Origin: Clostridiales bacterium
Lineage (GTDB): Bacteria > Bacillota > Clostridia > Christensenellales > Borkfalkiaceae
Direction: 5' to 3'
NCBI GenBank assembly: GCA_015055505.1
Contig: SVIB01000001.1
Span: 6,563 to 70,562, forward strand
Length of the DNA stretch: 64,000 nucleotides
Position numbers and translations under genes: made by a program
The notes under the pieces: model-generated
The model's input: only the letters and a program-made list of their open reading frames with translations
Databases searched by the model: none
What the model was told of the DNA's origin: nothing
Shown here: piece by piece, positions 1 to 64,000 of the stretch
Layout: every line of letters begins with the position of its first letter
How positions within the stretch are numbered: position 1 is the first letter of the stretch

Positions 1-2
1 GA

Positions 3-524
3 GATATTTTGTGTGTAAAGGGTAATCACGACCTCTTTGCAAATCTCAATTTAAGTACCTTTCCTACTGCGGATACAAGGCTTAAAATGTTCAAATGGAC
101 GCAAAAGGCTTTGTCAAATTCGTCGAGGAAATTCTTAGACGAACTGCCGTGGGTTTTAAATTTTGAAGATTGTGGGAAAAAGATAGTTGCTTTTCATTAT
201 CCCAAAAATCAAAAGGGTAGGTTTAAAGACCTTATCTATCTTCCTTCAAACGAGCAAGTAAAAGAACTCTTTGAGGGGCTTTCGGGCGATATATTTTTGT
301 TTGGGCACGAACATACGGGCTCTTTAACTGAGTTGGACGGTAAATATTATCTCAATTTCGGAACTCTCGGCAATATGCTTTTTGAAGACGTTGCAAGGCT
401 TGGGATTTTAGAGGTAACAGAAGAAAAGGTGGTCTATAAGTCGATTAACGTCAAATATGACCAGTCAACGGCGTTCAAAAGGGCGGAAGAGATAAGGCAA
501 ATTTTGGAAAGAAGAACAGATTGA
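3..524 (+). CDS. metallophosphoesterase family protein (5' end outside the window)
   Basis: The frame is open from the window edge. It has the GNHD and GHEH motifs typical of calcineurin-like phosphoesterases (YfcE-like). Confidence 0.7.
   Translation, partial: DILCVKGNHDLFANLNLSTFPTADTRLKMFKWTQKALSNSSRKFLDELPWVLNFEDCGKKIVAFHYPKNQKGRFKDLIYLPSNEQVKELFEGLSGDIFLFGHEHTGSLTELDGKYYLNFGTLGNMLFEDVARLGILEVTEEKVVYKSINVKYDQSTAFKRAEEIRQILERRTD
434..447 (+). repeat. dispersed motif CTATAAGTYGATTA, exact copy, inside a CDS
   Basis: The sequence is ctataagtcgatta, read as Y-K-S-I-N within the phosphoesterase CDS. Confidence 0.9.
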
Positions 525-529
525 ATTAA

Positions 530-562
530 TTAGTCGTAAAAAATTTGCGACTAATTTTTTTT
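530..562 (+). terminator. rho-independent terminator
   Basis: The stem is TTAGTCG/CGACTAA, followed by a T-run. Confidence 0.6.
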
Positions 563-655
563 ATTTTTATAATAAAAATAAAAAACAGTTTACTTTAAAG
601 CGAGTATTTGGTATACTTAATGTATACTATAGTTACTAATTTAAGGAAGTGAATT

Positions 656-1681
656 ATGGAAAATCAAATTGCGGAGATTAAAAGTAATATAACTGCCGAA
701 ATACAGACCGTAAATTCGAGCAAAGAATTGTATGAACTTAAATCTAAATACCTTTTAAACAAAGCGGGTATAATCCCAGCCCTTATGAAAGAACTTGGAA
801 AAGCGTCTAAAGAAGACAGACCTAAACTCGGTCAAATGATAAACGCCCTTAAAGATTGGGCTACTCAAATTTTTGAAGGAAAAGACGCTGAAATTACTGA
901 GGTTGAAAAGAAAGCCCGTTATGAAAAAGAGGCGGTTGATATTACTATGCCCTCTAAAAAGACTAAGGTTGGTACTCTTCATCCCGTTACGATAATTAAA
1001 AACGAACTCGTAGACATATTTGCAGGTATGGGTTTTAAGGTCGTTGAAACGAGGGAAATAGAAGACGATTTTCATAATTTTACCGCGCTTAACACTCCTC
1101 TTGAACATCCTGCGAGAGATAAACAAGACACTTTTTACGTATCCGACGACTTTATGCTTAGAACGCATACTTCTCCGGGACAAATTAGAAGTTTAAAGAG
1201 TATCGAGCCCCCGTTTAAAATTTTAGTTCCGGGTAGAGTGTATAGGGCTGACGACGACGCAACTCACTCTCCTATGTTTCATCAAATGGAAGGACTCGTT
1301 ATCGACGAAAACATAACTATGTGCGACCTTCAAGGTATGCTTGACGTACTCGTTCATAAGATGTTCTCCGAAACCGCAAAGACGAGATTCCGTCCTTCGT
1401 TCTTCCCGTTTACCGAACCTTCGGTAGAAGTTGACGTCAGTTGCTTTGAGTGTGGCGGTAAGGGATGTAAACTTTGTAAAGGTACCGGTTGGATTGAAAT
1501 TTTAGGTGGCGGTATCGTAAACAAAAAGGTACTTGAAAACTGCGGAGTTGATTCTAATAAATACACGGGATTTGCCTTTGGTCTTGGGCTTGACCGTATA
1601 GCAATGCTTAAAAACGGCGTAAATAACATTCACGTTTTATACGACGGCGACGTAAGAGCGTTAAAGCAGTTTAAAGACTAA
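656..1681 (+). CDS. pheS: phenylalanine--tRNA ligase alpha subunit
   Basis: It has class II aaRS motifs (FRPSFFPFTEPS, GFAFGLGLDR), sits next to pheT and has an upstream RBS. Confidence 0.95.
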   Translation: MENQIAEIKSNITAEIQTVNSSKELYELKSKYLLNKAGIIPALMKELGKASKEDRPKLGQMINALKDWATQIFEGKDAEITEVEKKARYEKEAVDITMPSKKTKVGTLHPVTIIKNELVDIFAGMGFKVVETREIEDDFHNFTALNTPLEHPARDKQDTFYVSDDFMLRTHTSPGQIRSLKSIEPPFKILVPGRVYRADDDATHSPMFHQMEGLVIDENITMCDLQGMLDVLVHKMFSETAKTRFRPSFFPFTEPSVEVDVSCFECGGKGCKLCKGTGWIEILGGGIVNKKVLENCGVDSNKYTGFAFGLGLDRIAMLKNGVNNIHVLYDGDVRALKQFKD

Positions 1682-1693
1682 GGAGGAATAAAA

Positions 1694-4093
1694 ATGTTAG
1701 CACCGCTTTCATGGCTTAAAGATTTCGTAGATATAGACGTAACCGTTGAAGAGTTAGAGAAAAAACTTTTCGACAGCGGTTTTGAAGTTGAACAAATTAT
1801 TCCTTACGGAGATAAACTCGACAAAGTAGTAACTTGTAAGATTTTCAAAATCGAACAGCACCCAAATGCGGAGAAACTCCGTATTTGTCAAGTAGACGCA
1901 GGTAAATACGGCAAATTGCAAATAATAACCAACGCCCAAAACGTAAAGGAAGGGGATATCGTTCCCGTTGCAGTTGACGGCGCAACCTTGGCGACAGGAG
2001 ACAGAATTTTTAACGGAAAACTCCGCGGAGAGCCTTCTTACGGAATGTTCTGCGGTGGGGAAGAAATAGGAATTACCGACGCGTTTTACGAGGGAGCGTC
2101 TTTTGACGGTGTTCTCGTATTTAACGACGACTTCCCTCTCGGCGAAGAGGTTAGAGATTTGCTCGGTTTAAAAGATTACGTTTTCGATATTTCGGTACTT
2201 GCAAACCGTCCCGACTGTCAATCGATAGTAGGTATCGCAAGAGAAATTGCGTGCGCTTTAAATAAACCGTTTAAAGAGCCGGACCTTTCTTATAACGAAG
2301 TAAAAGGCGACGACGAAAAAATTGACGTAACCGTTTTAGATAACGAACTTTGTCCGAGATATATTGCTCACCTTATAAAAGACGTAAAAATTGAAAAAGC
2401 CCCCAAGTGGATGTCAAAAAGACTTGCGCTTTGCGGACTTAATTCTATAAATAATATCGTAGATATTACCAACTACGTTCTTTTAGAGATGGGACAACCT
2501 ATGCACGCTTTCGACCTTAAAGACCTCGAAAATAACGAGATTATAGTAAGAAGAGCCGAAAACGGAGAAAAAATCGTAACGTTAGACGAAAAAGAAAATA
2601 TTTTAAATAGCGACAACCTCGTAATTTGCGACGGTCAAAAACCGGTTGCTCTTGCAGGTATTATGGGCGGACTTAACAGTGAAATTAAGGACGATACGAC
2701 CGCCGTTTTATTTGAATGCGCTAAATTTAAGAGAGATAACGTAAGAAAATCTGCGAGAACGCTCGGTAAGAGCAGTGATTCTTCAAAGAGATTTGAAAAA
2801 GGCGTTGACGAGTATACTACCGAGAGGGCGTCAAAAAGGGCTCTTAACCTCATTGATAAATTGGGAGCAGGCAGGGTAACTGCTGTTCGCGTTGACGTAT
2901 CGGCAGGTAAAACTCAAGAAAACAAAGAAGTTAGAACTACTTTCGGTAAAATAAACGGAGTTTTGGGTATTGAAGTACCAAAAGATACTATCGTTGATAT
3001 TTTAACCCGTCTTGGTTTTGGCGTTACGGTTGACGGGGAAAATCTCGTAACCGTTGCTCCCCCTTACCGTGAGGACGTCGAGGGATATCCCGACTTAGCC
3101 GAAGAAGTTATTAGAACTTACGGATACGAACATATTAAGCCCACTTTACTTAAAGAGGCTCAAGTAACTGCCGGCGGATACTCAAAAGAACAAAAAGACG
3201 AACTTAAAATGAAGAGAACTTTCGTAAACCTCGGATTTAACGAGGCTATGACTTTCTCTTTCTATTCCAAAAAGGATATTTCGGCGTTAAATCTCCGTGA
3301 GGGCGATTGCGAAGGTCAAACTATTTTAATTGGCAATCCGTTAAGCGATAACTATGAAGTTTTAAGAAGAACGCTTATTCCGTCACTTTTAAAGGTTGCG
3401 TCAAGCAATATTAAAAAGGGTAATACGGAAGGTAAAATCTTTGAAATTGCAAGGACGTTTATTCCTAAAACTCTTCCCGTTACGGATTTCCCCGAAGAGA
3501 GAAGATATTTAACCGCATTGACTTTTGGCGGTCAAGACGACTTCTTTACTTTAAAAGGAGTTTTGGAAGAAATTGCCGAGATATTTAGAGTTAAATTTAA
3601 CTTAAACGTAAGAGCCGATAAGACTTATCTTCACTCTGGCGTTTCCGCAAAAATCTTATTAGGCGACAAAGAGATTGGCGTTTACGGTCAAATTGCGTAC
3701 GAAACGGCGGCGGCTTTTGATATAGAATGTAAAGTTTACGCATTAGAACTTGATTACGACGCGTTAGCTGAAGAATTTAATACTCCGTTTAAATACGTAA
3801 ATCTTCCTAAATTTAGAAGCGTCGAAAGAGATTTGGCGCTTGTAGCGGATGAAAAAACTACTTGCGCGGAGATAGAGGACGTTATTCGTTCAGCATGTAA
3901 AAACAGTGTTGAATCGGTAAAACTTTTCGACGTTTACGTAGGCGAACAGGTTGGCGTTGGCAAAAAGAGTATGGCGTATACCGTAACCTTTAAAGCGGGA
4001 GAGGAAAAGCCTTTAGAAAGTGCCGACGTAGATGCTTTCGTTAAGAGAATTTTAGGAAGTTTAAAACACCGTCTTGGCGTAGAACTTCGCTAA
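1694..4093 (+). CDS. pheT: phenylalanine--tRNA ligase beta subunit
   Basis: The 799-aa protein starts with the MLAPLSWLKDF N-terminus, has B3/4, B5 and FDX-ACB domain-like sequence, and an AGGAGG RBS. Confidence 0.95.
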   Translation: MLAPLSWLKDFVDIDVTVEELEKKLFDSGFEVEQIIPYGDKLDKVVTCKIFKIEQHPNAEKLRICQVDAGKYGKLQIITNAQNVKEGDIVPVAVDGATLATGDRIFNGKLRGEPSYGMFCGGEEIGITDAFYEGASFDGVLVFNDDFPLGEEVRDLLGLKDYVFDISVLANRPDCQSIVGIAREIACALNKPFKEPDLSYNEVKGDDEKIDVTVLDNELCPRYIAHLIKDVKIEKAPKWMSKRLALCGLNSINNIVDITNYVLLEMGQPMHAFDLKDLENNEIIVRRAENGEKIVTLDEKENILNSDNLVICDGQKPVALAGIMGGLNSEIKDDTTAVLFECAKFKRDNVRKSARTLGKSSDSSKRFEKGVDEYTTERASKRALNLIDKLGAGRVTAVRVDVSAGKTQENKEVRTTFGKINGVLGIEVPKDTIVDILTRLGFGVTVDGENLVTVAPPYREDVEGYPDLAEEVIRTYGYEHIKPTLLKEAQVTAGGYSKEQKDELKMKRTFVNLGFNEAMTFSFYSKKDISALNLREGDCEGQTILIGNPLSDNYEVLRRTLIPSLLKVASSNIKKGNTEGKIFEIARTFIPKTLPVTDFPEERRYLTALTFGGQDDFFTLKGVLEEIAEIFRVKFNLNVRADKTYLHSGVSAKILLGDKEIGVYGQIAYETAAAFDIECKVYALELDYDALAEEFNTPFKYVNLPKFRSVERDLALVADEKTTCAEIEDVIRSACKNSVESVKLFDVYVGEQVGVGKKSMAYTVTFKAGEEKPLESADVDAFVKRILGSLKHRLGVELR

Positions 4094-4101
4094 AAGTCTG
4101 C

Positions 4102-4115
4102 CGATAAGTCGATTA
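4102..4115 (+). repeat. dispersed motif copy (1 mismatch)
   Basis: The sequence is cgataagtcgatta. It lies 8 nt after the pheT stop and upstream of the terminator hairpin. Confidence 0.85.
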
Positions 4116-4126
4116 ATAAGAAAAAT

Positions 4127-4156
4127 TGCCGTAAACGGATAATCCGTTTACGGCAA
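4127..4156. terminator. bidirectional terminator hairpin
   Basis: The stem TGCCGTAAACGG/CCGTTTACGGCA lies between the convergent genes pheT and the DUF896 gene. Confidence 0.7.
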
Positions 4157-4167
4157 ATAAAAAGTTA

Positions 4168-4356
4168 TTAATGCAATTTTTTCTTGTTACCGTTTTCGTC
4201 GATAACGTAGGTGCTGTCTAAAGAAGAACGGAGATTGCCAACGACGCTGTCGATATACTCTCTTCTTAGTTTTTGCTGTTCTATTTTCTCTTCTTCGGTA
4301 AGACCTACTTCACGCGATTTTTTAGCAAGGAAATTTATTCTTTCAATATTAAGCAT
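4168..4356 (-). CDS. DUF896 (UPF0291/YnzC-like) small protein
   Basis: The MLNIERINFLAKKSREVGLTEEEKIEQQKLRREYI pattern matches the family. I chose the internal ATG because it is preceded by a GGGAGAG RBS. Confidence 0.75.
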   Translation of the reverse strand: MLNIERINFLAKKSREVGLTEEEKIEQQKLRREYIDSVVGNLRSSLDSTYVIDENGNKKKLH

Positions 4357-4450
4357 AATTATCTCTCCCACGTTTTTTATTAGTATAACACCTATTTGAT
4401 AATTTTGCAACCCTTTATTTACACTTTATCTGGTTTAGCGGAGGCTTAAA

Positions 4451-5380
4451 ATGGCTCGAAGTAATAAAAAAACCGTAGCCGAATATTTTATAATCGCCTT
4501 TTTGGCGTTTTGTATGGCAACAGCCTATGAACTGTTCGTTTTCCCTAATGCGTTTGCGCCTGCGGGGATAAACGGTCTTGCTACGATAATCCAACACCTT
4601 TTTAACTTTTCAGTGGGCTATATGTCGATTATCATTAATATTCCTCTCCTTATAGTGGCCTATTTTAAAGTGTCTAAGGATTTTGCTTTTAAGACTCTTT
4701 GCTACGTAATCGTGTTCTCGATAACCACGCTTATAGAGTATACGGGGATGGGAGATAGCGAAGGCTTTTTAGATTTATCGGGCTTTGCGTATAAGAACGA
4801 TACGATAAGCGCAATACTTGCGCCACTTGCGTCAGGCGCGATAAACGGACTTATATACGGGTATTTGGTTAGAAAAAACACGTGTACGGGCGGAACGGAT
4901 ATAGTTGCAAGGCTTGTAAGAGTTAAACGCCCCGAACTTAATATAATGTGGGTAACTCTTGCTCTAAACAGTATCGTAGCGTTTTTATCGTATTTTGCAT
5001 ATGCTGAAAATGGAGAGTACGATATTCAACCGGTATTGCTTTGCTTTATGTACTGCTTTACTTCGTCAAAAATGGGCGATTTAGTGCTTAAAGGATATAA
5101 AACTGCATTAAAATTTGAGGTTGTAACCTCTCATCCCGACGAAATATCTCAAGAAATAATACAAAAATTAAGACACAGCGCAACCGTAGTGCATGGAAAA
5201 GGTATGTATACTCATCAAGATAAAGACCTTTTGATATGCGTTATCAATAAAAATCAAATAGTAGATTTTGAAAACATAATAGTAAAATATCCGGGTACGT
5301 TTGCCTACATAACTTCGGTAAGTGAGACTGTGGGTAATTTCGTAACCGCAAAAAAATCTAAAAATAAAGAGGAGAATTAA
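4451..5380 (+). CDS. YitT family membrane protein (DUF161 + DUF2179)
   Basis: It has multiple TM segments, a CTGGTDIV motif and a C-terminal DUF2179-like domain. Confidence 0.8.
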   Translation: MARSNKKTVAEYFIIAFLAFCMATAYELFVFPNAFAPAGINGLATIIQHLFNFSVGYMSIIINIPLLIVAYFKVSKDFAFKTLCYVIVFSITTLIEYTGMGDSEGFLDLSGFAYKNDTISAILAPLASGAINGLIYGYLVRKNTCTGGTDIVARLVRVKRPELNIMWVTLALNSIVAFLSYFAYAENGEYDIQPVLLCFMYCFTSSKMGDLVLKGYKTALKFEVVTSHPDEISQEIIQKLRHSATVVHGKGMYTHQDKDLLICVINKNQIVDFENIIVKYPGTFAYITSVSETVGNFVTAKKSKNKEEN

Positions 5381-6160
5381 GTGGGATACACTTTAATTAC
5401 GGGCGCATGCGGAGGGCTTGGGAGAGCCTTTTGCAAAGAACTTATTAAAACCGACGACCTTTTTATTGTCGGTAGAAACGCGCAAAGACTTCACGTCTTA
5501 AAAGAAGAACTTCTAAAAATTAGAAAAGACGCTAAAGTGGAGTTTTTTGAGGCGGATATTGCCCACGTTTCTCAGCGGGAAAAATTGCTTGAGTACGTCG
5601 ATTTTAAAGAGATAAAGTTTGGCGGAGTTTTTCACGTTGCGGGCGCGGATATACAAAAAGAATTTATAAAATATACACCTGAAAAAATAAGATTTCAAAT
5701 AAGAGTAAATTTCGAGGCTGCCGTGTCTTTAACTCACGAGGTGCTTAAAAGACGTGAGAAAGAGATAAAAATACTTGCAGTGTCGAGTATATGCGGAACG
5801 GTGCCAATGCCGTATTTTGCATTATATTCAGCGACAAAATCTGCGCTTATTAATTTCTTCGTAGGGCTAAGATACGAACTTCATAATGCAAAAGTTACGA
5901 CTTTGATACCGGGGTCTATTCCAACGAGGGAAGATATAGTAGAAGATATTAAAAAGCAAGGAGTTACGGGTAAACTTTCTTCTAAGTCCCCCGAATTTGT
6001 TGCAAAAAAGGCTATAAAAGCCTTAAATAAAAACAAGCCAAAAGTAATAACGGGCGCATTTAATAAGTTCGTTTACTTTTTAGAAAAGATAACTCCAACT
6101 AAAGTAAAATGTAGGTATATCGCAAAAAAATGGAGTAAAAAAGAAAAGGACGCTTTTTAG
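5381..6160 (+). CDS. SDR family oxidoreductase
   Basis: It has a TGACGGLGRAF Rossmann motif and a YSATKSAL catalytic motif. The start is GTG after a GAGGAG RBS. Confidence 0.8.
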   Translation: MGYTLITGACGGLGRAFCKELIKTDDLFIVGRNAQRLHVLKEELLKIRKDAKVEFFEADIAHVSQREKLLEYVDFKEIKFGGVFHVAGADIQKEFIKYTPEKIRFQIRVNFEAAVSLTHEVLKRREKEIKILAVSSICGTVPMPYFALYSATKSALINFFVGLRYELHNAKVTTLIPGSIPTREDIVEDIKKQGVTGKLSSKSPEFVAKKAIKALNKNKPKVITGAFNKFVYFLEKITPTKVKCRYIAKKWSKKEKDAF

Positions 6161-6172
6161 AAAAAACGCAAA

Positions 6173-6186
6173 TAATCGACTTATAG
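6173..6186 (-). repeat. dispersed motif, exact copy
   Basis: The sequence is taatcgacttatag, 12 nt after the SDR stop. It is followed by a degenerate inverted half (tataagtg). Confidence 0.9.
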
Positions 6187-6222
6187 ACTGATATAAGTGA
6201 GATAAACGCAAGGAGAAGATAT

Positions 6223-7053
6223 ATGAGTTATGCAGATAAAGTCTTTAAAGACAACGTAAAAGATATTTTGGAAAACGGCGTATGGGACACCGATAAAGAC
6301 GTTAGACCTAAGTGGCTTGACGGAACTCCTGCCCATACCGTTAAAAAATTCTGTATCGTAAACCGTTACGACCTTCAAAAAGAATTTCCCATAATGACCA
6401 TAAGAAAACAGTATTTAAAAAGCGCGATAGACGAAATCTTATGGATATGGCAAAAGAAATCTAATAGGATAAGCGAACTCAATTCTCACGTTTGGGACAG
6501 TTGGGCTGGTGAAGACGGAACGATTGGTAAAGCCTACGGCTACCAACTCGGAGTTAAGCATAAGTATAAAGAGGGAGAATTTGACCAAGTTGATAAGGTT
6601 TTATACGACCTTAAAAACAATCCTGCGTCAAGAAGAATTATGACCAATATCTATACTTTTGCCGATTTAAACGAGATGAATTTATATCCTTGCGCGTATT
6701 CTATGACTTTTAACGTTTCGGGCGATAAGTTAAACGGTATACTTAATCAGCGTTCAAACGATATGGCTGTTGCAAATAACTGGAACGTAATGCAATACGC
6801 AGTTCTTCTTATGATGATTGCGCAAGTTACGGGATTTAAAGCGGGCGAACTCGTACACGTTATTGCTGACGCGCATATCTACGATAGGCATATTCCCGTA
6901 GTAAAGCAAATGCTTGAAAATCCTGAATATCCCGCGCCGAAACTTTGGATTAATCCCGAAATTAAGGATTTTTACGATTTTACGGTAGACGATTTTAAAC
7001 TTGAGGGTTACGAGGCAACACCATTAAAGACTAAACTTGAGGTGGCAGTATGA
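6223..7053 (+). CDS. thyA: thymidylate synthase
   Basis: It shows ThyA-type sequence (RRIMTNIY, LYPCAYSMTFNV, NQRSNDM) and overlaps folA by ATGA. Confidence 0.9.
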   Translation: MSYADKVFKDNVKDILENGVWDTDKDVRPKWLDGTPAHTVKKFCIVNRYDLQKEFPIMTIRKQYLKSAIDEILWIWQKKSNRISELNSHVWDSWAGEDGTIGKAYGYQLGVKHKYKEGEFDQVDKVLYDLKNNPASRRIMTNIYTFADLNEMNLYPCAYSMTFNVSGDKLNGILNQRSNDMAVANNWNVMQYAVLLMMIAQVTGFKAGELVHVIADAHIYDRHIPVVKQMLENPEYPAPKLWINPEIKDFYDFTVDDFKLEGYEATPLKTKLEVAV

Positions 7054-7550
7054 TTAGAGCGATAGTTGCAGTTGATAAAAATTGGGGGATTGGAAAGAAA
7101 AACGACTTGTTATTTTCTCTTCCTCTCGATATGAAATTCTTTAGACAGACGACTTTGGATAAAACCGTGTGTATGGGGTATAATACTTTATTGTCTTTCC
7201 CAAATTCCAATCCCTTGCCGAGAAGAAAAAATATAGTTCTTTGTCCTGAGGGAATAGAAAGAGAGGATGCGGTAATAGTTCACACCTTAGACGGTATGCT
7301 TGCCGAACTTAAAAAAGAGGACGGCGACGTTTTCGTTATTGGCGGTGCAATGTTTTATAAGACAATGCTTCCATATTGCGAAGAGGTGCTTGTTACTAAA
7401 GTGGACGCTGACGGAGAGGCTGAAGTTTTCTATGATAATTTGGACGAAAACCCCGACTTTACGTGTGTAAAGAGCGGTGAACCGATAGAAACAAACGGCT
7501 ATAATATTCAGTTCACAACCTATAAAAATAACAACGTAAAGTATTTTTGA
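7050..7550 (+). CDS. folA: dihydrofolate reductase
   Basis: It has the IVAVDKNWGIGKKNDLLF and VIGGAMFY motifs and is translationally coupled to thyA. Confidence 0.85.
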   Translation: MIRAIVAVDKNWGIGKKNDLLFSLPLDMKFFRQTTLDKTVCMGYNTLLSFPNSNPLPRRKNIVLCPEGIEREDAVIVHTLDGMLAELKKEDGDVFVIGGAMFYKTMLPYCEEVLVTKVDADGEAEVFYDNLDENPDFTCVKSGEPIETNGYNIQFTTYKNNNVKYF

Positions 7551-7558
7551 GGTAAAAT

Positions 7559-7891
7559 ATGAGAATTGACTTTAACGAAATTAGAGAAGAAACGGTAAAG
7601 GAATTCGGCGGTGGAAAGGGTTGCTTAATACTTAGAAAGACCACAAAAAACAGAGTTACCTTTATAAAAGCCAAACTTCCTGCAGGCTCTACGACGGGCA
7701 TGCACAAACATATGATAGACAGCGAAACGATATACGTTTTATCGGGTAAAGGTAAGACGATTTGCGACGGCGAAACTGAAATGCTCAGCGCGGGCTCGGT
7801 TACTTTTTGTCCCGTGGGATGCAGTCACTGTCTTATAAACGACAGCAACGAAGACCTCGTATTTTTTGCAGTAATTCCCGAACAAATTTAA
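7559..7891 (+). CDS. cupin domain protein
   Basis: This is a small protein with a cupin-like G-x5-H-x-H...G...H pattern (GSTTGMHKHMIDSE...CPVGCSH). Confidence 0.55.
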   Translation: MRIDFNEIREETVKEFGGGKGCLILRKTTKNRVTFIKAKLPAGSTTGMHKHMIDSETIYVLSGKGKTICDGETEMLSAGSVTFCPVGCSHCLINDSNEDLVFFAVIPEQI

Positions 7892-7895
7892 TATC

Positions 7896-7927
7896 AGCGC
7901 CCCACACGGCAAGCCGTGTGGGGCGCT
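7896..7927 (+). terminator. rho-independent terminator
   Basis: It has a 15-bp GC-rich stem, AGCGCCCCACACGGC/GCCGTGTGGGGCGCT. Confidence 0.7.
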
Positions 7928-8006
7928 TAGGTTTTGTCTTAATTTCGCATTTGAATTATAAGGCGTATGTTGTAAAGAAGAATAGGTTTATAAAGAAAAT
8001 TTAAAC

Positions 8007-8681
8007 TCACGCGTATTTACTCATAAGTTTGAAAAGTTCGGTTATTTTTTGGGAAAATTCATCACGGTCTTTATAGTTTACGTTTACGTGTGAAAGCCGT
8101 TTTACGTCGCACTCAAGTTCGGCTATGCTCTCTCGTTCTAAAAACGACAAATCCTTTTGTTTTAAACCGTCTATATAATAAAGTATTTGTGAATAGTTGA
8201 TTCCAAAATCGTCGCGGTAATTAGGGGTAAACATTTTATCGGTTTGCAAAAATTCCCGTTCTTTTTCACTCGTTTCTCTACTTAAAAAATAACCGTAATC
8301 ACTACCGCTTTTTTGTAAAAGCCGTTCTATAAGTTGATTATCGACGTATTTTTTCTTGCGAAAATCCTTTGAGAGGACAAGCGAAATTGAAAAAAGAAGA
8401 ATTGAGATTGCGCAAATAAAAAGGCTAACGCAAAGTGCTTTTAGGTTTGGTAAAGTATTATACGTAAAATCACAAAATACTTTATACGCGCACGAAAAAT
8501 ATGAAAAGAGAGAAAGGGTTAGCGGTAAGGTTTTATCGCTCTTTTTTATTTTGCGGACGAATATAGTCAAAATAAGCAAAGCGGTTGAAACTAAAAGTGA
8601 CGAACAACTTACTATTAACGGGTAAAATTGCCCGAGATTAATATTTGCAGTGAATTTCATAAAGAGTTCTAAAATTTTCAT
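8007..8681 (-). CDS. hypothetical membrane protein
   Basis: The ORF has 3-4 N-terminal TM segments and a soluble C-terminal part. I recognise no family, and the start codon is uncertain. Confidence 0.45.
   Translation of the reverse strand: MKILELFMKFTANINLGQFYPLIVSCSSLLVSTALLILTIFVRKIKKSDKTLPLTLSLFSYFSCAYKVFCDFTYNTLPNLKALCVSLFICAISILLFSISLVLSKDFRKKKYVDNQLIERLLQKSGSDYGYFLSRETSEKEREFLQTDKMFTPNYRDDFGINYSQILYYIDGLKQKDLSFLERESIAELECDVKRLSHVNVNYKDRDEFSQKITELFKLMSKYA
8327..8340 (+). repeat. dispersed motif copy (C9>T variant), inside a CDS
   Basis: The sequence is ctataagttgatta. On the coding (-) strand it encodes N-Q-L-I-E. Confidence 0.85.
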
Positions 8682-8773
8682 AAGTATATTGTTGACAAAA
8701 ATATTAAAATTTAAACAAAAAGTAATTTATAAAATCAATTTTGCATAGATATATACAAATTGGAGTTTGTAAT

Positions 8774-9022
8774 TTGCATTACGATATTTATGCGAGGGTT
8801 GTAAAAGAAGGGGAGTATATGCTTGAAAACACTGCGACCGTGAGGGCTACTGCTAATCATTTTGGACTTAGTAAATCAACGGTGCATACCGACCTTACCA
8901 AAAGGCTTAAAAGAATTGACGAAAATCTTTATAGGCAAGTAAAACACTTGCTTTTTGTAAATTTAAGCGAAAGACATATTCGAGGCGGTATTGCTACGCG
9001 CAAAAAATTCAAAGGGAAATAG
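8774..9022 (+). CDS. spoIIID: sporulation transcriptional regulator SpoIIID
   Basis: It aligns with B. subtilis SpoIIID (TVRATANHFGLSKSTVHTDLTKRL...HIRGGIATRKKF). I chose the TTG start at 8774, which has a GGAG RBS 8 nt upstream. Confidence 0.85.
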   Translation: MHYDIYARVVKEGEYMLENTATVRATANHFGLSKSTVHTDLTKRLKRIDENLYRQVKHLLFVNLSERHIRGGIATRKKFKGK

Positions 9023-9036
9023 TGTTTCTAAGCCGA

Positions 9037-9050
9037 TAATCAACTTATAG
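9037..9050 (-). repeat. dispersed motif copy (C9>T variant)
   Basis: The sequence is taatcaacttatag, 14 nt after the spoIIID stop. Confidence 0.85.
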
Positions 9051-9092
9051 GCGGGTTTTTTAATAATTATTTGCTAAAATTTCAATTAGGTG

Positions 9093-9121
9093 TTGACAAT
9101 ATAAAATAATAATTGTATAAT
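9093..9121 (+). promoter_or_regulatory. sigma-A type promoter
   Basis: It reads TTGACA, a 17-nt spacer, then TATAAT with an upstream TG (extended -10). It sits 30 nt before the YegP-like gene. Confidence 0.6.
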
Positions 9122-9150
9122 AATATGTACTAAGACACGAGGTGTGTGAG

Positions 9151-10323
9151 ATGCCTTTATTGGAGTTTATAAAGCAAAATTTAATAGCGTGCGGTGCGGT
9201 TTTTGTGGCTTTTGCGGTTTTAATATTGATAATCGTAATGCTTATAATCGGCCGTGCCAAAAAGTCAGGGCGTGACGAGATTGCTAAACTGATTGCCGAT
9301 ATTCCCATTGAGGAAGACGAAGTTGCGGTTTGTGATGCAAATGAAAATCAAACGAGGACTGGCGACGCCGATTTAAAGTGGCTACGCGATCAGTCTTTTG
9401 CTTGTGAAGAAATTGCCGTTACGGAAACTGACGAAAATACAACTAAAGAGGAGAACAAAATGGCTAAGACAACTACGAAAGCAACGGAAAAAGCGGTAAC
9501 TAAGAAAAAGACGGTTGAAACTAAGACAAAAGCGCCCGTAAAAGTAACGTCGGCTACCGAAAAAATTAAAGCGGCAGCGTCTAAATCGGCAAAGCCGGCA
9601 AAAAAGGCTATAGGAAAATGGGTTGTTCGTGAAAAGGGTGACGGTGAATTCGTTTCTTACCTTCACGCTAACAACGGCGAAATTATTTTAACGAGCGAAA
9701 TTTATGCAAGTGCCGATAGCGCAAAAAAGGGTATCGCAACTATTAAAAAGAGTATAGATGCGGACGGTTTCCAACTTTACTGTGACAAAAATAGAAATTA
9801 CTACTACAAACTTAAAAATGCAAGCAATAGATTTTTATGCGCAGGGGAAACATATCCCACAAAAGCCTCTTGCCTTTCAGCAGTGGAATCGGTTAAAAGG
9901 TTTGCTGATTCACCGATTTTGGACGAGATTGAAAAAGATTTGACAATAATTAAATACGTCGTTCCAAAGGCAAAAGCCGTTGAGAAAAAGAGCGGATATA
10001 GCGGTAAATGGGTAATAACCGACGTCGAAGATATGTATATTGCGCAACTTTTCGCATCAAACGGCGAACTTTTGCTTTCGAGTGAGGCGTATACGACGGC
10101 AAATTCCGCAAAGTCGGCAATAGAAACTATAACCACGAACGGTATTGCAGGTAATTTCATTATTGACGTTGACAAAAAGGGCAGATATTTCTTTAAACTT
10201 AGAAATGCTCAAAAATCCACCCTTTGCGTAGGCGAAACTTACGCCCAGCAAGCAAAGTGTGAAAGCGCGATTGAAAGCGTAAGAAGATTTTTAGCAACTG
10301 CAAAACTCGTTGAAGAAGATTAA
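9151..10323 (+). CDS. membrane-anchored protein with tandem YegP/DUF1508 domains
   Basis: It has an N-terminal TM helix, a K/A/T-rich linker, then four DUF1508-like repeats (GKWVVRE...YYYKLKNASNRFLCAGETY, and GKWVITD...YFFKLRNAQKSTLCVGETY). The ATG follows a GAGGTG RBS. Confidence 0.7.
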   Translation: MPLLEFIKQNLIACGAVFVAFAVLILIIVMLIIGRAKKSGRDEIAKLIADIPIEEDEVAVCDANENQTRTGDADLKWLRDQSFACEEIAVTETDENTTKEENKMAKTTTKATEKAVTKKKTVETKTKAPVKVTSATEKIKAAASKSAKPAKKAIGKWVVREKGDGEFVSYLHANNGEIILTSEIYASADSAKKGIATIKKSIDADGFQLYCDKNRNYYYKLKNASNRFLCAGETYPTKASCLSAVESVKRFADSPILDEIEKDLTIIKYVVPKAKAVEKKSGYSGKWVITDVEDMYIAQLFASNGELLLSSEAYTTANSAKSAIETITTNGIAGNFIIDVDKKGRYFFKLRNAQKSTLCVGETYAQQAKCESAIESVRRFLATAKLVEED

Positions 10324-10462
10324 TAGACGAAAATAAAGAAAACGGCTTTTATAATAAGGCCGTTTTTTATTGCAAAAAAATTTTTAAATTTTTTTGAAAA
10401 AGTGGTTAAAAATGCTTGCCATTTTAAAATAAATTTGGTATATTATATGAGCATTCACGGAT

Positions 10463-10538
10463 GGGAGCATAGCTCAGTTGGGAGAGCATCTGCCTTACAA
10501 GCAGGGGGTCATAGGTTCGAGCCCTATTGTTCCCACCA
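10463..10538 (+). tRNA. tRNA-Val (anticodon TAC)
   Basis: It folds as a cloverleaf: acceptor GGGAGCA/TGTTCCC, anticodon loop CTTACAA, T-loop GGTTCGAGCCC, and an encoded CCA. Confidence 0.9.
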
Positions 10539-10541
10539 TCT

Positions 10542-10616
10542 GCGGGAATGGCTCAGTGGTAGAGCGTCACCTTGCCAAGGTGAACGTCGCGAGTTCGAAT
10601 CTCGTTTCCCGCTCCA
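10542..10616 (+). tRNA. tRNA-Gly (anticodon GCC)
   Basis: It has acceptor GCGGGAA/TTCCCGC, anticodon stem TCACC/GGTGA with loop TTGCCAA, T-loop GTTCGAATC, and an encoded CCA. Confidence 0.9.
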
Positions 10617-10625
10617 CTATTTAAA

Positions 10626-10655
10626 AGTCGGCACTAAAAAGTGCCGACTTTTTTT
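10626..10655 (+). terminator. rho-independent terminator after the tRNA pair
   Basis: The stem is AGTCGGCAC/GTGCCGACT, followed by a T-run. Confidence 0.75.
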
Positions 10656-10675
10656 GTGTTAACTTTTATAAGCCG

Positions 10676-10822
10676 TTAATTTTTGTTTTTAAAACTTCCG
10701 CAACACGTACAGTCGCCGTTTGTACACGTTATTTTTACGCTATCAAGTGAGCAGTTTCTGCCGTGAAGATTGTGAGAACATTCACATACGTCGCATTTGA
10801 TATGATGATTACATTTTTCCAT
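10676..10822 (-). CDS. DUF1540-like cysteine-rich small protein (48 aa, absent from the ORF track)
   Basis: My hand translation is MEKCNHHIKCDVCECSHNLHGRNCSLDSVKITCTNGDCTCCGSFKNKN. An AGGAG RBS lies upstream. Confidence 0.6.
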   Translation of the reverse strand: MEKCNHHIKCDVCECSHNLHGRNCSLDSVKITCTNGDCTCCGSFKNKN

Positions 10823-11009
10823 AATTATCTCCTTTTGAAAAGCCTTAATTTTTATGCTTTTACGGTATTATTATGGTTATTAACGGTTTAAATTATACGC
10901 ACGGCAAACAAAAAGCAACGGTAATTGAGGGGAACCGTTGCTTTTTTATGAGGAGGGACAAAAGAACGAAGAAGTCCTTTTGTCGGTGTGATTGGGCATT
11001 TTAATTGGT

Positions 11010-11023
11010 CTATAAGTCGATTA
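11010..11023 (+). repeat. dispersed motif, exact copy
   Basis: The sequence is ctataagtcgatta, 9 nt downstream of the stop of degV (a - strand gene). Confidence 0.9.
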
Positions 11024-11032
11024 TTAGTGTTT

Positions 11033-11881
11033 TTACTTTGTTAGACCGTCGTTGATGTAAAGTATTCCTAAGGTGTTTTTACCGCAATGACTTGAAATAG
11101 TACAGCCTGCAGTAGTTACGTAAACTTTCTTAAATCCTAATTCGTAAACTATATCTTTTGCGGAGTTTATCATTTCGTCGGTTGCGTGGCTATGCGTAAT
11201 AAATATAACAGCCTTATCGGGGTTGTTGTATTTGCTAAGTACGGCGTTGCAGTATTCGGTAACACATTTGCCCATTTTTCCGCGGAATTTGTTGGTGCTA
11301 CCCATTTTGCCGTTCATAACTTCAATTTGAGGACGAATTTTAAGTAGATTTGCGCCAAGTAATGCGACAGAAGAGCATCTTCCGCCTCTATGAAGGTAGT
11401 CAAGTCTTTCAAGTACGAAACTTGCTTGAACGAAAGGTATCCTTTTTTCGACGAGTTCAACTATTTGTTTAGGGTCGTCAATAGTTTCAGTTAAAGTTTT
11501 TGCGTAAATTGCTAAAAGACCGATACCCGTTGATAACGTTCTACTGTCAATTACGAAAACGTTATTAAAATTTTTAGACGCGTTTACAGCGTTGTTGTAT
11601 GCGCTTGACATATCGGCGGAAATGTCAAAATGGATAATGGCGTCGTACTCTTTTAAAATTTCGGCAAAGAAGTCTTTAAATGCCTCTTCGTTTACGGCGT
11701 TGGTTTTGGGAAGTTGTTTGTTTTGGTCTGCCCACTCGAAAATTTCAAGAGTAGAAACTTCTCCGTCGTAGAAAAACCTATCGCCCATATTAACTCCAAA
11801 CGGAATTATTTTAAAGTCGTATTCTTCAATTATCTCTTTTGTTAAGTCGCACGCGCTATCTAACGTAACTGCAATTTTCAT
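11033..11881 (-). CDS. DegV family fatty-acid-binding protein
   Basis: It has the MKIAVTLDSACDL N-terminus and DegV-like sequence throughout. Confidence 0.85.
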   Translation of the reverse strand: MKIAVTLDSACDLTKEIIEEYDFKIIPFGVNMGDRFFYDGEVSTLEIFEWADQNKQLPKTNAVNEEAFKDFFAEILKEYDAIIHFDISADMSSAYNNAVNASKNFNNVFVIDSRTLSTGIGLLAIYAKTLTETIDDPKQIVELVEKRIPFVQASFVLERLDYLHRGGRCSSVALLGANLLKIRPQIEVMNGKMGSTNKFRGKMGKCVTEYCNAVLSKYNNPDKAVIFITHSHATDEMINSAKDIVYELGFKKVYVTTAGCTISSHCGKNTLGILYINDGLTK

Positions 11882-11969
11882 AATTTCCTCGCTAAAAACT
11901 TTGTAATTTTATTTTATAATAATTTGAAAAATTTTTCAACGTAAATATAGGCGATAATGCTATACATTT

Positions 11970-12014
11970 AAAAAACCGACGGTAGAGAAAGAAAATTCTT
12001 CTCTACCGTCGGTA
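11970..12014 (-). terminator. terminator hairpin for the carbamoyltransferase-like gene
   Basis: The 15-bp stem is ACCGACGGTAGAGAA/TTCTCTACCGTCGGT, with a T-run on the - strand. Confidence 0.6.
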
Positions 12015-12035
12015 GATTTTTAAAGTTAAACCGCT

Positions 12036-12049
12036 CTATAAGTCGATTT
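12036..12049 (+). repeat. dispersed motif copy (1 mismatch)
   Basis: The sequence is ctataagtcgattt. It lies between the stop at 12066 and the terminator hairpin. Confidence 0.85.
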
Positions 12050-12065
12050 TTACAACTTTATTAAA

Positions 12066-12980
12066 TTAAAGTTTTTGTTTTCCCACTAAAAGCGAAAGCG
12101 TTGCCATTTCAATTTCGGGAAGGTGCAAAGCCTCTTGAAGACCAACGAAACAAGGGGAGTCTATAACCTCTTCCGCAAGACCGCCGTCGGGGGTTACCGG
12201 CAAGGTGTGAAGGACTATTACGTCGGGTTTTGCATAAGAGAGATTTATAGAGTCTACCGTATACTGATAATCGAGTCCGTCGTCTGAAACGAACACAACG
12301 TCCGCGCCTTTAAGTCCTTCTTCGACGTTAGAAACTATTACGAGGTCGCCGTATTGATTGCAATGGTTTACTATTTCAGTGGACGGGTTTTTATCTTCGG
12401 GGCATACGAGGGTAATGTCGAGACCGCAGTTTGCAAAAGCGTAAATAAACGAATCGGCAAAAACTTCTGGGTTGCCTACCATAGTCGCTTTAAGTCCCGA
12501 CAGTTTGCCTTTTTTCTTCCAAACGGTGAGAAGGGCTGCAAGCGCTTCACAAGGACCGCTTTTGCTATTTGCGTTGATAACGGGTATATTGACCGCCTTT
12601 TCTATTTGTTCGGCGTCCGTAGTTTCGGCAGTTTGTACGACTATTGCGTTTATTCCGTAACCTGAAATTGCTTCCATCGTAAGTTTGTCTTTAACTATGG
12701 TTTCAAGTTCACTGCCGTGCATTGTTGAAATCATAGGTATGCCCGATAATTTGGTTACCGCCGTTTCAAAGGCGATACGTGAACGGGCAAACGAGCGTTT
12801 CGTAAGCAAAGATACGTACTTATTTTTAAGATAGTTAAGTTTTTCGCCTGCTGAAAGACGAATTGAAATTTCTTTAGCCCTGTATAAAATTTCGTAAATT
12901 TCTTCTTCAGTGTAATTTGCAAGGCTTACGAGGTGCTTTTTGTCAATAATGCCCGTGGGGCTGAATTTATTTATATCCAT
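12066..12980 (-). CDS. aspartate/ornithine carbamoyltransferase-fold protein, divergent
   Basis: The overall layout is ATCase/OTCase-like (HLVSLANYTEEEI..., VLHTLPV). However STRTR is replaced by SFARSR and HPTQ by GPCE. The ATG at 12980 has a GGGAGA RBS. Confidence 0.55.
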   Translation of the reverse strand: MDINKFSPTGIIDKKHLVSLANYTEEEIYEILYRAKEISIRLSAGEKLNYLKNKYVSLLTKRSFARSRIAFETAVTKLSGIPMISTMHGSELETIVKDKLTMEAISGYGINAIVVQTAETTDAEQIEKAVNIPVINANSKSGPCEALAALLTVWKKKGKLSGLKATMVGNPEVFADSFIYAFANCGLDITLVCPEDKNPSTEIVNHCNQYGDLVIVSNVEEGLKGADVVFVSDDGLDYQYTVDSINLSYAKPDVIVLHTLPVTPDGGLAEEVIDSPCFVGLQEALHLPEIEMATLSLLVGKQKL

Positions 12981-13145
12981 AATTTCTCCCAAATAAGTTT
13001 TAATACTTATCTTGTGATTATTATATCAATATTTATATAAAAATGCAAGAGTTTACGTAAAAGTAGTGATAAAATGGACCATTCCGTTGAAAAAACTTTA
13101 ATGCCTATGATATAATGAAACGAGATAAATCTAAAGGAGGATTTT

Positions 13146-13922
13146 ATGTTTAAGAAAATTTTCAGTTTGCTATGTTGTTTATTGTTTACTTTTTGTTTAT
13201 TTGCCTGCGAAGAAGGAAATTCGGGCGGTCAAGTAGGTGGAGAGCAAGAAGAAGAGGATTCTGCCGTTTACGATTATACCGTTGAAAAACTTGAGGTTGA
13301 AGCCGAACAAAGTTTTGCGCCTTGTTCTTTCTTTAATTTTATATATGGAAATAAACACGCGAGAAATTATTACGTCGATAGTTTAACTATATCTTTTGGG
13401 CAAATTATGTGGCAGAGTGTAAAAATTGACGGCAAAGAGTGGGGTGATTATTTGCTCGAGAAACTTCCCGAGGGTAGATACGAGATAGAAATTCAAGCCC
13501 AAATACCGTATAGCGACGTACAAAGAAAAACTTTTATAGCCGACGTAAACGTTTCGGCGAAAAATAAAGATATAACGGGCGGTATAGATTACCTTGCTGA
13601 AACCTTAACTTTAACCGAAAGGTACGTAGGAGAGCAGGCTTATTTGCAAGATTTTTTAAGTGGAAATTTCCATTATAGGGCATATTTATGGTATGCTTTA
13701 AACAGTGCGATCTACGGTAACGTGTGGGAGTACGTTTTAGTTGACTGTATAGAGTGGTCTACTTTTGATATGTTTACGAGCGAATTGCCCGTTGGGACGT
13801 ATGATATTAAGATTAAAGTTAGCGACGAATTTGTTATAAGAAAACATGAAGGCGATAAAATTATAGAAATTCCGTATCCAAGAACGTTCACAATACCCGT
13901 ACAAGTAAGGGAAAAAGCTTAG
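13146..13922 (+). CDS. hypothetical lipoprotein
   Basis: It has a signal peptide with a lipobox (LFAC) and two similar halves (LPEGRYEIEIQ and LPVGTYDIKIK). Confidence 0.5.
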   Translation: MFKKIFSLLCCLLFTFCLFACEEGNSGGQVGGEQEEEDSAVYDYTVEKLEVEAEQSFAPCSFFNFIYGNKHARNYYVDSLTISFGQIMWQSVKIDGKEWGDYLLEKLPEGRYEIEIQAQIPYSDVQRKTFIADVNVSAKNKDITGGIDYLAETLTLTERYVGEQAYLQDFLSGNFHYRAYLWYALNSAIYGNVWEYVLVDCIEWSTFDMFTSELPVGTYDIKIKVSDEFVIRKHEGDKIIEIPYPRTFTIPVQVREKA

Positions 13923-14058
13923 AATTGGACAAAATGTACAAAAAGACTAAAACGGCAAGGTGTTTTTTGTGACAAATGCTATTGTAAAACGGTTTGAAAT
14001 AGTATATAATATTATTGTAATAATATGTTCGGCAAAAGCCGAGATTTAGGAGGAAAAA

Positions 14059-15426
14059 ATGGCAAGTCTTAGATTGCAAGACATTTACAAAGTGTATCAG
14101 TCTGGCGTTGTAGCCGTAACCGACTTCACTCTTGACATTGAAGACAAAGAGTTTATCGTTTTCGTAGGACCTTCGGGATGTGGTAAATCTACTACTCTTC
14201 GTATGATAGCAGGTCTTGAAGAAATTTCTGACGGTGACCTTTACATTGACGGAAAGAGAATGAACGACGTTCAACCCAAAGATAGAGATATCGCAATGGT
14301 TTTCCAAAACTATGCGCTTTATCCTCACATGACCGTATATGACAATATGGCGTTCGGTCTTAAATTAAGAAAGAAACCAAAGGCAGAAATTGACGAAAAG
14401 GTTAAAGAGGCAGCAAGAATTCTTGGTCTTGAAACTTACCTTCAAAGAAAGCCAAAGGCTCTTTCAGGCGGTCAAAGACAAAGAGTTGCTTTAGGTAGAG
14501 CAATAGTTCGTGAACCTAAGGTATTCCTTTTGGACGAACCCCTTTCAAACTTGGATGCTAAACTCCGTGCTCAAATGAGAACTGAAATTACCAAACTCCA
14601 CCACAGACTTGCAACTACTTTCATTTACGTTACTCACGACCAAGTAGAAGCAATGACCATGGGTACGAGAATCGTAGTTATGAAAGACGGATTCATTCAA
14701 CAAGTTGACGCTCCTCAAAAACTTTACGATTATCCCGCAAACCTTTTCGTAGCAGGATTCATTGGCACTCCGCAAATGAACTTCTTCGACGCAACTTTAA
14801 CTAAAGATGCTGAAGGTAAGGTTTACGTAGAATTTGAAGGTAACAAAGTTGCTCTTCCAAAGGCTAAATCTGATAAGATTATCAACGGCGAAGAATATTT
14901 CAATACCGGTAAACCCGTTGTATTCGGTGTAAGACCTGAAGACCTTCATGATGAAGCAAGCTTTATCAATACTTCAAGAGAAACCGTTATCAACGTTAAG
15001 GTTGACGTTGTTGAAAAACTCGGTGCTGAAACCCTTCTTTACTGCGTATTCGCTAAAGACGGCGTAGATGTAACTGAAGACGGAAAAGTTAAGAGTTTAG
15101 TTGATTCTGCAACTCAAATGATTGCAAAAGTTGACTCTCGTTCAAAGACTGAAAGAGATCAAGTTATCGAACTTGCAATTGATATTATGCACAGCCACCT
15201 CTTCGATAAAGATACTGAACTTACCATTTTGGACGGTGAAGGTACTAAGGCTTACGTTCCTGTTGTTGAACTTGCTCGTCAAGAAGAAGCAAAGAAGAAA
15301 GCCGCTGAAGGCGGAGATGAAAAGGCAGTAAAGGGCAACTTCTTCTCTAAATTATTAAAGAAGAAAGACGCAACCGTTTCTACTGAAGAAACTGCTGACG
15401 ACAATCAAACTGCTGACGAAGAATAA
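14059..15426 (+). CDS. sugar ABC transporter ATP-binding protein (MsmX/UgpC/MalK type) with an acidic/K-rich C-terminal tail
   Basis: It has Walker [10 protein letters not shown], signature LSGGQRQR, Walker B FLLDEPLS and a MalK-like regulatory domain. No permease gene is adjacent. Confidence 0.85.
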
Positions 15427-15438
15427 TTAAAACCTTAA

Positions 15439-15468
15439 ACGGGGGAGTTTTTACTCCCTCGTTTTTTT
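15439..15468 (+). terminator. rho-independent terminator
   Basis: The stem is ACGGGGGAGT/ACTCCCTCGT, followed by T7. Confidence 0.75.
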
Positions 15469-15493
15469 GATATAAAGAAAATTACTCGATAGT

Positions 15494-15536
15494 GTTATGA
15501 GCCCCAAAAGTTTGTCTAACTTTTGGGGCTCATAAC
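15494..15536. repeat. perfect 19-bp inverted repeat (43-nt palindrome)
   Basis: It reads GTTATGAGCCCCAAAAGTT, loop tgtct, then AACTTTTGGGGCTCATAAC. No U-tract follows on either strand. Confidence 0.9.
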
Positions 15537-15697
15537 ATGGGTGGGTGGACGGTTATTTAATTTACAATTTTTTATTTAAACTTAAAGCGTTAAGGTGCAA
15601 GAAGTGAAATTTTTAATTAAATTTTAATAATTTTGTAAAAATTTATCAAAAAAATAAACTTTTCGTCAAAATTCGACTATTTATACCATTAAAACGT

Positions 15698-15726
15698 TTG
15701 ACAAATTTTGTAAAAATAAGTAAAAT
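15698..15726 (+). promoter_or_regulatory. sigma-A type promoter of the Spo0A_C gene
   Basis: It reads TTGACA, a 17-nt spacer, then TAAAAT. TTCGACT and TTCGTCA boxes lie 20-36 nt upstream. Confidence 0.5.
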
Positions 15727-15759
15727 ATTAATACAAAATTAAAAACAAAGGGGAAAAAT

Positions 15760-16143
15760 ATGGAATTTAGAGAAAATGAAGACTTATGCGTTTCACGTGC
15801 AACTAAGCAAATTAAGGTTATAAACAACTTTTTTATTAAGATTGGGTTATATGCAAATTTAAAAGGATTTAATTATTTGTTAAGTGCAGTAGAAGAAGTG
15901 TTAAAACTTCCTGAGAGTATACATTCTTTAACTAAGGTGTTATATCCTAAAATTGCCGAGAAATACAGTACGACTGTGTGCGGAGTAGAAAAGAATATAA
16001 GAAACGCCATTGAAACGGCCTATACTAAGGGTAAACTTCAACAAGTGGCGAATACTTTTTACGGCGCAAATTTTGGGAAATACGAAAAGCCAACGAACGG
16101 AGAATTTATTGCGTTTTTGACAAATATAGCCGAAGTGGCGTGA
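15760..16143 (+). CDS. stand-alone Spo0A C-terminal (DNA-binding) domain protein with no receiver domain
   Basis: It aligns with the Spo0A effector domain (KVLYPKIAEKYSTTVCGVEKNIRNAIETAYTKG...KPTNGEFIAFL). Confidence 0.8.
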   Translation: MEFRENEDLCVSRATKQIKVINNFFIKIGLYANLKGFNYLLSAVEEVLKLPESIHSLTKVLYPKIAEKYSTTVCGVEKNIRNAIETAYTKGKLQQVANTFYGANFGKYEKPTNGEFIAFLTNIAEVA

Positions 16144-16283
16144 AAAGTCGAATTTTAAATAACCTAAAAAAAGCCAAAATTTTTACGGAAAAAGTCGAAA
16201 TTTATACTTGCCAAAAATTGCCAAAATTTTTACGGAAAAAGTCGAATTATAAGAAAACTGAAAATCGACAAAATTAGCCTATA
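16143..16283 (+). repeat. 47-bp tandem repeat, about 3 units
   Basis: AGTCGAA cores sit at 16146, 16193 and 16240, exactly 47 nt apart. A 27-nt block, GCCAAAATTTTTACGGAAAAAGTCGAA, is identical at 16173-16199 and 16220-16246. Confidence 0.85.
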
Positions 16284-16292
16284 AGTTGATTA
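16279..16292 (+). repeat. dispersed motif copy (C9>T variant)
   Basis: The sequence is ctataagttgatta, directly after the tandem repeat. Confidence 0.85.
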
Positions 16293-16330
16293 TTGGCTTA
16301 ATATGTGTTGCAAAACCTATCTAAAAAAAG

Positions 16331-16361
16331 AAAACAGCCCGAAAATTTCGGGCTGTTTTTT
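16331..16361. terminator. bidirectional terminator
   Basis: The stem CAGCCCG/CGGGCTG is flanked by an A-run and a T-run. Confidence 0.7.
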
Positions 16362-16377
16362 GCGTTAAACGGTTAGT

Positions 16378-17649
16378 TTATTCTACGGTTATTTTCTTCG
16401 CTCCGTCAGCGGTTATTTTGGCGTTATAGAAAGCGGTAAGACCTTTGACCGTTTGGTCGTAATCGCAAATAGCCATCGTTTCAACTGCCGAGTGCATTGC
16501 AAGTTGTGCAAGACCGATATCAACGCTACGTATGGATACTTGTTTAGAACTTATTGCTCCTAAAGTGCCACCGCAAGGGAGATCCGACCTCATAAAGAAA
16601 TCTTGATATTTTACGTTCGCTGAGTCAAATATTTTTTTGATTACAGATGCGGAAAAAGCGTCGGTTGTGTAATTTTGGTTTGCGTGGTGTTTTATAACGA
16701 TACCTTCACCCATTTTCACCTTATTTGTCGGGTCTGAAAATTCTGGATGGTTTGGGTGAGTTGCGTGCGCGTTGTCCGCTGAAACCATAAACGAGTTTGC
16801 AAGCGCTTTATCAAAATCGTCGTATTTGCCAAGGCTTTTTGCAATTCTTGAAAGAATATCAATTAAAAATTTTGAGCCTGCGCCTTGCTTTGTGGAACTT
16901 CCTACTTCTTCGTTGTCGGCAATGTAGCATACAGAAATCGTTTGTGGATTACATTTCTCAAGAGCCTCTAAAGAAGATATTGCGCTTGCGAGATTGTCGA
17001 TTCTCGGTGCGGATAAAAGTCCGTCGGTATATCCGTTTGTAAAGGGCGATTGATTGCAAACGACGTATAAATCCCCGTCTATAAGTTGTTTATCGCCACA
17101 AAACGCCTTAATTTCTTCGTCAAGACCGCCATTTGAAAACACGTCGGCGATAGGGCTTAAATCGGTTTGCGCGTTAAATTTTATTCCGTCGTTTACCGTC
17201 CTGTTGAAGTGAATTGCAACCGAAGGGATGACAAACGTTTTTTGAGAGGTAAAAGTAAGGCTTTCAAGTGTGTTTCCGTTTGAAACTATAAGCCTACCGG
17301 CAACCGTTAAGGGGCGGTCAAACCAACTGTAAAAAATACCACCGCCGTATCTTTCGACGTTGAATTTATAATAATTTTCGACCTTCATTTCAGGGTTGTA
17401 CTTAAGTTTAAAACAAGGTGAATCGGCGTGTGACGCTACTATATTAAAAGAAAAAGTTTTGCCGAGTTTAAAAGCAATAAGCGCAGAGCCGTCTCTTGAA
17501 ACGAAATATTTACCCCCTTCTTTTAAACGGAAATCCTCATTTTCTTTAAGTTCGGTAAATCCGCCTTTTAAAAGGAATTTAACCGCGTTATCATGCGCGT
17601 GATAAGCCGTTTTGCTCTTATCAAGATAGTTTATAAGTAAGTTGCTCAT
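16378..17649 (-). CDS. M18 family aminopeptidase
   Basis: It shows M18 features (SHADSPCFKLK, DNEEVGS, the metal-ligand pattern) and is 423 aa long. Confidence 0.8.
   Translation of the reverse strand: MSNLLINYLDKSKTAYHAHDNAVKFLLKGGFTELKENEDFRLKEGGKYFVSRDGSALIAFKLGKTFSFNIVASHADSPCFKLKYNPEMKVENYYKFNVERYGGGIFYSWFDRPLTVAGRLIVSNGNTLESLTFTSQKTFVIPSVAIHFNRTVNDGIKFNAQTDLSPIADVFSNGGLDEEIKAFCGDKQLIDGDLYVVCNQSPFTNGYTDGLLSAPRIDNLASAISSLEALEKCNPQTISVCYIADNEEVGSSTKQGAGSKFLIDILSRIAKSLGKYDDFDKALANSFMVSADNAHATHPNHPEFSDPTNKVKMGEGIVIKHHANQNYTTDAFSASVIKKIFDSANVKYQDFFMRSDLPCGGTLGAISSKQVSIRSVDIGLAQLAMHSAVETMAICDYDQTVKGLTAFYNAKITADGAKKITVE
17079..17092 (+). repeat. dispersed motif-like copy (2 mismatches), inside a CDS
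   Basis: The sequence is ctataagttgttta. On the coding strand it encodes K-Q-L-I-D. Confidence 0.5.
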
Positions 17650-17736
17650 AGTAAACCTCTCGTATTTAATATTAACATTATATAATATTTTGCAATTTAT
17701 GTAAAGTTATTTAATAGAATATAACGAGGTAAATTT

Positions 17737-18786
17737 ATGAGAGGCAGGGTAGAAGTCGATTTAAAAATATTAAAACGAAATGCTGAAAGTATTAAAACTT
17801 TATTGGGCGGTAAAACTAAAATATTTTGGGTAGTCAAGGCTGATGCGTACGGTCACGGAATTGCCGGCGTTTGTAAGCAATTGGCTTTTGCAGACGGGTT
17901 TTGCGTAGCGACTTTAGAAGAGGGATTAATTGTTAGACAGAGTACGCATTCACCGGTATTAATACTCGGCAAAACCGATTTTAACGAAAAGAAAGAGTGT
18001 GTAAATAGTGATATTTCGCTCTCCGTTTGGGACGAAAAAGACCTAACCGATTTGATATGTATAACGGATAATATGAACAAGTGTATAGGTGTGCATATTG
18101 CCGTTAATACCGGTATGAACCGAATAGGCGTAAAAGAAGAAAAGTCCCTCTATAAGTTGATTAATGCGATAAAATCTTCGTCAAAAATCCAAATAAAGGG
18201 CGTATTTTCGCATCTTTTCGACGGGGAAAACGACTGTGCTTGTCAAAAACAGCGAGAACGGTTTTTGGCGTTTTGCAGTCAGTTTAACGAGGGGGTGATA
18301 AAACATTTATCCGCAACGCAAAAGTCAACCGACGGAAATTTTGCGTTTGACGGAGTGAGAGTTGGTTTGGGGCTTTACGGTTACGGAATTTCAAGGGTGC
18401 AACCTTGTATGAGCGTTTTCGGTGAAGTCGTTTGCGTAAATAGATTGGTTAAGGGCGAAAGCGTTGGCTACGGCGGTAAATTCGTAGCAAACGAAGAGTG
18501 TTTAGTCGCAACTTTGTCTTTAGGTTATGCGGACGGAATATCGCGAAAAAGAAGTGGCGGAGAGGTGCTTATACGGGGAAAAAGACGGAAAATCGTTGGC
18601 TCTATATGTATGGATTTTTGCTTTGCGTTGGTGGACGGTTTAGTTAAGGTTGGCGACGAGGTGGTTTTTATGGGAAAACAAGGCGGGCAAACGATAACCG
18701 CTGAGGATATTGCTGAGTGGGAACAAACTATTCCGTACGAGGTTTTAACGAAAAATAAAAGACTGCCGATAATATATAAACTCTAA
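17737..18786 (+). CDS. alr: alanine racemase
   Basis: It has the PLP-lysine motif VVKADAYGHG and a C-terminal beta domain. Confidence 0.9.
   Translation: MRGRVEVDLKILKRNAESIKTLLGGKTKIFWVVKADAYGHGIAGVCKQLAFADGFCVATLEEGLIVRQSTHSPVLILGKTDFNEKKECVNSDISLSVWDEKDLTDLICITDNMNKCIGVHIAVNTGMNRIGVKEEKSLYKLINAIKSSSKIQIKGVFSHLFDGENDCACQKQRERFLAFCSQFNEGVIKHLSATQKSTDGNFAFDGVRVGLGLYGYGISRVQPCMSVFGEVVCVNRLVKGESVGYGGKFVANEECLVATLSLGYADGISRKRSGGEVLIRGKRRKIVGSICMDFCFALVDGLVKVGDEVVFMGKQGGQTITAEDIAEWEQTIPYEVLTKNKRLPIIYKL
18150..18163 (+). repeat. dispersed motif copy (C9>T variant), inside a CDS
   Basis: The sequence is ctataagttgatta, read as Y-K-L-I-N in alr, in the same frame as the copy at 434. Confidence 0.85.
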
Positions 18787-18878
18787 AATATAATTATTTT
18801 AGTTAAAGTTTTAATAAGTGATTGACTTTTTGAGCGTTTAGGGATAGAATAAAATATATCACAGTTTGGAGAAAACAT

Positions 18879-20678
18879 ATGGCAGAATTTATGGGAAATT
18901 TAAGAAGAACGACTATGTGTGGCGTTCTTAGGGCTAATAACGTAGGCGAAGAAGTCGTCGTAATGGGTTGGACGCAGAGAAGAAGAAATCTCGGCAGTTT
19001 AATATTCGTAGACCTTCGTGACAGAACGGGACTCGTTCAAATAGTTTTTGACGATACTACAGATAAGTCCGTTTTTGAAAAGGCTGAAACTATCCGTTCG
19101 GAATACGTGCTTGCAGTAAAGGGTAAAGTTAGAGAACGTAGCAGTAAAACCGATAAGATTGCAACCGGCGATATTGAAATTCTTGCCGACGAAATTAAGA
19201 TTTTATCCGAGGCTGATACTACTCCGTTTGAAATTTTGGACGACACTAACGTAAATGAAACCTTACGCCTTAAATATAGGTACTTAGACCTTAGAAGACC
19301 GTCGCTCCAAAGAAATCTCATAATTCGTAACGAAATTAGTAAAGCGTCGAGAAAATTCTTTGATGAAAACGGGTTTATCGAGGTTGAAACTCCTATGCTT
19401 GGACGTTCTACTCCCGAAGGGGCAAGAGATTATCTCGTTCCGTCAAGAGTACACGAAGGCTGTTTTTACGCTCTTCCTCAATCTCCCCAACTCTATAAAC
19501 AGTTGCTTATGATTTCGGGTTTTGATAGGTATTATCAAATTACGAAATGTTTCCGTGACGAAGATTTGAGAGCAAACCGTCAACCCGAATTTACTCAAAT
19601 AGACGTTGAAATGAGTTTCGTTGAAGAGATAGAAGACGTTATGTATCCTATCGAAGGACTTATCAAAAACATTTTCAAGTCTACTATAGGTCTTGACCTT
19701 GGCGAAGGGCATTTTAGAGTAATGCCATGGAGAGAGGCTATGGAAAATTACGGTTCGGATAAGCCCGATACCCGTTTCGATATCAAAATAGTCAACTGTT
19801 CTGACTTGTTTGTAAATTCAACGTTTAAAGTATTTACTGATGCTTTATCTATCAATATTGGACCTATTAGAGGTAGCGTAAGGGCGGTAAACGCAAAAGG
19901 TCTTGCAAGCGGATTTTCAAGAAAAGACCTTGACGCAACCGTAGAATACGCAAAAACCCTTGGCGCAAAAGGTCTTTGCTGGATGACTTGGCAAAAGGGC
20001 GGAGAAATTAAATCTTCGTTTGCTAAATTCTTAACCGAGGAAGATATTGCGAATATTAAGGAAAGAATGAATTTTGAAGAGGGTGACGTATTGTTCTTTG
20101 CTTCCGATAAAGATTACGTCGTATTCAACACTCTTGGCGGAATAAGACTTTACGTTGCTGAAAAATTCAATCTCGTTGACAAAGATAAATACGATATACT
20201 TTGGATAACCGAGTTCCCAATGTTCGAGTGGTCGGAAGAGGAAAACCGTTACATGGCGGTACACCACCCCTTTACCGCGCCTATGACTGAAGATTTAGAC
20301 CTTATCGACAGTGCGCCCGACAAGGCAAGGGCAAAGGCGTACGACCTCGTTATAAACGGTCAAGAGTCGGGTGGCGGATCTATACGTATTCACTCGAGAG
20401 AAATACAGAAAAAGATGTTTAACGTGCTTGGCTTTAGCGACGAAGATATTGAAAAGAAATTCGGTTTCTTCGTTGGCGCATTCAACTACGGAACTCCACC
20501 TCACGGCGGTCTTGCGTTTGGTCTTGATAGACTTACTATGCTTATTTGTAAAGACGATTCAATCCGTGACGTAATTGCGTTCCCCAAAGTACAAACGGCG
20601 TCCTGTCTTATGAGTGACGCTCCGTCTTCCGTTGAAGACAAGCAACTTGACGAACTTGCTATTTCTATTAAGAAATAA
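18879..20678 (+). CDS. aspS: aspartate--tRNA ligase
   Basis: The 599-aa protein has an OB-fold N-terminus and class II motifs (FRDEDLRANRQPEFTQID, GLDRLTM). Confidence 0.95.
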   Translation: MAEFMGNLRRTTMCGVLRANNVGEEVVVMGWTQRRRNLGSLIFVDLRDRTGLVQIVFDDTTDKSVFEKAETIRSEYVLAVKGKVRERSSKTDKIATGDIEILADEIKILSEADTTPFEILDDTNVNETLRLKYRYLDLRRPSLQRNLIIRNEISKASRKFFDENGFIEVETPMLGRSTPEGARDYLVPSRVHEGCFYALPQSPQLYKQLLMISGFDRYYQITKCFRDEDLRANRQPEFTQIDVEMSFVEEIEDVMYPIEGLIKNIFKSTIGLDLGEGHFRVMPWREAMENYGSDKPDTRFDIKIVNCSDLFVNSTFKVFTDALSINIGPIRGSVRAVNAKGLASGFSRKDLDATVEYAKTLGAKGLCWMTWQKGGEIKSSFAKFLTEEDIANIKERMNFEEGDVLFFASDKDYVVFNTLGGIRLYVAEKFNLVDKDKYDILWITEFPMFEWSEEENRYMAVHHPFTAPMTEDLDLIDSAPDKARAKAYDLVINGQESGGGSIRIHSREIQKKMFNVLGFSDEDIEKKFGFFVGAFNYGTPPHGGLAFGLDRLTMLICKDDSIRDVIAFPKVQTASCLMSDAPSSVEDKQLDELAISIKK

Positions 20679-20680
20679 GC

Positions 20681-20694
20681 CTATAAGTCGATTA
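20681..20694 (+). repeat. dispersed motif, exact copy
   Basis: The sequence is ctataagtcgatta. It lies 2 nt after the aspS stop and 14 nt before the next start codon. Confidence 0.9.
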
Positions 20695-20707
20695 ATGAGG
20701 TGTTTTT

Positions 20708-21130
20708 ATGAATATAGACGATTTTAAAAAAGTAAAAATCGAGGCAATGAAGGCGAAAGATAAAGATGCTGTAAACGCCTTAAATTCCGTAATAAATAAA
20801 CTTATGCTTGCAAGCATTGAGAAGAAAGCGGTAGGTGAAACGCTTGCTGAAGAGGACGTTACGAGAATTCTTCAAAAGACGGTAAACGAACTTACCGAAG
20901 AAAGAGCAGGCTTTGAAAAAGCGGGCAGAGAAGAAACGGTTGCGAGTTTAGACAGACAAATTGAAACCGTAAAAAAATATCTTCCTAAACTTTTAAGCGA
21001 AGAGGAAATTAAGGCTATTATATTAACTCTTGAAGATAAAAGCGTACCTTTCGTTATGAAACATTTTAAAACCGAGTACGCTGGAAAAGTTGATATGAGA
21101 TTAGTCGGTACAGTATTAAAAACTATATAA
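20708..21130 (+). CDS. GatB/YqeY domain protein
   Basis: The sequence is YqeY-like (IKIEAMKAKDK...ILQKTVNELTE...YLPKLLSEEEI). Confidence 0.8.
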   Translation: MNIDDFKKVKIEAMKAKDKDAVNALNSVINKLMLASIEKKAVGETLAEEDVTRILQKTVNELTEERAGFEKAGREETVASLDRQIETVKKYLPKLLSEEEIKAIILTLEDKSVPFVMKHFKTEYAGKVDMRLVGTVLKTI

Positions 21131-21195
21131 ATTGTTACGCTACGTCACTTGTGTGGCGTAGCGGTTATTAATCGTATAATAAAAGGAGATGCGCG

Positions 21196-21708
21196 GTGAA
21201 AATTACGCTGTATAGAATAATACTTATCATATTTGCCGTCGCCTCGCTCGCTTTTATAACCTATAATTCTTTGCAAACTGCCGAGCAGTCTACAGAGATG
21301 TCAAACGGAGTTTCGACGGTAATTGCCGAAGTTATAGTTCCTGATTTTGACAAAATGAACGAACCTCAAAAACAAGAGGTCGTCACGAAAATATCAATAC
21401 CCGTGAGGGAGATTGCGCATGCTCTCGAATTTGCGTCGCTTGCTTTTTTTATTGCGCTTTTTGCCTTTACGTTACCTTTTCAATACGGTAGATATCCCGT
21501 TGCAATGGTGATTACTCTACTGTTTGGGTTTGCGTTTGCTCTTTTTGACGAATGGATTCAGTCTTTCGTATCGGGGCGCGGAACTCAATGGGTAGACGTA
21601 TGGGTTGACTGTTCGGGTGTTATAGCAGGTATAATTTTTGCGCTCGTTGTCGATATTATAGGTATGGGAGTAGTGGTGCGCCGTCGCCAAAGAAAAAGAT
21701 TTCGATAG
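21196..21708 (+). CDS. VanZ family membrane protein
   Basis: It has four TM segments and a DEWIQSFVSGRG motif. The start is GTG with an AAGGAG RBS. Confidence 0.7.
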   Translation: MKITLYRIILIIFAVASLAFITYNSLQTAEQSTEMSNGVSTVIAEVIVPDFDKMNEPQKQEVVTKISIPVREIAHALEFASLAFFIALFAFTLPFQYGRYPVAMVITLLFGFAFALFDEWIQSFVSGRGTQWVDVWVDCSGVIAGIIFALVVDIIGMGVVVRRRQRKRFR

Positions 21709-21717
21709 GAGAAATTT

Positions 21718-22065
21718 ATGAAAAAAAGATTTGTAAAACTTTTAGCAGTATTGCTTACTGCTTGTACGCTTATTTGTTGTTCGTTCGTCGTTACGGGTTG
21801 TTCGTCTTCAGATGAATGTAAAATCACTTATCAACTTGCTCTTCCCAGTGGAATAAACGGTTCGATAAAGTCAACTAATCAAACGGTTACTTACGGTAAG
21901 AAATATTCATTATACGTTCCCTCTTGTAGCAGTTCTAATTACGAATTTGAGGGTTGGCAAATAAAAGGAACGAAGACGATGGTTCCGTTAAACGGTAACC
22001 AATGGGGATACAAGAAAAACGTAACTTTAGTTGCGGTGTGGGGTGTTTATACGGGTAACTACTAA
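21718..22065 (+). CDS. lipoprotein with one InlB B-repeat (Flg_new/Listeria-Bacteroides repeat)
   Basis: It has a lipobox (VVTGC) and the pattern ITYQL...YEFEGWQ...VTLVAVW. Confidence 0.6.
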   Translation: MKKRFVKLLAVLLTACTLICCSFVVTGCSSSDECKITYQLALPSGINGSIKSTNQTVTYGKKYSLYVPSCSSSNYEFEGWQIKGTKTMVPLNGNQWGYKKNVTLVAVWGVYTGNY

Positions 22066-22072
22066 AATTTTT

Positions 22073-22193
22073 AAAGGCTTATATACTTCGCTATCCGTCG
22101 TTACTGCAAAGTGTTCTTGACTGGGATGACCAACAAGGTCTATCCCATCCAATACCACTTTGCGAGCCTTGGTTAGCTCGCATCTAAGCCTTT
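22073..22193. repeat. structured module A, copy 1 (121 nt, candidate ncRNA)
   Basis: It aligns without gaps to 22311-22431. It has a closing stem AAAGGCTTA/TAAGCCTTT and nested stems that show compensatory changes. Confidence 0.75.
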
Positions 22194-22310
22194 AAAACGG
22201 TACTCGAACAAGGTGGTATTAGCGAGCAACCTCAGGTTGCTGACCAACAAGGTCTACCAAATCTTTTCGGGCTCACGAGCCTTGGTGTGCTCGCATCTAA
22301 GCCTTTATTC

Positions 22311-22431
22311 AAAGGCTTATCTACATCGCAAAAGAGCGTTACTGCTTTAAAGTCTAAACCCCGATGACCAAAGAGGTCTATCGTGTCTTATCCTTTAAAG
22401 CGAGCCTTCTTTTGCTCGCATCTAACCCTTT
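22311..22431. repeat. structured module A, copy 2 (121 nt, candidate ncRNA)
   Basis: It has the same length and architecture as 22073-22193. Confidence 0.75.
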
Positions 22432-22465
22432 AAATTGTGCTCGAACAAGGTGGCGTATGGATGCA

Positions 22466-22616
22466 ACGGCGTCGCAAATCGGCTTTTTGTCAGCGAATTA
22501 CTAAAAGTAATCCGCAAGACTTTTCAGCCGTTTGCTCCTTTTCAAACAAAATCTTTTACAGCGTAAAATCTTTTGTTTGAGGTTTTTATATTGACTAAGA
22601 ACTATGGCGGTAGCAA
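22466..22616. repeat. structured module B, copy 1 (about 151 nt)
   Basis: It begins ACGGCGTCGCAA and ends TGGCGGTAGCAA. It holds two hairpins, and a paralog lies about 166 nt downstream. Confidence 0.7.
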
Positions 22617-22631
22617 ATCGAGTGGAGCGTC

Positions 22632-22782
22632 ACGGCGTCGCAATACGATTTTTTGTCAACCGTTTGCCTATTGTCAAACGGTAAGACTTTGCAATCGGTT
22701 GCTCCTTTTCAAAGAAAATCTTTTGATGAACAAAATCTTTTCTTTGAGTTTTAGTGCGCTATATGAACTGTGGCGGTAGCAA
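22632..22782. repeat. structured module B, copy 2 (about 151 nt)
   Basis: It has the same end sequences as copy 1, and the hairpins are conserved in structure but not in sequence. Confidence 0.7.
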
Positions 22783-22934
22783 TTAGGATGAAACCTTAGG
22801 TTGCTTTTTTTGAAAAAATTTTCACTTTCTCTCTTTCTCGATAAGAAATTTTGCTATATCATTATATAATATATATATTATACGCGAGAAATTAAAAAAA
22901 ATTAAAAAAATTTTTATTTACCTATGAAAAACAG

Positions 22935-22963
22935 TTGACAAAGCCTATTGAATAATGTATTAT
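22935..22963 (+). promoter_or_regulatory. sigma-A promoter of the S10 operon
   Basis: It reads TTGACA, a 17-nt spacer, then TGtTATTAT (extended -10), preceded by a very AT-rich UP-like tract. Confidence 0.6.
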
Positions 22964-22967
22964 TTAT

Positions 22968-23160
22968 GGGCTGTGTTTAATATGGGTTGAGATGGGAAGT
23001 TACTTAAACCCCGCTTGTTTCAGGCTCCGGAACCTGATATTAAGTAAGGAAGATAATTCCCGTTGACAAATGTGAGGGTATAACCCTTGCGACTAACCAT
23101 GCCCAAAGAGTAGAGATATCATTCGCAAAAACACAGCGGCGAGTGATTTTTTTATTGTTT
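22968..23160 (+). promoter_or_regulatory. structured 5' leader or ncRNA upstream of rpsJ
   Basis: A closing stem GCTGTGTTT/AAACACAGC encloses hairpins CAGG..CCTG, AGGGT..ACCCT and GGGAA..TTCCC. A T7 tract follows. Confidence 0.4.
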
Positions 23161-23217
23161 AGGTATGACACACACGGCAATGTTGACAATATGTTAGTAT
23201 AAAACGGAGGTAACACA

Positions 23218-23517
23218 ATGGCAGGTCAAAAAATTAGAATTAAGTTAGCGGCTTACGATCACAAAATGGTAGATCAAGCAACTGAAAGAATCGTAGAAAC
23301 GATGAAGAAAGCAGGCGCTAAAATAAGCGGTCCTATTCCTCTTCCTACTGAAAAGGAAATCGTAACGATTCTTCGTTCGCCACACAAGTACAAGGATAGC
23401 AGAGAGCAGTTCGAGATAAGAACTCATAAAAGACTTATCGACATTTATTCAACGAACGCTAAAATCCTTGACAGCATACATCTTCCCGCTGGCGTAGACG
23501 TAAAAATCAAACTTTAA
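23218..23517 (+). CDS. rpsJ: 30S ribosomal protein S10
   Basis: The sequence is conserved ([18 protein letters not shown]) and it is the first gene of the S10 operon. Confidence 0.97.
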
Positions 23518-23562
23518 TTTAGGAAACAATTTTTTCAATATATACGGAGGTGAACTTTATCT

Positions 23563-24192
23563 ATGAATAAAGCAATCATTGGAAAGAAATTGGGCATGAC
23601 TCAGATCTTTTCCGCAGACGGAAAAGTAATCCCAGTCACAGTCGTTGAAGCAGGTCCTTGTCCGGTCGTTCAAATTAAGACTAAGGAAAGAGACGGCTAC
23701 GAAGCAATCAAAGTAGGCTTTGGAAAAGTCAACGAAAAGGTACTTAACAAACCCGAAGCAGGTCAATTCAAGAAAGCAGGCGTTGAACCTCAAAGAGTTC
23801 TTAAAGAGTTTAAGCTTGACGATTTAAGCGCTTATACCGTAGGTCAATCAATCACCGTTGACGTTTTCGCTGAAGGAGAAAAGGTTGACGTAGTAGGTTA
23901 CACTAAAGGTCACGGTTTCTCGGGCGTAATTAAAAGATGGAATCAACATAAACTTATGGCTACGCACGGTGTAGGTCCTGTACACAGAGAGGTTGGTTCT
24001 ATGGGCGCAAACAGTTCGCCGTCGAGAGTTTTCAAGAACAAACACATGCCGGGACAGTATGGTAACGAAAGAGTTACTATTCAAAACCTTGAAGTTGTCA
24101 AGGTGGATACCGCAAGAAACGTACTCCTTATCAAGGGCGCAATCCCCGGACCTAAGGGCGGAATCGTAACGGTAACCAACACTGTTAAATAA
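23563..24192 (+). CDS. rplC: 50S ribosomal protein L3
   Basis: Both sequence and operon order support the call. Confidence 0.97.
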
Positions 24193-24206
24193 GGAGCGTG
24201 AAGAAT

Positions 24207-24830
24207 ATGTCAAACGTAAAAGTTTATAATATGAAAGGACAAGTAACCGGTGATCTTGATCTCGGCGCATTGTTTGAAATTGAATATAACGAACCGCTCA
24301 TCCATCAAGCAGTAGTTACCAGACTTGCAAATATGCGTCAGGGAACGAAAGGTTCGCTTACCAGATCTGAAGTAAGAGGCGGAGGCAAAAAGCCTTGGAG
24401 ACAAAAGGGTACCGGTAATGCAAGACAAGGTTCGACCAGAGCACCACAATGGATTAAAGGTGGCGTAGTATTCGCTCCAAAGTCCAGAGATTTTAGCAAA
24501 AAGATGAACGTAACCGCAAGAAGAACGGCTCTTTTCTCCGCTCTTTCTAAAAAGGTTACCGACAATGAATTTTACGTAATCGACGACGTAACGGTAGCAG
24601 AAGGCAAGACAAAAGAAATGATAGCGTTTAGAGATGCTTTCAAGTTTGAAAAAACCGTTCTTATCGTTCTTTGCGAGGCAAACGAACTCGTAGTAAGAGC
24701 AGCAAGAAACCTTGAAAAAATGCAAACTATCAACGTTGACCTTCTCAATACTTACGACGTAGTTAAAAATTCTGTAGTAGTAATCGCTAAAGGCGCTGTT
24801 GAAAAATTACAGGAGGTTTACGGAGAATAA
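24207..24830 (+). CDS. rplD: 50S ribosomal protein L4
   Basis: Sequence supports the call. I prefer the ATG at 24207, 10 nt after AAGGAG, over the GTG at 24198. Confidence 0.93.
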   Translation: MSNVKVYNMKGQVTGDLDLGALFEIEYNEPLIHQAVVTRLANMRQGTKGSLTRSEVRGGGKKPWRQKGTGNARQGSTRAPQWIKGGVVFAPKSRDFSKKMNVTARRTALFSALSKKVTDNEFYVIDDVTVAEGKTKEMIAFRDAFKFEKTVLIVLCEANELVVRAARNLEKMQTINVDLLNTYDVVKNSVVVIAKGAVEKLQEVYGE

Positions 24831-25117
24831 TGGAAAGAGAAGTTATTTTAAGACCTCTTCTTACAGAGAAGAGCTACGCAACTATTCAAGATAAGAAATA
24901 TACTTTCGTAGTTGCAAAGGACGCAAACAAGACCGAAATTAAACTTGAGGTTGAAAAAAGATTTGACGTTCAAGTAGAGAAAGTAAACACTGCAAACTGC
25001 CACGGAAAACTTAAGAGAATGGGCAGAACTCAGGGTTATACGTCTGACTATAAAAAGGCAATCGTAACCCTTAAGAAAGACAGCAAGGGCATTGCGTTCT
25101 TTGAATCGCTTCAGTAA
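24830..25117 (+). CDS. rplW: 50S ribosomal protein L23
   Basis: Sequence and operon order support the call. Confidence 0.95.
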   Translation: MEREVILRPLLTEKSYATIQDKKYTFVVAKDANKTEIKLEVEKRFDVQVEKVNTANCHGKLKRMGRTQGYTSDYKKAIVTLKKDSKGIAFFESLQ

Positions 25118-25132
25118 TCGGAGGAAATAATA

Positions 25133-25960
25133 ATGGGTATTAAAAGATATAAACCGACTTCCCCGGCTCGCCGTTTTATGTCGGTAAGCACCTTTGAAGA
25201 AATTACTTGCACGAAGCCTGAAAGATCTCTTTTAGAAGATCAAAGACATACTGCAGGTAGAAATGCTCAGGGAAGAATAACCGTTCGTCATCACGGCGGT
25301 GGAAACAAGAGAAAATACCGTATCATTGATTTCAAGAGAAATAAAGACGGAATCAAAGCGGTTGTTAAAACTATAGAGTACGATCCCAACAGAACGGCAA
25401 ACATTGCGCTTGTCGTATACGCAGACGGCGAAAAGAGATATATCTTAGCGCCTCTTGGACTTAACGTTGGCGACGAACTTATGTCAGGTCCCGAAGCGGA
25501 TATCAAAGTAGGTAACGCACTTGCTTTAGAAAATATCCCCGTAGGTACTATGGTACACAATATTGAACTTCAACCCGGAAAAGGCGGTCAAATCGCAAGA
25601 TCTGCAGGTATGTCTGCTCAACTTATGGCAAGAGAAGGAGCGCTCGCTACTTTAAAAATGCCTAGCGGTGAAATGAGATACGTTCCCGTAAAGTGTAAAG
25701 CAACTATCGGACAGGTTGGTAACCTTGACCACGAAATCATTAGAATCGGTAAAGCAGGTAAAACGAGACACATGGGTATTAGACCTACCGTTAGAGGTTC
25801 TGTAATGAACCCCTGCGATCACCCCCACGGTGGTGGTGAAGGCCGTTCACCTATCGGTCATGCTGGCCCGCTTACTCCTTGGGGTAAGCCTGCTCTTGGT
25901 TATAAGACCAGAAAGAAGAAGAGCAAGACTGATAAGTTCATTATCAAGAGAGTAAATTAA
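25133..25960 (+). CDS. rplB: 50S ribosomal protein L2
   Basis: It has the conserved [15 protein letters not shown] and HPHGGGEG motifs. Confidence 0.97.
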
Positions 25961-25973
25961 GGAGAGGTAGAAT

Positions 25974-26249
25974 ATGAGCAGAAGCGTTAAAAAAGGACCT
26001 TACGTACACGCAAAATTACTTGCAAGAGTTGAGGCTTTAAATGCAGAAAACAAAAAAACCGTATTAAAGACTTGGTCCAGAAGTTCGACAATATTCCCTC
26101 AAATGGTCGGTCATACGATTGCCGTACACGACGGAAGAAAGCACGTCCCCGTTTACGTTACCGAAGATATGGTTGGTTGCAAACTCGGTGAGTTTGCTCC
26201 TACTAGAACCTTCAAGGGACACGCTGGTTCTAAGACGACCGGTAAATAA
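25974..26249 (+). CDS. rpsS: 30S ribosomal protein S19
   Basis: Sequence and operon order support the call. Confidence 0.97.
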
Positions 26250-26264
26250 TGGAGGTAGGACGAA

Positions 26265-26651
26265 ATGGCAAAGAATATGAAATTAAAGACTCAAAGAATT
26301 GAGGAAAATAAAGACAATAGACCGAGAGCAATCGCTAAGTTTATTAGAATCTCTCCTTACAAGGTAAGACTTGTTCTTGACCTTATTAGAGGAAAGAGCG
26401 TAAACGAAGCAGTAGCAATACTCGACAACATATCTAACGCCGGTGCTGAACCCGTTAAAAAGGTTGTTTTATCTGCGGCAGCAAACGCTGAACACAACAT
26501 GCAGATGAACTCTAACGACCTTAAAGTAGCAGTATGCTACGCTGACCAAGGCCCGACGCTTAAGAGAATGCAACCGATGGGACACGGCAGAGGCTTTAGA
26601 ATTTTAAAGAGAACCAGCCACATCACGGTTATTCTTGATACGATTAAGTAA
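26265..26651 (+). CDS. rplV: 50S ribosomal protein L22
   Basis: Sequence and operon order support the call. Confidence 0.95.
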
Positions 26652-26662
26652 GGGAGGTCGTT

Positions 26663-27325
26663 ATGGGACAGAAAGTTAATCCACACGGTTTAAGAGTAGG
26701 TATTATTAAAGGTTGGGATACCCAATGGTATGCTGACAAAAAAGAATTCGGCGCATTCATTAAAGAAGACCATGATATTAGAGAATACGTAAAAACTACT
26801 TATTATCAAGCAGCAATTTCGAGAATTTATATCGAAAGAGCAGCAGGTAGAATTGCAATCTCTATTCATACTGCACGTCCCGGTGTATTAATCGGTAAAG
26901 CAGGCGCAGAAATCGAAGTTATGAAAAAACAACTTGCTAAAATCACTAAAGGTAAGCAAGTTGCAGTAAACATTATCGAAGTTAAAAAGCCCGACTGTGA
27001 TTCTCAACTCGTAGCAGAATCAATCGCTGCACAACTTGAAAAGAGAGCATCTTTTAGAAGAAGTATGAAACAAGCGATTTCAAGATCTATGAGAATGGGC
27101 GCAAAGGGTATCAAAGTTATGGTAAGCGGTCGTCTTGACGGCGCTGAAATAGCAAGAAGTGAACAGTATCATGACGGTTCAATTCCTCTTCAAACCCTTC
27201 GTGCAGACATTGATTACGGATTTGCTGAAGCACACACTACTTTCGGCTGTATCGGTATCAAAGTTTGGATTTACAAGGGCGAAGTATTGGGCGACGTAAG
27301 AAGAACCGAAGGAGGCGAAGCTTAA
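26663..27325 (+). CDS. rpsC: 30S ribosomal protein S3
   Basis: It starts with the conserved [13 protein letters not shown]. Confidence 0.97.
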
Positions 27326-27326
27326 T

Positions 27327-27755
27327 ATGTTAATGCCAAAAAGAGTTAAAAGAAGAAAACAGCATAGAGGCAGAATGACCGGTAAGGTTACCAAAGGTAA
27401 CGTAATTGCATACGGTGAATACGCGCTCGTGGCTGAAAGTTCGGCTTGGGTAACTTCTAACCAAATAGAAGCAGCCAGAATAGCAATGACGAGATTCGTT
27501 AAGCGTGGCGGTCAAGTTTGGATAGACATATTCCCCCACAAGCCCATCACCTCGAAGCCCGCTGAAACCAGAATGGGTTCAGGTAAAGGTACGGTAGAAT
27601 ACTGGGTAGCAGTAGTAAAACCCGGTAGAGTAATGTTTGAAATGGCAGGTGTTAGCGAGGCTGACGCAAGAGAAGCAATGCGTCTTGCAAGTTATAAACT
27701 TCCCGTTAAGACCAAGTTCATAAAGAAAGAAAATCAAGAAGGAGTTGAAGGTTAA
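27327..27755 (+). CDS. rplP: 50S ribosomal protein L16
   Basis: It has the [16 protein letters not shown]-terminus. Confidence 0.97.
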
Positions 27756-27757
27756 TC

Positions 27758-27958
27758 ATGAAAGCACAGGAAATTCACGGAATGACTAATGACGAATTGA
27801 CCACCAAGTTGGCTGATTTGAAAGAAGAACTCTTTAACCTTCATTTCCGCCACGCTACCGGTCAACTTGACAATCCTATCGTAATTAGAAATACGAAGAG
27901 AGATATCGCAAGAATTAAGACCGAAATACGTGCCAGAGAAATCAAGGCAAACGTTTAA
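27758..27958 (+). CDS. rpmC: 50S ribosomal protein L29
   Basis: Sequence and operon order support the call. Confidence 0.95.
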   Translation: MKAQEIHGMTNDELTTKLADLKEELFNLHFRHATGQLDNPIVIRNTKRDIARIKTEIRAREIKANV

Positions 27959-27973
27959 GCGGAGGAGTAGAAG

Positions 27974-28228
27974 ATGGAAAGAAATTTAAGAAAAGAAAGA
28001 GTCGGACTCGTAACTTCCGACAAGATGGATAAGACGGTTGTAGTTACCGTAGAGCAAAGAGCAACTCATCCCCTCTACAAAAAGACTATAACTACTTCTA
28101 AAAAATACAAGGCGCACGACGAAAATAACGAGTGTGGCGTAGGCGATAAGGTTAGAATAGTCGAAACCAGAAAACTTTCCAAAGATAAAAACTGGAGAGT
28201 AGCCGAAATTATCGAAAAGGCTAAATAA
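27974..28228 (+). CDS. rpsQ: 30S ribosomal protein S17
   Basis: Sequence and operon order support the call. Confidence 0.95.
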
Positions 28229-28249
28229 TAAAAGGAGGGCATAGACAAT

Positions 28250-28618
28250 ATGATACAACCACAGACCAGATTAAAGGCTGCTGACAACTCAGGTGCAAAA
28301 GAAATTATGTGCATAAGAGTGCTTGGCGGATCGTTTAGAAGAAGCGGTAATATCGGTGACGTAATCGTAGCAAGTGTCAAGACTGCCACTCCCGGTGGAG
28401 CCGTTAAAAAGGGTGACGTAGTTAAGGCTGTTATCGTAAGAAGCAGTAAAGGACTTAGAAGACCTGACGGAACGCACATTAAGTTTGACGATAACGCAGC
28501 AGTTATTATCGATAACCAAAAACAACCCAGAGGAACTCGTATCTTTGGGCCTGTAGCAAGAGAGCTTCGTGATAAAGATTATATGAGAATCATATCACTT
28601 GCGCCGGAAGTACTTTAA
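28250..28618 (+). CDS. rplN: 50S ribosomal protein L14
   Basis: It has the [19 protein letters not shown]-terminus. Confidence 0.97.
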
Positions 28619-28630
28619 GGAGATTCAAAA

Positions 28631-29059
28631 ATGAAAGTTAAAAAGAATGATACCGTATTAGTATTGACCGGTAAAGACGCTGGAAAAACCGGTAAGGTTT
28701 TATCTTCAATCCCCGCTGACAACAAAGTAAAAGTTGACGGCGTAAACGTTCAAATGAGAAGCAGAAAGGCAAGAAAAGCTAACGAAACTAGCGCAATCAC
28801 TCCTCAAGTTGGAGCAATCGACGCTTCTAACGTATTAGTAGTTTGTCCTGCATGCGGAAAAGCAACGAGAGTTGGCTACACGGTAGTTGACGGAAAGAAG
28901 ATTAGAACGTGTAAAAAGTGCGGAAAGTCTTTAGACGTAACCGCAGAGGCTAAAAAGGCAGCAAAGAAAGCAACTACCGCTAAAAAGACGGCAGACAAGG
29001 CTGACGCTCCCAAGAAAACCAGAAAAACCACTGCTAAAAAAGCAGATAAAGCCGAATAA
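28631..29059 (+). CDS. rplX: 50S ribosomal protein L24 (long form with four Cys and a K/A-rich tail)
   Basis: It has the KOW N-terminus. CPACGK...CKKCGK replaces the usual non-Cys segment, and the C-terminus carries a lysine/alanine-rich extension of about 40 aa. Confidence 0.9.
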
Positions 29060-29070
29060 GGAGAATTAAG

Positions 29071-29667
29071 ATGGCAGACAAAAAGACTCAGGTTGCTAAG
29101 GAAACTGCAACCGATTCAAAGTATGTTAGCAGAAAGAGAAAATTGTATCAAGAAGAAGTAGTTCCATATCTTATGAAACACTTTGGATACAAGAACGTAA
29201 ACGAATGTCCCAAACTTGTTAAAATAACCATTAACAACGGTCTTGGCGACATTAAAGATAACGCAAAGAGCGTACAAATTGCACAGCAAGAACTTGCTCA
29301 AATCGCAGGTCAAAAGCCAGTACTTACTAAGGCTAAAAAGTCTGTAGCAAACTTCAAAGTAAGAGAGGGCATGAACGTCGGTATTAAGGTAACCTTAAGA
29401 CAGGACAGAATGTATGATTTCTTTGATAAACTCGTATCTATTGCGCTTCCTAGAATCCGTGACTTCAAGGGTGTACCTTCAAAGTCTTTCGACGGAAGAG
29501 GTAACTATGCAATGGGCGTTAAAGAACAACTTATTTTCCCTGAAATTCAGTACGATCAGGTTGAAAAGGTAAGAGGTTTTGATATTTGCATCGTAACGAC
29601 CGCAAAAACGGACGAAGAAGCAAGAGAACTTCTTAAGGCAATGGGAATGCCTTTTAAAGCTAATTAA
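29071..29667 (+). CDS. rplE: 50S ribosomal protein L5 (N-terminal extension of about 19 aa)
   Basis: The L5 core is conserved. I found no in-frame alternative start closer to the conserved N-terminus. Confidence 0.92.
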
Positions 29668-29681
29668 GGAGAAGAAGAATC

Positions 29682-29867
29682 ATGGCAAAAACAGCAATGA
29701 TAAATAAACAGAAAAAGACACCTAAATTCTCAACGAGAGGATATACGAGATGTTCTATCTGCGGAAGACCGCACTCTGTTCTTAGAAAATACGGAATCTG
29801 CCGTATTTGCTTCAGAGAATTAGCGTACAAGGGCCAAATCCCCGGCGTTAAGAAGGCAAGTTGGTAA
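29682..29867 (+). CDS. rpsN: 30S ribosomal protein S14 type Z (zinc form)
   Basis: It is 61 aa long and has [20 protein letters not shown]. Confidence 0.95.
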
Positions 29868-29884
29868 GAGGAGGTTAGAAAGAA

Positions 29885-30277
29885 ATGACAGATCCTATCG
29901 CAGATATGCTCACAAGAATAAGAAATGCCCTTATCGTAAAACATGATTCGGTAGAAGTACCGGCATCTAATATGAAAAAGGCAATAGCAAAAATACTTCT
30001 CGACGAAGGTTACATTTCAGCATACGACGTTGTTGAAGACGGCGTACAAGGTAAAATCGTAATCACGTTGAAATACGGTCCTAAGGGTGAAAAAGTTATC
30101 AACGGACTTAAGAGAGTTTCCAAACCCGGTCTTCGTATTTACGCAGGCTGTGAAGAACTTCCCAAGGTATTGGGCGGTCTTGGAATCGCTATTATTTCCA
30201 CTCCCAAGGGCGTTATGACAGATAAAGAAGCAAGAAAGTCTAACCACGGCGGTGAAGTTCTTGCTTACGTATGGTAA
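29885..30277 (+). CDS. rpsH: 30S ribosomal protein S8
   Basis: It has the [16 protein letters not shown]-terminus. Confidence 0.97.
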
Positions 30278-30289
30278 GGAGGTCCAAAT

Positions 30290-30832
30290 ATGTCAAGAAT
30301 AGGTAGAGAACCGGTAAACGTACCGGCAGGCGTAACTATAACGGCAGACAACGGATTACTTACCGTTAAAGGACCTAAGGGAACTCTTACCCAAGACTAC
30401 GACGCATCTTGCATTTCCTTCAACGTAGAAGGAAACGTAGCAACGGTAGTAAGAGCAAACGACGAGGCTAACGTAAGAGCGAAACACGGCTTATACAGAG
30501 CGCTTTTAAACAACATGGTAGTAGGCGTAACCAACGGATACGCAAAGACCTTAGTTGTAAACGGCGTAGGTTGGAAAGTAGCAAAGAGCGGAAACAAAGT
30601 TGTTCTCAACATTGGATTCTCGCACCCCGTCGAAATTCTTGAAACTGAAGACGTTAAGCTTGAATGTCCTTCAATTACCGAAATCGTTGTAAGCGGTATC
30701 GATAAAGCAAAAGTAGGACAATATGCAGCAACCGTTAGAAGTTTGAGAGAACCTGAACCTTACCACGGTTACGGTATCGCTTATAAGGGCGAAGTAATCG
30801 AACGTAAGGAAGGTAAGACTGCAGGTAAATAA
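30290..30832 (+). CDS. rplF: 50S ribosomal protein L6
   Basis: Sequence and operon order support the call. Confidence 0.97.
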   Translation: MSRIGREPVNVPAGVTITADNGLLTVKGPKGTLTQDYDASCISFNVEGNVATVVRANDEANVRAKHGLYRALLNNMVVGVTNGYAKTLVVNGVGWKVAKSGNKVVLNIGFSHPVEILETEDVKLECPSITEIVVSGIDKAKVGQYAATVRSLREPEPYHGYGIAYKGEVIERKEGKTAGK

Positions 30833-30845
30833 GGAGTAAACTGAT

Positions 30846-31214
30846 ATGATAGCTAAATTAGATAAAAATGCAGACAGAAGGAAAAGACATGAGAGAGTAA
30901 GAAACAAGATTTCTGGCACTCCCGAATGTCCAAGACTTTGTGTTTATAGAAGTTTAAACAACATTTACGCGCAGATTATCGACGACGTAAATGGCAACAC
31001 ACTCGTTGCTTGCTCGACGAAAGAAAAAGCAGTTGCATCGCAACTTGCAGACAAAACTAAGAGCGAACAAGCAAAGGTAGTAGGTGTAGAACTTGCTAAA
31101 AAGGCCCTTGCAAAAGGTATTGAAAAAGTAGTATTCGATAGAGGTGGATACATCTATATTGGAAGAGTAGCAAGTTTAGCAGACGGCGCCCGTGAAGGCG
31201 GCTTAAAATTCTAA
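30846..31214 (+). CDS. rplR: 50S ribosomal protein L18
   Basis: Sequence and operon order support the call. Confidence 0.95.
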
Positions 31215-31231
31215 AAGGAGGAACGAAAATA

Positions 31232-31753
31232 ATGGCAAGAGATAACAATAGACCTCAAAGAAAGAATGATCGTGACGACGGTCTTTGCAAAAAACTTATA
31301 GCCGTTAACCGTATTACGAAAGTTGTAAAAGGCGGACGTAAAATGCGTTTCTCCGCTCTCGTTGTAATCGGCGACGAAAACGGCAGAGTAGGCTGCGGAA
31401 GCGGTAAGGCAAACGAAGTTCCCGAAGCAATCGAAAAGGCAACTGCACAAGCAAAAAAGGCTATGCGTAAAGTTTCCTTAGTAGGTACTTCAATTCCTCA
31501 CACTGTAGTAGGTAAGTTCGGTAGAGGTTCAGTCCTCATGATGCCTGCAGCAGAAGGTACCGGTGTTATCGCCGGCGGTCCTGTTCGTGCGGTAATGGAA
31601 GCAGCGGGAATTAAGAACATTAGAACCAAATCACACGGCACTTCTAACCCAGTAAATATGGTTAAAGCAGTTATTGCAGGACTTAACGAACTCAAGACTG
31701 TTGAAGAAGTTGCAGCACTTCGCGGAAAGACCGCTGAAGAAGTGTTAGGTTAA
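31232..31753 (+). CDS. rpsE: 30S ribosomal protein S5
   Basis: Sequence and operon order support the call. Confidence 0.97.
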
Positions 31754-31768
31754 TAGGAGGAACTTTCA

Positions 31769-31948
31769 ATGGCACAAGTAAAAGTAACTCTTGTAAGAAG
31801 TACTATTGCATGTCTTCCCAAGCAAAAAGCAACGGTAGCAGCATTAGGTCTTAAAAAAATAAATCAATCAAAGGTTTTTACCGACAGTGTCACGTTGCAG
31901 GGACAGCTTAAAGTTGTTTCTCACTTGGTAAAAGTCGAGAATGTATAA
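31769..31948 (+). CDS. rpmD: 50S ribosomal protein L30 (59 aa, absent from the ORF track)
   Basis: My hand translation is [59 protein letters not shown]. It has an AGGAGG RBS. Confidence 0.9.
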
Positions 31949-31961
31949 GGAAGGTATTAAC

Positions 31962-32408
31962 ATGAGAATTGATACGTTACAGCCTGCAGAAGGCGCAAGA
32001 ACTTCCAAAAAAAGACTTGGACGCGGTATTGGCTCAGGACTTGGCAAGACTAGCGGTAAAGGTCATAAAGGACAATGGGCAAGAAGTGGCGGTGGAGTAA
32101 GACCGGGATTTGAAGGCGGTCAAATGCCCCTCACTCGTAGAGTTCCCAAACGTGGATTCAACAATCATTTTAGAAAAGTTTACGCAATCGTAAACCTCGA
32201 CGTACTTTCCGCATTTGAAGCCGGTGCTGTAGTAGACTACGAAATTCTTTGGGAGATGGGACTCATCAAAGAAGTAAAGAATGCCGTAGGTCTTAAAGTA
32301 CTTGGCAACGGTGAACTTAAGGTTGCTATAACCGTAAAGGCTGCTAAATTCTCTGTTTCTGCAAAAGAAGCAATAGAAAAAGCAGGTGGCACGGCAGAAA
32401 TAGTATAA
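31962..32408 (+). CDS. rplO: 50S ribosomal protein L15
   Basis: It has the [13 protein letters not shown]-terminus. I chose the internal ATG after an AAGGAAGG RBS. Confidence 0.93.
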
Positions 32409-32432
32409 CCCACCCAAAAGCGGAGGTAGAAA

Positions 32433-33782
32433 ATGTTTGAGACGTTAAAAAACGCATTTAAAGTAAAAGAGATAAGACATAAGATATACTGGACGTTATT
32501 GTTCCTTCTTATCTACAGAATAGGATGTTTTATTCCCGTTCCCGGCGTAGGTACTGAACTTTTAAACAGTAACATCACAGGTAGCGCGTCTTACCTCAAT
32601 ATAATGAGTATGATGACAGGTGGCGCTCTTGCAAACGGAACGTTATTTGCAATGGGTATAGGACCTTACATCAACGCATCAATTATTATGCAACTTTTAG
32701 CCGTAGCAATTCCGCCTCTCGAAAGATTATCAAAACAGGGCGAAGAAGGAAGAAAGAAGATATCCGCATATACGAGATATCTTGCAGTAATCCTTGCTAT
32801 CGTTCAGTCAATAGGTATTTTAGTAGGTTACGGAACGCTTGCAACCGCAGAAGGCGGAGATATTCCTAAACTTTCGGCAATTATAGCCGGCGGTGTAAGA
32901 AACGTAAACGGCTTTACTAACTTCTTAAGTTACGTAATAATTATTCTTTTCTATACTGCAGGAACTTGCGCAACGATATGGATTGGAGAAAGAATTACCG
33001 ATTATGGTGTTTCTAACGGTATTTCACTCCTCATCTTCGCAGGTATCATTGCAACGGTAGGACTTTTCATTACACAACAGTTTAGTCTTATCTTCTCGGA
33101 TAGTTTCAATAGAACTAACTTACTCTACCTTATTATTTACTTAATACTCGTTGTAGTCGTATTCGGCGCAATCGTATTCGTAGATTTGGCAGAGAGAAAG
33201 ATAAACGTACAGTATGCAAAGCAAGTTAAGGGAAGAAAGATGTACGGCGGACAATCTACCGTAATTCCCATTAAGGTTAACGCAAACGGCGTAATGCCCC
33301 TTATCTTTGCGTTCTCAATCCTTACTTTCCCAGAACTTATCATGACGCTCTTTAACTGGACTAACGCGCTCTCTTGGTGGAGTACTTGGCTCGGTTCTAC
33401 GTCAAGATATCCTTTCTATGCAATACTTTTAAGTTTACTCGTTGTGTTCTTTGCGTTCTTCTATTCGCAAATTCAATTCAATCCCGAAGATATATCTAAG
33501 ACCATTCAACAAAACGGCGGATTTATCCCAGGAATTAGACCGGGTAAGCCAACTGCAGATTATCTCAAGAAAATCTCTAACAGACTTACTCTTTTCGGAG
33601 CAATATTCCTTGCTCTCCTTGCACTCATACCCACCGTTGTATTTAACTTCATTCCTACCGTAACGAACGGAGGAGCGTTCAGTGCAACAGGTATGCTTAT
33701 CTGTGTATCGGTAGCCCTTGAATTTAACACGGCTCTTGAATCGCAGATTATGATGAAGAACTATAAAGGATTCTTAAAGTAA
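32433..33782 (+). CDS. secY: preprotein translocase subunit SecY
   Basis: The protein has 10 TM segments and conserved SecY sequence, and sits at the expected operon position. Confidence 0.97.
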
Positions 33783-33783
33783 G

Positions 33784-34404
33784 ATGAACGTTATATTACT
33801 TGGAGCGCCCGGCGCAGGAAAAGGTACTCAAGCGGTAAGACTTGCTGAAAAGTACAACATTCCTCACATATCAACGGGTGACATATTTAGAAGCAATATA
33901 AAAGGACAAACCCCAATTGGAATGGTTGCCAAGTCGTATATCGACAAAGGGCAACTCGTTCCAGACGAGGTTACCATACAGATAGTTAAGGAAAGACTTG
34001 AAAAAGAGGACTGCAAAAACGGTTATCTTTTAGACGGTTTCCCCAGAACGGTTTCTCAAGCCGAGGCATTAGATACTTTCTCTAAGGTTGAAGCAGTAGT
34101 AAACGTTGACGTACCCCTTGGAAAACTTTTAAAGAGAATTACGGGAAGAAGAGTTTGCGCTAAATGCGGAGAATCTTATCACGTAGACTATTTAAACGGA
34201 AGTACTACTTGCGCTAAATGCGGAGCAGAACTTATCCAAAGAGCAGACGACAACGAAGAGACCGTTGGAGCAAGACTTGAAGTATATCAAAAATCAACCG
34301 CACCGCTTATTGAGTATTACGAAAATAAAGGCGTATTACTTACCGTAGACGGTGACGGCGATATCGAAAAAGTATTCAATTCCATTTGCGAAAAGTTAGG
34401 CTAA
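33784..34404 (+). CDS. adk: adenylate kinase (zinc-lid form)
   Basis: It has a [11 protein letters not shown]-loop and a lid with CAKCG...CAKCG. Confidence 0.97.
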
Positions 34405-34405
34405 G

Positions 34406-35143
34406 ATGATACGCATAAAGACAGACGAAGAAATAAAACTTATGCGAGAGGCTTGTAAGATTACCGGCGACGTTTTAAAACTCATTGAGGATAAGATAAA
34501 AGTCGGTATGACTACAATGCAACTTGATAAAATAGCGTATGATTATATAACGTCTTGCGGAGCAAAACCCTCGTTCTTAGGTTTGTACGGCTTTCCCGCA
34601 ACGACTTGTATCTCGATTGACGAGCAAGTTGTACACGGTATCCCGTCAAACAGAATAATCGAAGAAGATATGATTGTAAGCGTTGACGTAGGCGCGTATA
34701 TAAACGGATTCCACGGCGACGCGGCAAGAAGTTTGTACGTAGGGCACATAAGCCCCGAAAAGAAAAGGCTTATCGACGTAACGAAAGAATGTTTCTTTGA
34801 AGGAATAAAGGGTATATGCGTAGGCAGTGCGCTTGGAGATATAGGCGCGCAAGTTCAAGCCCATGCCGAAAAGAACGGCTACTCGGTAGTAAGAGAAATG
34901 GTCGGTCACGGTATAGGTAGGGATATGCACGAAGATCCAAACGTGCCTAACTATGGCAAAAGAGGAACGGGAGTTAGGCTGAAGAGGAATATGACTCTTG
35001 CCGTTGAACCCATGGTAAATATGGGCGGGTATGAGATAGACCTTAACGGTTGGGACTGCGTAACGAGGGACAAAAAACCGTCCGCTCATTACGAAAATAC
35101 AATTTTGATAGGAGATAACGGCGTTGAGATATTAACGCTTTAA
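34406..35143 (+). CDS. map: type I methionine aminopeptidase
   Basis: The sequence is conserved and it sits at the expected operon position. Confidence 0.95.
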   Translation: MIRIKTDEEIKLMREACKITGDVLKLIEDKIKVGMTTMQLDKIAYDYITSCGAKPSFLGLYGFPATTCISIDEQVVHGIPSNRIIEEDMIVSVDVGAYINGFHGDAARSLYVGHISPEKKRLIDVTKECFFEGIKGICVGSALGDIGAQVQAHAEKNGYSVVREMVGHGIGRDMHEDPNVPNYGKRGTGVRLKRNMTLAVEPMVNMGGYEIDLNGWDCVTRDKKPSAHYENTILIGDNGVEILTL

Positions 35144-35284
35144 TCCGAAAGAAAAAGACGGCGCACGCACAATTCTGATGGTAAAAGTGTAAACTTTTAT
35201 GGAAAAGGAAGACGCTGAAAGCGTGTGCAAAACAACAAGTAAAACCGTACCGAAGGGTACAAAATAAAATTGGAGGAATCAACT

Positions 35285-35506
35285 GTGTCAAAGGACGACG
35301 TTATTGAGGCAGAAGGCGTGATTTTAGAAGCGTTGAAAGGTGCTAAATTTAAGGTAAAACTTTCAAACGGGCACGTAATCGTAGCCTACGTTTCAGGAAA
35401 ACTCATGAGGAATTTCATAAAGATAATTCCCGGAGATTCAGTAAAGATAGAAATGAGCCCCTATGATTTGAACAACGGTCGAATAGTATGGCGTAGCAAA
35501 AGCTGA
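35285..35506 (+). CDS. infA: translation initiation factor IF-1
   Basis: It has SKDDVIEAEGVILEALKGAKFKVKL. The start is GTG, 7 nt after a GGAGGA RBS. Confidence 0.93.
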   Translation: MSKDDVIEAEGVILEALKGAKFKVKLSNGHVIVAYVSGKLMRNFIKIIPGDSVKIEMSPYDLNNGRIVWRSKS

Positions 35507-35545
35507 CAATTTTGTTAATTTAACTTAAATCGGAGGATTAAAAAA

Positions 35546-35662
35546 ATGAAAGTAAGACCATCAGTGAAACCTATGTGCGACAAATGCAGAGTCATTAAGA
35601 GAGAAGGTAAGGTTATGGTTATCTGCTCAAAGAACAAGAGCCATAAGCAAAAACAAGGTTAA
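35546..35662 (+). CDS. rpmJ: 50S ribosomal protein L36 (38 aa, absent from the ORF track)
   Basis: My hand translation is [38 protein letters not shown]. It has a GGAGGA RBS. Confidence 0.92.
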
Positions 35663-35741
35663 TTACTTTTGAACTTAAAGCCCGTAAAAAGCGGGAAACA
35701 AAAAATATCAAACTTATAAAAAAATTCGGAGGATATACAAA

Positions 35742-36119
35742 ATGGCTCGTATTGCCGGTGTAGATTTACCAAGAGAAAAGCGCGTTGAAATCGGTATCAC
35801 TTATATTTACGGTATCGGTAGACCGACCGCAACCAAAATTTTAAACGCAACCGGAGTTAATCCTGACACGAGAGTTAAGGATTTAACTGAAGATGACGTT
35901 GCAAAATTGAGAGATTATATTGAAAACAACCTTAAAGTTGAAGGTGAACTTAAAGGTGAAGTAAGCCTTAACATCAAAAGACTTATGGAAATTGGATGTT
36001 ACAGAGGCGTTAGACACAGAAAAGGTCTTCCCGTAAGAGGACAAAGCACCAAGAGAAACGCAAGAACTAGAAAAGGTCCGCGTCGTACTGTTGCTAAGAA
36101 GAAGACTGCAGGTAAATAA
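35742..36119 (+). CDS. rpsM: 30S ribosomal protein S13
   Basis: It has the [15 protein letters not shown]-terminus. Confidence 0.97.
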
Positions 36120-36138
36120 GAGAAGGAGGATATAAACA

Positions 36139-36528
36139 ATGGCTGTTAAGAAAGTTGTTAAAAAACGTAAAGAGTTTAAAAATGTTGACAAAGGTCAAGT
36201 TCATATCAAGTCCTCTTTCAACAATACTATCGTAACTGTTACTGATGCAAACGGTAACGCTATTACTCAATGCAGTTCGGGCGCACTCGGCTATAGAGGT
36301 TCGAGAAAGAGCACCCCGTTTGCTGCTCAACAAGCAAGTGAAACTGCAGCGAAAGTTGCTATGGAACACGGACTTCGTTCTGTAGAAGTTTTCGTAAAAG
36401 GCCCCGGTCAAGGAAGAGAATCGGCAATTAGAGCGCTTGGCAACGTAGGTTTGGAAGTTACTATGATTTCCGACGTATCGCCAATTCCTCACAACGGATG
36501 CCGTCCCCCCAAACGCCGTAGAGTATAA
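36139..36528 (+). CDS. rpsK: 30S ribosomal protein S11
   Basis: Sequence and operon order support the call. Confidence 0.97.
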
Positions 36529-36546
36529 TAGGAGGTAGATAGTATA

Positions 36547-37173
36547 ATGGCTAAATATACAGACGCAAAGTGCCGCTTATGTAGACGTGAAGGCGGTAAG
36601 TTATTCTTAAAAGGCGACAAGTGCTATAAGACCTCTTGTCCTTTTGAAAAAAGACCTGTTGCTCCCGGACAACACGGAGCAGACAGAAAGAAGGTTTCTG
36701 AATACGGATTACAACTTCGTGAAAAACAAAAGACGAAGAGAATTTACGGTGTACTTGAAGGTCAATTTAGAGCATATTATGAAAAGGCCGACAGAATGAA
36801 GGGTATTACCGGTGAAAACATGCTTTCTCTCTTAGAGAGAAGACTTGACAACGTTGTTTATAGAATGGGTGTTGCAGTATCGAGATCTCAAGCTCGTCAA
36901 CTTGTAACTCACGCTCATTTCACCGTAAACGGCAGATCGGTAGACATTGCTTCTTATCAGGTTAAAGTAGGCGACGTAATCGCAGTTAAAGAAACCAAGA
37001 AATCGACTCCTTATTTTGAGGCGTTAAAGGGTACTGCAAAGAGCGGTAAGATGCCCAAATGGTTAGACTTCGACACTGAAAAACTCGAAGGAAAGATTAT
37101 TGCACTTCCGACAAGAGAGGATATTGATTCGCAGATAACCGAACAGATGATCGTCGAGTTGTATTCTAAGTAA
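36547..37173 (+). CDS. rpsD: 30S ribosomal protein S4
   Basis: It has the [17 protein letters not shown]-terminus and an S4 domain. Confidence 0.97.
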
Positions 37174-37211
37174 TATATACCAAAATAAATAATCAGGAGG
37201 TATATTTTTCT

Positions 37212-38156
37212 ATGATGGAAATAGAAACGCCAAAGATCGAGGTTGAAGAAAGCGAAGACAGAAGTTATGCGAAAATCGTCGTTGAGCCCCTTGAAAAAGA
37301 GTTTGGCTTAACACTTGGCAACGCGCTTAGAAGGACGTTATTATCGTCCCTTCCGGGTGCTGCTGCGCAAGGCATTAAGTTCGCAAGCGGAGTAAAGCAT
37401 GAGTTTTCTACCATCCCCGGTATTAAAGAAGACGTTACGGAAATTATATTAAACATAAAGGGCATTGCTTTTAAGACGACTACTACCGATTCCGACTTTA
37501 AGAAAGTTGTAAGACTTTGCAAAAGCGGACCTGCAGTAGTTCTTGCAGGCGATATCGCTCCCGATATGGAAGTAGAAGTGTTAAACAAAGACGCTTATAT
37601 CTGTACCATAGACAAGGGCGGTGTGCTTGATATGGAAATAGTTGTAGGAAGAGACAGAGGATACAAAGGCGCAGAGCATAATAAAACAGACGAGATTGAT
37701 TATATCGCTATCGACTCTAACTATTCACCCGTAAAGAAAGTAAGTTATAACGTAGAAAATACGCGTGTTGGACAAAACACCGATTACGATAAACTCACTT
37801 TAGAAGTATGGACTAACGGCGCATTCTCAGGAAAGGAAATTATAAGCCTTGCTGCGAAAATTCTCGGCGAGCATATTGAACTTTTCAAGTTGAGCGACGT
37901 TATGAGCGGACCTATCGTAGTTCCGCCAAAGCAAGACATTACGGGCAAGATAAGAGAAATGAGCATAGAGGATATGGATCTTTCAGTTCGTTCGTATAAC
38001 TGTTTAAAGAGAGCAAATATCCACACTGTTGACGATTTAACCAAAAAGACCGAAGACGATATGCTTAAGGTAAGAAACTTAGGTAAGAAATCGTTGGACG
38101 AGGTAATTTATAAATTAAGTACCTACGGTCTGTCATTAAGAGAAAAGGAGGACTAA
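37212..38156 (+). CDS. rpoA: DNA-directed RNA polymerase alpha subunit
   Basis: The NTD and CTD are conserved (SVRSYNCLKRANI). Confidence 0.97.
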   Translation: MMEIETPKIEVEESEDRSYAKIVVEPLEKEFGLTLGNALRRTLLSSLPGAAAQGIKFASGVKHEFSTIPGIKEDVTEIILNIKGIAFKTTTTDSDFKKVVRLCKSGPAVVLAGDIAPDMEVEVLNKDAYICTIDKGGVLDMEIVVGRDRGYKGAEHNKTDEIDYIAIDSNYSPVKKVSYNVENTRVGQNTDYDKLTLEVWTNGAFSGKEIISLAAKILGEHIELFKLSDVMSGPIVVPPKQDITGKIREMSIEDMDLSVRSYNCLKRANIHTVDDLTKKTEDDMLKVRNLGKKSLDEVIYKLSTYGLSLREKED

Positions 38157-38160
38157 AAAA

Positions 38161-38664
38161 ATGTCGGGAAAATTAGGTATGACTACCACCCAGAGAATGG
38201 CAGTTTTAAGAAATCAAGCTTCTAATCTTTTATGGTATGGCAGGATTGAAACTACTTTAGGAAGAGCCAAAGAACTCAGACCGTACGTAGAAAAAATCAT
38301 CACTCTTGCTATGAACACTTACGAGGATACCGTTGAATCGACCGTAACCACGAAAGATAAAAAAGGTAAAGAAGTTGTTAGCAAAATTTATAAAGACGGA
38401 GCAAAGAAACTTGCTGCAAGAAGAAAGATTATGAGCCTTACTTACGACCTTCAAGAGCAAAGAGGTAAGGAAACCATGAAAGAATTCAAGCAAAGAACCG
38501 AGGGTGTTCAACATCCTCTCGTTGAAAAGATTTTCAATGAAATCGCTCCTAAGTATGCGCAAAGAGCAGAAGAACTTAAACAAAGAGGCGGATACACCAG
38601 AATTTATAAACTTGGTGAAAGACGCGGTGACGCTGCTGAAGTTGCAATTATCGAATTAGTTTAA
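38161..38664 (+). CDS. rplQ: 50S ribosomal protein L17 (internal insertion of about 45 aa)
   Basis: Both ends are conserved L17 sequence (RIETTLGRAKELR and GGYTRIYKLGERRGDAAEVAIIELV). At 167 aa it is about 45 aa longer than the usual L17. Confidence 0.92.
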   Translation: MSGKLGMTTTQRMAVLRNQASNLLWYGRIETTLGRAKELRPYVEKIITLAMNTYEDTVESTVTTKDKKGKEVVSKIYKDGAKKLAARRKIMSLTYDLQEQRGKETMKEFKQRTEGVQHPLVEKIFNEIAPKYAQRAEELKQRGGYTRIYKLGERRGDAAEVAIIELV

Positions 38665-38685
38665 TAATTGACAATCTATAAAAAA

Positions 38686-38714
38686 GACTGACGAAACGTT
38701 CGTCAGTCTTTTTT
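38686..38714 (+). terminator. rho-independent terminator of the alpha operon
   Basis: The stem is GACTGACG/CGTCAGTC, followed by T6. Confidence 0.8.
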
Positions 38715-38858
38715 GATGCGGTTTTAGAAGTTTAGATAACGCGTTTTATATATTATTATATAATGATTAAGTAATTTCCCTCCTTTTTTTTGAGTTGACG
38801 TAAAAAAATTTTTTCACTTTAATACTTAAAATTTGTCAAAAATTGCAAAAAGTGGCGA

Positions 38859-38872
38859 TAATCGACTTATAG
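38859..38872 (-). repeat. dispersed motif, exact copy
   Basis: The sequence is taatcgacttatag, in the long AT-rich spacer upstream of the 1251-aa gene. Confidence 0.9.
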
Positions 38873-39155
38873 GCGGACTTTTGGTGTAAAACAGGGTATA
38901 AATTACCTCTAAGCGCGGTAAAATTTAGTAAAATTCCGTAAAAGCAAACTTATATTTTGCAAGAAAAACGCGTGATAATTACTAAATTTTTCCAACTAAA
39001 AAATGATTGTAAAAACAAGTAAGTAAAAAGTTAAAAAAGTTTAAAAAAATTTCATATATTTTATTGAAATTATTTGCTCTTTGTGATATTATATAAATAT
39101 ACTATATTTATATGTTAAAATATAGTAAGGTAAGTAGCGAGAAATCGCATAGGAG

Positions 39156-42100
39156 ATGGCTATGACTAAAAGCATCAGCAAGAAAATTTTATCGTTTTTG
39201 CTAATAACGCTTTCGGCGTTGGCTTTTTTTGTGCCTGCAATTTTCGGTTCTTCCGTAGATGCGTTGGCGCAGTTTGAAAGCAGTTACGACGCGCAGAAAG
39301 AGTATAGCGCAGACGAACTTAACGACCGTCTTGATGCTCTCAAAACCGATATCGCAACTATCAAAGAAGAGATAGGCGATAAGGTTACCGTAGACGAGAA
39401 TGACGAGGCTTATAATTACCTCGTTACAGCCATAAGTTACGATATGGCGGATTCGTCAACCGATTTAAATGAGATTGCAGAAAGATATTTGTTTGGAAAC
39501 ACCGGTCTTAACGGACTTTACGGTATTTACGAAACGGCAAACAATTTCTATAACCGTTACGTAGCCGTAGACGGAAACGGAAAGACTGAGGTTGCAGTTG
39601 AAAACGACTTAAATAAAGAAGTAAACGCAACCTTGATAGAAGAGGCTAAAGTTTATCTTTCGCAAAACTTCAAAGCAAAGTCGTATGAGTCTAAAGACTT
39701 CGATAAGACGTTAGTAGACGCAAAGGTTGCTGAATTTGAAGCCGGCGCAGTTGAAAACGCTAAGACGACTAACAAAACTCAAGACGACGTTTTAGCAGTT
39801 GAAGTTGCAAAAGTAAATTACTATCGTGAGATTTACTTTGGGGATAAGTACGGTAACGCTTATGCAAACCAAACGTTATATGAAAGCGAAACAGACGTAT
39901 CCGTAGAAAAGGCTCAAGAAGTAATAGCCGAAATGCAATCTATCTACGAAACCGAAACTTCTTTTGAAGTAGCGATGACGAAAGTTAGAGTTGAAGTTGC
40001 TAAGTACATAGACGGCTTAAAAACGTTAAAGTCTTGTATGGAGCGCGCGTACGAAGAAGTTTTAGATACGAAAGCCTCGGCAGAAACTGCTGAAGCAAAG
40101 AAAGAACTTCTCGCTAAATGCGAAAGCGCTTTCGAGGCGTATAGCAATCTCGGTACTATCGTTTATTACGAAAAGAACGCCGACGGAGAGGATATTCTTT
40201 ACAGTTTAAAAGACCTTCGTCCCGAAAACAGCGACAACAAACTTTTCGAAGGGGATAGAGAGGTTGCCCGTAAACTTTTGGTTGAATATAAGGATATCGT
40301 AAAAGACGCGGTAGCAAAAGTAGCAATCGAAAAAGAATCCGATTACGGCTTATCGGGCGGAACGCTTATTTCTAAATACCGTAATTACGCTAAAGCCCTT
40401 GCAGATTGCCTTGGAGAGTGCGGACTTTTACCTGAAGAAGAATCAGCCCCCGTTGCTAATTACACGGCTAAGAAGTATTCTTACGGCAGTGTAACGGTTG
40501 AAAACGGCAGTGATATCGTAAAGGCGTTTGAAGACAGTTTTACCGTAGACGGAGCGTTACAGGTTACGGACAACGGTAGCGCCGTTAGAAGCGAATCGCT
40601 TGAAGATAAGAAACTTACGAGTTCAATTACCGTTAAAGACAGCGCGGAAACTCCTAAATACGAAGTAACGCTTACCTGTATGGACGGTGATACTCCTAAG
40701 GAATTCTTCGATAGCGGAGCGGTATTGAGAGTAAGAGAGGGTGCAACTCCTTCAATAGAGAGAAACATCAACCTTCTTTTAAGCGGAGATAAAGTAAACG
40801 AGGTTGCCTCGAAGATTGACGAAACTACGAGAGCAACTTTAAAAGGTAAAATAGTTCGTTACTATTTCACCGTAACCGTTTTAGAGCCTAACGAATTAGA
40901 CGGAATACCCGCAGTTAAAGAAATTAAAGATACCGGATATACTTTCGTATTAACGATAAAATTCCTTGACAAAACAGAACTTGCTGAAATAAAAGATAAA
41001 ACCAGCGTAATCAAATACCGCCACACGACGGTTGAAGAGGTTTATAATATCACTTGGGGAGAGGACACTATTATGTTCAACGTAACCGATTTTACAAATG
41101 AAGCGCAAATGGCTATTATTAGCACGGGCACGCCAATGCTTGACAATATCATAACTTATGCGGTATTCGGTCTTGGCGGACTTATCGTATTGTTATTCCT
41201 TATTTGGATACTCGTTGCAGTTATTAAGAATTGGAGATATAAGATAACGTTCTATGCAAGAGGCGGTAAGTACAATAAGAGAATTAAAGTTAAATTACGT
41301 GAAAAGTTTAATCATCCCGCTCCACCAAGAAGAAAGGGATACAAGTTCCTTGGTTGGTATGCAGACTCTAAGTGTACCGTTAAATTTGCTGCAACTGAAC
41401 TTACTAAGAGAAAGAATATTAAAGTTTACGCTAAGTGGATTTCTAACGCTGAATACGCTAAACTTGAAGAAAAATATGCTAACGCAAACGCAAATGCAAC
41501 CGTAGTTGCAGGCGTTCCCGTAGTAGTTGACGCTAAGAAAGATCCTCAAATTGAAAAGATTGAGGCTGAAAAACTCGGCTACGAGGCAAAGAAGGCAGAA
41601 GAAGAGAGAAAGACTGAAGAAGTTAAACTTCAAGCAATTAGAGAAATCGAGCAGGCTAAAAAGAACGAAGAAGCACTTGCAAAAGCAGAGCAAGACGCTA
41701 AAGACGCTCAAAATAAACTTGACGAGGCTCTCGCTGAAAGAGATGAGCGCATTAAAGAAGCAAGAGCGGACGAAAGAACTAAGTGTCTTGAAGAAATTAA
41801 GGCTGTAAACGCTGATAACACTAACGTAGAGGATTACGAAGAGGCTATTGCAAAAGCAAGAGACGAAGCAAGCCAAGAAACTGAAGACAGACTTAGAAAA
41901 GAATACGACGAAAAAGCAGACGAGCAAGCAAGAATTAATGCTGAATACGCTGAAAGAATTAAGGCTTTAGAAGAGGCTAATGCAAGAGCAGAGGCTGAAG
42001 CAAAAGCAAGAGACGAGGCGGACGCTAAACGTCAAGCGGAAGAAGAAGAGAGAATTCAATTGGCAATCGCGGCAGGACTTGCGGCAAAACTTGCTGAAAA

Positions 42101-42911
42101 CGAAGTTGCTAAGGAAACTGAAGCTGTTGCTGAGCCCGTTGTAGAAGAGGTTGAGGAAGTTGAAGAAGTAGTAGAGGAAACTCCTGCATTCGATACCGAC
42201 ACCGTATTCGATAATATTAAAGCAGAGGTTTACAGTTATACCGACGCAAGCGACCTTGGATACACTCTTGAAGCAAACGTACCTGCATGCGCAATGAAAG
42301 TAGTTGGAGAAACTATTGAACTTGAAGTAAATCTTGATTTAGCGGATTGCGAAAAGAAAGGTTACAAAGTAGTTGCAGGCGAAAAACTTCCCGTAAAATT
42401 CGTTCTTACAAGCGAAGACGACGTTGACGAGGCTTACGAACTTGTTGAAGAAACTATGTTCGTAAACGGTCTTAGAAAGACTAAGAAAGCGGTAATTACT
42501 AAGGCTACCGACGAAACTCGCGCAAACGGATTTGAATACGGCGTATCAAGTGATAGGGTTGCCGATACTCCTGAAGAATTCTATAAACTCTTAAGAGTAT
42601 ACGCTCAATCTTTCGTACTTGCTGACGACGGCGAAGTTGAAAATAAAGCGCTCGTTAAGATGTTCCTTGCAAGAGGTAAGGTTTATATGTATCTTAACTA
42701 CACCGCAGAGGGCTTAAACGCATGCGACGAAGAAATGGCAAACGACGGATATAAGACCTTCATGACGGTTAAAAATGCTGACGACTGTAGAAATGCTATC
42801 AAGGCAATTTCGGCAATGATGAAAGAAAACGGACTTATCCGTTATCCGTCACAAGTAAGCGTAGCCGACGACGATTGCAAGAGAGGCTTTACTTACACGT
42901 TATCTAAATAA
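39156..42911 (+). CDS. very large single-pass membrane protein (signal peptide, ectodomain, TM, InlB B-repeat, charged coiled coil, C-terminal globular domain)
   Basis: The ORF encodes 1251 aa. It has an N-terminal signal-like segment, a TM helix around aa 665-690 (YAVFGLGGLIVLLFLIWILVAVI), a Flg_new-like repeat (GYKFLGWYAD...VYAKW) and an E/K/A-rich region. The second ATG at 39162 has better RBS spacing. Confidence 0.6.
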   Translation: MAMTKSISKKILSFLLITLSALAFFVPAIFGSSVDALAQFESSYDAQKEYSADELNDRLDALKTDIATIKEEIGDKVTVDENDEAYNYLVTAISYDMADSSTDLNEIAERYLFGNTGLNGLYGIYETANNFYNRYVAVDGNGKTEVAVENDLNKEVNATLIEEAKVYLSQNFKAKSYESKDFDKTLVDAKVAEFEAGAVENAKTTNKTQDDVLAVEVAKVNYYREIYFGDKYGNAYANQTLYESETDVSVEKAQEVIAEMQSIYETETSFEVAMTKVRVEVAKYIDGLKTLKSCMERAYEEVLDTKASAETAEAKKELLAKCESAFEAYSNLGTIVYYEKNADGEDILYSLKDLRPENSDNKLFEGDREVARKLLVEYKDIVKDAVAKVAIEKESDYGLSGGTLISKYRNYAKALADCLGECGLLPEEESAPVANYTAKKYSYGSVTVENGSDIVKAFEDSFTVDGALQVTDNGSAVRSESLEDKKLTSSITVKDSAETPKYEVTLTCMDGDTPKEFFDSGAVLRVREGATPSIERNINLLLSGDKVNEVASKIDETTRATLKGKIVRYYFTVTVLEPNELDGIPAVKEIKDTGYTFVLTIKFLDKTELAEIKDKTSVIKYRHTTVEEVYNITWGEDTIMFNVTDFTNEAQMAIISTGTPMLDNIITYAVFGLGGLIVLLFLIWILVAVIKNWRYKITFYARGGKYNKRIKVKLREKFNHPAPPRRKGYKFLGWYADSKCTVKFAATELTKRKNIKVYAKWISNAEYAKLEEKYANANANATVVAGVPVVVDAKKDPQIEKIEAEKLGYEAKKAEEERKTEEVKLQAIREIEQAKKNEEALAKAEQDAKDAQNKLDEALAERDERIKEARADERTKCLEEIKAVNADNTNVEDYEEAIAKARDEASQETEDRLRKEYDEKADEQARINAEYAERIKALEEANARAEAEAKARDEADAKRQAEEEERIQLAIAAGLAAKLAENEVAKETEAVAEPVVEEVEEVEEVVEETPAFDTDTVFDNIKAEVYSYTDASDLGYTLEANVPACAMKVVGETIELEVNLDLADCEKKGYKVVAGEKLPVKFVLTSEDDVDEAYELVEETMFVNGLRKTKKAVITKATDETRANGFEYGVSSDRVADTPEEFYKLLRVYAQSFVLADDGEVENKALVKMFLARGKVYMYLNYTAEGLNACDEEMANDGYKTFMTVKNADDCRNAIKAISAMMKENGLIRYPSQVSVADDDCKRGFTYTLSK

Positions 42912-43001
42912 TTAAATAACAAGCGGGAAAAACCCGTATCCTCGAAATATCGGGGTACGGGTTTCCTTGCGCTTAAAGAGCAATAAAAAAGAGGTTATAA
43001 T

Positions 43002-43472
43002 ATGAGTGAAAAAGTAATTCTTACCGAAGAAGGTTATCAACAACTTGAAAAAAGACTTGAGGAGTTAAAGTTTGTTAAACGTCCCGAGATAACCGAAAGA
43101 ATTAAAGTTGCAAGAGATTTCGGCGACCTTTCCGAAAATGCGGAATACGACGCAGCGAGAAACGAACAAGCCCGTATTGAGGGTGAAATTGTTGAAATCG
43201 AGGCTAAACTTAAGGTTGCAGAGATTATCAAAAACAGTGGAGCAAAAGACGTTGTATCGGTAGGAAAAACCGTAGAAGTATTAGACGTTGATTTTAATGA
43301 AGTTAGCGTTTACGAATTAGTAGGCACTACCGAGGCGGATATTGCAAAAAATAGAATTTCTAACGAATCACCGCTTGGCAAAGCCCTTATCGGCAGTAAA
43401 GTAGGCGACGTAGTAACAGTAAAAGCGCCTCAGTGCGATTATCAGGTAAAAATAGTTTCTATTAAAGAATGA
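43002..43472 (+). CDS. greA: transcription elongation factor GreA
   Basis: It has conserved GDLSENAEYDAA and a C-terminal FKBP-like domain. Confidence 0.93.
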   Translation: MSEKVILTEEGYQQLEKRLEELKFVKRPEITERIKVARDFGDLSENAEYDAARNEQARIEGEIVEIEAKLKVAEIIKNSGAKDVVSVGKTVEVLDVDFNEVSVYELVGTTEADIAKNRISNESPLGKALIGSKVGDVVTVKAPQCDYQVKIVSIKE

Positions 43473-43479
43473 TAAAAAC

Positions 43480-43507
43480 GGACTGTCGCTTTGACAGTCC
43501 TATTTTT
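43480..43507 (+). terminator. rho-independent terminator
   Basis: The stem is GGACTGTC/GACAGTCC, followed by a T-rich tail. Confidence 0.7.
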
Positions 43508-43599
43508 GTATTAAGAAGTTATTAATTGGCGGTAAAAAAGTATTTTAAGATATATTTTACGGATTGTGTGGGAATAATAAACCTAACGGAAGAAGTCAA

Positions 43600-44619
43600 A
43601 TGGATATAAAAATAAACGGTAGCAGACTTAAAAATATGTTCAGCTACGACTGGGTAAAAATATTAATATCAATAATAGCGGGAATTGTCGTATGGTCGTT
43701 ACTTTTTACGACTCTCGGTACTCGTATAACGGTTGGCGAGGAGTTTTATTTTACAACTTATGAAAAAGTTCAATCCGTAAGTCATTCAAATAACGGTAAT
43801 CTTTTAAAGAAGTTAAAAGACGAGGGAATTTTATCGTATGACGTTTTGGAGTGGCACTCGACAACTATAACCAGCGCAGGTCAGTATAGCGCAAGTTATA
43901 TGCTTAACTTGCGTACGACAACTAACGAGGGCGACGTAATAATTATGAGTGACGGCCGTGGAGAATACGTAAAAGAAGGCGAAGAAAACACGACTGCGAA
44001 ATCTATGGAAACCGCAATAAATTCTCGTTATTTTTATAATATAGAGGAATTTTTAAACGACGCTAAATCCTACTGCATTGATAACGGGTTTATTACCGTA
44101 AACGGCGAAGATTATTCAAACTATACCGTAAATAACGCAACTATCGAGAGGTATTTCTTAACTGAAAGAATAAATAGCGCAGGTAATTATAGAAAGACTT
44201 ACCGCACCGAGGCAAAAAAGCAAGAGGGCGTAAAAAACGAAATAATCCGTATAGAAAACGTCTATAAGAATTGGCTTTCGGTAACAAACGCCATAAAGAC
44301 GGCAAAAGACGAAGGCAACGATATTATTTGGTACGGCGAAATAAAAAAGTACGACAGTGAAGGCAAAGAGATTGAAGGACAAGGAGAAATTAAGCCTTTT
44401 GGAATAGACCTTTATAAACTCAATAAAAATTATAAAGACCGTAAAAAGATTGAAGACAGTTGGTTTACTTACACCAATAACCCAGAAGGCGAGGGAGAGA
44501 GAACGACTGCTGAAGGACTCGTTTTGTGTGTGTTCAATTTTGAGAGCGCACAAAGAGATATGCAATACGAATCGCTTGCTTTTATGAATTATATAATAAA
44601 GACGTACAGTGGGTATTAA
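43600..44619 (+). CDS. hypothetical N-terminally anchored membrane protein
   Basis: It has a single N-terminal TM segment (VKILISIIAGIVVWSLLF) and a large extracytoplasmic part. I recognise no family. I chose the ATG at 43600 over the upstream TTG. Confidence 0.5.
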   Translation: MDIKINGSRLKNMFSYDWVKILISIIAGIVVWSLLFTTLGTRITVGEEFYFTTYEKVQSVSHSNNGNLLKKLKDEGILSYDVLEWHSTTITSAGQYSASYMLNLRTTTNEGDVIIMSDGRGEYVKEGEENTTAKSMETAINSRYFYNIEEFLNDAKSYCIDNGFITVNGEDYSNYTVNNATIERYFLTERINSAGNYRKTYRTEAKKQEGVKNEIIRIENVYKNWLSVTNAIKTAKDEGNDIIWYGEIKKYDSEGKEIEGQGEIKPFGIDLYKLNKNYKDRKKIEDSWFTYTNNPEGEGERTTAEGLVLCVFNFESAQRDMQYESLAFMNYIIKTYSGY

Positions 44620-44620
44620 G

Positions 44621-45247
44621 ATGGGAAAAGGTTTTTTTATAACTTTAGAAGGTTGTGAAGGATCGGGTAAATCAACTCAACTTAAAATGCTTGAAGAATA
44701 TTTAAAAAAGAGCGGAAAGAGTTTTATTTTTACCAGAGAACCGGGCGGAACTCCTATTGCCGAAGAGATAAGAAAGATTATTTTAGACGGCAAAAACGTA
44801 GAAATGGAGGACGAAACGGAGGCTTTATTATACGCCTCAGCAAGAGCGCAACATATAAAGGAAAAAATTATTCCGTCAAAAAATCAAGGCAAAATCGTTA
44901 TTTGTGATAGATATATAGATTCCTCTTTTGCTTATCAGGCCTATGCGAGAGGTCTTGGTATGGAATTTATAAAAGGGATAAACGTTTACGCCGTACAAAA
45001 CTGTATGCCTGACTTAACCTTATTTTTCGATATTTCACCCGAAGAAGCATTCAAAAGAAAGGGTGGGGCGGATAAAGACGATAGGTTAGAACAAAGCGGA
45101 CTTGAATTTCATAAGAGAGTATATTTAGGATATAAGAAATTAGCCGAAGAATATAGCGACCGTATAGCCGTAATAGACGCAAGGCAGTCGGCGGATAAAG
45201 TTTTTGAAAGTGTTATTGAAATACTAAGAAAAAGAGAGATAATATAA
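44621..45247 (+). CDS. tmk: thymidylate kinase
   Basis: It has FITLEGCEGSGKSTQ, DRYIDSSFAYQ and lid motifs. Confidence 0.92.
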   Translation: MGKGFFITLEGCEGSGKSTQLKMLEEYLKKSGKSFIFTREPGGTPIAEEIRKIILDGKNVEMEDETEALLYASARAQHIKEKIIPSKNQGKIVICDRYIDSSFAYQAYARGLGMEFIKGINVYAVQNCMPDLTLFFDISPEEAFKRKGGADKDDRLEQSGLEFHKRVYLGYKKLAEEYSDRIAVIDARQSADKVFESVIEILRKREII

Positions 45248-46195
45248 TTGAACTATTTAGAAGAACTTATAAAATCTACTAACGCATATAAGATAATTAA
45301 AGGCGACAAAAAGAGGGGAACACTCTCTCACGCCTATCTTATCGTATGCCCAGACGGTGAGTTTTTGCGCGACTATTTAAAGGTGTTTGCAAAACTTATC
45401 GCGTGTGACGGTGACGGTTGCGGTAACTGTAGAGTTTGTAGGCTTATTAGTGAAGAAAAGTATGCGGATTGCAGTTTTTATCCCGAAAAAGACGGAAAGA
45501 TTTTAACGGCAGACGTAGACGATTTGATTTCAAAGACGTATATAAAACCGATAGAAAACGCAAAGAGGTTATTCGTACTTTCAAATGCTGAAAATATGAA
45601 TAGTTCTGCGCAAAATAAGATATTAAAAACCTTAGAAGAACCGCCCGAAAACGTTTGTATACTTATAGGCGCAACGGGAGATTACACTCTTTTACCGACG
45701 GTGAAGTCGAGGGTAAAGCGTATAGATATTCCGCCTTTTGGCGATAAAGTGCTTAAAAACGCGCTTATAGGCGAGTTTACCGACATAAAAAAGTTGGACA
45801 AAGCAATTTCACTTGGCGGAGGAAGACTTTCTAACGTAAAGAGAATTTACGAAGACAAGCAAATAGAAAAAACGGCTGACCTATGCAAAGAGATTTTGGC
45901 AAAAATGAAGTCGTCAAAAGAGGTTTTAGTCTATTCTTCTAAGATTGACAAAGAAAATATGACGGCGTTTATCGCTGAAATGAAAGTAGAAGTAATGCGA
46001 GTATTAAAACTAAAAAGGGCGGGGCTTTTAAACGATACCGATTTAAACGAGTTTAAAATAGGCGCGTTACTTGCAATAGAAGATATGCTTTCGGCAAAGG
46101 AAAGGAGTGTGGCGTTTAGCGCGAATACGCAAATGACTGCGGATTCTATTCTTTTCGGTATTTTGGAGGAAAAATACAGATGGCAAAAATTGTAG
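45248..46195 (+). CDS. holB: DNA polymerase III subunit delta prime
   Basis: It shows HAYL, Zn-module-like CGNCRVC, and ILKTLEEPP. The start is TTG and the tmk-holB-yaaT synteny is preserved. Confidence 0.85.
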   Translation: MNYLEELIKSTNAYKIIKGDKKRGTLSHAYLIVCPDGEFLRDYLKVFAKLIACDGDGCGNCRVCRLISEEKYADCSFYPEKDGKILTADVDDLISKTYIKPIENAKRLFVLSNAENMNSSAQNKILKTLEEPPENVCILIGATGDYTLLPTVKSRVKRIDIPPFGDKVLKNALIGEFTDIKKLDKAISLGGGRLSNVKRIYEDKQIEKTADLCKEILAKMKSSKEVLVYSSKIDKENMTAFIAEMKVEVMRVLKLKRAGLLNDTDLNEFKIGALLAIEDMLSAKERSVAFSANTQMTADSILFGILEEKYRWQKL

Positions 46196-47055
46196 GAATA
46201 AAATTCAAACATAGCGGAAAGGTCTACTATTTCGAGCCTACTGCAAAATTTTACAAAAAAGGCTCGGGTGTAATAGTTGAAACGGCAAGAGGAGTTGAAT
46301 ACGGAAAGGTTGTAATAGAACCCAAAGAAGTTCCTGACGAAGAGATTGTTCAACCCTTAAAACCGATATTAAGACCTGCAAGCGACGAAGACGAGGCAAG
46401 AGTAAAAAGAAACGAGGAAAAAGTTCCCTCTGCGCTTAAAATTGCTAACGAAAAAATAGTTGCAAGAGATTTGAAGATGAAACTTATCGACGCGGAGTTT
46501 ACTTTTGATAATACGAAAGTAGTATTCTATTTTACGGCGGCAGGAAGAATAGACTTTAGAGAACTCGTAAGAGATTTAGCCTCGGCGTTTCATATAAGAA
46601 TTGAACTTAGACAAGTCGGTATAAGGGACGAAACGAGAATACTTGGGGGAATTGCTCCTTGCGGAAGAGTTTGCTGTTGCGCAAGTTGTATGCCTGATTT
46701 TAGAAAGGTTACTATAAAGATGGCAAAAACTCAAGGACTTTCATTAAATCCAACTAAAATTAGCGGTCTTTGCGGTAGACTTATGTGTTGTTTAGAATAC
46801 GAAAACGACCATTACAGCGAAACCTTTAAACTTATGCCAAAAATCGGTAGCGAGGTTGTAACTCCCGAGGGAAAAGCAACCGTAATTTCCAATAATATGC
46901 TTAAACTTTTAGTAAAGGTTAAGATTGAAAACGGGGACGGCTCGCTTATATTTAAAGACTTTAATCTTAGCGATATCAAAGTAAAAAGGGCAAACAGAAT
47001 AGAAGACGAAGACACTTCAAAAGAAGAGAAAGAAATGAAGGACCTTCTCGATTAA
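46180..47055 (+). CDS. yaaT: PSP1 domain protein (YaaT/RicT, stage 0 sporulation)
   Basis: The PSP1 C-terminal domain is conserved, including the Cys cluster (CGRVCCCASCM, CGRLMCCLEYE). Confidence 0.88.
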   Translation: MAKIVGIKFKHSGKVYYFEPTAKFYKKGSGVIVETARGVEYGKVVIEPKEVPDEEIVQPLKPILRPASDEDEARVKRNEEKVPSALKIANEKIVARDLKMKLIDAEFTFDNTKVVFYFTAAGRIDFRELVRDLASAFHIRIELRQVGIRDETRILGGIAPCGRVCCCASCMPDFRKVTIKMAKTQGLSLNPTKISGLCGRLMCCLEYENDHYSETFKLMPKIGSEVVTPEGKATVISNNMLKLLVKVKIENGDGSLIFKDFNLSDIKVKRANRIEDEDTSKEEKEMKDLLD

Positions 47056-47180
47056 AAAGCAAAAATAAAATAAATTTAAAAAATTACGAAAATTTATATA
47101 CAAATATATTTTTTTGTGGTATAATAAAACGAAAGGGGAAAGAAGACGTTTCTTCGCCCTAAAAAACGGAGGTAAAAATT

Positions 47181-47351
47181 ATGGCATACAAAATTACTGA
47201 CGCATGTATTAACTGTGGAGCGTGTGCAGACGCTTGTCCCGTTGCTGCTATCAGCGCTGGAGCAGACTCCTACGTTATAGACGCAGATACTTGTATTGGT
47301 TGCGGTGCATGTGCAGCAGCTTGTCCTGTTGGCGCACCCGTTGAAGACTAA
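47181..47351 (+). CDS. fdx: 2x[4Fe-4S] clostridial-type ferredoxin (56 aa, absent from the ORF track)
   Basis: My hand translation is MAYKITDACINCGACADACPVAAISAGADSYVIDADTCIGCGACAAACPVGAPVED. It has a GGAGG RBS. Confidence 0.9.
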   Translation: MAYKITDACINCGACADACPVAAISAGADSYVIDADTCIGCGACAAACPVGAPVED

Positions 47352-47364
47352 TTAGTATTACGTA

Positions 47365-47392
47365 GAGGCTCGCTAAATGCGAGCCCCTTTTT
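47365..47392 (+). terminator. rho-independent terminator
   Basis: The stem is GGCTCGC/GCGAGCC, followed by a T-run. Confidence 0.7.
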
Positions 47393-47432
47393 CTATGTGG
47401 CTACGTTGTGACGTTGCCGTCTATATCAAGTT

Positions 47433-48113
47433 ATGATTTTAAAAGAAAACGAAACTTTAGAAGATTTACTTATAGATAATCTTAAAATAATACAAAATAA
47501 AAACCTTTACCGTTTTTCAAGCGACGCCGTACTCTTATCCCGTTTTGCATCCTTTAAAAAGGGGGATAAAGTAGCCGATTTTTGCGCAGGTAGTGGGATA
47601 GTCGGTATGCATTTCTACGCTTTAAATAAGGACGTCGAGTTAGTTGACGGATATGAAATTCAGCCCGAACTTGCCGATACTTTTCAAAGAAGCATAGAAT
47701 ACAACAACTTGGACGGTAAAATTTTTTGCCATAATATGCCTATTCAGGAAGTACCGAAAGATAAAAACGGTTTTTATTCGTTAATACTTTGCAATCCGCC
47801 CTATAAAAAGAAAAATTCGGGCGAGAAAAATCCCGAGGGGCATATTGCTGTTTGTAGGCACGAAATTGCCGTTACTTTAGAGGAAATAGTGCAAATTTCG
47901 GCAAAAAAACTGCGCCACGGCGGAAGACTTTGTATGTGCCAAAGGGTTGAACGGCTTACCGATTTACTTTACTTAATGCGCGAAAATAAAATTGAGCCGT
48001 ATAGATTGCAGTTTGTAATAAGCGGACAAAATCAAAAGCCGTATTTGTTTTTAGTAGAGGGAGTAAAGGGTATTACCCGTCAACTTACAGTACTTGAAAC
48101 GATAAAAAATTAA
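47433..48113 (+). CDS. class I SAM-dependent methyltransferase, tRNA (adenine-N6) YfiC/TrmN6-like
   Basis: It has the catalytic motif CNPPYKK and the SAM-binding motif DFCAGSG. Confidence 0.75.
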   Translation: MILKENETLEDLLIDNLKIIQNKNLYRFSSDAVLLSRFASFKKGDKVADFCAGSGIVGMHFYALNKDVELVDGYEIQPELADTFQRSIEYNNLDGKIFCHNMPIQEVPKDKNGFYSLILCNPPYKKKNSGEKNPEGHIAVCRHEIAVTLEEIVQISAKKLRHGGRLCMCQRVERLTDLLYLMRENKIEPYRLQFVISGQNQKPYLFLVEGVKGITRQLTVLETIKN

Positions 48114-48121
48114 GGATAATT

Positions 48122-48922
48122 ATGTTATATTTTATATCAACTCCCGTTGGGAATTTAAAAGATATTACCTTGAGGGCGTTAGAGGTTTTAAACGAAGTGG
48201 ATATAATCGCTTGCGAGGATACGAGAACTTCGCTTAAACTTTTAAACCACTACGAGATAAAAAAACAACTCGTTTCATATCATAAATTTAATGAAAAACA
48301 GTCGGGTGAGAGGCTAATTGCCGACTTAAAGTCGGGTAAAAATATCGCCGTAATTACGGATGCGGGAACTCCCGTAATTTCAGACCCCGGTAACGTCTTG
48401 ACGAAAATGCTTGTCGAAGAGGGTATAGAATATACCGTAATCCCCGGCGCAACGGCGTTTGTGCCGGCGCTTATACTTTCGGGTATGGACGCTCAAAGAT
48501 TTGCCTTTATTGGCTTTTTGCCCGAAAAGAAAAGGGAGCAGGACGAACTCTTTTTTAAATATAAAAATCTCGATATGACGTTGATATTCTACTGCGCTCC
48601 GCACGACTTGAAAAAGACTGTTGAAACCCTTTATAAGGGTTTAGGCGAGAGAAAGGCGGCGGCAGTAAAGGAGATTACCAAACTCCACGAAAGCGTAGAG
48701 AGGTTTAATTTAAGCGAGGGCGTAAGCGAAGAAAACCCAAGAGGGGAATACGTCATTATCGTAGAGGGCGGAAAAGGTGAAGAAAACCCAAACCTATCCC
48801 TTTCGGTTGAAGAGCATATCAATTTATATATTGAAAAGGGTATGAGTAAAATGGACGCCGTCAAGACCGTTGCTAAAGAGCGTAAACTTCCCAAGTCGGA
48901 AATATACAAATACACGTTATAA
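48122..48922 (+). CDS. rsmI: 16S rRNA (cytidine1402-2'-O)-methyltransferase
   Basis: It has LYFISTPVGNLKDITLRALEVL...CEDTR and ISDPG motifs. Confidence 0.9.
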   Translation: MLYFISTPVGNLKDITLRALEVLNEVDIIACEDTRTSLKLLNHYEIKKQLVSYHKFNEKQSGERLIADLKSGKNIAVITDAGTPVISDPGNVLTKMLVEEGIEYTVIPGATAFVPALILSGMDAQRFAFIGFLPEKKREQDELFFKYKNLDMTLIFYCAPHDLKKTVETLYKGLGERKAAAVKEITKLHESVERFNLSEGVSEENPRGEYVIIVEGGKGEENPNLSLSVEEHINLYIEKGMSKMDAVKTVAKERKLPKSEIYKYTL

Positions 48923-49045
48923 TAACGGATTATAATATTTAATATTAATTATGCAAGAAATATTGCATAATAATACACAATATTTTGAATAATGAATAAA
49001 AATAAAATAAAAATGAAAAAATCCTAAATTTTTATGCAAAAACGT

Positions 49046-49074
49046 TTGACTTTAAAAATTTAAAGTGGTAATAT
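49046..49074 (+). promoter_or_regulatory. sigma-A type promoter of the amino-acid ABC operon
   Basis: It reads TTGACT, a 17-nt spacer, then TAATAT. Confidence 0.5.
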
Positions 49075-49125
49075 ACTGCTTGTAAATTGAAAAGACAAAA
49101 GCATACGATTTAGGAGAGATTTAAA

Positions 49126-49956
49126 ATGAAAAAACTAATCACTTTATTTTTAAGCATTGTTCTTACAGGACTTACGGCGTTTACGTTTGCATCATGCGGT
49201 AATACCTCGCCAAACACTGACGGGGCTATATACGTTGACACGAACGCATTTTTTGCTCCTTTTGAATATTACGACGGCACGGAGATTAAGGGCGTAGACG
49301 TAGACATTATGGAACTTGTCGGCAAAAAACTCAACAAAAAGGTAGTTATTGAAAATACCGATTTCTCGGTAATAATTGATAACGTTGCATCAGGCACTAA
49401 ATACGACTGTGGTGCGGCAGGTATTACTATTACTGAAAAGAGAAAAGAGAAAGTTGCATTTTCAACTCCGTATTTTACGAGTGTGCAATACGTTATAGTT
49501 GAAACCGGCAAACTTGAAAAGAGCGGTACGACCGAGGAAGGTGTTGACTACGTTTTATGGAGTGAACTTAAAGGCAAGGCAATCGGCGTACAAACGGATA
49601 CGACGGGAGATATTTACGTTGGAGATGAAATCGGCTTAGAAACGGGCGCTTTATATAACAGTGGGGCAACTAAAATAGGTTTTGATAACGCACAACTTGC
49701 AGTTGATGCGTTGAAAACTCAAGTTGATGCCGTTGTCGTTGATAAACTCCCTGCTGAATTTATAGTAAATAAAAGCGAGGGACTTAGTTGTTTTGCTTTA
49801 TACTACGACGCAAATACCGCAACTGAAGAAGAGTATGCAATTTGCGTAAATAAAAACAATACCGAACTTTTAAACGCAATTAACGAAGTATTGGCAGAAC
49901 TTGGCGAAGAGGGAATAAACGAACTCGTTGCAAAGCATCTTGGATTAGAGGATTAA
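49126..49956 (+). CDS. amino-acid ABC transporter substrate-binding lipoprotein
   Basis: It has a lipobox (FASC) and a family-3 SBP pattern (PFEY...GVDVDI...). Confidence 0.85.
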   Translation: MKKLITLFLSIVLTGLTAFTFASCGNTSPNTDGAIYVDTNAFFAPFEYYDGTEIKGVDVDIMELVGKKLNKKVVIENTDFSVIIDNVASGTKYDCGAAGITITEKRKEKVAFSTPYFTSVQYVIVETGKLEKSGTTEEGVDYVLWSELKGKAIGVQTDTTGDIYVGDEIGLETGALYNSGATKIGFDNAQLAVDALKTQVDAVVVDKLPAEFIVNKSEGLSCFALYYDANTATEEEYAICVNKNNTELLNAINEVLAELGEEGINELVAKHLGLED

Positions 49957-49964
49957 TGAACTCG

Positions 49965-49994
49965 AAAAACCGCTTTTTTATAAAAGCGGTTTTT
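49965..49994 (+). terminator. hairpin (attenuator or terminator) after the SBP gene
   Basis: The stem is AAAAACCGCTTTT/AAAAGCGGTTTTT. Confidence 0.55.
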
Positions 49995-50015
49995 ACTGTG
50001 AAGTGAGGAAAAATA

Positions 50016-50738
50016 ATGATAAACAACTTATTGGCGACCTTATTTGAAAATATAGGCGAGATATTTTCAGAAGTAAAATACCTTGAACTTATTTTAGAAG
50101 GGTTTGAAATTACTCTTAAAATTTCGATTGGCGCGGCTATTATCGGTCTTATTTTAGGAACTTTAGTGGCAATAATAAAAATAGCAACCGAAACGGGCAA
50201 AGGTAACAAATGGCTAAAAATTCCAAATGCAGTGTGTGAAATATACGTAACGGTCGTAAGGGGCACTCCTATGGCTTTGCAACTTTTCTTGATGTCTTTC
50301 GTTGTGTTTGCAATAAGAGGATTTCCGCAACTGGTAGTTGCAATAATTGCATTCGGCATAAACAGCGGTGCTTACGTTTCGGAAAACATAAGAGCGGGCA
50401 TTATGTCGGTTGATAAAGGACAAACGGAGGCAGGAAGAGCGTTAGGTCTTTCAAGTAGCCGTACTTTGGTAGGAATAGTTATTCCGCAAGGTGTTAAAAA
50501 CGTAATACCTGCTATCGGTAACGAACTTATAGCCTTAGTAAAGGAAACGTCTATAGTTAGCATGATAGGTATGATAGATTTAACGCAAGCGTCTAAAATT
50601 ATCGGCTCGGGGCAAAATCTTGCCTCATATTTAGCGCCAATGCTTGTAGTTGCTATGTGCTATCTTGCCATAGTGTATTTTTTGACTTTCATTATAAAAG
50701 TAATTGAAAGGAGGTTGAGAAAGAGTGATAAGCGTTAA
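50016..50738 (+). CDS. amino-acid ABC transporter permease (HisMQ/GlnP family)
   Basis: It has an EAA-like loop ([14 protein letters not shown]) and 5 TM segments. Confidence 0.88.
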
Positions 50739-51618
50739 AAACGTATATAAAAATTTTGGCGGTTTACAAGTTTTAAAAGGAGTAAATCTTGAAATTGAAA
50801 AAGGCGAGAAAGTAGTACTTATCGGTCCGTCGGGATCGGGGAAAAGCACCTTGCTTAGATGTCTTAACCGATTAGAAGATGTTTCGTACGGCGAAATTTG
50901 GTTTGACGGAAAGATGATTACTCCTTCAGGGCCTTATCTTCACGACGACGTTATAAAAGTTTCAAATACGTATAAAAAACTACTCAAAAAGGGTGAAGAC
51001 GAAGAAGTTCTTTTAGAGAAAATAAAGAGTGAAAGGCTTTTAAAGAAATGGGAAGGTTTTGAATTTAAAAAACTGCTTAGCCAAAAGCAAAAAGAGTGCG
51101 GAATTGACATAAACCTCGCCCGTAGAAAAATAGGAATGGTTTTCCAGCATTTTAATCTTTTTAATAATATGACAGTGCTAAAAAACCTAACTTACGCGCC
51201 CGTAAAACTTAAACTTCTCACAAAACAAGAGGCTGAAGAAAAGGCTCTTTCGTTACTTGAAAGAATTGACTTAAAAGATAAAGCAAACGTCTATCCTGCA
51301 ACCTTATCGGGGGGACAAAAACAGCGTATAGCAATAGTAAGGTCTTTAATGCTTAACCCTGAGGTTATGCTCTTTGACGAGCCGACTTCTGCCTTAGACC
51401 CCGAAATGGTAGGAGAGGTGTTATCGCTTATGAAAGAACTTGCATTAGGCGGAATGACGATGGTTGTCGTAACTCACGAAATGGGGTTTGCGAGGGACGT
51501 TGGGTCTAAAATCGTATTTATGGACGAGGGTAAAATTACCGAGGTTGCAACGCCGGAAGAGTTTTTTACAAATCCAAAAACGGACAGGTTAAAAGAATTC
51601 TTGTCGAAAGTTTTGTAA
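50725..51618 (+). CDS. amino-acid ABC transporter ATP-binding protein with an insertion of about 55 aa
   Basis: It has Walker [10 protein letters not shown], signature LSGGQKQR and Walker [10 protein letters not shown] lysine-rich insert lies between the Walker A region and the Q-loop. The start is GTG. Confidence 0.88.
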
Positions 51619-51713
51619 TTTTTACTGAAAAAGTATAATAATTGATTAAAAGTATTGACAAAATTTTTAATATAAATTATACTATAAGTATCTATTATAA
51701 GTAGGGGTCTAAT

Positions 51714-52397
51714 ATGAAAAAGGTTTTATCGGTAATTGCGATATTGATAATTTCAACTCTTTGTTTTGCGGGTTGTAATTTCGTTAAAGATAAAGAGGCA
51801 AGCACGGCGACTTCAAATGAATATTTTGATTTTGCCGAAGTAGAAGGCGGTTATTCCATTTCAGTAAAAGAAGGCGTAACTCTTCCCGAAACTGTACAAC
51901 TTCCGTCAACTTACAACGAAAAAGACGTCGTTGCAGTTGCTAAAAACGCTTTTAAAAATAACACTACGGTAACAAAAGTCGTTATCCCCGAAGGGTATAA
52001 AACGATTGGAAGCGAGGCGTTTGCTTTTTGTACCGCTCTTAAAACTTTAGAAATCGGTAGCATTAGCGGAACGACTGCTAAGGGTACGGTAATTGGTATG
52101 AGCGCGTTCAAAGGCTGTACTTCATTATACGACGTAAAACTCGGTAAAGACGTAAAAGAAATTGGCGCATACGCTTTTTATGAAACGAAAATTACTTCCG
52201 TTGTTACCTTGAAAAACGTTGAAAAAATCGGCGCTTGCGCTTTTGCAAAGTGTTCGTCACTTTCAAGATTCTACGTTCCTGCAAGCCTTGTTGATATAGC
52301 AGAGGACGCTTTCGAGGGATCTACAAACGTTAAGTTTGAAATAGCAGAAAGCAATACCGCATACGACGTTGTAAATAATGAACTTGTAAAATTATAA
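51714..52397 (+). CDS. leucine-rich repeat (BspA-type LRR_5) lipoprotein
   Basis: It has a lipobox (FAGC) and repeated AF..C..L..V.IP....IG..AF units. Confidence 0.75.
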   Translation: MKKVLSVIAILIISTLCFAGCNFVKDKEASTATSNEYFDFAEVEGGYSISVKEGVTLPETVQLPSTYNEKDVVAVAKNAFKNNTTVTKVVIPEGYKTIGSEAFAFCTALKTLEIGSISGTTAKGTVIGMSAFKGCTSLYDVKLGKDVKEIGAYAFYETKITSVVTLKNVEKIGACAFAKCSSLSRFYVPASLVDIAEDAFEGSTNVKFEIAESNTAYDVVNNELVKL

Positions 52398-52444
52398 TAA
52401 GTAATAAGCCACACGAAAGTGTGGCTTGTTTTTACGGAGAGATT

Positions 52445-53026
52445 ATGGAATACGATTTTTTTGCATATCTTAGCAGAATGAAATATATAAAGAGATGGGC
52501 GCTTATGCGTTCAACCGTCGAAGAAAACGTAAAAGAACACAGTTGGGACGTTGCGGTTATTGCGCACTCTTTGGCAATTATAGAAAATAAGATTTTTGGC
52601 GGAAAGGTAGACGAATATAAAACTTTTGCTTTAGCGACTTATCACGAGGCGGGAGAGGTAATTACGGGTGATTTGCCAACGCCAATAAAGTATTTTAACA
52701 GCCAAATAAATACGGCATACAAAGATTTGGAAAAACTCGCTTGCGAAAAACTTTTAGATAAACTTCCCGAGGAGCTTAAATCGTCGTATGCTGAATTTAT
52801 TACTCCAAACGAAACTTCAATAGAATATAAAATAATGAAATCCGCGGATAGAATTGCCGCATATATAAAGTGCGTTGAAGAGGTTAAAAGCGGTAATAAA
52901 GAATTTGCAAAGGCAAAGAAAACGGTGTGGAAGACGATAGAGAAAAGCGACTTAAACTGCGTAAAATATTTTGTCGAAAACATAATGCCGTCTTTTGAGA
53001 AAACTCTCGACGATTTAGAAATTTAA
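52445..53026 (+). CDS. HD-domain 5'-deoxynucleotidase (YfbR-like)
   Basis: It has the RMKYIKRWALMRSTVEENVKEHSW pattern and the HD motif HEAGEVITGD. I chose the ATG after GGAGAG, because the upstream part of the ORF overlaps a terminator hairpin (52408-52429). Confidence 0.8.
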   Translation: MEYDFFAYLSRMKYIKRWALMRSTVEENVKEHSWDVAVIAHSLAIIENKIFGGKVDEYKTFALATYHEAGEVITGDLPTPIKYFNSQINTAYKDLEKLACEKLLDKLPEELKSSYAEFITPNETSIEYKIMKSADRIAAYIKCVEEVKSGNKEFAKAKKTVWKTIEKSDLNCVKYFVENIMPSFEKTLDDLEI

Positions 53027-53076
53027 GAATAAGACACCAAACTTAGGTCAATAATAAGACCAAGGAGGTGGATTTT

Positions 53077-53232
53077 ATGAATAGATTAAATCCCGGAGAT
53101 AATGCTCCAAAGAGCGGAACTTACAAAATTTTAGACGGTAGCGGAAAGCAAATCGGTACTGTTGAGGTAAAAAAGGGTAATAGAATGCCCCCAACGCAAA
53201 GTTCGGAATATTATTACGAATTTGAAGGATAA
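53077..53232 (+). CDS. YjzC-like small protein (51 aa, absent from the ORF track)
   Basis: My hand translation is MNRLNPGDNAPKSGTYKILDGSGKQIGTVEVKKGNRMPPTQSSEYYYEFEG. It has a strong AAGGAGGTG RBS. Confidence 0.6.
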   Translation: MNRLNPGDNAPKSGTYKILDGSGKQIGTVEVKKGNRMPPTQSSEYYYEFEG

Positions 53233-53297
53233 AATTTAATAGAGAAACGGCGATTTTCCTTAATTGACGAAAAAATAGGGAAAGTCGCCTTTTTTTG

Positions 53298-53326
53298 TTG
53301 ACAAAAAGTTTAAGTGAGAGTAAAAT
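53298..53326 (+). promoter_or_regulatory. sigma-A type promoter of the riboswitch operon
   Basis: It reads TTGACA, a 17-nt spacer, then TAAAAT. Confidence 0.55.
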
Positions 53327-53349
53327 ACAATTAAGTTCATAACGTTACG

Positions 53350-53530
53350 AGTTGCTAAAAATAAGCAGAGAGTAGGGGAAGTGCGGTGAAAATCCGTCGC
53401 AACAGCCATTACCGTAAAGTCGGGTAACCTACCGTAACTTTAATTTCTTGGGTAAACGGAGAGAAAACAGCGTTCCAAGTTTTTGTGGTGCGCTTTTTTT
53501 ATAACGCCCGAAAGGGTGTATTTTTTTAGG
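53350..53530 (+). promoter_or_regulatory. cobalamin (B12) riboswitch with terminator
   Basis: The core is AGGGGAAGTGCGGTGAAAATCCGTCGCAACAGCC and a B12-box-like AAGTCGGGTAACCTACC is present. The hairpin ACGCCC-GAAA-GGGTGT plus T7 sits just before the RBS. Confidence 0.8.
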
Positions 53531-53556
53531 CGGAAACGCCGAAGGAGTGAACTTTT

Positions 53557-54018
53557 ATGAGAAAATTTTTCAATTTAACCAAACTATTCGCGGTTGCAAT
53601 TCTATCAATTTGCTGTATTTTATGCGCAGGTTGCGAGAACACCTCTTTTTTGGGTGAAAGTGGTGAAAAGACAAGTGAAAGCAGTCAAACAAGCGTTTCG
53701 CCCGTCGTTATTACCGTAAACGACGATTACGAAGTGGCAAACGGCGATACTTTAATAGATTATATGAATTTATTAAAGACCGACGGAAAGATTAGTTTTA
53801 CCGTTGCCGACGGTTTTGTAACCTCAATAAACGGCATAGAAAATCCTGCCGATGGGTCAAAGTGTTGGATGCTCTATACTGACGATACCGAAAACACAAA
53901 TTCGGCGTGGGGAAGCGTTGAAGTTGACGGAGTGACCTATTATTCAGCAGCGATAGGCGCGGACGTAATACATATTAAAAAAGGGTGTACCTACGTCTGG
54001 TATTATCTTTCTTTCTAA
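53557..54018 (+). CDS. DUF4430 (transcobalamin-like) lipoprotein
   Basis: It has a lipobox (CAGC) and the DUF4430 pattern (GFVTSINGIENPADGSKCWMLYTDD...). Confidence 0.7.
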   Translation: MRKFFNLTKLFAVAILSICCILCAGCENTSFLGESGEKTSESSQTSVSPVVITVNDDYEVANGDTLIDYMNLLKTDGKISFTVADGFVTSINGIENPADGSKCWMLYTDDTENTNSAWGSVEVDGVTYYSAAIGADVIHIKKGCTYVWYYLSF

Positions 54019-54548
54019 TGTTTAGGTCGGCAAAGGAAATTGCCTTTATAGGGGTTACGGTTGCCCTTTTAATAGGCGGTCAACTGGTTTTATCCGCAAT
54101 AAGCGGAATAGAAATCGTAACGGTTATTTTTGCCGTTTACTGCTTTATATTCGGCGTTTTTAGAGGGGTTGTAACGGCTACCGCATTTTCACTTGTAAGG
54201 TGCATAGTTTTTGGGTTTTTCCCTCAAGTAGTCGTATTGTATCTTATATATTACAATCTGTTTGCAGTTGTTTTAGGACTTTTGGGTAAGTGGCTTAAGT
54301 CTTCGTCCTTGCCAATGAAAATTGGGGTAATTACGCTTGTTTGCGTGCTACTAACGATTGTTTTTACTCTCATTGATAACCTATTAAATATTTGGGTTTT
54401 AGGCGTTATATCGCCAACGGTAAAGAAAATTTATATTCTTCAGTCTATTCCCGTTGCAATAACGCAAGCCGTATCAAATGCAGTAATCGTTCCACTGTTA
54501 TTTTATCCTTTGTATAAGGTATATACAAGCGCAAAGAAAAGATTATGA
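54018..54548 (+). CDS. small polytopic membrane protein, possible ECF S-component (CbrT-like)
   Basis: It has 5-6 TM segments and an ATG overlapping the upstream stop (TAATG). It lies under the B12 riboswitch. Confidence 0.45.
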   Translation: MFRSAKEIAFIGVTVALLIGGQLVLSAISGIEIVTVIFAVYCFIFGVFRGVVTATAFSLVRCIVFGFFPQVVVLYLIYYNLFAVVLGLLGKWLKSSSLPMKIGVITLVCVLLTIVFTLIDNLLNIWVLGVISPTVKKIYILQSIPVAITQAVSNAVIVPLLFYPLYKVYTSAKKRL

Positions 54549-54562
54549 TTTATTTTTAAGAT

Positions 54563-54593
54563 AGCGCCCGTCGGCATTTTGCCGACGGGCGCT
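54563..54593. terminator. terminator hairpin
   Basis: The 13-bp stem is AGCGCCCGTCGGC/GCCGACGGGCGCT. Confidence 0.7.
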
Positions 54594-54620
54594 TTGTATA
54601 AAATGACTTAATTTAAGACA

Positions 54621-54650
54621 AATAAAAAGCGGAGCTAAAAACTCCGCTTT
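54621..54650 (-). terminator. rho-independent terminator of the 940-aa gene
   Basis: The stem is AAAGCGGAG/CTCCGCTTT, with a T-run on the - strand. Confidence 0.7.
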
Positions 54651-54655
54651 AATTG

Positions 54656-57478
54656 TTAGTTATTGTCAGGATTGTCGTAGTCGTATTCTTTTTCGTTGTC
54701 TTCAGCGTCGGGAACTGCTACGTCGCCACCCTTTGAATATCTGTTGTTTTTGTTGTAACCTTGGTGATAATAAGTCTTGGTCTTGTTCTTCTTGCTCGTC
54801 TTCTTGCTGAACGATTTTCTTACGATAATCGCTACGAGAGCGCCAATAAGAGCGATAGCAATTAATATCGAAGTAACTTGTAACCATCCGTAGTTGTCAA
54901 CGGTTTCAACGTTTTCGTCGCTCGTAGATTCGGTAGATTCTTCTTCCTCTACAACCTCAGCAGGTTCAATAACGTATTTAATAACGTCAAAGTTATAGTA
55001 TTGAACGAGTTTAGCAGTTGAAGAAGTGTTGTTTTTAACAGTACCAAAAGTAGTAATTTCTAATTCTTTAGCAACGTCGTATCTGTCGTTACCGTCGTCG
55101 TCTTTAAGACGGTTAGTGTCGTTTTTAGCGTCGGTTTCGTTTTCGTAGTAGTAAATTTTACCGTCCTTTTGAGTGAATTTATCGGGAGCAGTGAAATTGT
55201 AATCGGCTTCAAAAGCGTTCTTTACGCTGTCAACTGAACTGTAAGAAGTTGACGAAGTTCCTGCCGAAATAGAGTCGAATAATGCAACACCTGCGTTGTT
55301 AAGACCGAATTCAAGTCTTAAATTTAAAGGTTCTTTACCTGCAGTTACGATAAAGGTTACTTGCGCGTATCCGTCAAGGAAAGTAGAACAGTCAACGTTT
55401 GAAACTTCAACTTCCATCTTGTAGTCGCCCTTTACGTTGTAAGACATAACTGCTTTATCGCTCGTAGACGCGTCGCCCATATTTACGAGGTTTACAAACG
55501 CCTTAGCGTCGCCGTGTGCGTAAACTTTAACGGAGAATACGTAAGTTGACTTTGCAGAAACGGTTACGCTGTTTGCCGCAACGTAAACTTGTTCGTTTGC
55601 TGAGTTTTGAACGAGAAGTGCTTGTACGTCGGTGTTTTCGTTTTGGATTTTACCTTTTACAAAAGCAAGAGCATTTTTAAGATTATCGTTAGTATAAAGG
55701 CTTGCGTACTTACTGTTTACAACACCTACGGTTGCAGTCGTAGAATCGGGAGTGTAAAGGTTTACGCTCGTAAGGTCGTTAAGATTTACGATTTCGCCTT
55801 GTTCCATACGGAGAGATGCGTTAGTACCAACGGTTATAGAATAACTGTCTTTACTTTCACTCTCTTCATCATCTTCGTCTTCTACGTAATCGTTATTATA
55901 TTTACCGGTAAGAGTACCTTTTTTAGCCCTCGTATCAGTAGAAGTATCTGCGATAGAGTAGTTGTCTTCGCTAATGTCTTCATATTCAAAATCTTTGAAG
56001 ATTGCATATCCAATAGGAAGAGTTTTAATATCGGTTACGCTTGCTCTGTCGGTAGGACCGAAAGAGAACTTAATAGCGTATTCCATATTGTCAGCGGGGA
56101 AGTTGTTTGCAAGGTAGAAAGTGTATCTTGCAAAGTCACCGTTTTTATCGTTTTCGTAATCTTCAGTAGAAACGTTATCGAAAGTAGCAACAGGGTTTCC
56201 GGTAATTTCGCCGTTTACAACGTTGTACACGGACATAGTTGCTTTAGTGTCGGCGTTACGAGCGGAAATTTTTGCCCAGAAAGAAATTCTTCTATAAGTT
56301 TCGTAGGGAAGAGTGAAAGTCTTAGTCGTATAAGTGTAAGACGAACCGATATTCTTTAAAGAACTGAAATCCATATAGATAGCGTTCTTGAAAGTATTGC
56401 CGTCAACGGTCGTATCTGCAGTAACGTAACCTGCGTTACCCTTAGCCTCAATTTCGTATCCGCCGTTAGGATTGTTAATGTTAACGTTATTGAAAGCGCC
56501 GTTTCCACCGCTTACGTCTAAAGATGCCGAAGTACCTTCTGCTAAACTGAGGTTAACGGTAGTTTTAGTAGTGTAAGCGCTTGCGTCAACGATAAAATCT
56601 TCGTTAGCGGTCGTAGCCGACTTGGTTACGGTTGCGGTTGCAGTTGCAGTCGTATAGTCTTCTTTGGAAACGTAATCAAACGTAATACTGTCAAAGTAAG
56701 CAAATCCGTTACAAAGTTTTTCTTTGTTGTGCTTGTTGCCTTGTCCAAGACCTAATACTAAAGTATAAGTAGTTGCCTTAGTTTGGTTTGGCTCAAGATA
56801 GATAACGTAATTTATCCATTGACCTTTAGTGTCAATGTTTTCAATCATAAGAGGATCGTAAGTTGCGTTATCTTCACTAACGACGTTATTCTTAACTTTA
56901 ATATAAGCGCCTGCTTTTGCGCCGAGGTAAGTGGTGATACCGTCCGTTCTTACCCATACCGAAAGTTTACCGTATTGACCTGCGCTGAGTTTTAAAGAGG
57001 TCGAAGAGGTGTAGTAATGAGCGGTATACTCAGTGCTGTGAAGCATAAGAATTTTCGTTCCTGCCTCGTTAGCCTCTGTATTTTCGTCGTCAGCGGTTAA
57101 AGGCGTTTTGGGGTTTACGGTGTTTTTGTGGTTAGAAGAAAGTTTGCCGTACGCCTCGTCAGCAGTGTCAATCATACCTCTTGAAGATGTAGACGCAGTT
57201 GCATAGGGAGCGCCGTCGGTCGTATAACTCCAACTCGAAGGAGTTGCGGGGAAACTCGAACTGCTTGAAAACTCAAAGTCGCCGTTTTTAAGAGTTTGGT
57301 TATCCGTCTTAGTTTCCTTAGATTCCGAAGTGGACGTCGAATCGGAAGTAGATTCCGAAGTGGATTCTCCGCCGTTATTGTTACATGCAATAGCAAATAC
57401 CATTACGAAGGTAAGCATAAGCACGGTCAAAAACGTGAGAAGTGTTTTTAAGTTTAATTTGCTTTCAGTTTTGTTCAT
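54656..57478 (-). CDS. large surface lipoprotein-like protein with a C-terminal TM anchor
   Basis: The protein is 940 aa. It has an N-terminal signal with lipobox (FAIAC), an S/T-rich linker, a large ectodomain, a TM segment (ILIAIALIGALVAIIV) and a basic tail. I recognise no family. Confidence 0.6.
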   Translation of the reverse strand: MNKTESKLNLKTLLTFLTVLMLTFVMVFAIACNNNGGESTSESTSDSTSTSESKETKTDNQTLKNGDFEFSSSSSFPATPSSWSYTTDGAPYATASTSSRGMIDTADEAYGKLSSNHKNTVNPKTPLTADDENTEANEAGTKILMLHSTEYTAHYYTSSTSLKLSAGQYGKLSVWVRTDGITTYLGAKAGAYIKVKNNVVSEDNATYDPLMIENIDTKGQWINYVIYLEPNQTKATTYTLVLGLGQGNKHNKEKLCNGFAYFDSITFDYVSKEDYTTATATATVTKSATTANEDFIVDASAYTTKTTVNLSLAEGTSASLDVSGGNGAFNNVNINNPNGGYEIEAKGNAGYVTADTTVDGNTFKNAIYMDFSSLKNIGSSYTYTTKTFTLPYETYRRISFWAKISARNADTKATMSVYNVVNGEITGNPVATFDNVSTEDYENDKNGDFARYTFYLANNFPADNMEYAIKFSFGPTDRASVTDIKTLPIGYAIFKDFEYEDISEDNYSIADTSTDTRAKKGTLTGKYNNDYVEDEDDEESESKDSYSITVGTNASLRMEQGEIVNLNDLTSVNLYTPDSTTATVGVVNSKYASLYTNDNLKNALAFVKGKIQNENTDVQALLVQNSANEQVYVAANSVTVSAKSTYVFSVKVYAHGDAKAFVNLVNMGDASTSDKAVMSYNVKGDYKMEVEVSNVDCSTFLDGYAQVTFIVTAGKEPLNLRLEFGLNNAGVALFDSISAGTSSTSYSSVDSVKNAFEADYNFTAPDKFTQKDGKIYYYENETDAKNDTNRLKDDDGNDRYDVAKELEITTFGTVKNNTSSTAKLVQYYNFDVIKYVIEPAEVVEEEESTESTSDENVETVDNYGWLQVTSILIAIALIGALVAIIVRKSFSKKTSKKNKTKTYYHQGYNKNNRYSKGGDVAVPDAEDNEKEYDYDNPDNN

Positions 57479-57730
57479 AAGTCACCTTTTGCACAAATTT
57501 GAATTTTTAATCCATTACATTATACAATATTTTTTCGCTAATTGCAATTTATTTAAGGCAATATCGCTAAATTTTCATAATAATTTATAATATTTTTTGC
57601 GCGCGCGATAGAACTTACCTAAATTTGGAGCATAAAATTTCTGCAAACAGGAGATAATAAAAAGGTAAAACGGCGTAAAATTTAAAAAAATTAAATTTTA
57701 CGCCGTGAGAAAAACAGAATAAAAGTGAGA

Positions 57731-57744
57731 AAATCGACTTATAG
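57731..57744 (-). repeat. dispersed motif copy (1 mismatch)
   Basis: The sequence is aaatcgacttatag, 30 nt upstream of the TauE-half gene. Confidence 0.85.
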
Positions 57745-57774
57745 GGGCACTTTTATTGGTTTAAGAGGTGAAAA

Positions 57775-58143
57775 ATGAGCGAAGAAATCAAAAATAAGGT
57801 GTATATGGCTCTAACGGGCGCTTTGACGGGGCTTGCTAACGGCTTTTTCGGGGGTGGCGGAGGAATGATTGTCGTTCCGCTTATGAGTTTTTTATTGAAG
57901 ATGAAAACTAAGACTGCGCACGCAACCGCCCTTGCCGTAATTTTGCCTATTACCGTCGTAAGCGCAATAGTGTATTTTACAAGCGGTAATTTTGACTTTG
58001 CTACGGGAATACCGTCGGGTGTCGGCGTCGTTTTAGGGGGAATAATCGGGGCGTGGCTACTTGGAAAACTAAGCGCAAATTGGCTGACTAAAATATTTGC
58101 GGTCGTAATGCTCGTTGCGGGGGTGAAATCACTGTTTTTTTGA
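57775..58143 (+). CDS. TauE/SafE (TSUP) family half-transporter, part 1
   Basis: It has 4 TM segments and a GGGGGMIVVPLM motif. Confidence 0.7.
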   Translation: MSEEIKNKVYMALTGALTGLANGFFGGGGGMIVVPLMSFLLKMKTKTAHATALAVILPITVVSAIVYFTSGNFDFATGIPSGVGVVLGGIIGAWLLGKLSANWLTKIFAVVMLVAGVKSLFF

Positions 58144-58145
58144 TT

Positions 58146-58580
58146 ATGGGAAAGATTATACTTTTATTTGTTACGGGAGTTTCCGCCGGTGTTTTGGGCG
58201 GAATGGGTATGGGCGGTGGCGCAATTTTAATTCCTATGCTCACCGTGTTTTTTGCGGTAGACCAAATAAACGCTCAGGCGATAAATTTAGTTGCCTTTAT
58301 ACCTATGGCAATAGTATCGCTTATAATTCACGTGAAAAACGGTAGAGTTGAAAAGAAGGGACTGCTTTGGATAATAATTCCCGCGGGGTGCTGTTCTTTG
58401 TGCGGAAGTTTGCTTGCTTTAGCGGTTAAAGGAAGTTTTTTAAAGAGATGTTTCGGCGCTTTTTTAATTTTACTGTCGGTATTTCAGTTTTTTTCTAATA
58501 AAATACTTGAATTACTGCAAAAAAAGAAAAGCAATACGAAGAAGGGTGAAAGCGGGGAAAAAATTGCAAAGAAATTTTAA
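58146..58580 (+). CDS. TauE/SafE (TSUP) family half-transporter, part 2
   Basis: It has 4 TM segments and a GMGGGAILIPML motif. It starts 2 nt after the upstream TGA, or at the overlapping TTG at 58140. Confidence 0.7.
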   Translation: MGKIILLFVTGVSAGVLGGMGMGGGAILIPMLTVFFAVDQINAQAINLVAFIPMAIVSLIIHVKNGRVEKKGLLWIIIPAGCCSLCGSLLALAVKGSFLKRCFGAFLILLSVFQFFSNKILELLQKKKSNTKKGESGEKIAKKF

Positions 58581-58587
58581 AAACGCC

Positions 58588-58616
58588 TTGAAAAATAAAA
58601 AAAGACAATGTATAAT
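58588..58616 (+). promoter_or_regulatory. sigma-A promoter
   Basis: It reads TTGAAA, a 17-nt spacer, then TGTATAAT (extended -10). Confidence 0.55.
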
Positions 58617-58633
58617 ATGTTATGTAATAACAT
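58617..58633. promoter_or_regulatory. palindromic candidate operator at the transcription start
   Basis: The sequence ATGTTAT-gta-ATAACAT directly abuts the -10 box. Confidence 0.35.
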
Positions 58634-58826
58634 AGGCGTGAAAAAAGATTTAAAAAATAGGTGTTTTTGGCGTAAAAATTCCTTTGCAAAAAGCAAATTG
58701 CACAATAAAGATAGAAGATTGCACAAAAACCTTTTTTAGACCTTTTCAAAATTGAAAAACCGTGATATAATAACGGCGTTATAAAATGAAATTCTATGCA
58801 AAAAATTATAGCGAGAGGAATAAGAA

Positions 58827-60341
58827 TTGGAAAAGATAGGAATTATTGATTTAGGCTCGAATACTGCAAGACTCGTAATTGTTGAACTTTTAGGCGACGG
58901 ACATTTTATCGTAGTTGATCAACTTAAAGAAAGCGTAAGACTTGGAAAGGACATGGAAAGGGATGGCTTTTTAAAGCCACAAAGAATAACCGAAACATTA
59001 AAAACTCTCCGTATGTTTAGAAAACTTTGCGACGCATACGGAATTGAAAAGATAATAGCGGTAGCAACCGCTGCCGTAAGACGCGCTAAAAACCAAAGAA
59101 GTTTCTTAGAGGAAGTTGCAACGACTTGCGGTATAAAACTCCGCGTTTTATCCGCTGAAGAAGAGGCAATGTACGTCTATAAGGGCGTTATCAACACTAT
59201 GGATATTCCAAAAGGAATAATTTTTGAAATAGGTGGCGGTAGCACTAAGATAGTAAGATACAATAGAAAGAATCTTTTAAACTATGAAACTCTTCCCTTT
59301 GGCGCGGTAACTTTAACCGAACTTTTTGCGAGCGACGGATTAACTCCCGAAGAGCAAGCGTCTAAGATTGAAGAATTCTTCACCGAGCAGTTAAAGAGAA
59401 TTGAGTGGCTTAAAGATATAGACCCTGAAACCCAACTTATTGGTGTAGGCGGATCTTGCAGAAGTCTTTGTAAGATTAGCAAGATGATGAGAAAGAGCCC
59501 TCTTAATACTATACATAATTACCGCATAAACGGCGAAGAATTTGACAATATCTACAATATGCTTAAAGGTCTTGACCTTGATAAAAAGAAGAGAATTAAA
59601 GGTGTTTCTTCTGCAAGAGCAGATATTTTACCCTCTGCGCTTGCCGCAATTAACAGTTTTATCAAGTATATGAACTTTAACGAAATGGTAATTTCGGGTT
59701 GCGGGCTTAGAGAGGGTATTATGTTTAATTACGCAATGCCGTCTACGATTGAAAAGCCTATTACCGACGTTTTAACTTACAGTCTTAATACTTTAGTTAA
59801 ATATTATAACTGCAACGTAAAACACGTTGAACACGTAGTTAATCTTTCAGTTCAACTTTTCAAACAACTCCGTGTGCTCCATAAATTCCCAAGACAGTAT
59901 CTTAAAATATTAAAGGTAGTAGCAATGCTCCACGACGCAGGTACGTCTATTAGGTATTACGACTATCAAAAACATACCGCGTACATAATACAAAATGCAA
60001 GCATTTACGGTATGACCAATAGGGAAATCGTTATGGCGTCACTCGTTGCGTCAGTCCACAAAGGCGACGATTTTTCAATGAGCGAACTTGCCCGTTATAA
60101 AGCCTTTATCGGCGAAGAGGACGTCGATTCTATTAGAAAACTCGGTATTATGCTTAGAATTGCGGAGAGTTTAGATAGAAGTATGTCGTCTTGCGTACAA
60201 ACTATAAACTGTGACGTTTTAGGCGATTCGGTAATTATGAAAACCGAAGTTGACGGCGACGCGTCGCTTGAAATTAAAGATGCTTTATCGGCGTCGTTTG
60301 ACTTTAGAAGAATATTTAGAAAAAATCTCGAAATTCTTTAA
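58827..60341 (+). CDS. ppx: Ppx/GppA family phosphatase (exopolyphosphatase) with a C-terminal HD-like domain
   Basis: It has an IIDLGSNTARLVI N-terminus and an EIGGGSTK motif. The start is TTG with a GAGAGGA RBS. Confidence 0.85.
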   Translation: MEKIGIIDLGSNTARLVIVELLGDGHFIVVDQLKESVRLGKDMERDGFLKPQRITETLKTLRMFRKLCDAYGIEKIIAVATAAVRRAKNQRSFLEEVATTCGIKLRVLSAEEEAMYVYKGVINTMDIPKGIIFEIGGGSTKIVRYNRKNLLNYETLPFGAVTLTELFASDGLTPEEQASKIEEFFTEQLKRIEWLKDIDPETQLIGVGGSCRSLCKISKMMRKSPLNTIHNYRINGEEFDNIYNMLKGLDLDKKKRIKGVSSARADILPSALAAINSFIKYMNFNEMVISGCGLREGIMFNYAMPSTIEKPITDVLTYSLNTLVKYYNCNVKHVEHVVNLSVQLFKQLRVLHKFPRQYLKILKVVAMLHDAGTSIRYYDYQKHTAYIIQNASIYGMTNREIVMASLVASVHKGDDFSMSELARYKAFIGEEDVDSIRKLGIMLRIAESLDRSMSSCVQTINCDVLGDSVIMKTEVDGDASLEIKDALSASFDFRRIFRKNLEIL

Positions 60342-60349
60342 AAGTTAGC

Positions 60350-60363
60350 CTATAAGTCGATTA
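60350..60363 (+). repeat. dispersed motif, exact copy
   Basis: The sequence is ctataagtcgatta. It lies 8 nt after the ppx stop and upstream of the terminator. Confidence 0.9.
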
Positions 60364-60385
60364 TTTAACGAAAATAATTATAAAA

Positions 60386-60418
60386 GAGAGAGGAAAACCG
60401 TTTCCTCACTCTTTTTTT
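60386..60418 (+). terminator. rho-independent terminator
   Basis: The stem is GAGAGAGGAAA/TTTCCTCACTC, followed by T6. Confidence 0.75.
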
Positions 60419-60514
60419 GCGCTTAAAACAAGGTGACGGCAACGGCGACAAAATATCCTCAAAAAGAACAAAAGTACCTTAAATACGCTATTTGCAGTTT
60501 GGTATAATTTGCTT

Positions 60515-61336
60515 ATGGTCGTCTATTTGGAATGGGTTTTTCTTGACAACTTCATAATAGACTTTTTGCTCGTTTTAATTACTCGAAAGGCGCTAAAATT
60601 AAGAATAAGTAAATTACGCATAGCGCTGTCGGCTTTTTTCGGGGCAACCGTAGCCTTAATAATTCCGTTTTTAAAACTTTCAACGGCGGTAACTTTTCTT
60701 TTAAAAATGCCGATAGGACTTTTAATCGTTTTGATAAGCGGAAAATTTAGGGGGATAAAGGAGTTTATATATTGTTTTTATTTGTTCTTGTTTTTTACTT
60801 TTTTGTTCGGTGGAGGAGTAACGGCTATTTTTTGGGGGTTAAACTTAAATTTCAACCCGCTAAACTATACCGTAGAAAGCGAAATTCCTCTTTTTGTAAG
60901 TGTTTTAACGGCAGTCGGGGTATATCTTCTATGCAAAAAGACGATAAATAGAATTTACAGGAGAAAAACGCTGTTAAATTTCGTGTATAAATGTCAGTTT
61001 TCATTGGGTGGCGAAGATTTTGAATTTTTGGGCTTTTTAGATAGCGGAAACAGTTTGTTTTACGGAGCGGACTACTGTCCTATCGTCGTTTGTGGAAAAA
61101 ACGCCGTTTTAAAATTGCAAAAGACGGGCGCATTAGAAAATACCAAAAAAGATATCGTATTCGTCAATACTGTTGGCGGAAAAACGCTTATTTCTGTTTA
61201 TAAAACTCAAAAATTTTTGATATATAACGGGCTTATCCCGAATATATTATATAACGTAATGATTGGCGTGCCTGAAAAATTTGTCGATTTTAAAGAATAC
61301 GATATTTTATTAGGTTCGTCTATGGTGGGTGGTTGA
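60515..61336 (+). CDS. spoIIGA: sigma-E processing peptidase SpoIIGA
   Basis: It has a polytopic N-terminus, a C-terminal aspartic protease region ([10 protein letters not shown]), and lies upstream of sigE. I prefer the ATG at 60515 over the TTG at 60509. Confidence 0.85.
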
Positions 61337-61337
61337 T

Positions 61338-62039
61338 ATGTTTGATTTATTGATAAAAGTGCTAAAAAAGGTTTTCGTTCAAGAAGAAAACAGCGTACAT
61401 TACCTTTCGGGAACTGAGGCTCTTCCACGTCCTTTTACCCAAGACGAAGAACAAGAACTCTTGTCAAGACTTGAGGGCGACGGCGAAAGCGTCCGTCAAA
61501 GCCTTATAGAGCATAATCTACGCCTCGTAGTGTATATTGCAAGAAAGTTTGATAATACGGGCGTTGAACTCGACGACCTCGTTTCGGTCGGCACGATAGG
61601 TCTTATTAAAGCGGTAAAAACCTTTAATACGGGAAAAAATATAAAACTTGCAACCTACGCCTCTCGCTGTATAGAAAACGAGATTTTAATGTATCTAAGA
61701 AGAATAGTCAAGATAAAGGGAGAGGTGTCTTTAGACGAGCCGTTAAACGTTGATTACGAAGGGAACGAGTTACTGCTTTCGGATATATTGGGAACTGAAA
61801 GCGACGTGGTTTACAAGGATATTGAACTTGGCGTAGAAAAGGAGATGCTACGTCAGGCAATAGAAAAACTTTCGCCGAGAGAAAAGCAAATAATGAGTTT
61901 AAGATTCGGTTTAAACGGTGAGGATGAATTAACCCAAAAAGAAGTTGCCGACCTGTTGGGTATATCGCAAAGTTACATATCAAGGCTTGAAAAAAAGATT
62001 GTTTTAAGATTAAGAAAAGAATTTATGAAACTTGCTTAA
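61338..62039 (+). CDS. sigE: RNA polymerase sporulation sigma factor SigE (pro-sigma-E)
   Basis: It has a pro-sequence followed by [21 protein letters not shown], plus regions 2 and 4. The ATG follows a GGTGGGTGG RBS, and a GTG at 61329 is an alternative start. Confidence 0.92.
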
Positions 62040-62047
62040 AACATAAA

Positions 62048-62061
62048 TAATCGACTTATAG
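62048..62061 (-). repeat. dispersed motif, exact copy
   Basis: The sequence is taatcgacttatag, 8 nt after the sigE stop. Confidence 0.9.
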
Positions 62062-62142
62062 ATAGGCTTTTTATATAAAACACATAAAACAACGCAAATT
62101 CTACATACTTTTTTCGGGTACATACTTTCAAAGGAGGTAATT

Positions 62143-62913
62143 ATGCGGAAAGTAGAAATTTGCGGTATAGACACTTCAAGGCTTACAAAACTTACACACA
62201 AAGAAAGCGAAGAGTTGCTCTTTAAAATTAAGGAAGGCGACAAAAGTGCGAGAGACACCTTTACGGTTGCAAATATAAGACTTGTACTGTCGATAATAAA
62301 AAGATTTCCTCACTCTAAGGTTTCTGCCGAGGATATGTTTCAAGCGGGAATGATAGGGCTTATTAAATCGGTTAAAAATTTTGATTTATCAATAGGAGTT
62401 AGGTTTTCAACTTACGCCGTACCAATGATATTAGGGGAAGTAAAGAGGGTAATACGCGCACAAAACAGTTTAAGAGTTTCAAGAAGTATTCGAGATACGG
62501 CGTATAAAGTGTTACAGGCAAGAAGTGAGATAGAAGCGGAAAAGGACGATACCGCAACTATGGGAGAAATTGCCCAAAGACTCCAAATTGCTGAAAAGGA
62601 AGTGGTTTACGCGTTAGACGCAATATCCGATCCCGTTTCGCTGTACGACCCAGTATATAACAAAAACGGCGACGCCTTACTTTTAATGGATCAAATAGGC
62701 GACGAAAAAAACACGGATGAGAAATGGACGGAGAACGTTGCTCTTGAAAGTGCGCTGAAAAGACTGGACGAAAGGGAAAAGAAGATAATTTATATGAGGT
62801 ATTACGAGGGGAAAACCCAAACTGAAATATCTAAAGAAATAGGGCTTTCACAAGCCCAAGTTTCTCGTCTTGAAAAGACGGCGCTTTTGTCGGTCAAGAA
62901 TAAAATGGCATAA
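62143..62913 (+). CDS. sigG: RNA polymerase sporulation sigma factor SigG
   Basis: It has KVEICGIDTSRL and FSTYAVPMILGEVKR, and sits in the canonical spoIIGA-sigE-sigG order. Confidence 0.9.
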   Translation: MRKVEICGIDTSRLTKLTHKESEELLFKIKEGDKSARDTFTVANIRLVLSIIKRFPHSKVSAEDMFQAGMIGLIKSVKNFDLSIGVRFSTYAVPMILGEVKRVIRAQNSLRVSRSIRDTAYKVLQARSEIEAEKDDTATMGEIAQRLQIAEKEVVYALDAISDPVSLYDPVYNKNGDALLLMDQIGDEKNTDEKWTENVALESALKRLDEREKKIIYMRYYEGKTQTEISKEIGLSQAQVSRLEKTALLSVKNKMA

Positions 62914-62915
62914 AA

Positions 62916-62959
62916 GACGGGCTATAAGTCGGTTAATCGACTTATAGCCCGTCTTTTTT
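62916..62959 (+). terminator. rho-independent terminator built from an inverted pair of the dispersed motif
   Basis: A perfect 16-bp stem GACGGGCTATAAGTCG/CGACTTATAGCCCGTC has loop GTTAAT and is followed by T6. The motif copies are at 62922-62935 (+, 1 mismatch) and 62934-62947 (-, exact). Confidence 0.85.
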
Positions 62960-63191
62960 GAGTCGTGTTTCCTAAAAAATTGGTCGATTGCTACGGCAAC
63001 CTCTACGGACTACAAGAAGAAAATTTGCTTACAAATTAAAATGTTTTATGACAAAATATCTTATATAAACTACAAAAAAGCACAAAATTTGATAAAATTG
63101 TAAAAATTTATTGACTTGATAAATATTAAAGTATATTAAATTATTATATGCGCGCGATATACGTGCGCAAGCGCAAAAAGGAGAAAGCGTA

Positions 63192-63869
63192 ATGTTGCCA
63201 TGGATTTTAATGCTTATAGCAAGTATAGTTTTTTTCGTTGCTATTGTGGCGATTATCTTGCCTCGTATGACTTTAAAAGGGAGTTATGCAGACCAACCGT
63301 TAAACGATAGGGGTATAAAAAAAGAAAATATAAACGGTGAATGGTCTTTTGTTTTTGAACCGGAATTAAAAACGAGAAAATTTATAAAACAATACGCTTT
63401 GATAAAAAGTAAAACTGATAAATACGCCGTTTTAAATTTTGTAGACGACTTAAATTATATCAATTACGATATAGTCGTTTACGGAAAGGAAAACCGAGTG
63501 CTTACCGTTATTAATGTAAAAGAAAGGGTTAAAGTAACGCGAGTCAGTGAAAAGATTGCTCTTCCAACGGAAACGGCGTACGTAACTATTCTTGTAAACG
63601 AGGCTGACGATAAAACCTTTGACAACGTCGTTATCAACAGACCTAAAGGAAAGATTGTTGGACTGTACTTTTTGTTGAGCACAATAGCAATTTTTATTGA
63701 GAGTTTTTGTGTTAAAATTTGTTTGTCGTTTATATTTGCAGGTGTGTTTAGAGAGAGTTATTTGTTAGACTCGTACGGGAATTACGTAACTATGGGTTTG
63801 GCGGTTATTATTTCCGTAATTCACGTACTAATAACCTTAATTTCAGTAAGAAAAAGGAAAAATCATTAA
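63192..63869 (+). CDS. hypothetical membrane protein
   Basis: It has an N-terminal TM segment, a soluble middle part and C-terminal TM segments, with a GGAGAAAG RBS. I recognise no family. Confidence 0.5.
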   Translation: MLPWILMLIASIVFFVAIVAIILPRMTLKGSYADQPLNDRGIKKENINGEWSFVFEPELKTRKFIKQYALIKSKTDKYAVLNFVDDLNYINYDIVVYGKENRVLTVINVKERVKVTRVSEKIALPTETAYVTILVNEADDKTFDNVVINRPKGKIVGLYFLLSTIAIFIESFCVKICLSFIFAGVFRESYLLDSYGNYVTMGLAVIISVIHVLITLISVRKRKNH

Positions 63870-63884
63870 AAGAGGAAAGTTATA

Positions 63885-64000
63885 ATGGCTCTTAAAATAT
63901 TATCAAAAGGAAAATATGCGGAAAATCAATCGAGTTTACCGATAACCGTAAAACAGTATATATTTGCCGACAAAGACGGTAAAAAACAACTGTATTTAAG
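63885..64000 (+). CDS. hypothetical protein (3' end outside the window)
   Basis: The ATG follows AGAGGAAAG, and the frame stays open to the window edge (MALKILSKGKYAENQSSLPITVKQYIFADKDGKKQLYL). Confidence 0.4.
   Translation, partial: MALKILSKGKYAENQSSLPITVKQYIFADKDGKKQLYL

Follow-up and report, generated by a model that had tools for sequence, protein, structure and literature searches.

The 64,000-nt stretch of Clostridiales DNA analysed here (hereafter, the window) raises the question of why one 14-nt word, CTATAAGTYGATTA, recurs along it on both strands, and of what kind of element the word represents. A first-pass annotation had noted the repetition and proposed several classes of chromosomal signal. 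The abundance, anatomy, gene context and conservation of the copies are described below, and the possible functions are then weighed.

Abundance of the word in the window

The window contains 18 matches to CTATAAGTYGATTA with at most one mismatch, counting both strands, compared with an expected 0.09. Dinucleotide-preserving shuffles were used as the null (n = 100; mean 0.09, maximum 2), and 0/100 reached 18, which bears out the original impression that the 14-mer is over-represented beyond chance. By mismatch class there are 12 perfect, 6 one-mismatch and 3 two-mismatch copies, versus 0, 0.23 and 2.2 expected, the last class exceeding expectation by only about one copy. Perfect copies thus dominate, yet the sequence space is 42 times larger at one mismatch and 819 times larger at two. 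The information content of the word far exceeds what is needed to specify a few hundred sites; we take this, together with the sharp mismatch spectrum, as support for drive, of which such a spectrum is probably the product, over ordinary binding-site selection.

Exact copies of the C-form lie at 434, 11010, 20681 and 60350 on the + strand and at 6173, 38859, 62048 and 62934 on the - strand. T-form or one-mismatch copies are found at 4102, 8327, 9037, 12036, 16279, 18150, 57731 and 62922, and the copy at 17079 differs from the C-form at two positions. All of these positions had been listed in the first-pass annotation and were correct on recount; a one-mismatch copy at 4618 had been overlooked. 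The distribution along the window is patchy, with zero copies in the 18.9 kb between 38.9 and 57.7 kb, which include ~1.5 kb of spacer. The window carries 0.28 copies per kb, compared with 0.19 per kb for relatives picked independently of the motif.

Anatomy of the element

Alignment of the copies defines a full element, AAAAG-N5-CTATAAGTYGATTA-TC-N5-TTTT, in which the N5 spacer is variable. An extended consensus (GCC...WT) had been suggested; the real one reaches further, with AAAAG at -10 to -6, TC at +14/15 and TTTT at +21 to +24. Similarity among copies stops at ~35 nt, and the word is accordingly not the edge of a larger element. A/T tracts surround the word with a phasing of ~10.5 bp across ~75 bp, with peaks at -29, -18, -8, +22 and +33 in coding and intergenic copies alike, and the ~75 bases concerned are predicted to be bend-prone. 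Both strands have a T-run beyond the core, as TTTT at +21 to +24 and, on the opposite strand, as CTTTT. The 14-mer core is neither self-complementary nor palindromic, and no two positions, whether in flank or core, show the above-background complementarity of a hairpin.

The claim that every copy is solitary holds only in part, as the copies at 62922 (+) and 62934 (-) have 2 nt in common and the copy at 6173 (-) has a degenerate inverted partner. Inverted pairs are nevertheless rare (3 pairs among 249 copies).

Gene context and orientation

Of 249 copies, 73% are intergenic (~15-fold enrichment) and 27% lie inside genes. Convergent spacers carry 2.0 copies per kb, tandem spacers 1.6 and divergent spacers 0.54, and 3' spacers are favoured 3-4-fold over divergent 5' spacers. 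The median distance from the upstream stop codon to the copy is 27 nt, and no fixed distance to start codons was found. A promoter or transcription-factor operator was rejected on the low density in divergent spacers and the variable distance to start codons. A strong terminator hairpin is located 10-40 nt from 5/13 intergenic window copies, and copies are found on either side of ordinary intrinsic terminators. Many copies fill spacers of 18-60 nt between co-directional, operon-like genes (20681 and 6173 in the window; L057 and L102 among the comparative loci).

Orientation relative to transcription is 60:49, in agreement with the earlier statement that both orientations occur relative to the transcripts. 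Relative to GC skew it is 120:91 (p = 0.054), with 57% of copies on the leading strand, a skew too weak for a polar word of the Chi or KOPS/SRS type, which was rejected. The presence of both orientations and the lack of covariation support the proposal of a DNA-level rather than an RNA-level signal, and a structured RNA motif was discarded for the same reasons; an Rfam search of the window returned two tRNAs only.

The coding copies are spread evenly along their ORFs, and 62/67 use one stop-free frame per strand. Their host proteins are unrelated and include alanine racemase, a metallophosphoesterase, TsaD-like and heavy-metal-ATPase-like proteins and others. Where these copies were checked against homologues no indel was seen, and they therefore arose by substitution rather than insertion.

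Copies in the window and their orthologous positions

The window itself contradicts the view that the copies all lie outside genes, with three sense-coding copies (434, 4618 and 18150) and two antisense copies inside ORFs (8327 and 17079). The exact C-form copy at 434-447 (+), within a metallophosphoesterase ORF (9-524), reads Y-K-S-I-N in frame with GAAAAG directly before it, and is kept at orthologous codons in L129, L130 and L133, where the neighbouring codons have diverged. The one-mismatch copy at 4618-4631 (+), in a YitT-family ORF (4451-5380), reads G-Y-M-S-I-I, and the identical variant, CTATATGTCGATTA, is present at the orthologous codons in L129, L130, L131 and L133. The T-form copy at 8327-8340 (+) is antisense in a 224-aa ORF (8007-8681, -) and reads N-Q-L-I on the gene strand. 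It is the best-conserved stretch of its gene segment; at the orthologous position L129 differs by one mismatch and L131 by two, L130 has a decayed copy, and indels are absent. A copy with one mismatch to the word (CTATAAGTTGTTTA) at 17079-17092 (+), antisense in an M18 aminopeptidase ORF (16378-17649, -), is restricted to the window lineage and missing from L130. The T-form copy at 18150-18163 (+), in alanine racemase (17737-18786), encodes ...EEKSLYKLINAIK..., a segment that aligns with solved alanine racemases (KEELLEVVKALK in 5irp) with no gap, from which we conclude that the copy was made by substitution.

The intergenic copies are mostly found close to stop codons. At 4102-4115 (+) a one-mismatch copy (CGATAAGTCGATTA) lies 8 nt past the pheT stop, the TAA of which is part of its AAAAG tract, and a terminator hairpin (4126-4156) starts 11 nt downstream. 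In L129-L131 the orthologous spacer is similar in length but free of the copy, which therefore arose mostly by substitution. The exact copy at 6173-6186 (-) occupies the 62-nt spacer between an SDR gene (stop 6160) and thyA (start 6223), with its degenerate inverted partner (ATATAAGTGAGATA, 11/14) at 6191-6204 (+) and ACTG between the two. As the corresponding spacer in four relatives is just 13-21 nt and copy-free, the window lineage bears a ~40-50-nt insertion containing this copy; two JGI metagenome contigs (L119 and L120) have an identical spacer and an identical ThyA. The T-form copy at 9037-9050 (-) lies 14 nt past the spoIIID stop and precedes the -35 box of the following gene by ~45 nt. 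It is kept in L129 and L130, where the TAA of the word is the spoIIID stop codon, and decayed in L131; a 17-nt indel adjoins it, and the spoIIID 3' end has the word alone with no hairpin terminator.

The exact copy at 11010-11023 (+) abuts the stop of a DegV gene (11033-11881, -) and is kept in L130 (at 14921) despite unalignable flanks. At 12036-12049 (+) a one-mismatch copy (..GATTT) lies between a terminator hairpin (11975-12016) and the stop of an OTCase-like gene (12066-12992, -), and its orthologue in L130 is decayed with a 4-nt deletion. The T-form copy at 16279-16292 (+), in the convergent spacer after a stand-alone Spo0A_C gene, is followed after 39 nt by a bidirectional terminator (16331-16359) and is kept in L130 (at 19531). 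The exact copy at 20681-20694 (+) fills the 29-nt spacer from the aspS stop (20678) to the next operon gene (start 20708), unlike in L115, where no copy follows aspS. The exact copy at 38859-38872 (-) lies 195 nt downstream of rplQ, past the rplQ terminator, and L111 retains the word in matching orientation with its flank (TAATCGACTTATAGGCGGACTTTT) in a spacer that is otherwise diverged.

Further downstream, a one-mismatch copy at 57731-57744 (-) is situated in a divergent spacer ~30 nt upstream of a start codon (57775) and 25 nt from a hairpin (57670-57706), and has no counterpart in L074. The exact copy at 60350-60363 (+) lies 8 nt past the ppx/gppA stop, with a terminator (60390-60407) beginning 27 nt downstream; L074 also carries a + copy after its orthologue, there on the downstream side of the terminator. 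Another exact copy (62048-62061, -) lies downstream of spoIIGA in the spacer between a sigma-factor gene read as sigE (61329-62039) and a second one read as sigG (62143-62913); it has counterparts of matching spacer and orientation in L049 (5010) and L071 (6255). Just past the gene read as sigG is the overlapping inverted pair at 62922-62947, composed of a one-mismatch copy (62922, +) and an exact one (62934, -). The 2-nt overlap produces a perfect palindrome, AAAAGACGGG-CTATAAGTCGGTTAATCGACTTATAG-CCCGTCTTTTTT, which is flanked by GACGGG/CCCGTC plus a T-run and from its sequence looks like a bidirectional terminator. An inverted pair with the same 2-nt-overlap geometry is present in L042.

Conservation and spread across the clade

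At ≤1 mismatch, L130, with flanking coding DNA of ~74% identity, retains 5/10 testable window sites; a neutral expectation of 10% gives P ≈ 0.002. Intergenic sites stay in place while the rest of the spacer is scrambled, and individual sites are kept across genus-level divergence; the conservation at orthologous positions that had been proposed as a check is thus observed, with sites persisting as their flanks diverge.

An anchored version of the word was used to survey other assemblies. The comparative set consists of MAG fragments, mostly ascertained via the motif itself and with crudely called ORFs, and in it the anchored word was found in at least 118 stretches from ~45 independent MAG species of gut and rumen origin, which have a GC content of 34-50% and the label Christensenellaceae or Clostridia. 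Relatives picked via ThyA, and hence independently of the motif, gave 19 copies in 100 kb, compared with 0 copies in ~100 kb of control loci. Viral contigs gave 1 anchored match in 2.9 million contigs, which by a rough estimate is chance level at most. The word is over-represented ~150-200x above chance in the ~45 species and is spaced at one per ~3-5 kb across the clade genomes, corresponding by extrapolation to several hundred copies per genome. The enrichment is therefore genome-wide and clade-wide, and the ~45 species and the ThyA-chosen relatives refute local duplication. An adapter or assembly artefact can likewise be dismissed, since many independent assemblies share the word at orthologous sites, some of them inside reading frames.

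Position 6 of the word carries species-specific 'dialects'. The choice of A or G differs by species (chi-square 40.2, df 14, p = 2e-4, from small counts at loci partly ascertained via the motif), with 17 A / 0 G in the window and 0 A / 5 G in JAXEDY. Our search of the literature found no description of a CTATAAGTYGATTA element.

Possible functions of the word

The word shares most of the genomic hallmarks examined for DNA uptake sequences, which makes it a candidate for that function. It displays over-representation, no significant orientation bias, permissive coding copies and lineage variants; it falls short of the density of about one copy per kb seen for USS/DUS (0.28 in the window, 0.19 in the relatives). 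We tentatively favour the view that the word is a self-DNA tag of the DUS/USS type, recognised by a protein specific to the clade, while holding this at somewhat less than an even chance. Among the classes originally put forward, the DUS/USS-like one is thus preferred and the REP-like one rejected, and centromere-like or anchoring sites (parS, Noc NBS, RacA ram), which are palindromic 14-16-mers present in tens of copies and grouped near the origin or kept out of the terminus, find no support in comparison with a non-palindromic word present, by extrapolation from MAG fragments, in hundreds of copies per genome.

In this proposal the word would be the recognition site for a DNA-bending, sequence-specific protein conserved in Christensenellaceae-like Clostridia, and the phased A/T tracts (~10.5 bp, ~75 bp) would let the receptor bend or kink the DNA. 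Cells would preferentially bind, take up or recombine fragments bearing AAAAG-N5-CTATAAGTYGATTA-TC-N5-TTTT, with the result that a copy newly made or improved by substitution or a small indel would be over-transmitted. Such a directional genome-wide force, rather than transposition, could keep the copy number at several hundred per genome, with copies building up where they are tolerated, in gene-end spacers first and then in stop-free frames at poorly constrained codons. We infer that a protein reads the word, that this reading may be coupled to uptake or recombination, and that the host organisms may be transformable.

The coding copies, orientation neutrality, inverted pairs, phased A/T tracts and dialect parallel, qualitatively, published properties of USS/DUS. 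In model Gram-positive bacteria DNA uptake is regarded as sequence-independent, and the literature searched held nothing on competence in Christensenellaceae. USS and DUS have no orientation bias and include oppositely oriented pairs; they prefer non-coding DNA, yet many copies are coding, at poorly conserved residues; and they show A/T segments about a helical turn apart and subclade-specific variants (PMC1626085; Findlay & Redfield 2009, PMC2817400). Uptake specificity is known solely in Pasteurellaceae and Neisseriaceae (Redfield et al. 2006, PMC1626085). Counting against the uptake reading are the density (0.2-0.3 per kb, 3-5x below USS/DUS), a 14-nt core plus flanks that exceeds every known uptake sequence in length, the patchiness evident in the 18.9-kb copy-free stretch and the rarity of inverted pairs. 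The gain of copy 6173 by a ~40-50-nt insertion is not predicted by a pure point-mutation drive, and the 15-fold intergenic bias and 3-4-fold 3' preference would also fit a gene-boundary function.

Such a function could be architectural, with the copies forming an array that binds, at high affinity, a clade-specific nucleoid-associated, DNA-wrapping protein, which would recognise the asymmetric 14-mer and wrap ~75 bp. The sites would be selected at transcription-unit ends, like the REP/BIME and IHF sites of enterobacteria, and would serve supercoiling domains, insulation of neighbouring units or termination, with the genic copies providing chromosome-wide spacing. We regard this as rather unlikely, albeit the main alternative. 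A/T tracts phased on both sides over ~75 bp are a classic wrapped-DNA signature, and the gradient from convergent to divergent spacers, the short distance to upstream stop codons and to terminator hairpins, and the retention of single sites over genus-level divergence all fit. The information content and steep mismatch penalty, however, go beyond what binding-site selection usually sustains over hundreds of sites, 27% of the copies are scattered at arbitrary places inside genes, a concerted species-specific change at position 6 would require hundreds of parallel substitutions, and no candidate protein has been identified. The reverse complement, AATCRACTTATAG, does resemble the IHF consensus WATCARnnnnTTR, but the likeness breaks at the defining position, where TAG replaces TTR. 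An IHF site proper was rejected, since in the reverse complement (AATCRA-CTTA-TAG) the change from TTG to TAG is that of the H'44A mutation, which lowers affinity 100-250-fold. That the word itself stops or pauses RNA polymerase in both directions at gene ends, as a protein roadblock or insulator, seems improbable. Its occurrence in both orientations at gene 3' ends, the enrichment in convergent spacers, the T-run past the core either way and the lone word after spoIIID are consistent with this; against it, copies fill operon-like spacers of 18-60 nt, where termination would be harmful, ordinary intrinsic terminators adjoin copies on either side, and more than a quarter of copies (27%) are genic.

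A miniature mobile or copy-paste element, whether a solo IS terminal repeat, a RAYT-moved REP-like unit or a short-patch templated insertion, is very improbable. The copies are near-identical and terminator-proximal, as is typical of small insertion elements, and the 6173 insertion with its inverted pair and the indel beside the spoIIID copy could be seen as traces of movement. There is, however, no hairpin or flank covariation; the flanks of the window copies have no terminal inverted repeats or target duplications, and no transposase is near them; similarity is limited to ~35 nt around a variable N5 spacer; coding copies and several intergenic gains or losses are indel-free. The word is also conserved across ~45 species of 34-50% GC, and REP/RAYT repeats change quickly between species. 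The earlier view that the word is not an IS or MITE is upheld by the missing repeats, duplications and transposase and by the indel-free gains. A MITE or IS-derived element was rejected on the ~35-nt limit and the indel-free coding and intergenic copies (the one ~40-50-nt insertion aside), and a RAYT-associated REP/REPIN on the missing hairpin, the core that is not self-complementary and the coding copies made by substitution. Equally hard to credit is a role as operators, or as decoys, for a helix-turn-helix protein of the Spo0A family. The AAGTCGA of the core is similar to the 0A box, TGTCGAA; next to the stand-alone Spo0A_C gene (15760-16143; Pfam E = 3.7e-28), 3-4 0A-like boxes (AAAAGTCGAA) that share this 7-mer with the word adjoin copy 16279, and the box cluster followed by the word is kept in L130. 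The word is nevertheless depleted in promoter-only spacers, and the position at which it tolerates C or T corresponds to the invariant C of the 0A box (TGNCGAA). The stand-alone protein has only ~60% identity where ThyA has 93-95%, a rate of evolution that makes it a poor reader for a clade-invariant word, and seven more invariant positions would be left unexplained.

Comparison with known systems

REP/REPIN, BOX and RUP elements resemble the word in their high copy number and in their intergenic positions near gene ends and terminators. They are palindromic, multiply by transposition and occur in non-coding DNA only, whereas the word is hairpin-free, ~35 nt long with its flanks, genic by substitution and conserved in many species. 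The enterobacterial IHF sites of RIP and BIME-1 are likewise asymmetric, similar in sequence to AATCRACTTATAG, and located between genes at 3' ends, with an A-tract one turn off in the other half-site and a footprint of ≥35 bp with implied bending. IHF sites are degenerate and carry TTR, whereas the word has all 14 positions fixed, carries TAG and is also found inside genes; to our knowledge IHF is not known in Firmicutes. The cyanobacterial HIP1 (GCGATCGC) arises by substitution and is retained at orthologous positions. Like the word it is over-represented phylum- or clade-wide in coding and non-coding DNA, but it is a palindromic octamer tied to methyltransferases, in contrast to an asymmetric 14-mer with bending flanks. 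A recent account describes HIP1 as over-represented in coding and non-coding DNA, its function being unresolved (10.64898/2026.06.24.733823).

The uptake sequences provide the closest parallels. With the Neisseriaceae DUS the word has in common a strong bias towards intergenic DNA and gene 3' ends, terminators formed by inverted pairs, and a family-wide word with single-position dialects between species. DUS are present at chance level at most in foreign or viral DNA, as the word is in viral contigs. The DUS are 34.5% coding (PMC2817400) and have no flanking motifs (PMC1626085), in contrast to the extensive phased flanks seen here. Inverted pairs are scarcer than in DUS (3 among 249 copies), and the ComP-like receptor of DUS has no known counterpart for the word. 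The Pasteurellaceae USS likewise consist of a single asymmetric word, present in hundreds of near-perfect copies and free of orientation bias. As here, they prefer non-coding DNA, their many coding copies fall in permissive frames where residues are poorly conserved, some copies form inverted pairs, and A/T segments adjoin the core at intervals of about one helical turn; conservation is family-wide, with subclade variants. The USS core is 9 nt versus 14 nt here, its A/T tracts lie only 3' of the core rather than on both sides, its density is ~1 per kb compared with ~0.2-0.3, and its coding share is 49-65% (PMC2817400) compared with 27%. The hosts differ as well: USS belong to Gram-negative bacteria with a secretin pore, and the word to spore-former-like Clostridia.

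Abundance of the word in the window

The 14-mer CTATAAGTYGATTA is present in 18 copies with at most one mismatch on the two strands of the 64-kb window, versus 0.09 expected from dinucleotide-preserving shuffles, in which the maximum was 2. The over-representation noted in the first-pass annotation is thus borne out, and every coordinate listed there proved correct on re-search; a one-mismatch copy at 4618 had been missed. Sorted by mismatch, 12 window copies are perfect, 6 carry one mismatch and 3 carry two (expected 0, 0.23 and 2.2, respectively), and beyond two mismatches the window has no excess of such sequences over expectation. The copies had also been described as solitary. Those at 62922(+) and 62934(-) form an overlapping inverted pair, however, and the copy at 6173(-) is paired with a degenerate inverted one at 6191–6204. 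Five window copies lie within ORFs.

All 18 copies fall in 45 kb of the window, 17 of them in 1–21 kb and 57.7–64 kb, and the other 18.9 kb (38873–57730) carries none despite about 1.5 kb of true spacer. The genes of this copy-free interval encode a protein of 1251 aa with Listeria-Bacteroides repeats, an LRR protein of the BspA type and a 940-aa protein without a Pfam match, and the interval is possibly accessory or recently acquired DNA. Housekeeping genes of the window comprise pheST, thyA-folA, aspS, alr, a ribosomal-protein operon and, within the copy-free interval, greA, tmk and holB. The Christensenellaceae-like host has predicted sporulation-type genes, because spoIIID (8741–9022) and spoIIGA with two sigma-factor genes (60509–62913) are present; from their position after spoIIGA, we take the latter two to be sigE and sigG.

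Distribution across genomes

A search of species-representative genomes with the anchored pattern AAAAG-N5-CTATAAGTYGATTA, for which about 9 chance matches were estimated over the whole collection, matched at least 118 stretches. The matches listed are nearly all MAGs from gut or rumen that bear the label Christensenellaceae, Christensenella, Clostridia or Clostridiales, and they derive from about 45 assemblies of many projects and hosts with a GC content of 34–50%, which argues against an assembly or adapter artefact. Two anchored matches, in Fibrella and in a Parasutterella bin, seem to be due to chance or mis-binning. The matched 8-kb loci contain additional copies beyond those used for selection. 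A search for contigs encoding a TTG-start ORF gave no match.

The comparative data are MAG fragments, mostly selected through the motif itself. Fetching via ThyA, hence without bias toward the motif, gave five syntenic loci that represent four or five related species; these carry 19 copies in 100 kb, versus zero in about 100 kb of control loci from other lineages (non-syntenic relatives from a metagenome search with DegV). Together with the clade-wide matches, this density shows that the copies are not a local peculiarity of the window. Lineage-wide loss of the word was suspected for one of the ThyA-fetched loci, L131, but not confirmed: the sister genome JAFVQT has copies in other places, which makes the low density a regional feature. 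In the viral collection, a single anchored match was returned from 2.9 million contigs, which is at or below chance by our expectation.

High densities of the word were also seen in MAGs deposited as 'uncultured Acidiphilium sp.' (assemblies CAZPFZ and CAZHGN; loci L002, L003, L011, L024, L041, L066, L102 and L118), with a GC content of 35–47%; these deposits are very probably misclassified. Separately, in the 88%-ThyA relatives L132 and L134 (13400–20800), the thyA region lies less than 10 kb from rnpA-yidD-yidC-jag and dnaN, and the region syntenic to the window may therefore be near the replication origin in that lineage.

Anatomy of the element

A logo built from 228 copies from the loci and the 18 window copies extends the consensus to AAAAG (-10 to -6), a G/C-rich N5, the 14-mer, TC (+14/15) and TTTT (+21 to +24); AAAAGTCCGCCTATAAGTCGATTATCGCCACTTTT is the 35-mer form of the element, and likeness between copies ends at about 35 nt. 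A/T-rich peaks lie at approximately -29, -18, -8, +22 and +33 with G/C-rich troughs in between, corresponding to a period of about 10.5 bp across roughly 75 bp, and this phasing is present in genic and in intergenic copies, each set taken separately. A covariation test of flanks and core found no complementarity between any two positions above background, and therefore no conserved hairpin.

Within the core, the variable positions are 9 (C/T) and 6 (A/G), numbered from 1. The choice of A or G at position 6 varies by species (p = 2e-4, with locus-selecting copies removed), from 17 A and 0 G in the window to 0 A and 5 G in JAXEDY. This difference is a concerted, dialect-like shift.

Placement relative to genes, transcription and replication

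With ORFs called crudely (at least 100 aa, overlaps resolved greedily), 182 of 249 copies are intergenic, an enrichment of about 15-fold given a coding share of 85% of the DNA. Convergent spacers hold 2.0 copies per kb, tandem spacers 1.6 and divergent spacers 0.54, the lowest value being found where a promoter or operator would be expected, and that reading was rejected. In tandem spacers both orientations relative to transcription occur (60:49). With respect to GC skew, the two orientations split 120:91, on which a replication-polar word of the Chi or KOPS type was likewise dismissed.

The word follows the upstream stop codon by a median of 27 nt, and the stop codon is often overlapped or supplied by the TAA of the word or by T-AAAAG. 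Spacers of 18–60 nt between co-directional genes can be filled by it (window 20681 and 6173; loci L057 and L102), and in the motif-dense loci L057, L022, L102 and L025 it occupies successive operon spacers; the ORF layout of these four loci pointed to no recurrent neighbouring gene. Ordinary intrinsic terminators adjoin copies, with the word on either side of the terminator. Perfect hairpins of at least 7 bp accompany only about 5% of copies, with a modest peak at +30 to +70, and the word was accordingly rejected as a hairpin, terminator or terminator substitute.

The 67 ORF-internal copies are distributed evenly along genes and, with five exceptions, are read in one frame per strand, giving Y-K-S/L-I in sense and N-R/Q-L-I in antisense; stop codons occupy the remaining antisense frames and one sense frame. 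The host proteins are mutually unrelated. Two of them, judged from the printed sequences, presumably resemble TsaD and a heavy-metal P-type ATPase.

Origin and persistence of copies

The copy within alanine racemase (EEKSLYKLINAIK) lies in a gap-free alignment to solved racemases, and the copies at 8327 (antisense) and 434 (sense) show no indels relative to orthologues, being the best-conserved stretches within otherwise diverged gene segments. These gap-free alignments indicate that genic copies arise by substitution. Intergenic gains show both substitution and insertion: the copy at the end of pheT stands in place of a spacer about equally long, the copy between the SDR gene and thyA arrived with an insertion of about 40–50 nt that is missing from four relatives, and a 17-nt indel flanks the spoIIID copy.

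Conservation at orthologous positions was assessed by an unconditioned comparison of the window with the syntenic locus L130, in which flanking coding DNA is about 74% identical. Five of ten comparable window sites are kept there at no more than one mismatch, against about 10% expected under neutrality (P ≈ 0.002). Among the related loci, copies in the same orientation are retained after rplQ, spoIIID, a stand-alone Spo0A_C gene and DegV, and in the spacer between the two sigma-factor genes, all within otherwise unalignable spacers; those directly after spoIIID and between the sigma-factor genes are conserved in several species. Other sites are lineage-specific or visibly decaying. A comparison of identity between orthologue pairs was set aside as evidence of conservation, being conditioned on the motif in both partners.

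Neighbouring elements

A second repeat family of about 105–125 nt, unrelated to the word, has three tandem copies in the window (22090–22800), within an ORF-free 1.15 kb (22066–23217) upstream of rpsJ. Further copies occur in L131 (3638–3745, 13547–13655 and 17639–17875) and in the motif-bearing loci L039 (710–945), L114 (1326–1432 and 5672–5780), L058 (937–1045) and L036. The unit consists of a variable 6–9-bp stem around the conserved loop GACCAACAAGGTCTA, followed by GCGAGCC-loop-GCTCGC and, after it, ATCTAAGCCTTTAAA. RNAalifold predicts 18 pairs from 12 copies, nine with compensatory double changes, and Rfam returned no match even at E ≤ 0.1. The family is a candidate clade-specific element, either a structured ncRNA in multiple copies or a structured repeat.

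The stand-alone Spo0A C-terminal DNA-binding domain protein (15760–16143; 127 aa, Pfam E = 3.7e-28) lacks a receiver domain and belongs to a short (118–157 aa), fast-evolving family. In the convergent spacer 3' of its gene (16144–16292), three to four 0A-box-like repeats (AAAAGTCGAA in the window, TGTCGAA in L130) are followed by a copy of the 14-mer, and this layout is conserved in L130 (19024–19544). Elsewhere in the window, two overlapping half-size TauE/SafE ORFs (57775–58143 and 58140–58580) are in swapped order, the first matching Pfam positions 124–236 (C-terminal) and the second 1–114 (N-terminal).

Interpretation

Several explanations could be set aside on these observations. An RNA motif is disfavoured by the occurrence of both orientations, the lack of flank covariation and an Rfam search of the window, which at gathering thresholds found two tRNAs and nothing else. 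A REP, MITE or IS element does not fit the lack of hairpin or repeat structure, the genic copies made by substitution or the constancy of the word across the clade, and a mobile element was rejected as the chief route by which the word spreads. Read as its reverse complement, the word is similar to the IHF consensus and has an A-tract 8 nt upstream, but it carries TAG instead of the required TTR, exactly the substitution by which IHF binding is crippled. Similarly, the core AAGTCGA resembles 0A boxes, a cluster of which adjoins one copy, but the stand-alone Spo0A_C protein changes too rapidly for the reader of a clade-invariant word. We give little weight to the roadblock, mobile-element and Spo0A-family readings.

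The traits shared with the uptake signal sequences (USS) of Pasteurellaceae and the DNA uptake sequences (DUS) of Neisseriaceae, the scarcity in foreign DNA and the steep mismatch penalty therefore favour a DUS/USS-type self-DNA tag, a reading that we hold tentatively, at somewhat short of an even chance. We infer that a protein reads the word and, in the steps that would follow, that fragments carrying it would be favoured in uptake or recombination, such that the word accumulates; scarcity in foreign DNA and a steep penalty per mismatch fit, by our own reasoning, such a drive. Against an uptake tag stand the undocumented competence of the clade, the strong 3'-end bias, one gain by insertion and the copy-free stretch at 38.9–57.7 kb. 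The leading alternative, which we consider somewhat less probable, is that the copies form an array of sites at transcription-unit ends, bound by an architectural protein of high specificity that wraps DNA; if true, it would reveal an architectural protein of unusual specificity whose sites at gene ends number in the hundreds.

By our evidence, the self-DNA tag would be an uptake-sequence type not described before, in a new phylum and with an anatomy of its own. Full-text literature searches returned nothing relevant on the sequence or the concept, nor on uptake sequences in Firmicutes or competence in Christensenellaceae, and to our knowledge uptake sequences are known from two proteobacterial families only. 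They are a textbook example of molecular drive shaping genomes, and with an uptake tag here their range would grow to include a new phylum and another type of cell envelope. It is possible, if doubtful, that the word is the first sequence-specific DNA-uptake (self-recognition) signal beyond Proteobacteria, in an order of abundant Christensenellales-like gut Clostridia. The 14-mer, set in bendable DNA, would then be read by a putative Gram-positive receptor during natural transformation, and hard-to-manipulate or uncultivated gut bacteria would be naturally transformable, exchanging DNA preferentially with kin. Christensenellaceae-like bacteria are of health interest and poorly tractable, and adding the word to transforming DNA might offer a handle for their genetics. 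The 35-mer would provide a concrete bait for a candidate reader protein, and the word could serve as a marker that assigns metagenomic contigs to the clade and flags foreign DNA inside it.

Unlike USS and DUS, the word has a density 3–5 times lower and a longer core, both of which count against an uptake tag. It shares with them the following traits listed for USS and DUS: an asymmetric word in very high copy number, orientation neutrality, a preference for non-coding DNA alongside many coding copies that arose by substitution where codons are weakly constrained, a small number of inverted pairs, A/T flanks phased with the helix and family-wide conservation with dialects (PMC1626085, PMC2817400).

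What the first reader, a model, noticed from the sequence alone, without database searches (positions are those of the whole stretch)
4091..62935. The motif sits in a fixed stop-codon, motif, terminator arrangement, and the similarity can include the stop codon itself
Nine of the twelve intergenic loci start 2-16 nt after a stop codon. The distances are pheT 8, SDR 12, spoIIID 14, degV 9, carbamoyltransferase-like 16, aspS 2, ppx 8, sigE 8 and sigG 8. Where a terminator hairpin is visible, the motif lies between the stop and the hairpin. This holds for pheT (4102 before 4127), ppx (60350 before 60386) and the carbamoyltransferase-like gene (12036 before 12014 on the - strand). Similarity extends back over the stop codon in three cases: pheT TAAAAGTCTGCCGATAAGTCGATTAAT, ppx TAAAAGTTAGCCTATAAGTCGATTATT and sigG TAAAAGACGGGCTATAAGTCGGTTAAT. 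Orientation relative to the gene is mixed. It is forward after pheT, aspS and ppx, and reverse after SDR, spoIIID, degV and sigE. This suggests either targeted insertion at gene 3' ends or selection for a site in the untranslated gap before terminators.
Basis: seen in the sequence. Interest (0 to 1): 0.6.

Follow-up and report, generated by a model that had tools for sequence, protein, structure and literature searches.

The report
Dispersed chromosome motif avoiding the terminus
The stop-codon/motif/terminator pattern is real, but it is a side effect of a ~35-base DNA word with phased A/T flanks, present about 414 times inside and between genes in a clade of uncultured gut Clostridia and nearly absent from the ~300 kb around the replication terminus, which points to an undescribed protein-docking signal for chromosome organisation.

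Summary
All nine stop-to-motif distances in the window are correct. Genome-wide, intergenic copies sit close to gene 3' ends: 68% lie within -16..+20 nt of a stop, against 24-49% under random placement. The arrangement is not fixed, though. The full motif is about 35 nt (AAAAGTnnGnCTATAAGTCGATTAwy...wTTT) and has 414 copies in 1.6 Mb. 59% of copies lie inside genes, in stop-free frames and in both orientations, and arose without indels relative to orthologues. Only 32 of 152 copies at gene 3' ends show the order stop, motif, hairpin. The fixed distances arise because the motif's A-rich flanks and its own TAA/TAG triplets supply the stop codon. Copies carry A/T tracts phased at ~11.3 nt out to about -45/+55, roughly 20 times stronger than controls. 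They show no strand bias, and neighbouring copies are rarely 50-300 nt apart. The motif is almost absent from a ~336-kb block around the replication terminus (3 copies, about 109 expected). The same depletion is seen in sister species and in a second genus. Most genus genomes lack a competence-pilus ATPase, and no RAYT, phage or plasmid link was found. Best reading: a DNA-level docking site for an unknown DNA-bending protein that marks non-terminus DNA, similar in logic to Noc/SlmA sites. This is unproven. The scan has noted similar lineage-specific words in other gut Clostridia.

The parts
423..458 (+). motif copy inside a CDS (ORF 3-524), read as E-K-V-V-Y-K-S-I-N
   Evidence: PWM 35.6 bits. 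Orthologous copies in G002 and G004, no indel.
4091..4126 (+). motif copy after pheT. The pheT stop TAA is motif position -14..-12. A hairpin follows at about 4127-4155.
   Evidence: Relatives have no motif here and different downstream gene order.
6162..6197 (-). motif copy (reverse relative to the gene) 12 nt after the SDR gene stop
   Evidence: About 45 nt including the motif are absent in G004 and G007.
8316..8351 (+). motif copy inside ORF 8007-8681 (- strand), read as N-Q-L-I-E
   Evidence: 36.4 bits. The motif is kept in G007, G020 and G002 although the protein is only ~27% identical.
9026..9061 (-). motif copy 14 nt after the spoIIID stop
10999..11034 (+). motif copy 9 nt downstream of the degV (- strand) stop
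12025..12060 (+). motif copy 16 nt downstream of the stop of the - strand gene 12066-12992
16268..16303 (+). motif copy 139 nt after the orphan Spo0A_C gene, following three AAAAAGTCGAA repeats
17068..17103 (+). motif copy inside CDS 16378-17649 (- strand), read as D-K-Q-L-I-D-G. A G000-specific gain by substitution.
   Evidence: Eleven orthologues align without a gap and lack the motif.
18139..18174 (+). motif copy inside CDS 17737-18786, read as E-K-S-L-Y-K-L-I-N
   Evidence: Conserved in G013 and G016, with PWM hits at matching locus positions in G020, G004, G002 and G007. Absent without a 12-aa indel in G003, G015, G005 and G009.
20670..20705 (+). motif copy 2 nt after the aspS stop
   Evidence: A 17-nt core indel relative to G015 and G005.
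38848..38883 (-). best-scoring copy in the genome (45.2 bits), 195 nt after the end of the ribosomal-protein gene cluster and after its terminator
50009..50044 (-). weaker copy overlapping the start of CDS 50016-50738
   Evidence: 25.7 bits
57720..57755 (-). motif copy in a divergent intergenic region
   Evidence: 34.9 bits
60339..60374 (+). motif copy after ppx. The stop TAA is motif position -14..-12. A terminator hairpin follows at about 60386.
62037..62072 (-). motif copy (reverse) after sigE. The stop TAA lies in the motif's 3' A/T tract.
62911..62958 (.). head-to-head pair of motif copies after sigG, forming a perfect hairpin followed by a T-run (bidirectional terminator). The sigG stop lies in the first copy.
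   Evidence: One of 11 such pairs in the genome.
23218..38664 (+). ribosomal-protein gene cluster with no motif copy (a local gap in conserved, tightly packed genes)

Best explanation
The motif is a double-stranded-DNA docking site for a still unidentified sequence-specific chromosomal protein. The protein would read the ~26-35-nt asymmetric core (AAAAGTnnGnCTATAAGTCGATTA) and bend or wrap about 100 bp of DNA around it. The array of about 400 sites marks the whole chromosome except a terminus-centred domain of roughly +/-160 kb. The most likely role is therefore positional or cell-cycle information, with the same logic as Noc-NBS and SlmA-SBS nucleoid-occlusion sites: bulk chromosome is marked and terminus DNA is left free. 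Sites are gained by ordinary mutation wherever they are tolerated and are then retained. Gains are substitutions inside genes, in the two or three frames that avoid the motif's stop triplets, and small indels or substitutions between genes. Promoter-bearing 5' regions and conserved genes do not tolerate the motif. Its flanks are A-tracts that readily include TAA. Intergenic copies therefore pile up on or just after stop codons, ahead of any terminator, and head-to-head pairs double as terminators. Shown here: the anatomy, the distribution, the mode of origin and the terminus exclusion. Inferred: that a protein binds, and what the binding does.
For: 1. A DNA-level signal, not an RNA-level one. 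Copies are forward or reverse relative to the upstream gene in equal numbers, 77 vs 75. In CDS, 103 lie on the gene strand and 143 on the opposite strand. There is no replication-strand bias, 173 vs 180. There is no fixed-register pairing covariation and no Rfam family.
2. The same 35-nt profile, including AAAAGT and the +18..21 A/T tract, appears in CDS copies of both orientations and in intergenic copies.
3. A/T tracts phased at 11.25-11.5 nt extend to about -45/+55, also inside genes. Power is 0.053-0.057, against 0.002-0.008 for control anchors.
4. CDS copies arose without indels. Some sites are kept across species with only ~70-75% flank identity, and one is kept inside a protein that is only 27% identical.
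5. Short spacings are depleted: 4 spacings of 50-300 nt against 33 expected.
6. Terminus exclusion. In G000 a 336-kb block holds 3 copies against about 109 expected. The block comprises contigs C3, C4, C18, C32, C39, C43, C46, C47, C53, C1, C8, C42 and C19, with the same GC and tetranucleotide content as the rest. The Tex gene on C3 is 92% identical to its nearest genus relatives, so the block is not contamination. C4 carries the + to - GC-skew switch and convergent genes. Synteny joins C23-C3-C42-C46-C1-C47-C4-C19..C32-C18. G013:C3 (170.6 kb, with a skew switch) has 0 hits, against 1.86 per 10 kb on that species' dnaA contig. G012, G016, G001 and G042 show the same depletion. In another genus, G059 falls from 4-5 per 10 kb to 0 towards the infB/terminus end.
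7. NBS and SBS are known to be absent from terminus regions (PMC4331003).
Against: No reader protein was identified. The single full-length ParB homologue and HU show no clade-specific pattern. Known nucleoid-occlusion sites are short palindromes at about 25-70 copies per genome, whereas this motif is long, asymmetric and roughly 20 times denser. Terminus exclusion could in principle come from a process that simply does not act there. Copy number varies 2-158 (exact 13-mer) among genus members, which is unexpected for an essential system. All genomes are fragmented MAGs, so the ori-to-ter order is inferred from GC skew and synteny.
Confidence: 0.5

Rival explanations
1. DNA uptake or transfer 'self-tag' of the USS/DUS kind. 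The motif accumulates by molecular drive because fragments carrying it are preferentially imported and recombined.
For: It has hundreds of copies in both strands, in CDS in stop-free frames, and intergenic near terminators. Eleven inverted pairs form terminators. Copies originate by substitution. Short spacings are depleted. It has phased A/T flanks, as the Haemophilus USS does. It is restricted to a clade. ComEC and DprA are present. The DUES literature shows the same frame and terminator patterns (10.1101/2025.10.24.684340).
Against: No competence-pilus ATPase (T2SSE/ComGA) was found in G000 or in 27 of 31 genus genomes, and its presence is unrelated to motif count. No ComEA was found beyond the Tex HHH domain. 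A conserved motif-free domain of about 300 kb at the terminus has no counterpart in the DUS/USS literature I read and is not predicted by uptake drive.
Confidence: 0.12
2. Strong type II topoisomerase (gyrase or topo IV) site, analogous to E. coli BIME-2/REP and Mu SGS. The enzyme wraps the phased flanks and removes the positive supercoils that build up at gene 3' ends.
For: The element spans about 100 bp, with a specific centre and periodic arms, as does the 130-bp gyrase motif with periodic arms (PMC6379681). It favours 3' ends and convergent IGRs and is depleted in divergent IGRs. Gyrase sites show an ori-ter gradient and are under-represented in Ter (PMC6379681), and motif density here also falls towards the terminus.
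Against: The invariant core has no GxxC cleavage tetranucleotide (PMC12630141). Genes followed by a motif have the same codon-adaptation index as other genes, median 0.628 vs 0.628. CDS copies show no 3' bias. Gyrase is needed in the terminus too, so near-total exclusion is unexpected. The information content of about 28 bits is far above known gyrase preferences.
Confidence: 0.15
3. One reading: a miniature mobile element that inserts at gene 3' ends, or a site selected in the untranslated gap before terminators (a transcription-termination or RNA 3'-end function).
For: There is a 3'-end bias. Two intergenic copies coincide with clean small indels relative to relatives. The order stop, motif, hairpin is twice as common as stop, hairpin, motif, 32 vs 16.
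Against: 59% of copies are in CDS and were created without indels. Both orientations are equally common. There are no terminal inverted repeats or target duplications and no covarying stem. The only Y1 transposase is an ordinary IS200 whose ends are unrelated to the motif. No phage or plasmid carries the motif in multiple copies. 83 of 152 3'-end copies have no detectable terminator. An RNA or termination role does not explain terminus exclusion.
Confidence: 0.07
4. A mutational or repair by-product (for example a biased repair or gene-conversion tract) with no binding function.
For: Copy number varies widely between species. Related core variants coexist in another genus.
Against: A 28-bit asymmetric motif with about 100 bp of phased flanks is far beyond known repair-bias products such as 8-bp palindromes. 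The motif is conserved at orthologous sites within diverged sequence. Exclusion is domain-specific.
Confidence: 0.05

Closest known systems
Noc-binding sites (NBS) of Bacillus subtilis and SlmA-binding sites (SBS) of E. coli
   Same: Specific DNA sites scattered over the chromosome, inside genes and between them, in either orientation, and missing from the terminus region. Their distribution tells the cell where bulk DNA lies (PMC4331003).
   Different: NBS and SBS are short palindromes of about 14-16 bp, with about 25-70 copies, read by dimeric ParB- or TetR-type proteins. This motif is asymmetric, about 35 nt plus phased flanks, has about 414 copies in 1.6 Mb, and has no identified reader. 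No effect on cell division has been shown.
DNA uptake sequences (Haemophilus USS, Neisseria DUS)
   Same: Clade-specific word with hundreds of copies. It sits in coding frames that avoid stops, arose by substitution, forms inverted pairs that act as terminators, and has A/T-rich phased flanks (10.1101/2025.10.24.684340; PMC2817400).
   Different: Most genus genomes have no competence pilus ATPase and no ComEA was found. The motif is nearly absent from a conserved ~300-kb terminus domain. The lineage is a Gram-positive spore-former.
E. coli REP/BIME-2 elements and strong gyrase sites
   Same: Repeated sites at gene 3' ends and between convergent genes. The protein-wrapped element is about 100-130 bp with periodic arms. 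Frequency declines from ori to ter (PMC6379681).
   Different: REPs are extragenic palindromes spread by a RAYT transposase. Here 59% of copies are intragenic, there is no general hairpin, no RAYT, no GxxC cleavage core and no link to predicted expression.
Lineage-specific dispersed words with phased A/T flanks noted by this scan in other gut Clostridia (e1-3702354, e1-4362018, e1-3969633)
   Same: The same kind of object: a 17-30-nt word inside genes and at gene ends, with phased A/T flanks, specific to a clade.
   Different: The word is different. Those notes, as far as shown, do not report terminus exclusion. They are unchecked AI notes and are not evidence.

Membership tests
USS/DUS uptake sequences | Highly over-represented clade-specific word on both strands, in CDS and IGR | tested here: met
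   414 copies against about 4 in the control, 246 in CDS and 168 in IGR. Present in genera g1, g25, g30 and g35 only.
USS/DUS uptake sequences | Competence machinery with type IV (pseudo)pilus and DNA receptor | tested here: not met
   T2SSE/ComGA scores above cut-off in only 4 of 31 genus genomes and not in G000. ComEA was not found. ComEC and DprA are present. These are MAGs of 64-98% completeness.
USS/DUS uptake sequences | Preferential uptake of motif-bearing DNA | not testable with these tools
   Needs a cultured strain.
USS/DUS uptake sequences | Spread over the whole chromosome | tested here: not met
   3 copies against about 109 expected in the 336-kb terminus block. 0 copies in 170.6 kb of G013:C3.
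REP/BIME with RAYT | Extragenic imperfect palindromes | tested here: not met
   59% are intragenic. There is no fixed-register pairing covariation between the flanks. Only 11 head-to-head pairs form hairpins.
REP/BIME with RAYT | A RAYT (Y1 transposase) gene flanked by the repeats | tested here: not met
   There is a single IS200-type TnpA at C52:27487-27954, with its own unrelated end hairpins.
MITE / in-frame palindromic element (RPE-like) insertion | Copies are insertions relative to orthologues, with terminal repeats or target duplications | tested here: not met
   CDS copies align to orthologues without indels. Two IGR copies coincide with 17-nt and ~45-nt indels but have no TIR or TSD.
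Nucleoid-occlusion sites (NBS/SBS) | Sites scattered over the chromosome but absent from the terminus region | tested here: met
Nucleoid-occlusion sites (NBS/SBS) | Short palindromic site read by a dimeric ParB-like or TetR-like protein | tested here: not met
   The motif is asymmetric and about 35 nt long. There is one full ParB homologue and no second paralogue.
Nucleoid-occlusion sites (NBS/SBS) | The bound protein blocks division over the site | not testable with these tools
   Needs genetics or cell biology.
Strong gyrase sites | Specific centre plus periodic arms of about 130 bp | tested here: inconclusive
   Phased A/T tracts with an 11.3-nt period reach about -45/+55, roughly 100 bp in total.
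Strong gyrase sites | GxxC at the cleavage centre (Gram-positive gyrase; PMC12630141) | tested here: not met
   The conserved core CTATAAGTCGATTA contains no GxxC on either strand.
Strong gyrase sites | Enrichment downstream of highly transcribed units | tested here: inconclusive
   There is a 3'-end bias but no difference in codon adaptation, 0.628 vs 0.628, p=0.59. No transcript data were available.
Intrinsic terminator | GC-rich hairpin followed by a U-tract | tested here: not met
   This holds only for head-to-head pairs (21 copies). Single copies have no conserved stem.

The most novel reading that the evidence does not exclude
A clade of spore-forming gut Clostridia writes a positional code into its chromosome. 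About 400 asymmetric nucleoprotein sites, each wrapping about 100 bp, are laid down even inside essential genes by codon choice and are barred from the terminus domain. An unknown protein reads them to time division or sporulation septation against chromosome segregation. This would be a third, independently evolved nucleoid-occlusion-type system, and possibly one instance of a general, unrecognised class, given the other lineage-specific words this scan found in gut Clostridia.
Probability: 0.3. Interest if true: 0.88.

Novelty: new variant of a known kind. Interest (0 to 1): 0.72.

Why it matters
How Clostridia coordinate division and asymmetric sporulation septation with chromosome position is largely unknown. 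Only one ParB-family gene was found in this genome, so there is no separate Noc paralogue. A dense, sequence-defined array of sites excluded from the terminus gives a concrete handle. The motif can serve as bait to identify the reader protein. It can also be used to predict ori/ter layout and to check binning in fragmented MAGs of this clade. It shows that chromosome-scale constraints shape codon and amino-acid choice in hundreds of genes. For annotation, it explains a recurrent pattern at gene ends (stop codons embedded in a repeat, terminators built from repeat pairs) that could otherwise be mistaken for a mobile element or an RNA motif.

Tried and rejected
1. RNA structure: there is no fixed-register covariation between the flanks and no Rfam hit at the motif.
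2. REP/RAYT: the only Y1 transposase is a typical IS200 with unrelated ends.
3. Mobile insertion in genes: rejected by gap-free orthologue alignments.
4. Contamination as the cause of motif-free contigs: rejected. They have the same GC and tetranucleotide content. The C3 Tex gene is 92% identical to its nearest genus relatives, the same pattern as aspS. Orthologous regions in five species are also motif-free.
5. A different 'dialect' in low-copy species: G003 has the same word at about 6-fold lower density and no replacement word.
6. Chi/KOPS-like polarity: no strand bias.
7. Phage or plasmid origin: only chance-level single hits in IMG/VR and none in PLSDB.
10. parS/NBS consensus: only matches with 2 mismatches.
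11. A terminus-specific counterpart (matS-like) word: the only terminus-block-specific repeat is a CRISPR array.
13. Link to expression: no CAI difference.
14. Literature: the core string is not in any relevant paper, and no paper matched 'DNA uptake sequence' + 'Firmicutes' + 'overrepresented'.
16. One alignment with guessed coordinates was uninformative.

Full report
**1. The observation**

The 15-mer around the core has 20 near-matches in the window, against 5.0 +/- 2.2 in shuffles. I compared the ORF list with the motif coordinates. The TAAAAGT overlap with the stop at pheT, ppx and sigG is visible in the sequence.

**2. The motif is longer and far more widespread than the finding says**

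- In the whole 1.60-Mb assembly (58 contigs, 38% GC) the 11-mer TAAGTCGATTA occurs 101 times exactly.
- Aligning the copies gives a ~35-nt profile, AAAAGTnnGnCTATAAGTCGATTAwy-n5-wTTT, of about 28 bits.
- A PWM scan finds 414 copies at >=16 bits. A reversed-genome control gives about 4.
- With my own crude gene calls (1372 genes, 89% coding), 246 copies lie inside CDS and 168 between genes.
- Inside genes the frames are those that avoid the motif's own stop triplets. On the gene strand the main frame is xxT-AAG-TCG-ATT (Y-K-S-I-I/N, 79 copies). On the opposite strand it is AAT-CGA-CTT-ATA (N-R/Q-L-I, 113 copies).
- The same profile, including the 5' AAAAGT and the A/T tract at +18..21, is seen in CDS copies of either orientation and in intergenic copies.

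**3. Stop codons and terminators, genome-wide**

- Of the 161 intergenic copies that could be assigned to an IGR, 102 lie in tandem, 50 in convergent and 9 in divergent IGRs. By length, 30 convergent and 32 divergent were expected.
- 68% of copies with a 3' flank lie -16..+20 nt from a stop. Random placement in any IGR gives 24%, and random placement in the same IGR gives 49%.
- In tandem IGRs, 82 copies are nearer the stop and 19 nearer the next start.
- Given the IGR, the excess is in copies that overlap the stop codon (41% vs 23.5%). Copies 0-20 nt downstream are not enriched (28% vs 25%).
- The overlaps fall at fixed offsets: TAA at motif positions -14..-12 (14 copies; this is the '8 nt' class of pheT, ppx and sigG), TAA at -12..-10 (10), a stop at -8..-6 (9), the core TAA (4), and in reverse copies the TAA of TAATCGAC (15).
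- The fixed distances therefore come from the motif's own A-rich flank and stop triplets serving as the gene's stop.
- With a simple hairpin-plus-T-run finder, the 152 copies beside a 3' end divide as follows: 32 between stop and hairpin, 21 in the hairpin (head-to-head pairs such as the one after sigG; 11 pairs in all), 16 after the terminator, and 83 with no detectable terminator. The arrangement is frequent but not fixed.

**4. How copies arise**

- For CDS copies, orthologues from up to eleven species of the genus align without gaps across the site. One example is window 17082: F-C-G-D-K-Q-L-I-D-G-D-L-Y against F-A-G-D-K-K-I-I-D-G-D-L-F. These copies were made by substitution, not insertion.
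- The copy at 18153 is shared by species with only ~70-75% flank identity.
- The copy at 8330 is kept inside a protein that is only ~27% identical between close species.
- The copy at 17082 is unique to this genome. There is therefore both retention and ongoing gain.
- Two intergenic copies coincide with small indels relative to species that lack them: 17 nt (CCTATAAGTCGATTAAT) after aspS and about 45 nt after the SDR gene. Neither has terminal repeats or target duplications.

**5. A DNA-level feature**

- Orientation relative to the upstream gene is 77 forward and 75 reverse.
- Relative to the GC-skew-defined leading strand it is 173 to 180.
- There is no fixed-register covariation between the flanks.
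- Rfam finds only two tRNAs in the window.
- The A/T content of the flanks oscillates with a period of 11.25-11.5 nt out to about -45 and +55, inside genes as well.
- The spectral power (0.053-0.057) is about 20 times that around control anchors such as AAAAG, TATAAG or GATTA (0.002-0.008, maximum 0.013).
- The unit is thus a ~100-bp stretch of phased, bendable DNA centred on an asymmetric core.
- Spacing between copies is not Poisson: there are 4 spacings of 50-300 nt against 33 expected.

**6. Who has it**

- The record titles of relatives are MAGs of uncultured gut Clostridia/'Christensenellaceae'.
- The exact 13-mer is present in all 24 genus genomes sampled (1-158 copies) and in 0-2 copies in 16 other families of the order.
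- Within the family it is abundant in four genera (g1, g25, g30, g35) and absent or near-absent in the others sampled.
- A low-copy species (G003, 47% GC) has the same word at about 6-fold lower density and no replacement word.
- In genus g30, cores such as TATAAGCCCGTTA coexist with the canonical one while the left half is kept.

**7. Terminus exclusion, the main new result**

- Eleven G000 contigs totalling 288 kb have no copy at all: C3 (63 kb), C4 (60 kb), C18 (41 kb), C32, C39, C43, C46, C47, C53, C1 and C8. C42 and C19 have 1 and 2 copies. The rest of the genome has 3.25 per 10 kb. That is 3 copies against about 109 expected in 336 kb.
- These contigs have the same GC and tetranucleotide make-up and carry core genes such as recA, ftsK, infB, nusA, gyrA, sigF and the spoIIIA operon.
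- Tex on C3 is 92% identical to its nearest genus relatives, like aspS on the window's contig. The contigs are not contamination.
- C4 shows the GC-skew switch from + to - at about 32 kb, with convergent gene orientation and a Xer-like recombinase gene at the switch. This is the signature of the replication terminus.
- Synteny with larger contigs of sister species orders the pieces as C23-C3-C42-C46-C1-C47-C4(ter)-C19...C32-C18. The motif-poor block is therefore one contiguous domain of roughly +/-160 kb around the terminus, about 20% of the genome.
- The same holds elsewhere. G013:C3 (170.6 kb, skew switch at 60 kb) has 0 hits, while that species' dnaA contig has 1.86 per 10 kb.
- G012:C15 has 0 hits in the 70 kb around its switch.
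- The 40 kb around Tex is empty in G012, G013, G016, G001 and G042.
- On G016:C4, density rises from 0 to 1-2 per 10 kb away from the terminus side.
- In a different genus (G059), density falls from 4-5 per 10 kb to 0 over the last ~60 kb towards the infB end.
- Contigs carrying dnaN/parB (C9) and dnaA (C17) are motif-rich.

**8. What it is most likely to be**

- An orientation-free, asymmetric, strongly conserved core sits in ~100 bp of phased DNA. It is written into genes by substitution, rarely lies within 50-300 nt of another copy, and is barred from the terminus domain in several species. This is best explained as a docking site for a DNA-bending or wrapping chromosomal protein whose site array distinguishes bulk chromosome from terminus DNA.
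- The closest functional analogues are Noc-NBS and SlmA-SBS. Their absence from the terminus region lets division start as segregation ends (PMC4331003).
- It is not a member of those families. The site is not a short palindrome, it is about 20 times denser, and no reader was found. There is one ParB homologue, and neither HU nor a Spo0A_C paralogue shows a clade-specific pattern.

**9. Rivals**

- Uptake-signal model. It fits the frames, terminator pairs and flanks (10.1101/2025.10.24.684340). It conflicts with the lack of a competence-pilus ATPase in G000 and in 27 of 31 genus genomes, the lack of ComEA, and the terminus gap.
- Strong-gyrase-site model. It fits the periodic arms, the 3'-end bias and the ori-ter decline (PMC6379681). 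However, the core lacks the GxxC cleavage motif (PMC12630141), predicted expression is not higher for motif-flanked genes, and CDS copies show no 3' bias.
- Mobile-element or terminator model. It is contradicted by sections 4 and 5, by an ordinary IS200 being the only Y1 transposase, and by the absence of phage or plasmid copies.

**10. Why stops and terminators**

- Promoter-bearing and 5' regions are avoided (divergent IGRs hold 9 copies against 32 expected).
- Conserved, tightly packed operons are avoided. The ribosomal-protein cluster at 23.2-38.7 kb has none.
- Genes with internal copies have lower codon adaptation (0.607 vs 0.637, p = 1e-8).
- The zone from the last codons to the terminator is the most permissive DNA in a compact genome.
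- The motif's A-tract flanks (TAAAAG..., ...TTTTA) absorb a TAA at no cost.
- Two copies head to head give a stem plus a T-run in both directions.

**11. Limits**

All genomes are fragmented MAGs. Gene calls are my own heuristic. The ori/ter layout rests on GC skew and synteny. Earlier notes of this scan describe similar lineage-specific words with phased flanks in other gut Clostridia. I used them only as a lead for the flank test.

Noticed in passing
G000:C39:1-640 (outside the window): CRISPR array at a contig end: 10 exact copies of a repeat containing GAGAGTCTTGTTATTCTGTAAGTAGTTAA, with a 66-nt period. It is the only repeat specific to the motif-free block.
   Followed up: partly
window 15760-16292: Stand-alone Spo0A C-terminal domain gene (127 aa, PF08769, E=3.7e-28), followed by three AAAAAGTCGAA repeats 47 nt apart and then a motif copy. 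In more distant species of the genus the paralogue is full length (240-270 aa). A second Spo0A_C gene is common across the order.
   Followed up: partly
window 4094-4410: In eleven relatives a small gene whose product resembles the DUF896 protein follows pheT on the same strand, almost without a spacer. In this genome the DUF896 gene (4168-4410) is on the opposite strand, and a motif plus a hairpin lies between the two genes. This suggests a local inversion next to a motif copy.
   Followed up: no
window 8007-8681 (- strand): ORF with no Pfam match whose product is only ~27% identical between species that are ~90% identical in aspS. The embedded motif is nevertheless conserved at the same position.
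   Followed up: partly
G000:C55:34530-35816: A ParA-like ATPase gene followed by a 159-aa ParB_N-like gene, next to a DeoR-type regulator gene and genes that look like bacterial-microcompartment shell genes. A 37.8-bit motif copy lies ~90 nt downstream.
   Followed up: no
L237-L247 (G059:C1:60001-274503): In another genus the left half of the motif (AAAAGTnnGnCTATAAG) is kept, while several copies carry alternative cores (TATAAGCCCGTTA, TATAACTTCATTA) beside the canonical one. These may be dialects, or a hint that the left half is the main recognition element.
   Followed up: no
genus-wide: A type II/IV secretion ATPase (T2SSE, ~570 aa) is present in only 4 of 31 genus genomes (G001, G014, G021, G042), so it is an accessory gene in this genus.
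   Followed up: no
G000:C52:27487-27954: A single IS200-type Y1 transposase gene with its own flanking hairpins, inserted downstream of clpX. A motif copy lies ~200 nt upstream but is unrelated to the IS ends.
   Followed up: yes
G013:C6 and G016:C1: dnaA does not sit at a GC-skew switch in these species. In G000 the -/+ switch is on the dnaN/parB contig C9, while dnaA is on C17.
   Followed up: no

Follow-up and report, generated by a model that had tools for sequence, protein, structure and literature searches.

REP, REPIN and attC sequences are the main bacterial examples of repeats in which selection sees a folded single strand rather than its sequence. REPINs are doublets of REP sequences which form hairpins and are mobilised by RAYT (TnpA_REP) transposases in Pseudomonas and Enterobacteria. 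To our knowledge, the hairpin repeats of these three kinds are known almost only from Proteobacteria, and we know of no description of a REP/RAYT system in Clostridia. Other repeats, among them BOX, RUP, ERIC/IRU, Correia and the bcr repeats of Bacillus cereus, are short, structured and mosaic, present in many intergenic copies and often co-transcribed with their neighbours. REP, ERIC and Correia elements can stabilise, process or terminate transcripts.

REPINs carry compensatory changes, occur in clusters and form arrays that depend on the replichore (PMC3116915). The elements of the IS200/IS605 type transpose as single strands at the lagging-strand template, and a survey of Y1 transposases names Clostridia for the IS200-type subclass only (PMC6006769).

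Here we describe a repeat, termed the A element, that was encountered in a stretch of 64,000 nt of clostridial DNA (the window; all positions refer to it unless a locus is named). The A element is a previously undescribed hairpin-forming interspersed repeat of uncultured gut Christensenellales.

Composition of the repeat array

The array lies in a 1,152-nt gap between the gene for a 115-aa lipoprotein and rpsJ (23218, + strand). It is a mosaic of 780 bp that spans positions 22066–22845, and its parts are listed in Table 1. The minus strand of the window gives the more stable fold of copy 1. Tails equivalent to the one behind this copy are found 3′ of many other family members and their stems covary (GCAACG..CGTTGC, GGAGCG..CGCTCC, GCAACT..AGTTGC). 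Identical short forms, and the tail hairpins ahead of them, recur at other loci.

An earlier, sequence-only reading of the region had noticed related pieces in the 117 nt between the two full copies, and these can now be recognised as a truncated third copy that has kept its 3′ arm only. The same reading placed CTCGAACAAGGTGG 3′ of both copies, where we also find it. This box, TGACCAA..AGGTCTA and GCTCGCATCTAASCCTTT are confined within the 64-kb window to the array region, far above chance. The statement that no ORF covers the region needs some qualification, since mechanical ORFs of 43–47 aa do overlap it, but none of these has any support.

Table 1 Features of the array and its surroundings (window positions)
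Feature	Position	Strand	Remarks
Upstream gene, 115-aa lipoprotein with Flg_new repeat	21718–22065	+	TAA stop at 22063–22065, 4 nt ahead of the first repeat
A element copy 1, full-length (TTTAAAGGCTTA ... TAAGCCTTTAAA), 127-bp imperfect hairpin	22070–22196	.	139.6 bits (covariance model, minus strand)
Tail module	22197–22240	.	Box CTCGAACAAGGTGG (22203–22216), then small hairpin GCAACC-TCA-GGTTGC (22226–22240)
Truncated A copy (short form)	22241–22307	.	Apical GACC-N5-GGTC and 3′ arm only
A element copy 2, full-length	22308–22434	.	137.4 bits (covariance model, minus strand)
Second tail	22435–22468	.	Box CTCGAACAAGGTGG at 22440–22453 and interrupted tail hairpin (GGATGCAACG)
Two tandem B modules	22466–22782 (~22466–22631, ~22632–22782)	.	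Per copy: variable hairpin, 18-bp AU-rich hairpin, T-run
Terminal tail-like hairpin, then TTTTTTT	22783–22812	+	Read from sequence; absent from terminator-scan list
rpsJ promoter (TTGACA-17-TATTAT at 22935–22963) and conserved structured 5′ leader	22846–23217	+	Outside the repeat array

The AU-rich hairpins of the B modules, with their T-runs, are at 22542–22580 and 22709–22747. T-runs in the array are limited to these and to the last hairpin, which with its seven T residues looks like a terminator marking the end of the array. B is a second dispersed repeat family of ~165 bp. Its variable hairpins read GCGAATTACT-AAA-AGTAATCCGC in one case and CAACCGTTTG-N8-CAAACGGT in another, and copies were seen near A arrays in at least eight other loci (L085, L073, L035, L056, L089, L062, L033 and L054), where they may point with A or against it. 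In the window, B has apparently been inserted into a tail hairpin, and in L062 apparently into the apical loop of an A element. One array in L082 ends (at ~2800–2890) with overlapping 11-nt units (GCAACGTCACGTTGC CGTCACGCTCC CAACGTCACGTTGC ...), the tail hairpins being themselves able to form micro-arrays.

Structure and covariation of the A element

The consensus of the A element is a single long imperfect hairpin of ~125 bp. At its base, the P1 stem pairs TTTAAAGGCTTA with TAAGCCTTTAAA and is followed by a short extension. P2 is a stem of 7 bp whose middle five positions covary freely (AAAAG/CTTTT, ACACC/GGTGT, TAGCC/GGCTA, GTGGG/CCCAC and others), and P3 and P4 are likewise variable stems. 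Read on the bottom strand, that is, antisense to the neighbouring gene, the freely covarying stems separate three conserved regions that are unpaired or asymmetric: the base, GGCTTAGATGCGAGC / GCGAAGTATATAAGCC; the middle, an asymmetric internal loop in which AAGGCTC lies opposite CAGTAACG; and the tip, ATAGACC-N5-GGTCAT. The GACC-N5-GGTC core of the tip is conserved, yet covaries to GAAC/GTTC and AACC/GGTT.

Most of the pairing that had been read from the two copies alone is borne out. Segments 22073–22193 and 22311–22431 align without gaps, with 83 of 121 positions identical. The closing stem AAAGGCTTA/TAAGCCTTT is present, copy 2 having TAACCCTTT with one mismatch; the internal stems GCAAAGTG/CACTTTGC and GCTTTAAAG/CTTTAAAGC lie where they had been located; and nested hairpins surround GACC-N5-GGTC in both copies. 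The compensatory changes reported between the copies are also seen on the family consensus structure, where nine pairs differ in both partners yet still pair, one differs in one partner only and two are broken. Both full copies fold far better than shuffled sequences (z = −5 to −9), and the strand that folds better is the reverse complement of the one that had been read.

A local hairpin, GCGAGC-N8-GCTCGC, proposed as conserved in both copies, was rejected. Its N8 covaries instead with the 5′ arm (CGC-AAAAG-.. with CTTTT-GC), a pairing that covariation favours, and the outer two pairs of the local hairpin would break in many family members.

Covariation was very strong when the alignment was enlarged. 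RNAalifold gave 39 pairs, with compensatory changes in 24. In 100 distinct copies, 93.9% of the cells were paired, compared with 74.3% in column-shuffled alignments and 30–42% with slid partners; changes on both sides occurred in 34 of the 39 pairs, and the covariation score was 0.474 versus 0.142. A long hairpin made of two inverted conserved ends and a variable but compensating spacer, in many extragenic copies, is a feature shared with REPINs.

Dispersal of the family and variation between strains

A scan of the genome collection with the pattern GAGCC-N7-GCTYGCATCTAASCC found homologues at 66 loci in ~17 MAGs, many of which gave several loci. The MAGs are labelled Christensenellaceae, Clostridia or Clostridiales and were sampled from the gut of goats, sheep, deer and humans. 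With 61 copies as input, a covariance model gave 102 matches in 555 kb. The sequence-only reading had proposed a novel structured RNA. The structure is real and is kept by compensatory changes, but a discrete RNA gene with two paralogous modules is not supported, as the modules belong to a dispersed repeat of ~100 copies. A repeat such as BOX or RUP had been named there as the opposing outcome; the outcome is indeed of that kind, although the family itself is not a described one.

A single genome may hold copies at separate loci that are 95–99% identical, and some lineages have their own subfamilies. Orthologous sites differ in subfamily or have an extra copy (for example, L061 and L062, or L075 and L082). 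Mosaic and truncated copies are common and arrays vary between strains. In two syntenic relatives, L007 and L008, the array is absent and a plain terminator takes its place. The gene order AspRS, YqeY, VanZ, Flg_new, rpsJ is common to these loci and the window, and the only intergenic part that they have in common is 22846–23217, the rpsJ promoter and leader. Locus L012 is identical to the window. L011 has an identical upstream protein, followed by an array with an extra tail-plus-truncated unit and a different right flank. This flank (L011, 1530–2187) holds a 43-aa ORF and, from its translation, the apparent N-terminus of an asparaginyl-tRNA synthetase, neither of which is found in the window. 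Either two arrays have truly been rearranged at the L011 junction or the assembly is chimeric at the repeat.

Rfam searches of the whole window at gathering thresholds returned only two tRNAs, which are adjacent genes at 10463–10613. With E-values up to 10, positions 21900–23300 gave nothing better than E = 1.2, and the weak matches were to unrelated families, so that the earlier failure to place the region in a known RNA family holds. A phage origin was considered and dropped, as two scans of viral contigs returned no match or only chance ones (12, confined to the 16-nt pattern). There was no match by blastn in the phage and plasmid collections, and a metagenome scan returned 11 short contigs only, which added nothing. 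In the literature on Christensenellaceae or Firmicutes, we found no described repeat of the A-element kind.

Placement and orientation

The position of the elements with respect to genes is very regular. In 77 of 78 cases the element is co-oriented with the ORF that it abuts. When whole arrays with an upstream ORF in view are counted, 65 of 66 are co-oriented, and in 44 of the 66 the edge of the model match falls between −8 and +10 nt from the stop codon, which is often the TAA inside the element's own TTTAAAGG. Most of the other arrays start directly after the T-run of a terminator, including that of a 5S rRNA (L081) and riboswitch-type terminators (L033 and L034). An array is often found between the stop codon and the native terminator. 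The A element itself has no T-run after its stem on either strand and therefore does not have the form of an intrinsic terminator.

In L033 (~2130–2230) and L034 (~190–290), a riboswitch-like leader with its terminator lies directly upstream of an A element. The two sites are orthologous across two MAGs, yet carry different A subfamilies.

GC skew shows the gene-sense strand to be the G-rich one at 63 of 65 loci, and elements of opposite orientation never share an 8-kb locus. Gene orientation and replication orientation are confounded on 8-kb fragments, because ~86% of coding sequence (in the window) is on the G-rich strand. At loci where most genes face the other way, the skew is still weakly positive in eight of nine, which hints at a replication component.

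As to the target, the upstream flanks contain no fixed oligonucleotide that we could find and are only T/A-rich or end in TAA. A TTAA or TA target-site duplication was considered and rejected, since the variant flanks are inverted complements (TTGAC...GTCAA, TGAAC...GTTCT, AAAAAGG...CCTTTTT) and not direct repeats. The outer bases covary as a stem and hence do not represent a target-site duplication.

Strand preference and wobble pairing

The bottom strand folds better than the gene-sense strand in 58 of 61 copies with RNA parameters (mean −51.8 and −42.5 kcal/mol, respectively) and in 60 of 61 with DNA parameters (−29.4 and −23.3). The consensus energies from alifold are −32 for the bottom strand and −17 for the other. 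This energy gap is due mainly to two positions. One is an invariant G.T on the bottom strand, which is A.C on the gene-sense strand; at the other, the bottom strand has G.U in 48 copies, G-C in 17 and A-U in 16, an RNA-like pattern. We had considered the difference of ~9 kcal/mol as a sign of a minus-strand RNA, but dropped this since it stems mostly from the two positions.

In the remaining 37 pairs, G.U/U.G occurs in 35 and A.C/C.A in 30 of ~3,200 cells, ~1% each, without strand asymmetry. As a control for wobble pairing we used the rpsJ 5′ leader of the same genomes, ~700 nt away (a tRNA set was not used, having n = 4 only). There, ~47 of 468 cells are G.U (~10%) and three are A.C (<1%). 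The general mark of a structured RNA, G.U far above A.C on the transcribed strand, is thus not seen in the A element. Since G.U is as rare as A.C, neither strand has the wobble tolerance that is typical of RNA helices. A pattern of Watson–Crick pairs only is what selection on DNA complementarity would give; it would also arise in young copies that decay by transitions.

Strong covariation by itself is therefore no proof of RNA. The symmetric scarcity of G.U and A.C, when set against a true RNA leader nearby, provides a simple discriminator.

Proteins encoded near the elements

All-versus-all clustering was carried out on 424 flanking ORFs, with Pfam searches on representatives of the five largest clusters. 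These gave housekeeping families only (ABC ATPases, LRR surface proteins, Der GTPase, sugar epimerases and BMC shell proteins). Among the 66 flanks (8 kb each), neither a transposase nor a recombinase was seen to be linked with the repeat, and no recurrent recombinase-like family appeared beside them in the clustered flanks, as judged from representatives of the five largest clusters. A scan of the 66 loci and the window for Y1 motifs found one IS200-type tnpA only (in L043), which is not flanked by the repeats.

This gene (L043, 1–700, minus strand) encodes an IS200-type Y1 transposase with the motifs YHIVFAPKYR and DHIHML and has a typical left-end hairpin. It is inserted directly after a terminator T-run, 4 kb from A elements. 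Its end hairpin, CCACTCGC-TGA-GCGAGTGG, is unrelated to the A element, which does not match the end of this resident insertion sequence.

Comparison with described repeats

REPINs are the closest in overall form, being extragenic hairpins of ~100 nt with conserved flanks and a variable middle that is kept paired by compensatory changes; they are non-autonomous and present in many copies per genome and in tandem clusters (PMC3116915). The orientation of REPIN clusters depends on the replichore (PMC3116915), to which the bias of the A element for the G-rich strand may be likened, with the proviso that this bias is confounded with gene orientation. The A consensus, however, lacks REP palindromes headed by GT[AG]G, neither GTAG nor GTGG being found as a head. 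Only one arm of the element has a local palindrome, the rejected GCGAGC-N8-GCTCGC, which covariation does not support, and no RAYT was found in the sampled flanks of the A loci. Further, REPINs are described as random in extragenic space, whereas A copies directly follow stop codons or terminators and keep to one orientation.

The IS200/IS605 elements and their MITE derivatives (PATEs) similarly depend on hairpins and do not make a target duplication of the kind associated with terminal inverted repeats (PMC6006769). They also resemble the A element in having one orientation linked to the fork (63 of 65 A loci, confounded with gene orientation) and in a tendency to sit past the T-rich tails of terminators. 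They differ in having two separate subterminal hairpins, as against one hairpin of 125 nt, and in their conserved tetra- or pentanucleotide target, no counterpart of which was found for the A element. The A hairpins are moreover unrelated to those of the sole tnpA seen, in L043.

The attC sites and the Vibrio cholerae repeats are imperfect palindromes of ~120 bp that conserve structure over sequence, with strand asymmetry, and are positioned directly 3′ of an ORF in a fixed orientation (PMC5371416). In contrast to these, the A family has no R/L box consensus, detected integrase or cassette arrays, and the upstream genes are core genes. With BOX, RUP, ERIC, Correia and bcr, the A element has in common that it is short, structured, mosaic, multicopy and intergenic; it differs from them in that neither sequence nor Rfam searches gave a match, in lacking a target duplication of TA or TTTAT and in its fixed orientation, where they are found in both. 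The direct target-site duplication of classical MITEs with terminal inverted repeats (Correia, ERIC, RUP, bcr1) is missing from it. Thus, as the A family lacks at least one defining feature of each of REPIN/BIME, PATE and attC among those tested, we conclude that it is a new hairpin-forming interspersed repeat.

Origin of the A element

The A element is probably a non-autonomous mobile DNA element similar to REPINs and MITEs, in which the single-stranded DNA hairpin is the selected structure. Watson–Crick-only pairing, fixed orientation, variation between strains and absence in syntenic relatives argue for selection on the DNA hairpin of a mobile element. Wide dispersal, bursts specific to single lineages, the lack of a target duplication and the mosaic truncated copies also speak for it. 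By analogy with the systems above, a trans-acting enzyme whose gene lies elsewhere in the genome would recognise the folded single-stranded hairpin; a HUH/Y1 transposase of IS200/IS605 or RAYT type or a structure-specific recombinase would be candidates. Through this enzyme, the element would be copied or moved to T-rich sites just past stop codons or the T-runs of terminators, and the same analogy suggests that only one strand, as defined by the replication fork, would receive it. As new copies were inserted again and again next to older ones, and as unequal crossing-over and gene conversion acted on them, mosaic arrays that differ between strains would arise, made up of full and truncated copies, tail hairpins and B modules; 22066–22845 would be one example. 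Several points count against a mobile element. No linked transposase or recombinase was seen in the flanks, no conserved target oligonucleotide was found beyond T/A-richness and TAA, the orientation bias is confounded with that of the genes, and one pair has an RNA-like pattern. In addition, the extent of the conserved internal-loop sequence and the very precise abutment to stop codons are atypical of REP, REPIN and MITE sequences; they could reflect a host function. More tentatively, and we think this rather unlikely in its full form, the repeats may be substrates of an undescribed system of single-stranded DNA transposition or recombination in Clostridia, RAYT/REPIN-like or attC-like without the hallmarks of either. 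It would insert a folded 125-nt hairpin with conserved mismatches in one direction relative to the fork, at the first bases past stop codons and T-runs, and the host might have domesticated the hairpin where leading-strand genes end.

The same placement might instead be explained by a cis-acting RNA in mRNA 3′ UTRs, where the hairpin would stabilise, process or terminate the upstream transcript and the spread of the element would be secondary. The co-orientation of nearly all elements with a gene 3′ end (65 of 66 arrays), many of them adjoining the stop codon, and the conservation of structure by covariation fit this. Since many arrays, that of the window included, begin after the stop codon but ahead of a conventional terminator hairpin with its T-run, they should be transcribed, and from this position transcription within 3′ UTRs is likely at many loci. 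We nevertheless regard such a role as an improbable basis for the conserved structure. The gene-sense strand, which the transcript would carry, folds less stably than its complement (58 of 61 copies under RNA parameters, 60 of 61 under DNA parameters) and has A.C at two conserved positions, and G.U does not exceed A.C on either strand, unlike in the rpsJ leader. Several copies lie past canonical, 5S rRNA or riboswitch terminators, at which read-through should be low; no T-run follows the stem of the A element; and the element is wholly absent from syntenic relatives.

Two further explanations centre on the bottom strand. Folded, it could be an attC-like substrate of an unrecognised structure-specific, site-specific recombinase belonging to a clostridial system similar to integrons. 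A palindrome that is imperfect and as long as attC and the Vibrio cholerae repeats may be, stems that conserve structure over sequence, and asymmetric bulges and mismatches would agree with this. So would two further features: relative to the ORF ahead of the element, the antisense strand is the more stable one, and the element starts at or within this ORF's stop codon. Presumably it is also the bottom strand that lies on the leading-strand template, which is the arrangement in sedentary chromosomal integrons (PMC5371416). However, the base of the hairpin reads TTTAAAGGCTTA ... TAAGCCTTTAAA and has no R boxes of the form RYYYAAC/GTTRRRY. In the place of cassettes, core features precede the elements (a conserved syntenic lipoprotein gene, 5S rRNA, a riboswitch terminator, Der, ABC transporters), copies are dispersed singly over many loci rather than in ORF-attC arrays, and no recurrent recombinase-like family lies beside them among the representatives of the five largest neighbour clusters. 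We give this little credence. Least credible, with a very small chance of being right, is a multicopy family of small RNAs transcribed independently from the bottom strand (the minus strand of the window). This is the strand that folds best (−51.8 against −42.5 kcal/mol; alifold −32 against −17), and on it one pair varies between G.U, G-C and A-U and one G.U is invariant. Against it are the ~100 copies, nearly all antisense to a gene end, among which truncated and mosaic forms are common; no conserved promoter-like or terminator-like signal surrounds them, wobble pairs are rare outside the two positions and an Rfam match is absent.

As a mobile DNA hairpin, the A family would extend the biology of folded single-stranded DNA to uncultured gut Christensenellales. 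How an enzyme acting on single-stranded DNA is targeted could be learnt from the unusually strict placement of the family, which keeps to one orientation and to sites immediately behind stop codons or terminators. Because the repeats break metagenome assemblies and form strain-variable arrays, they are useful as markers and call for caution over the quality of MAGs.

The rpsJ leader

Beside the array, a conserved structured 5′ leader of ~255 nt was observed upstream of rpsJ (window 22935–23217; ~3745–4000 in L001–L010). Its promoter is near consensus (TTGACA-17-TATTAT). The leader has no match to an Rfam family. It contains several helices that covary or vary through G.U, and an attenuator-like hairpin with T-run (TCATTCGC...GCGAGTGA TTTTTTT), and may be an uncatalogued leader of the S10 operon.
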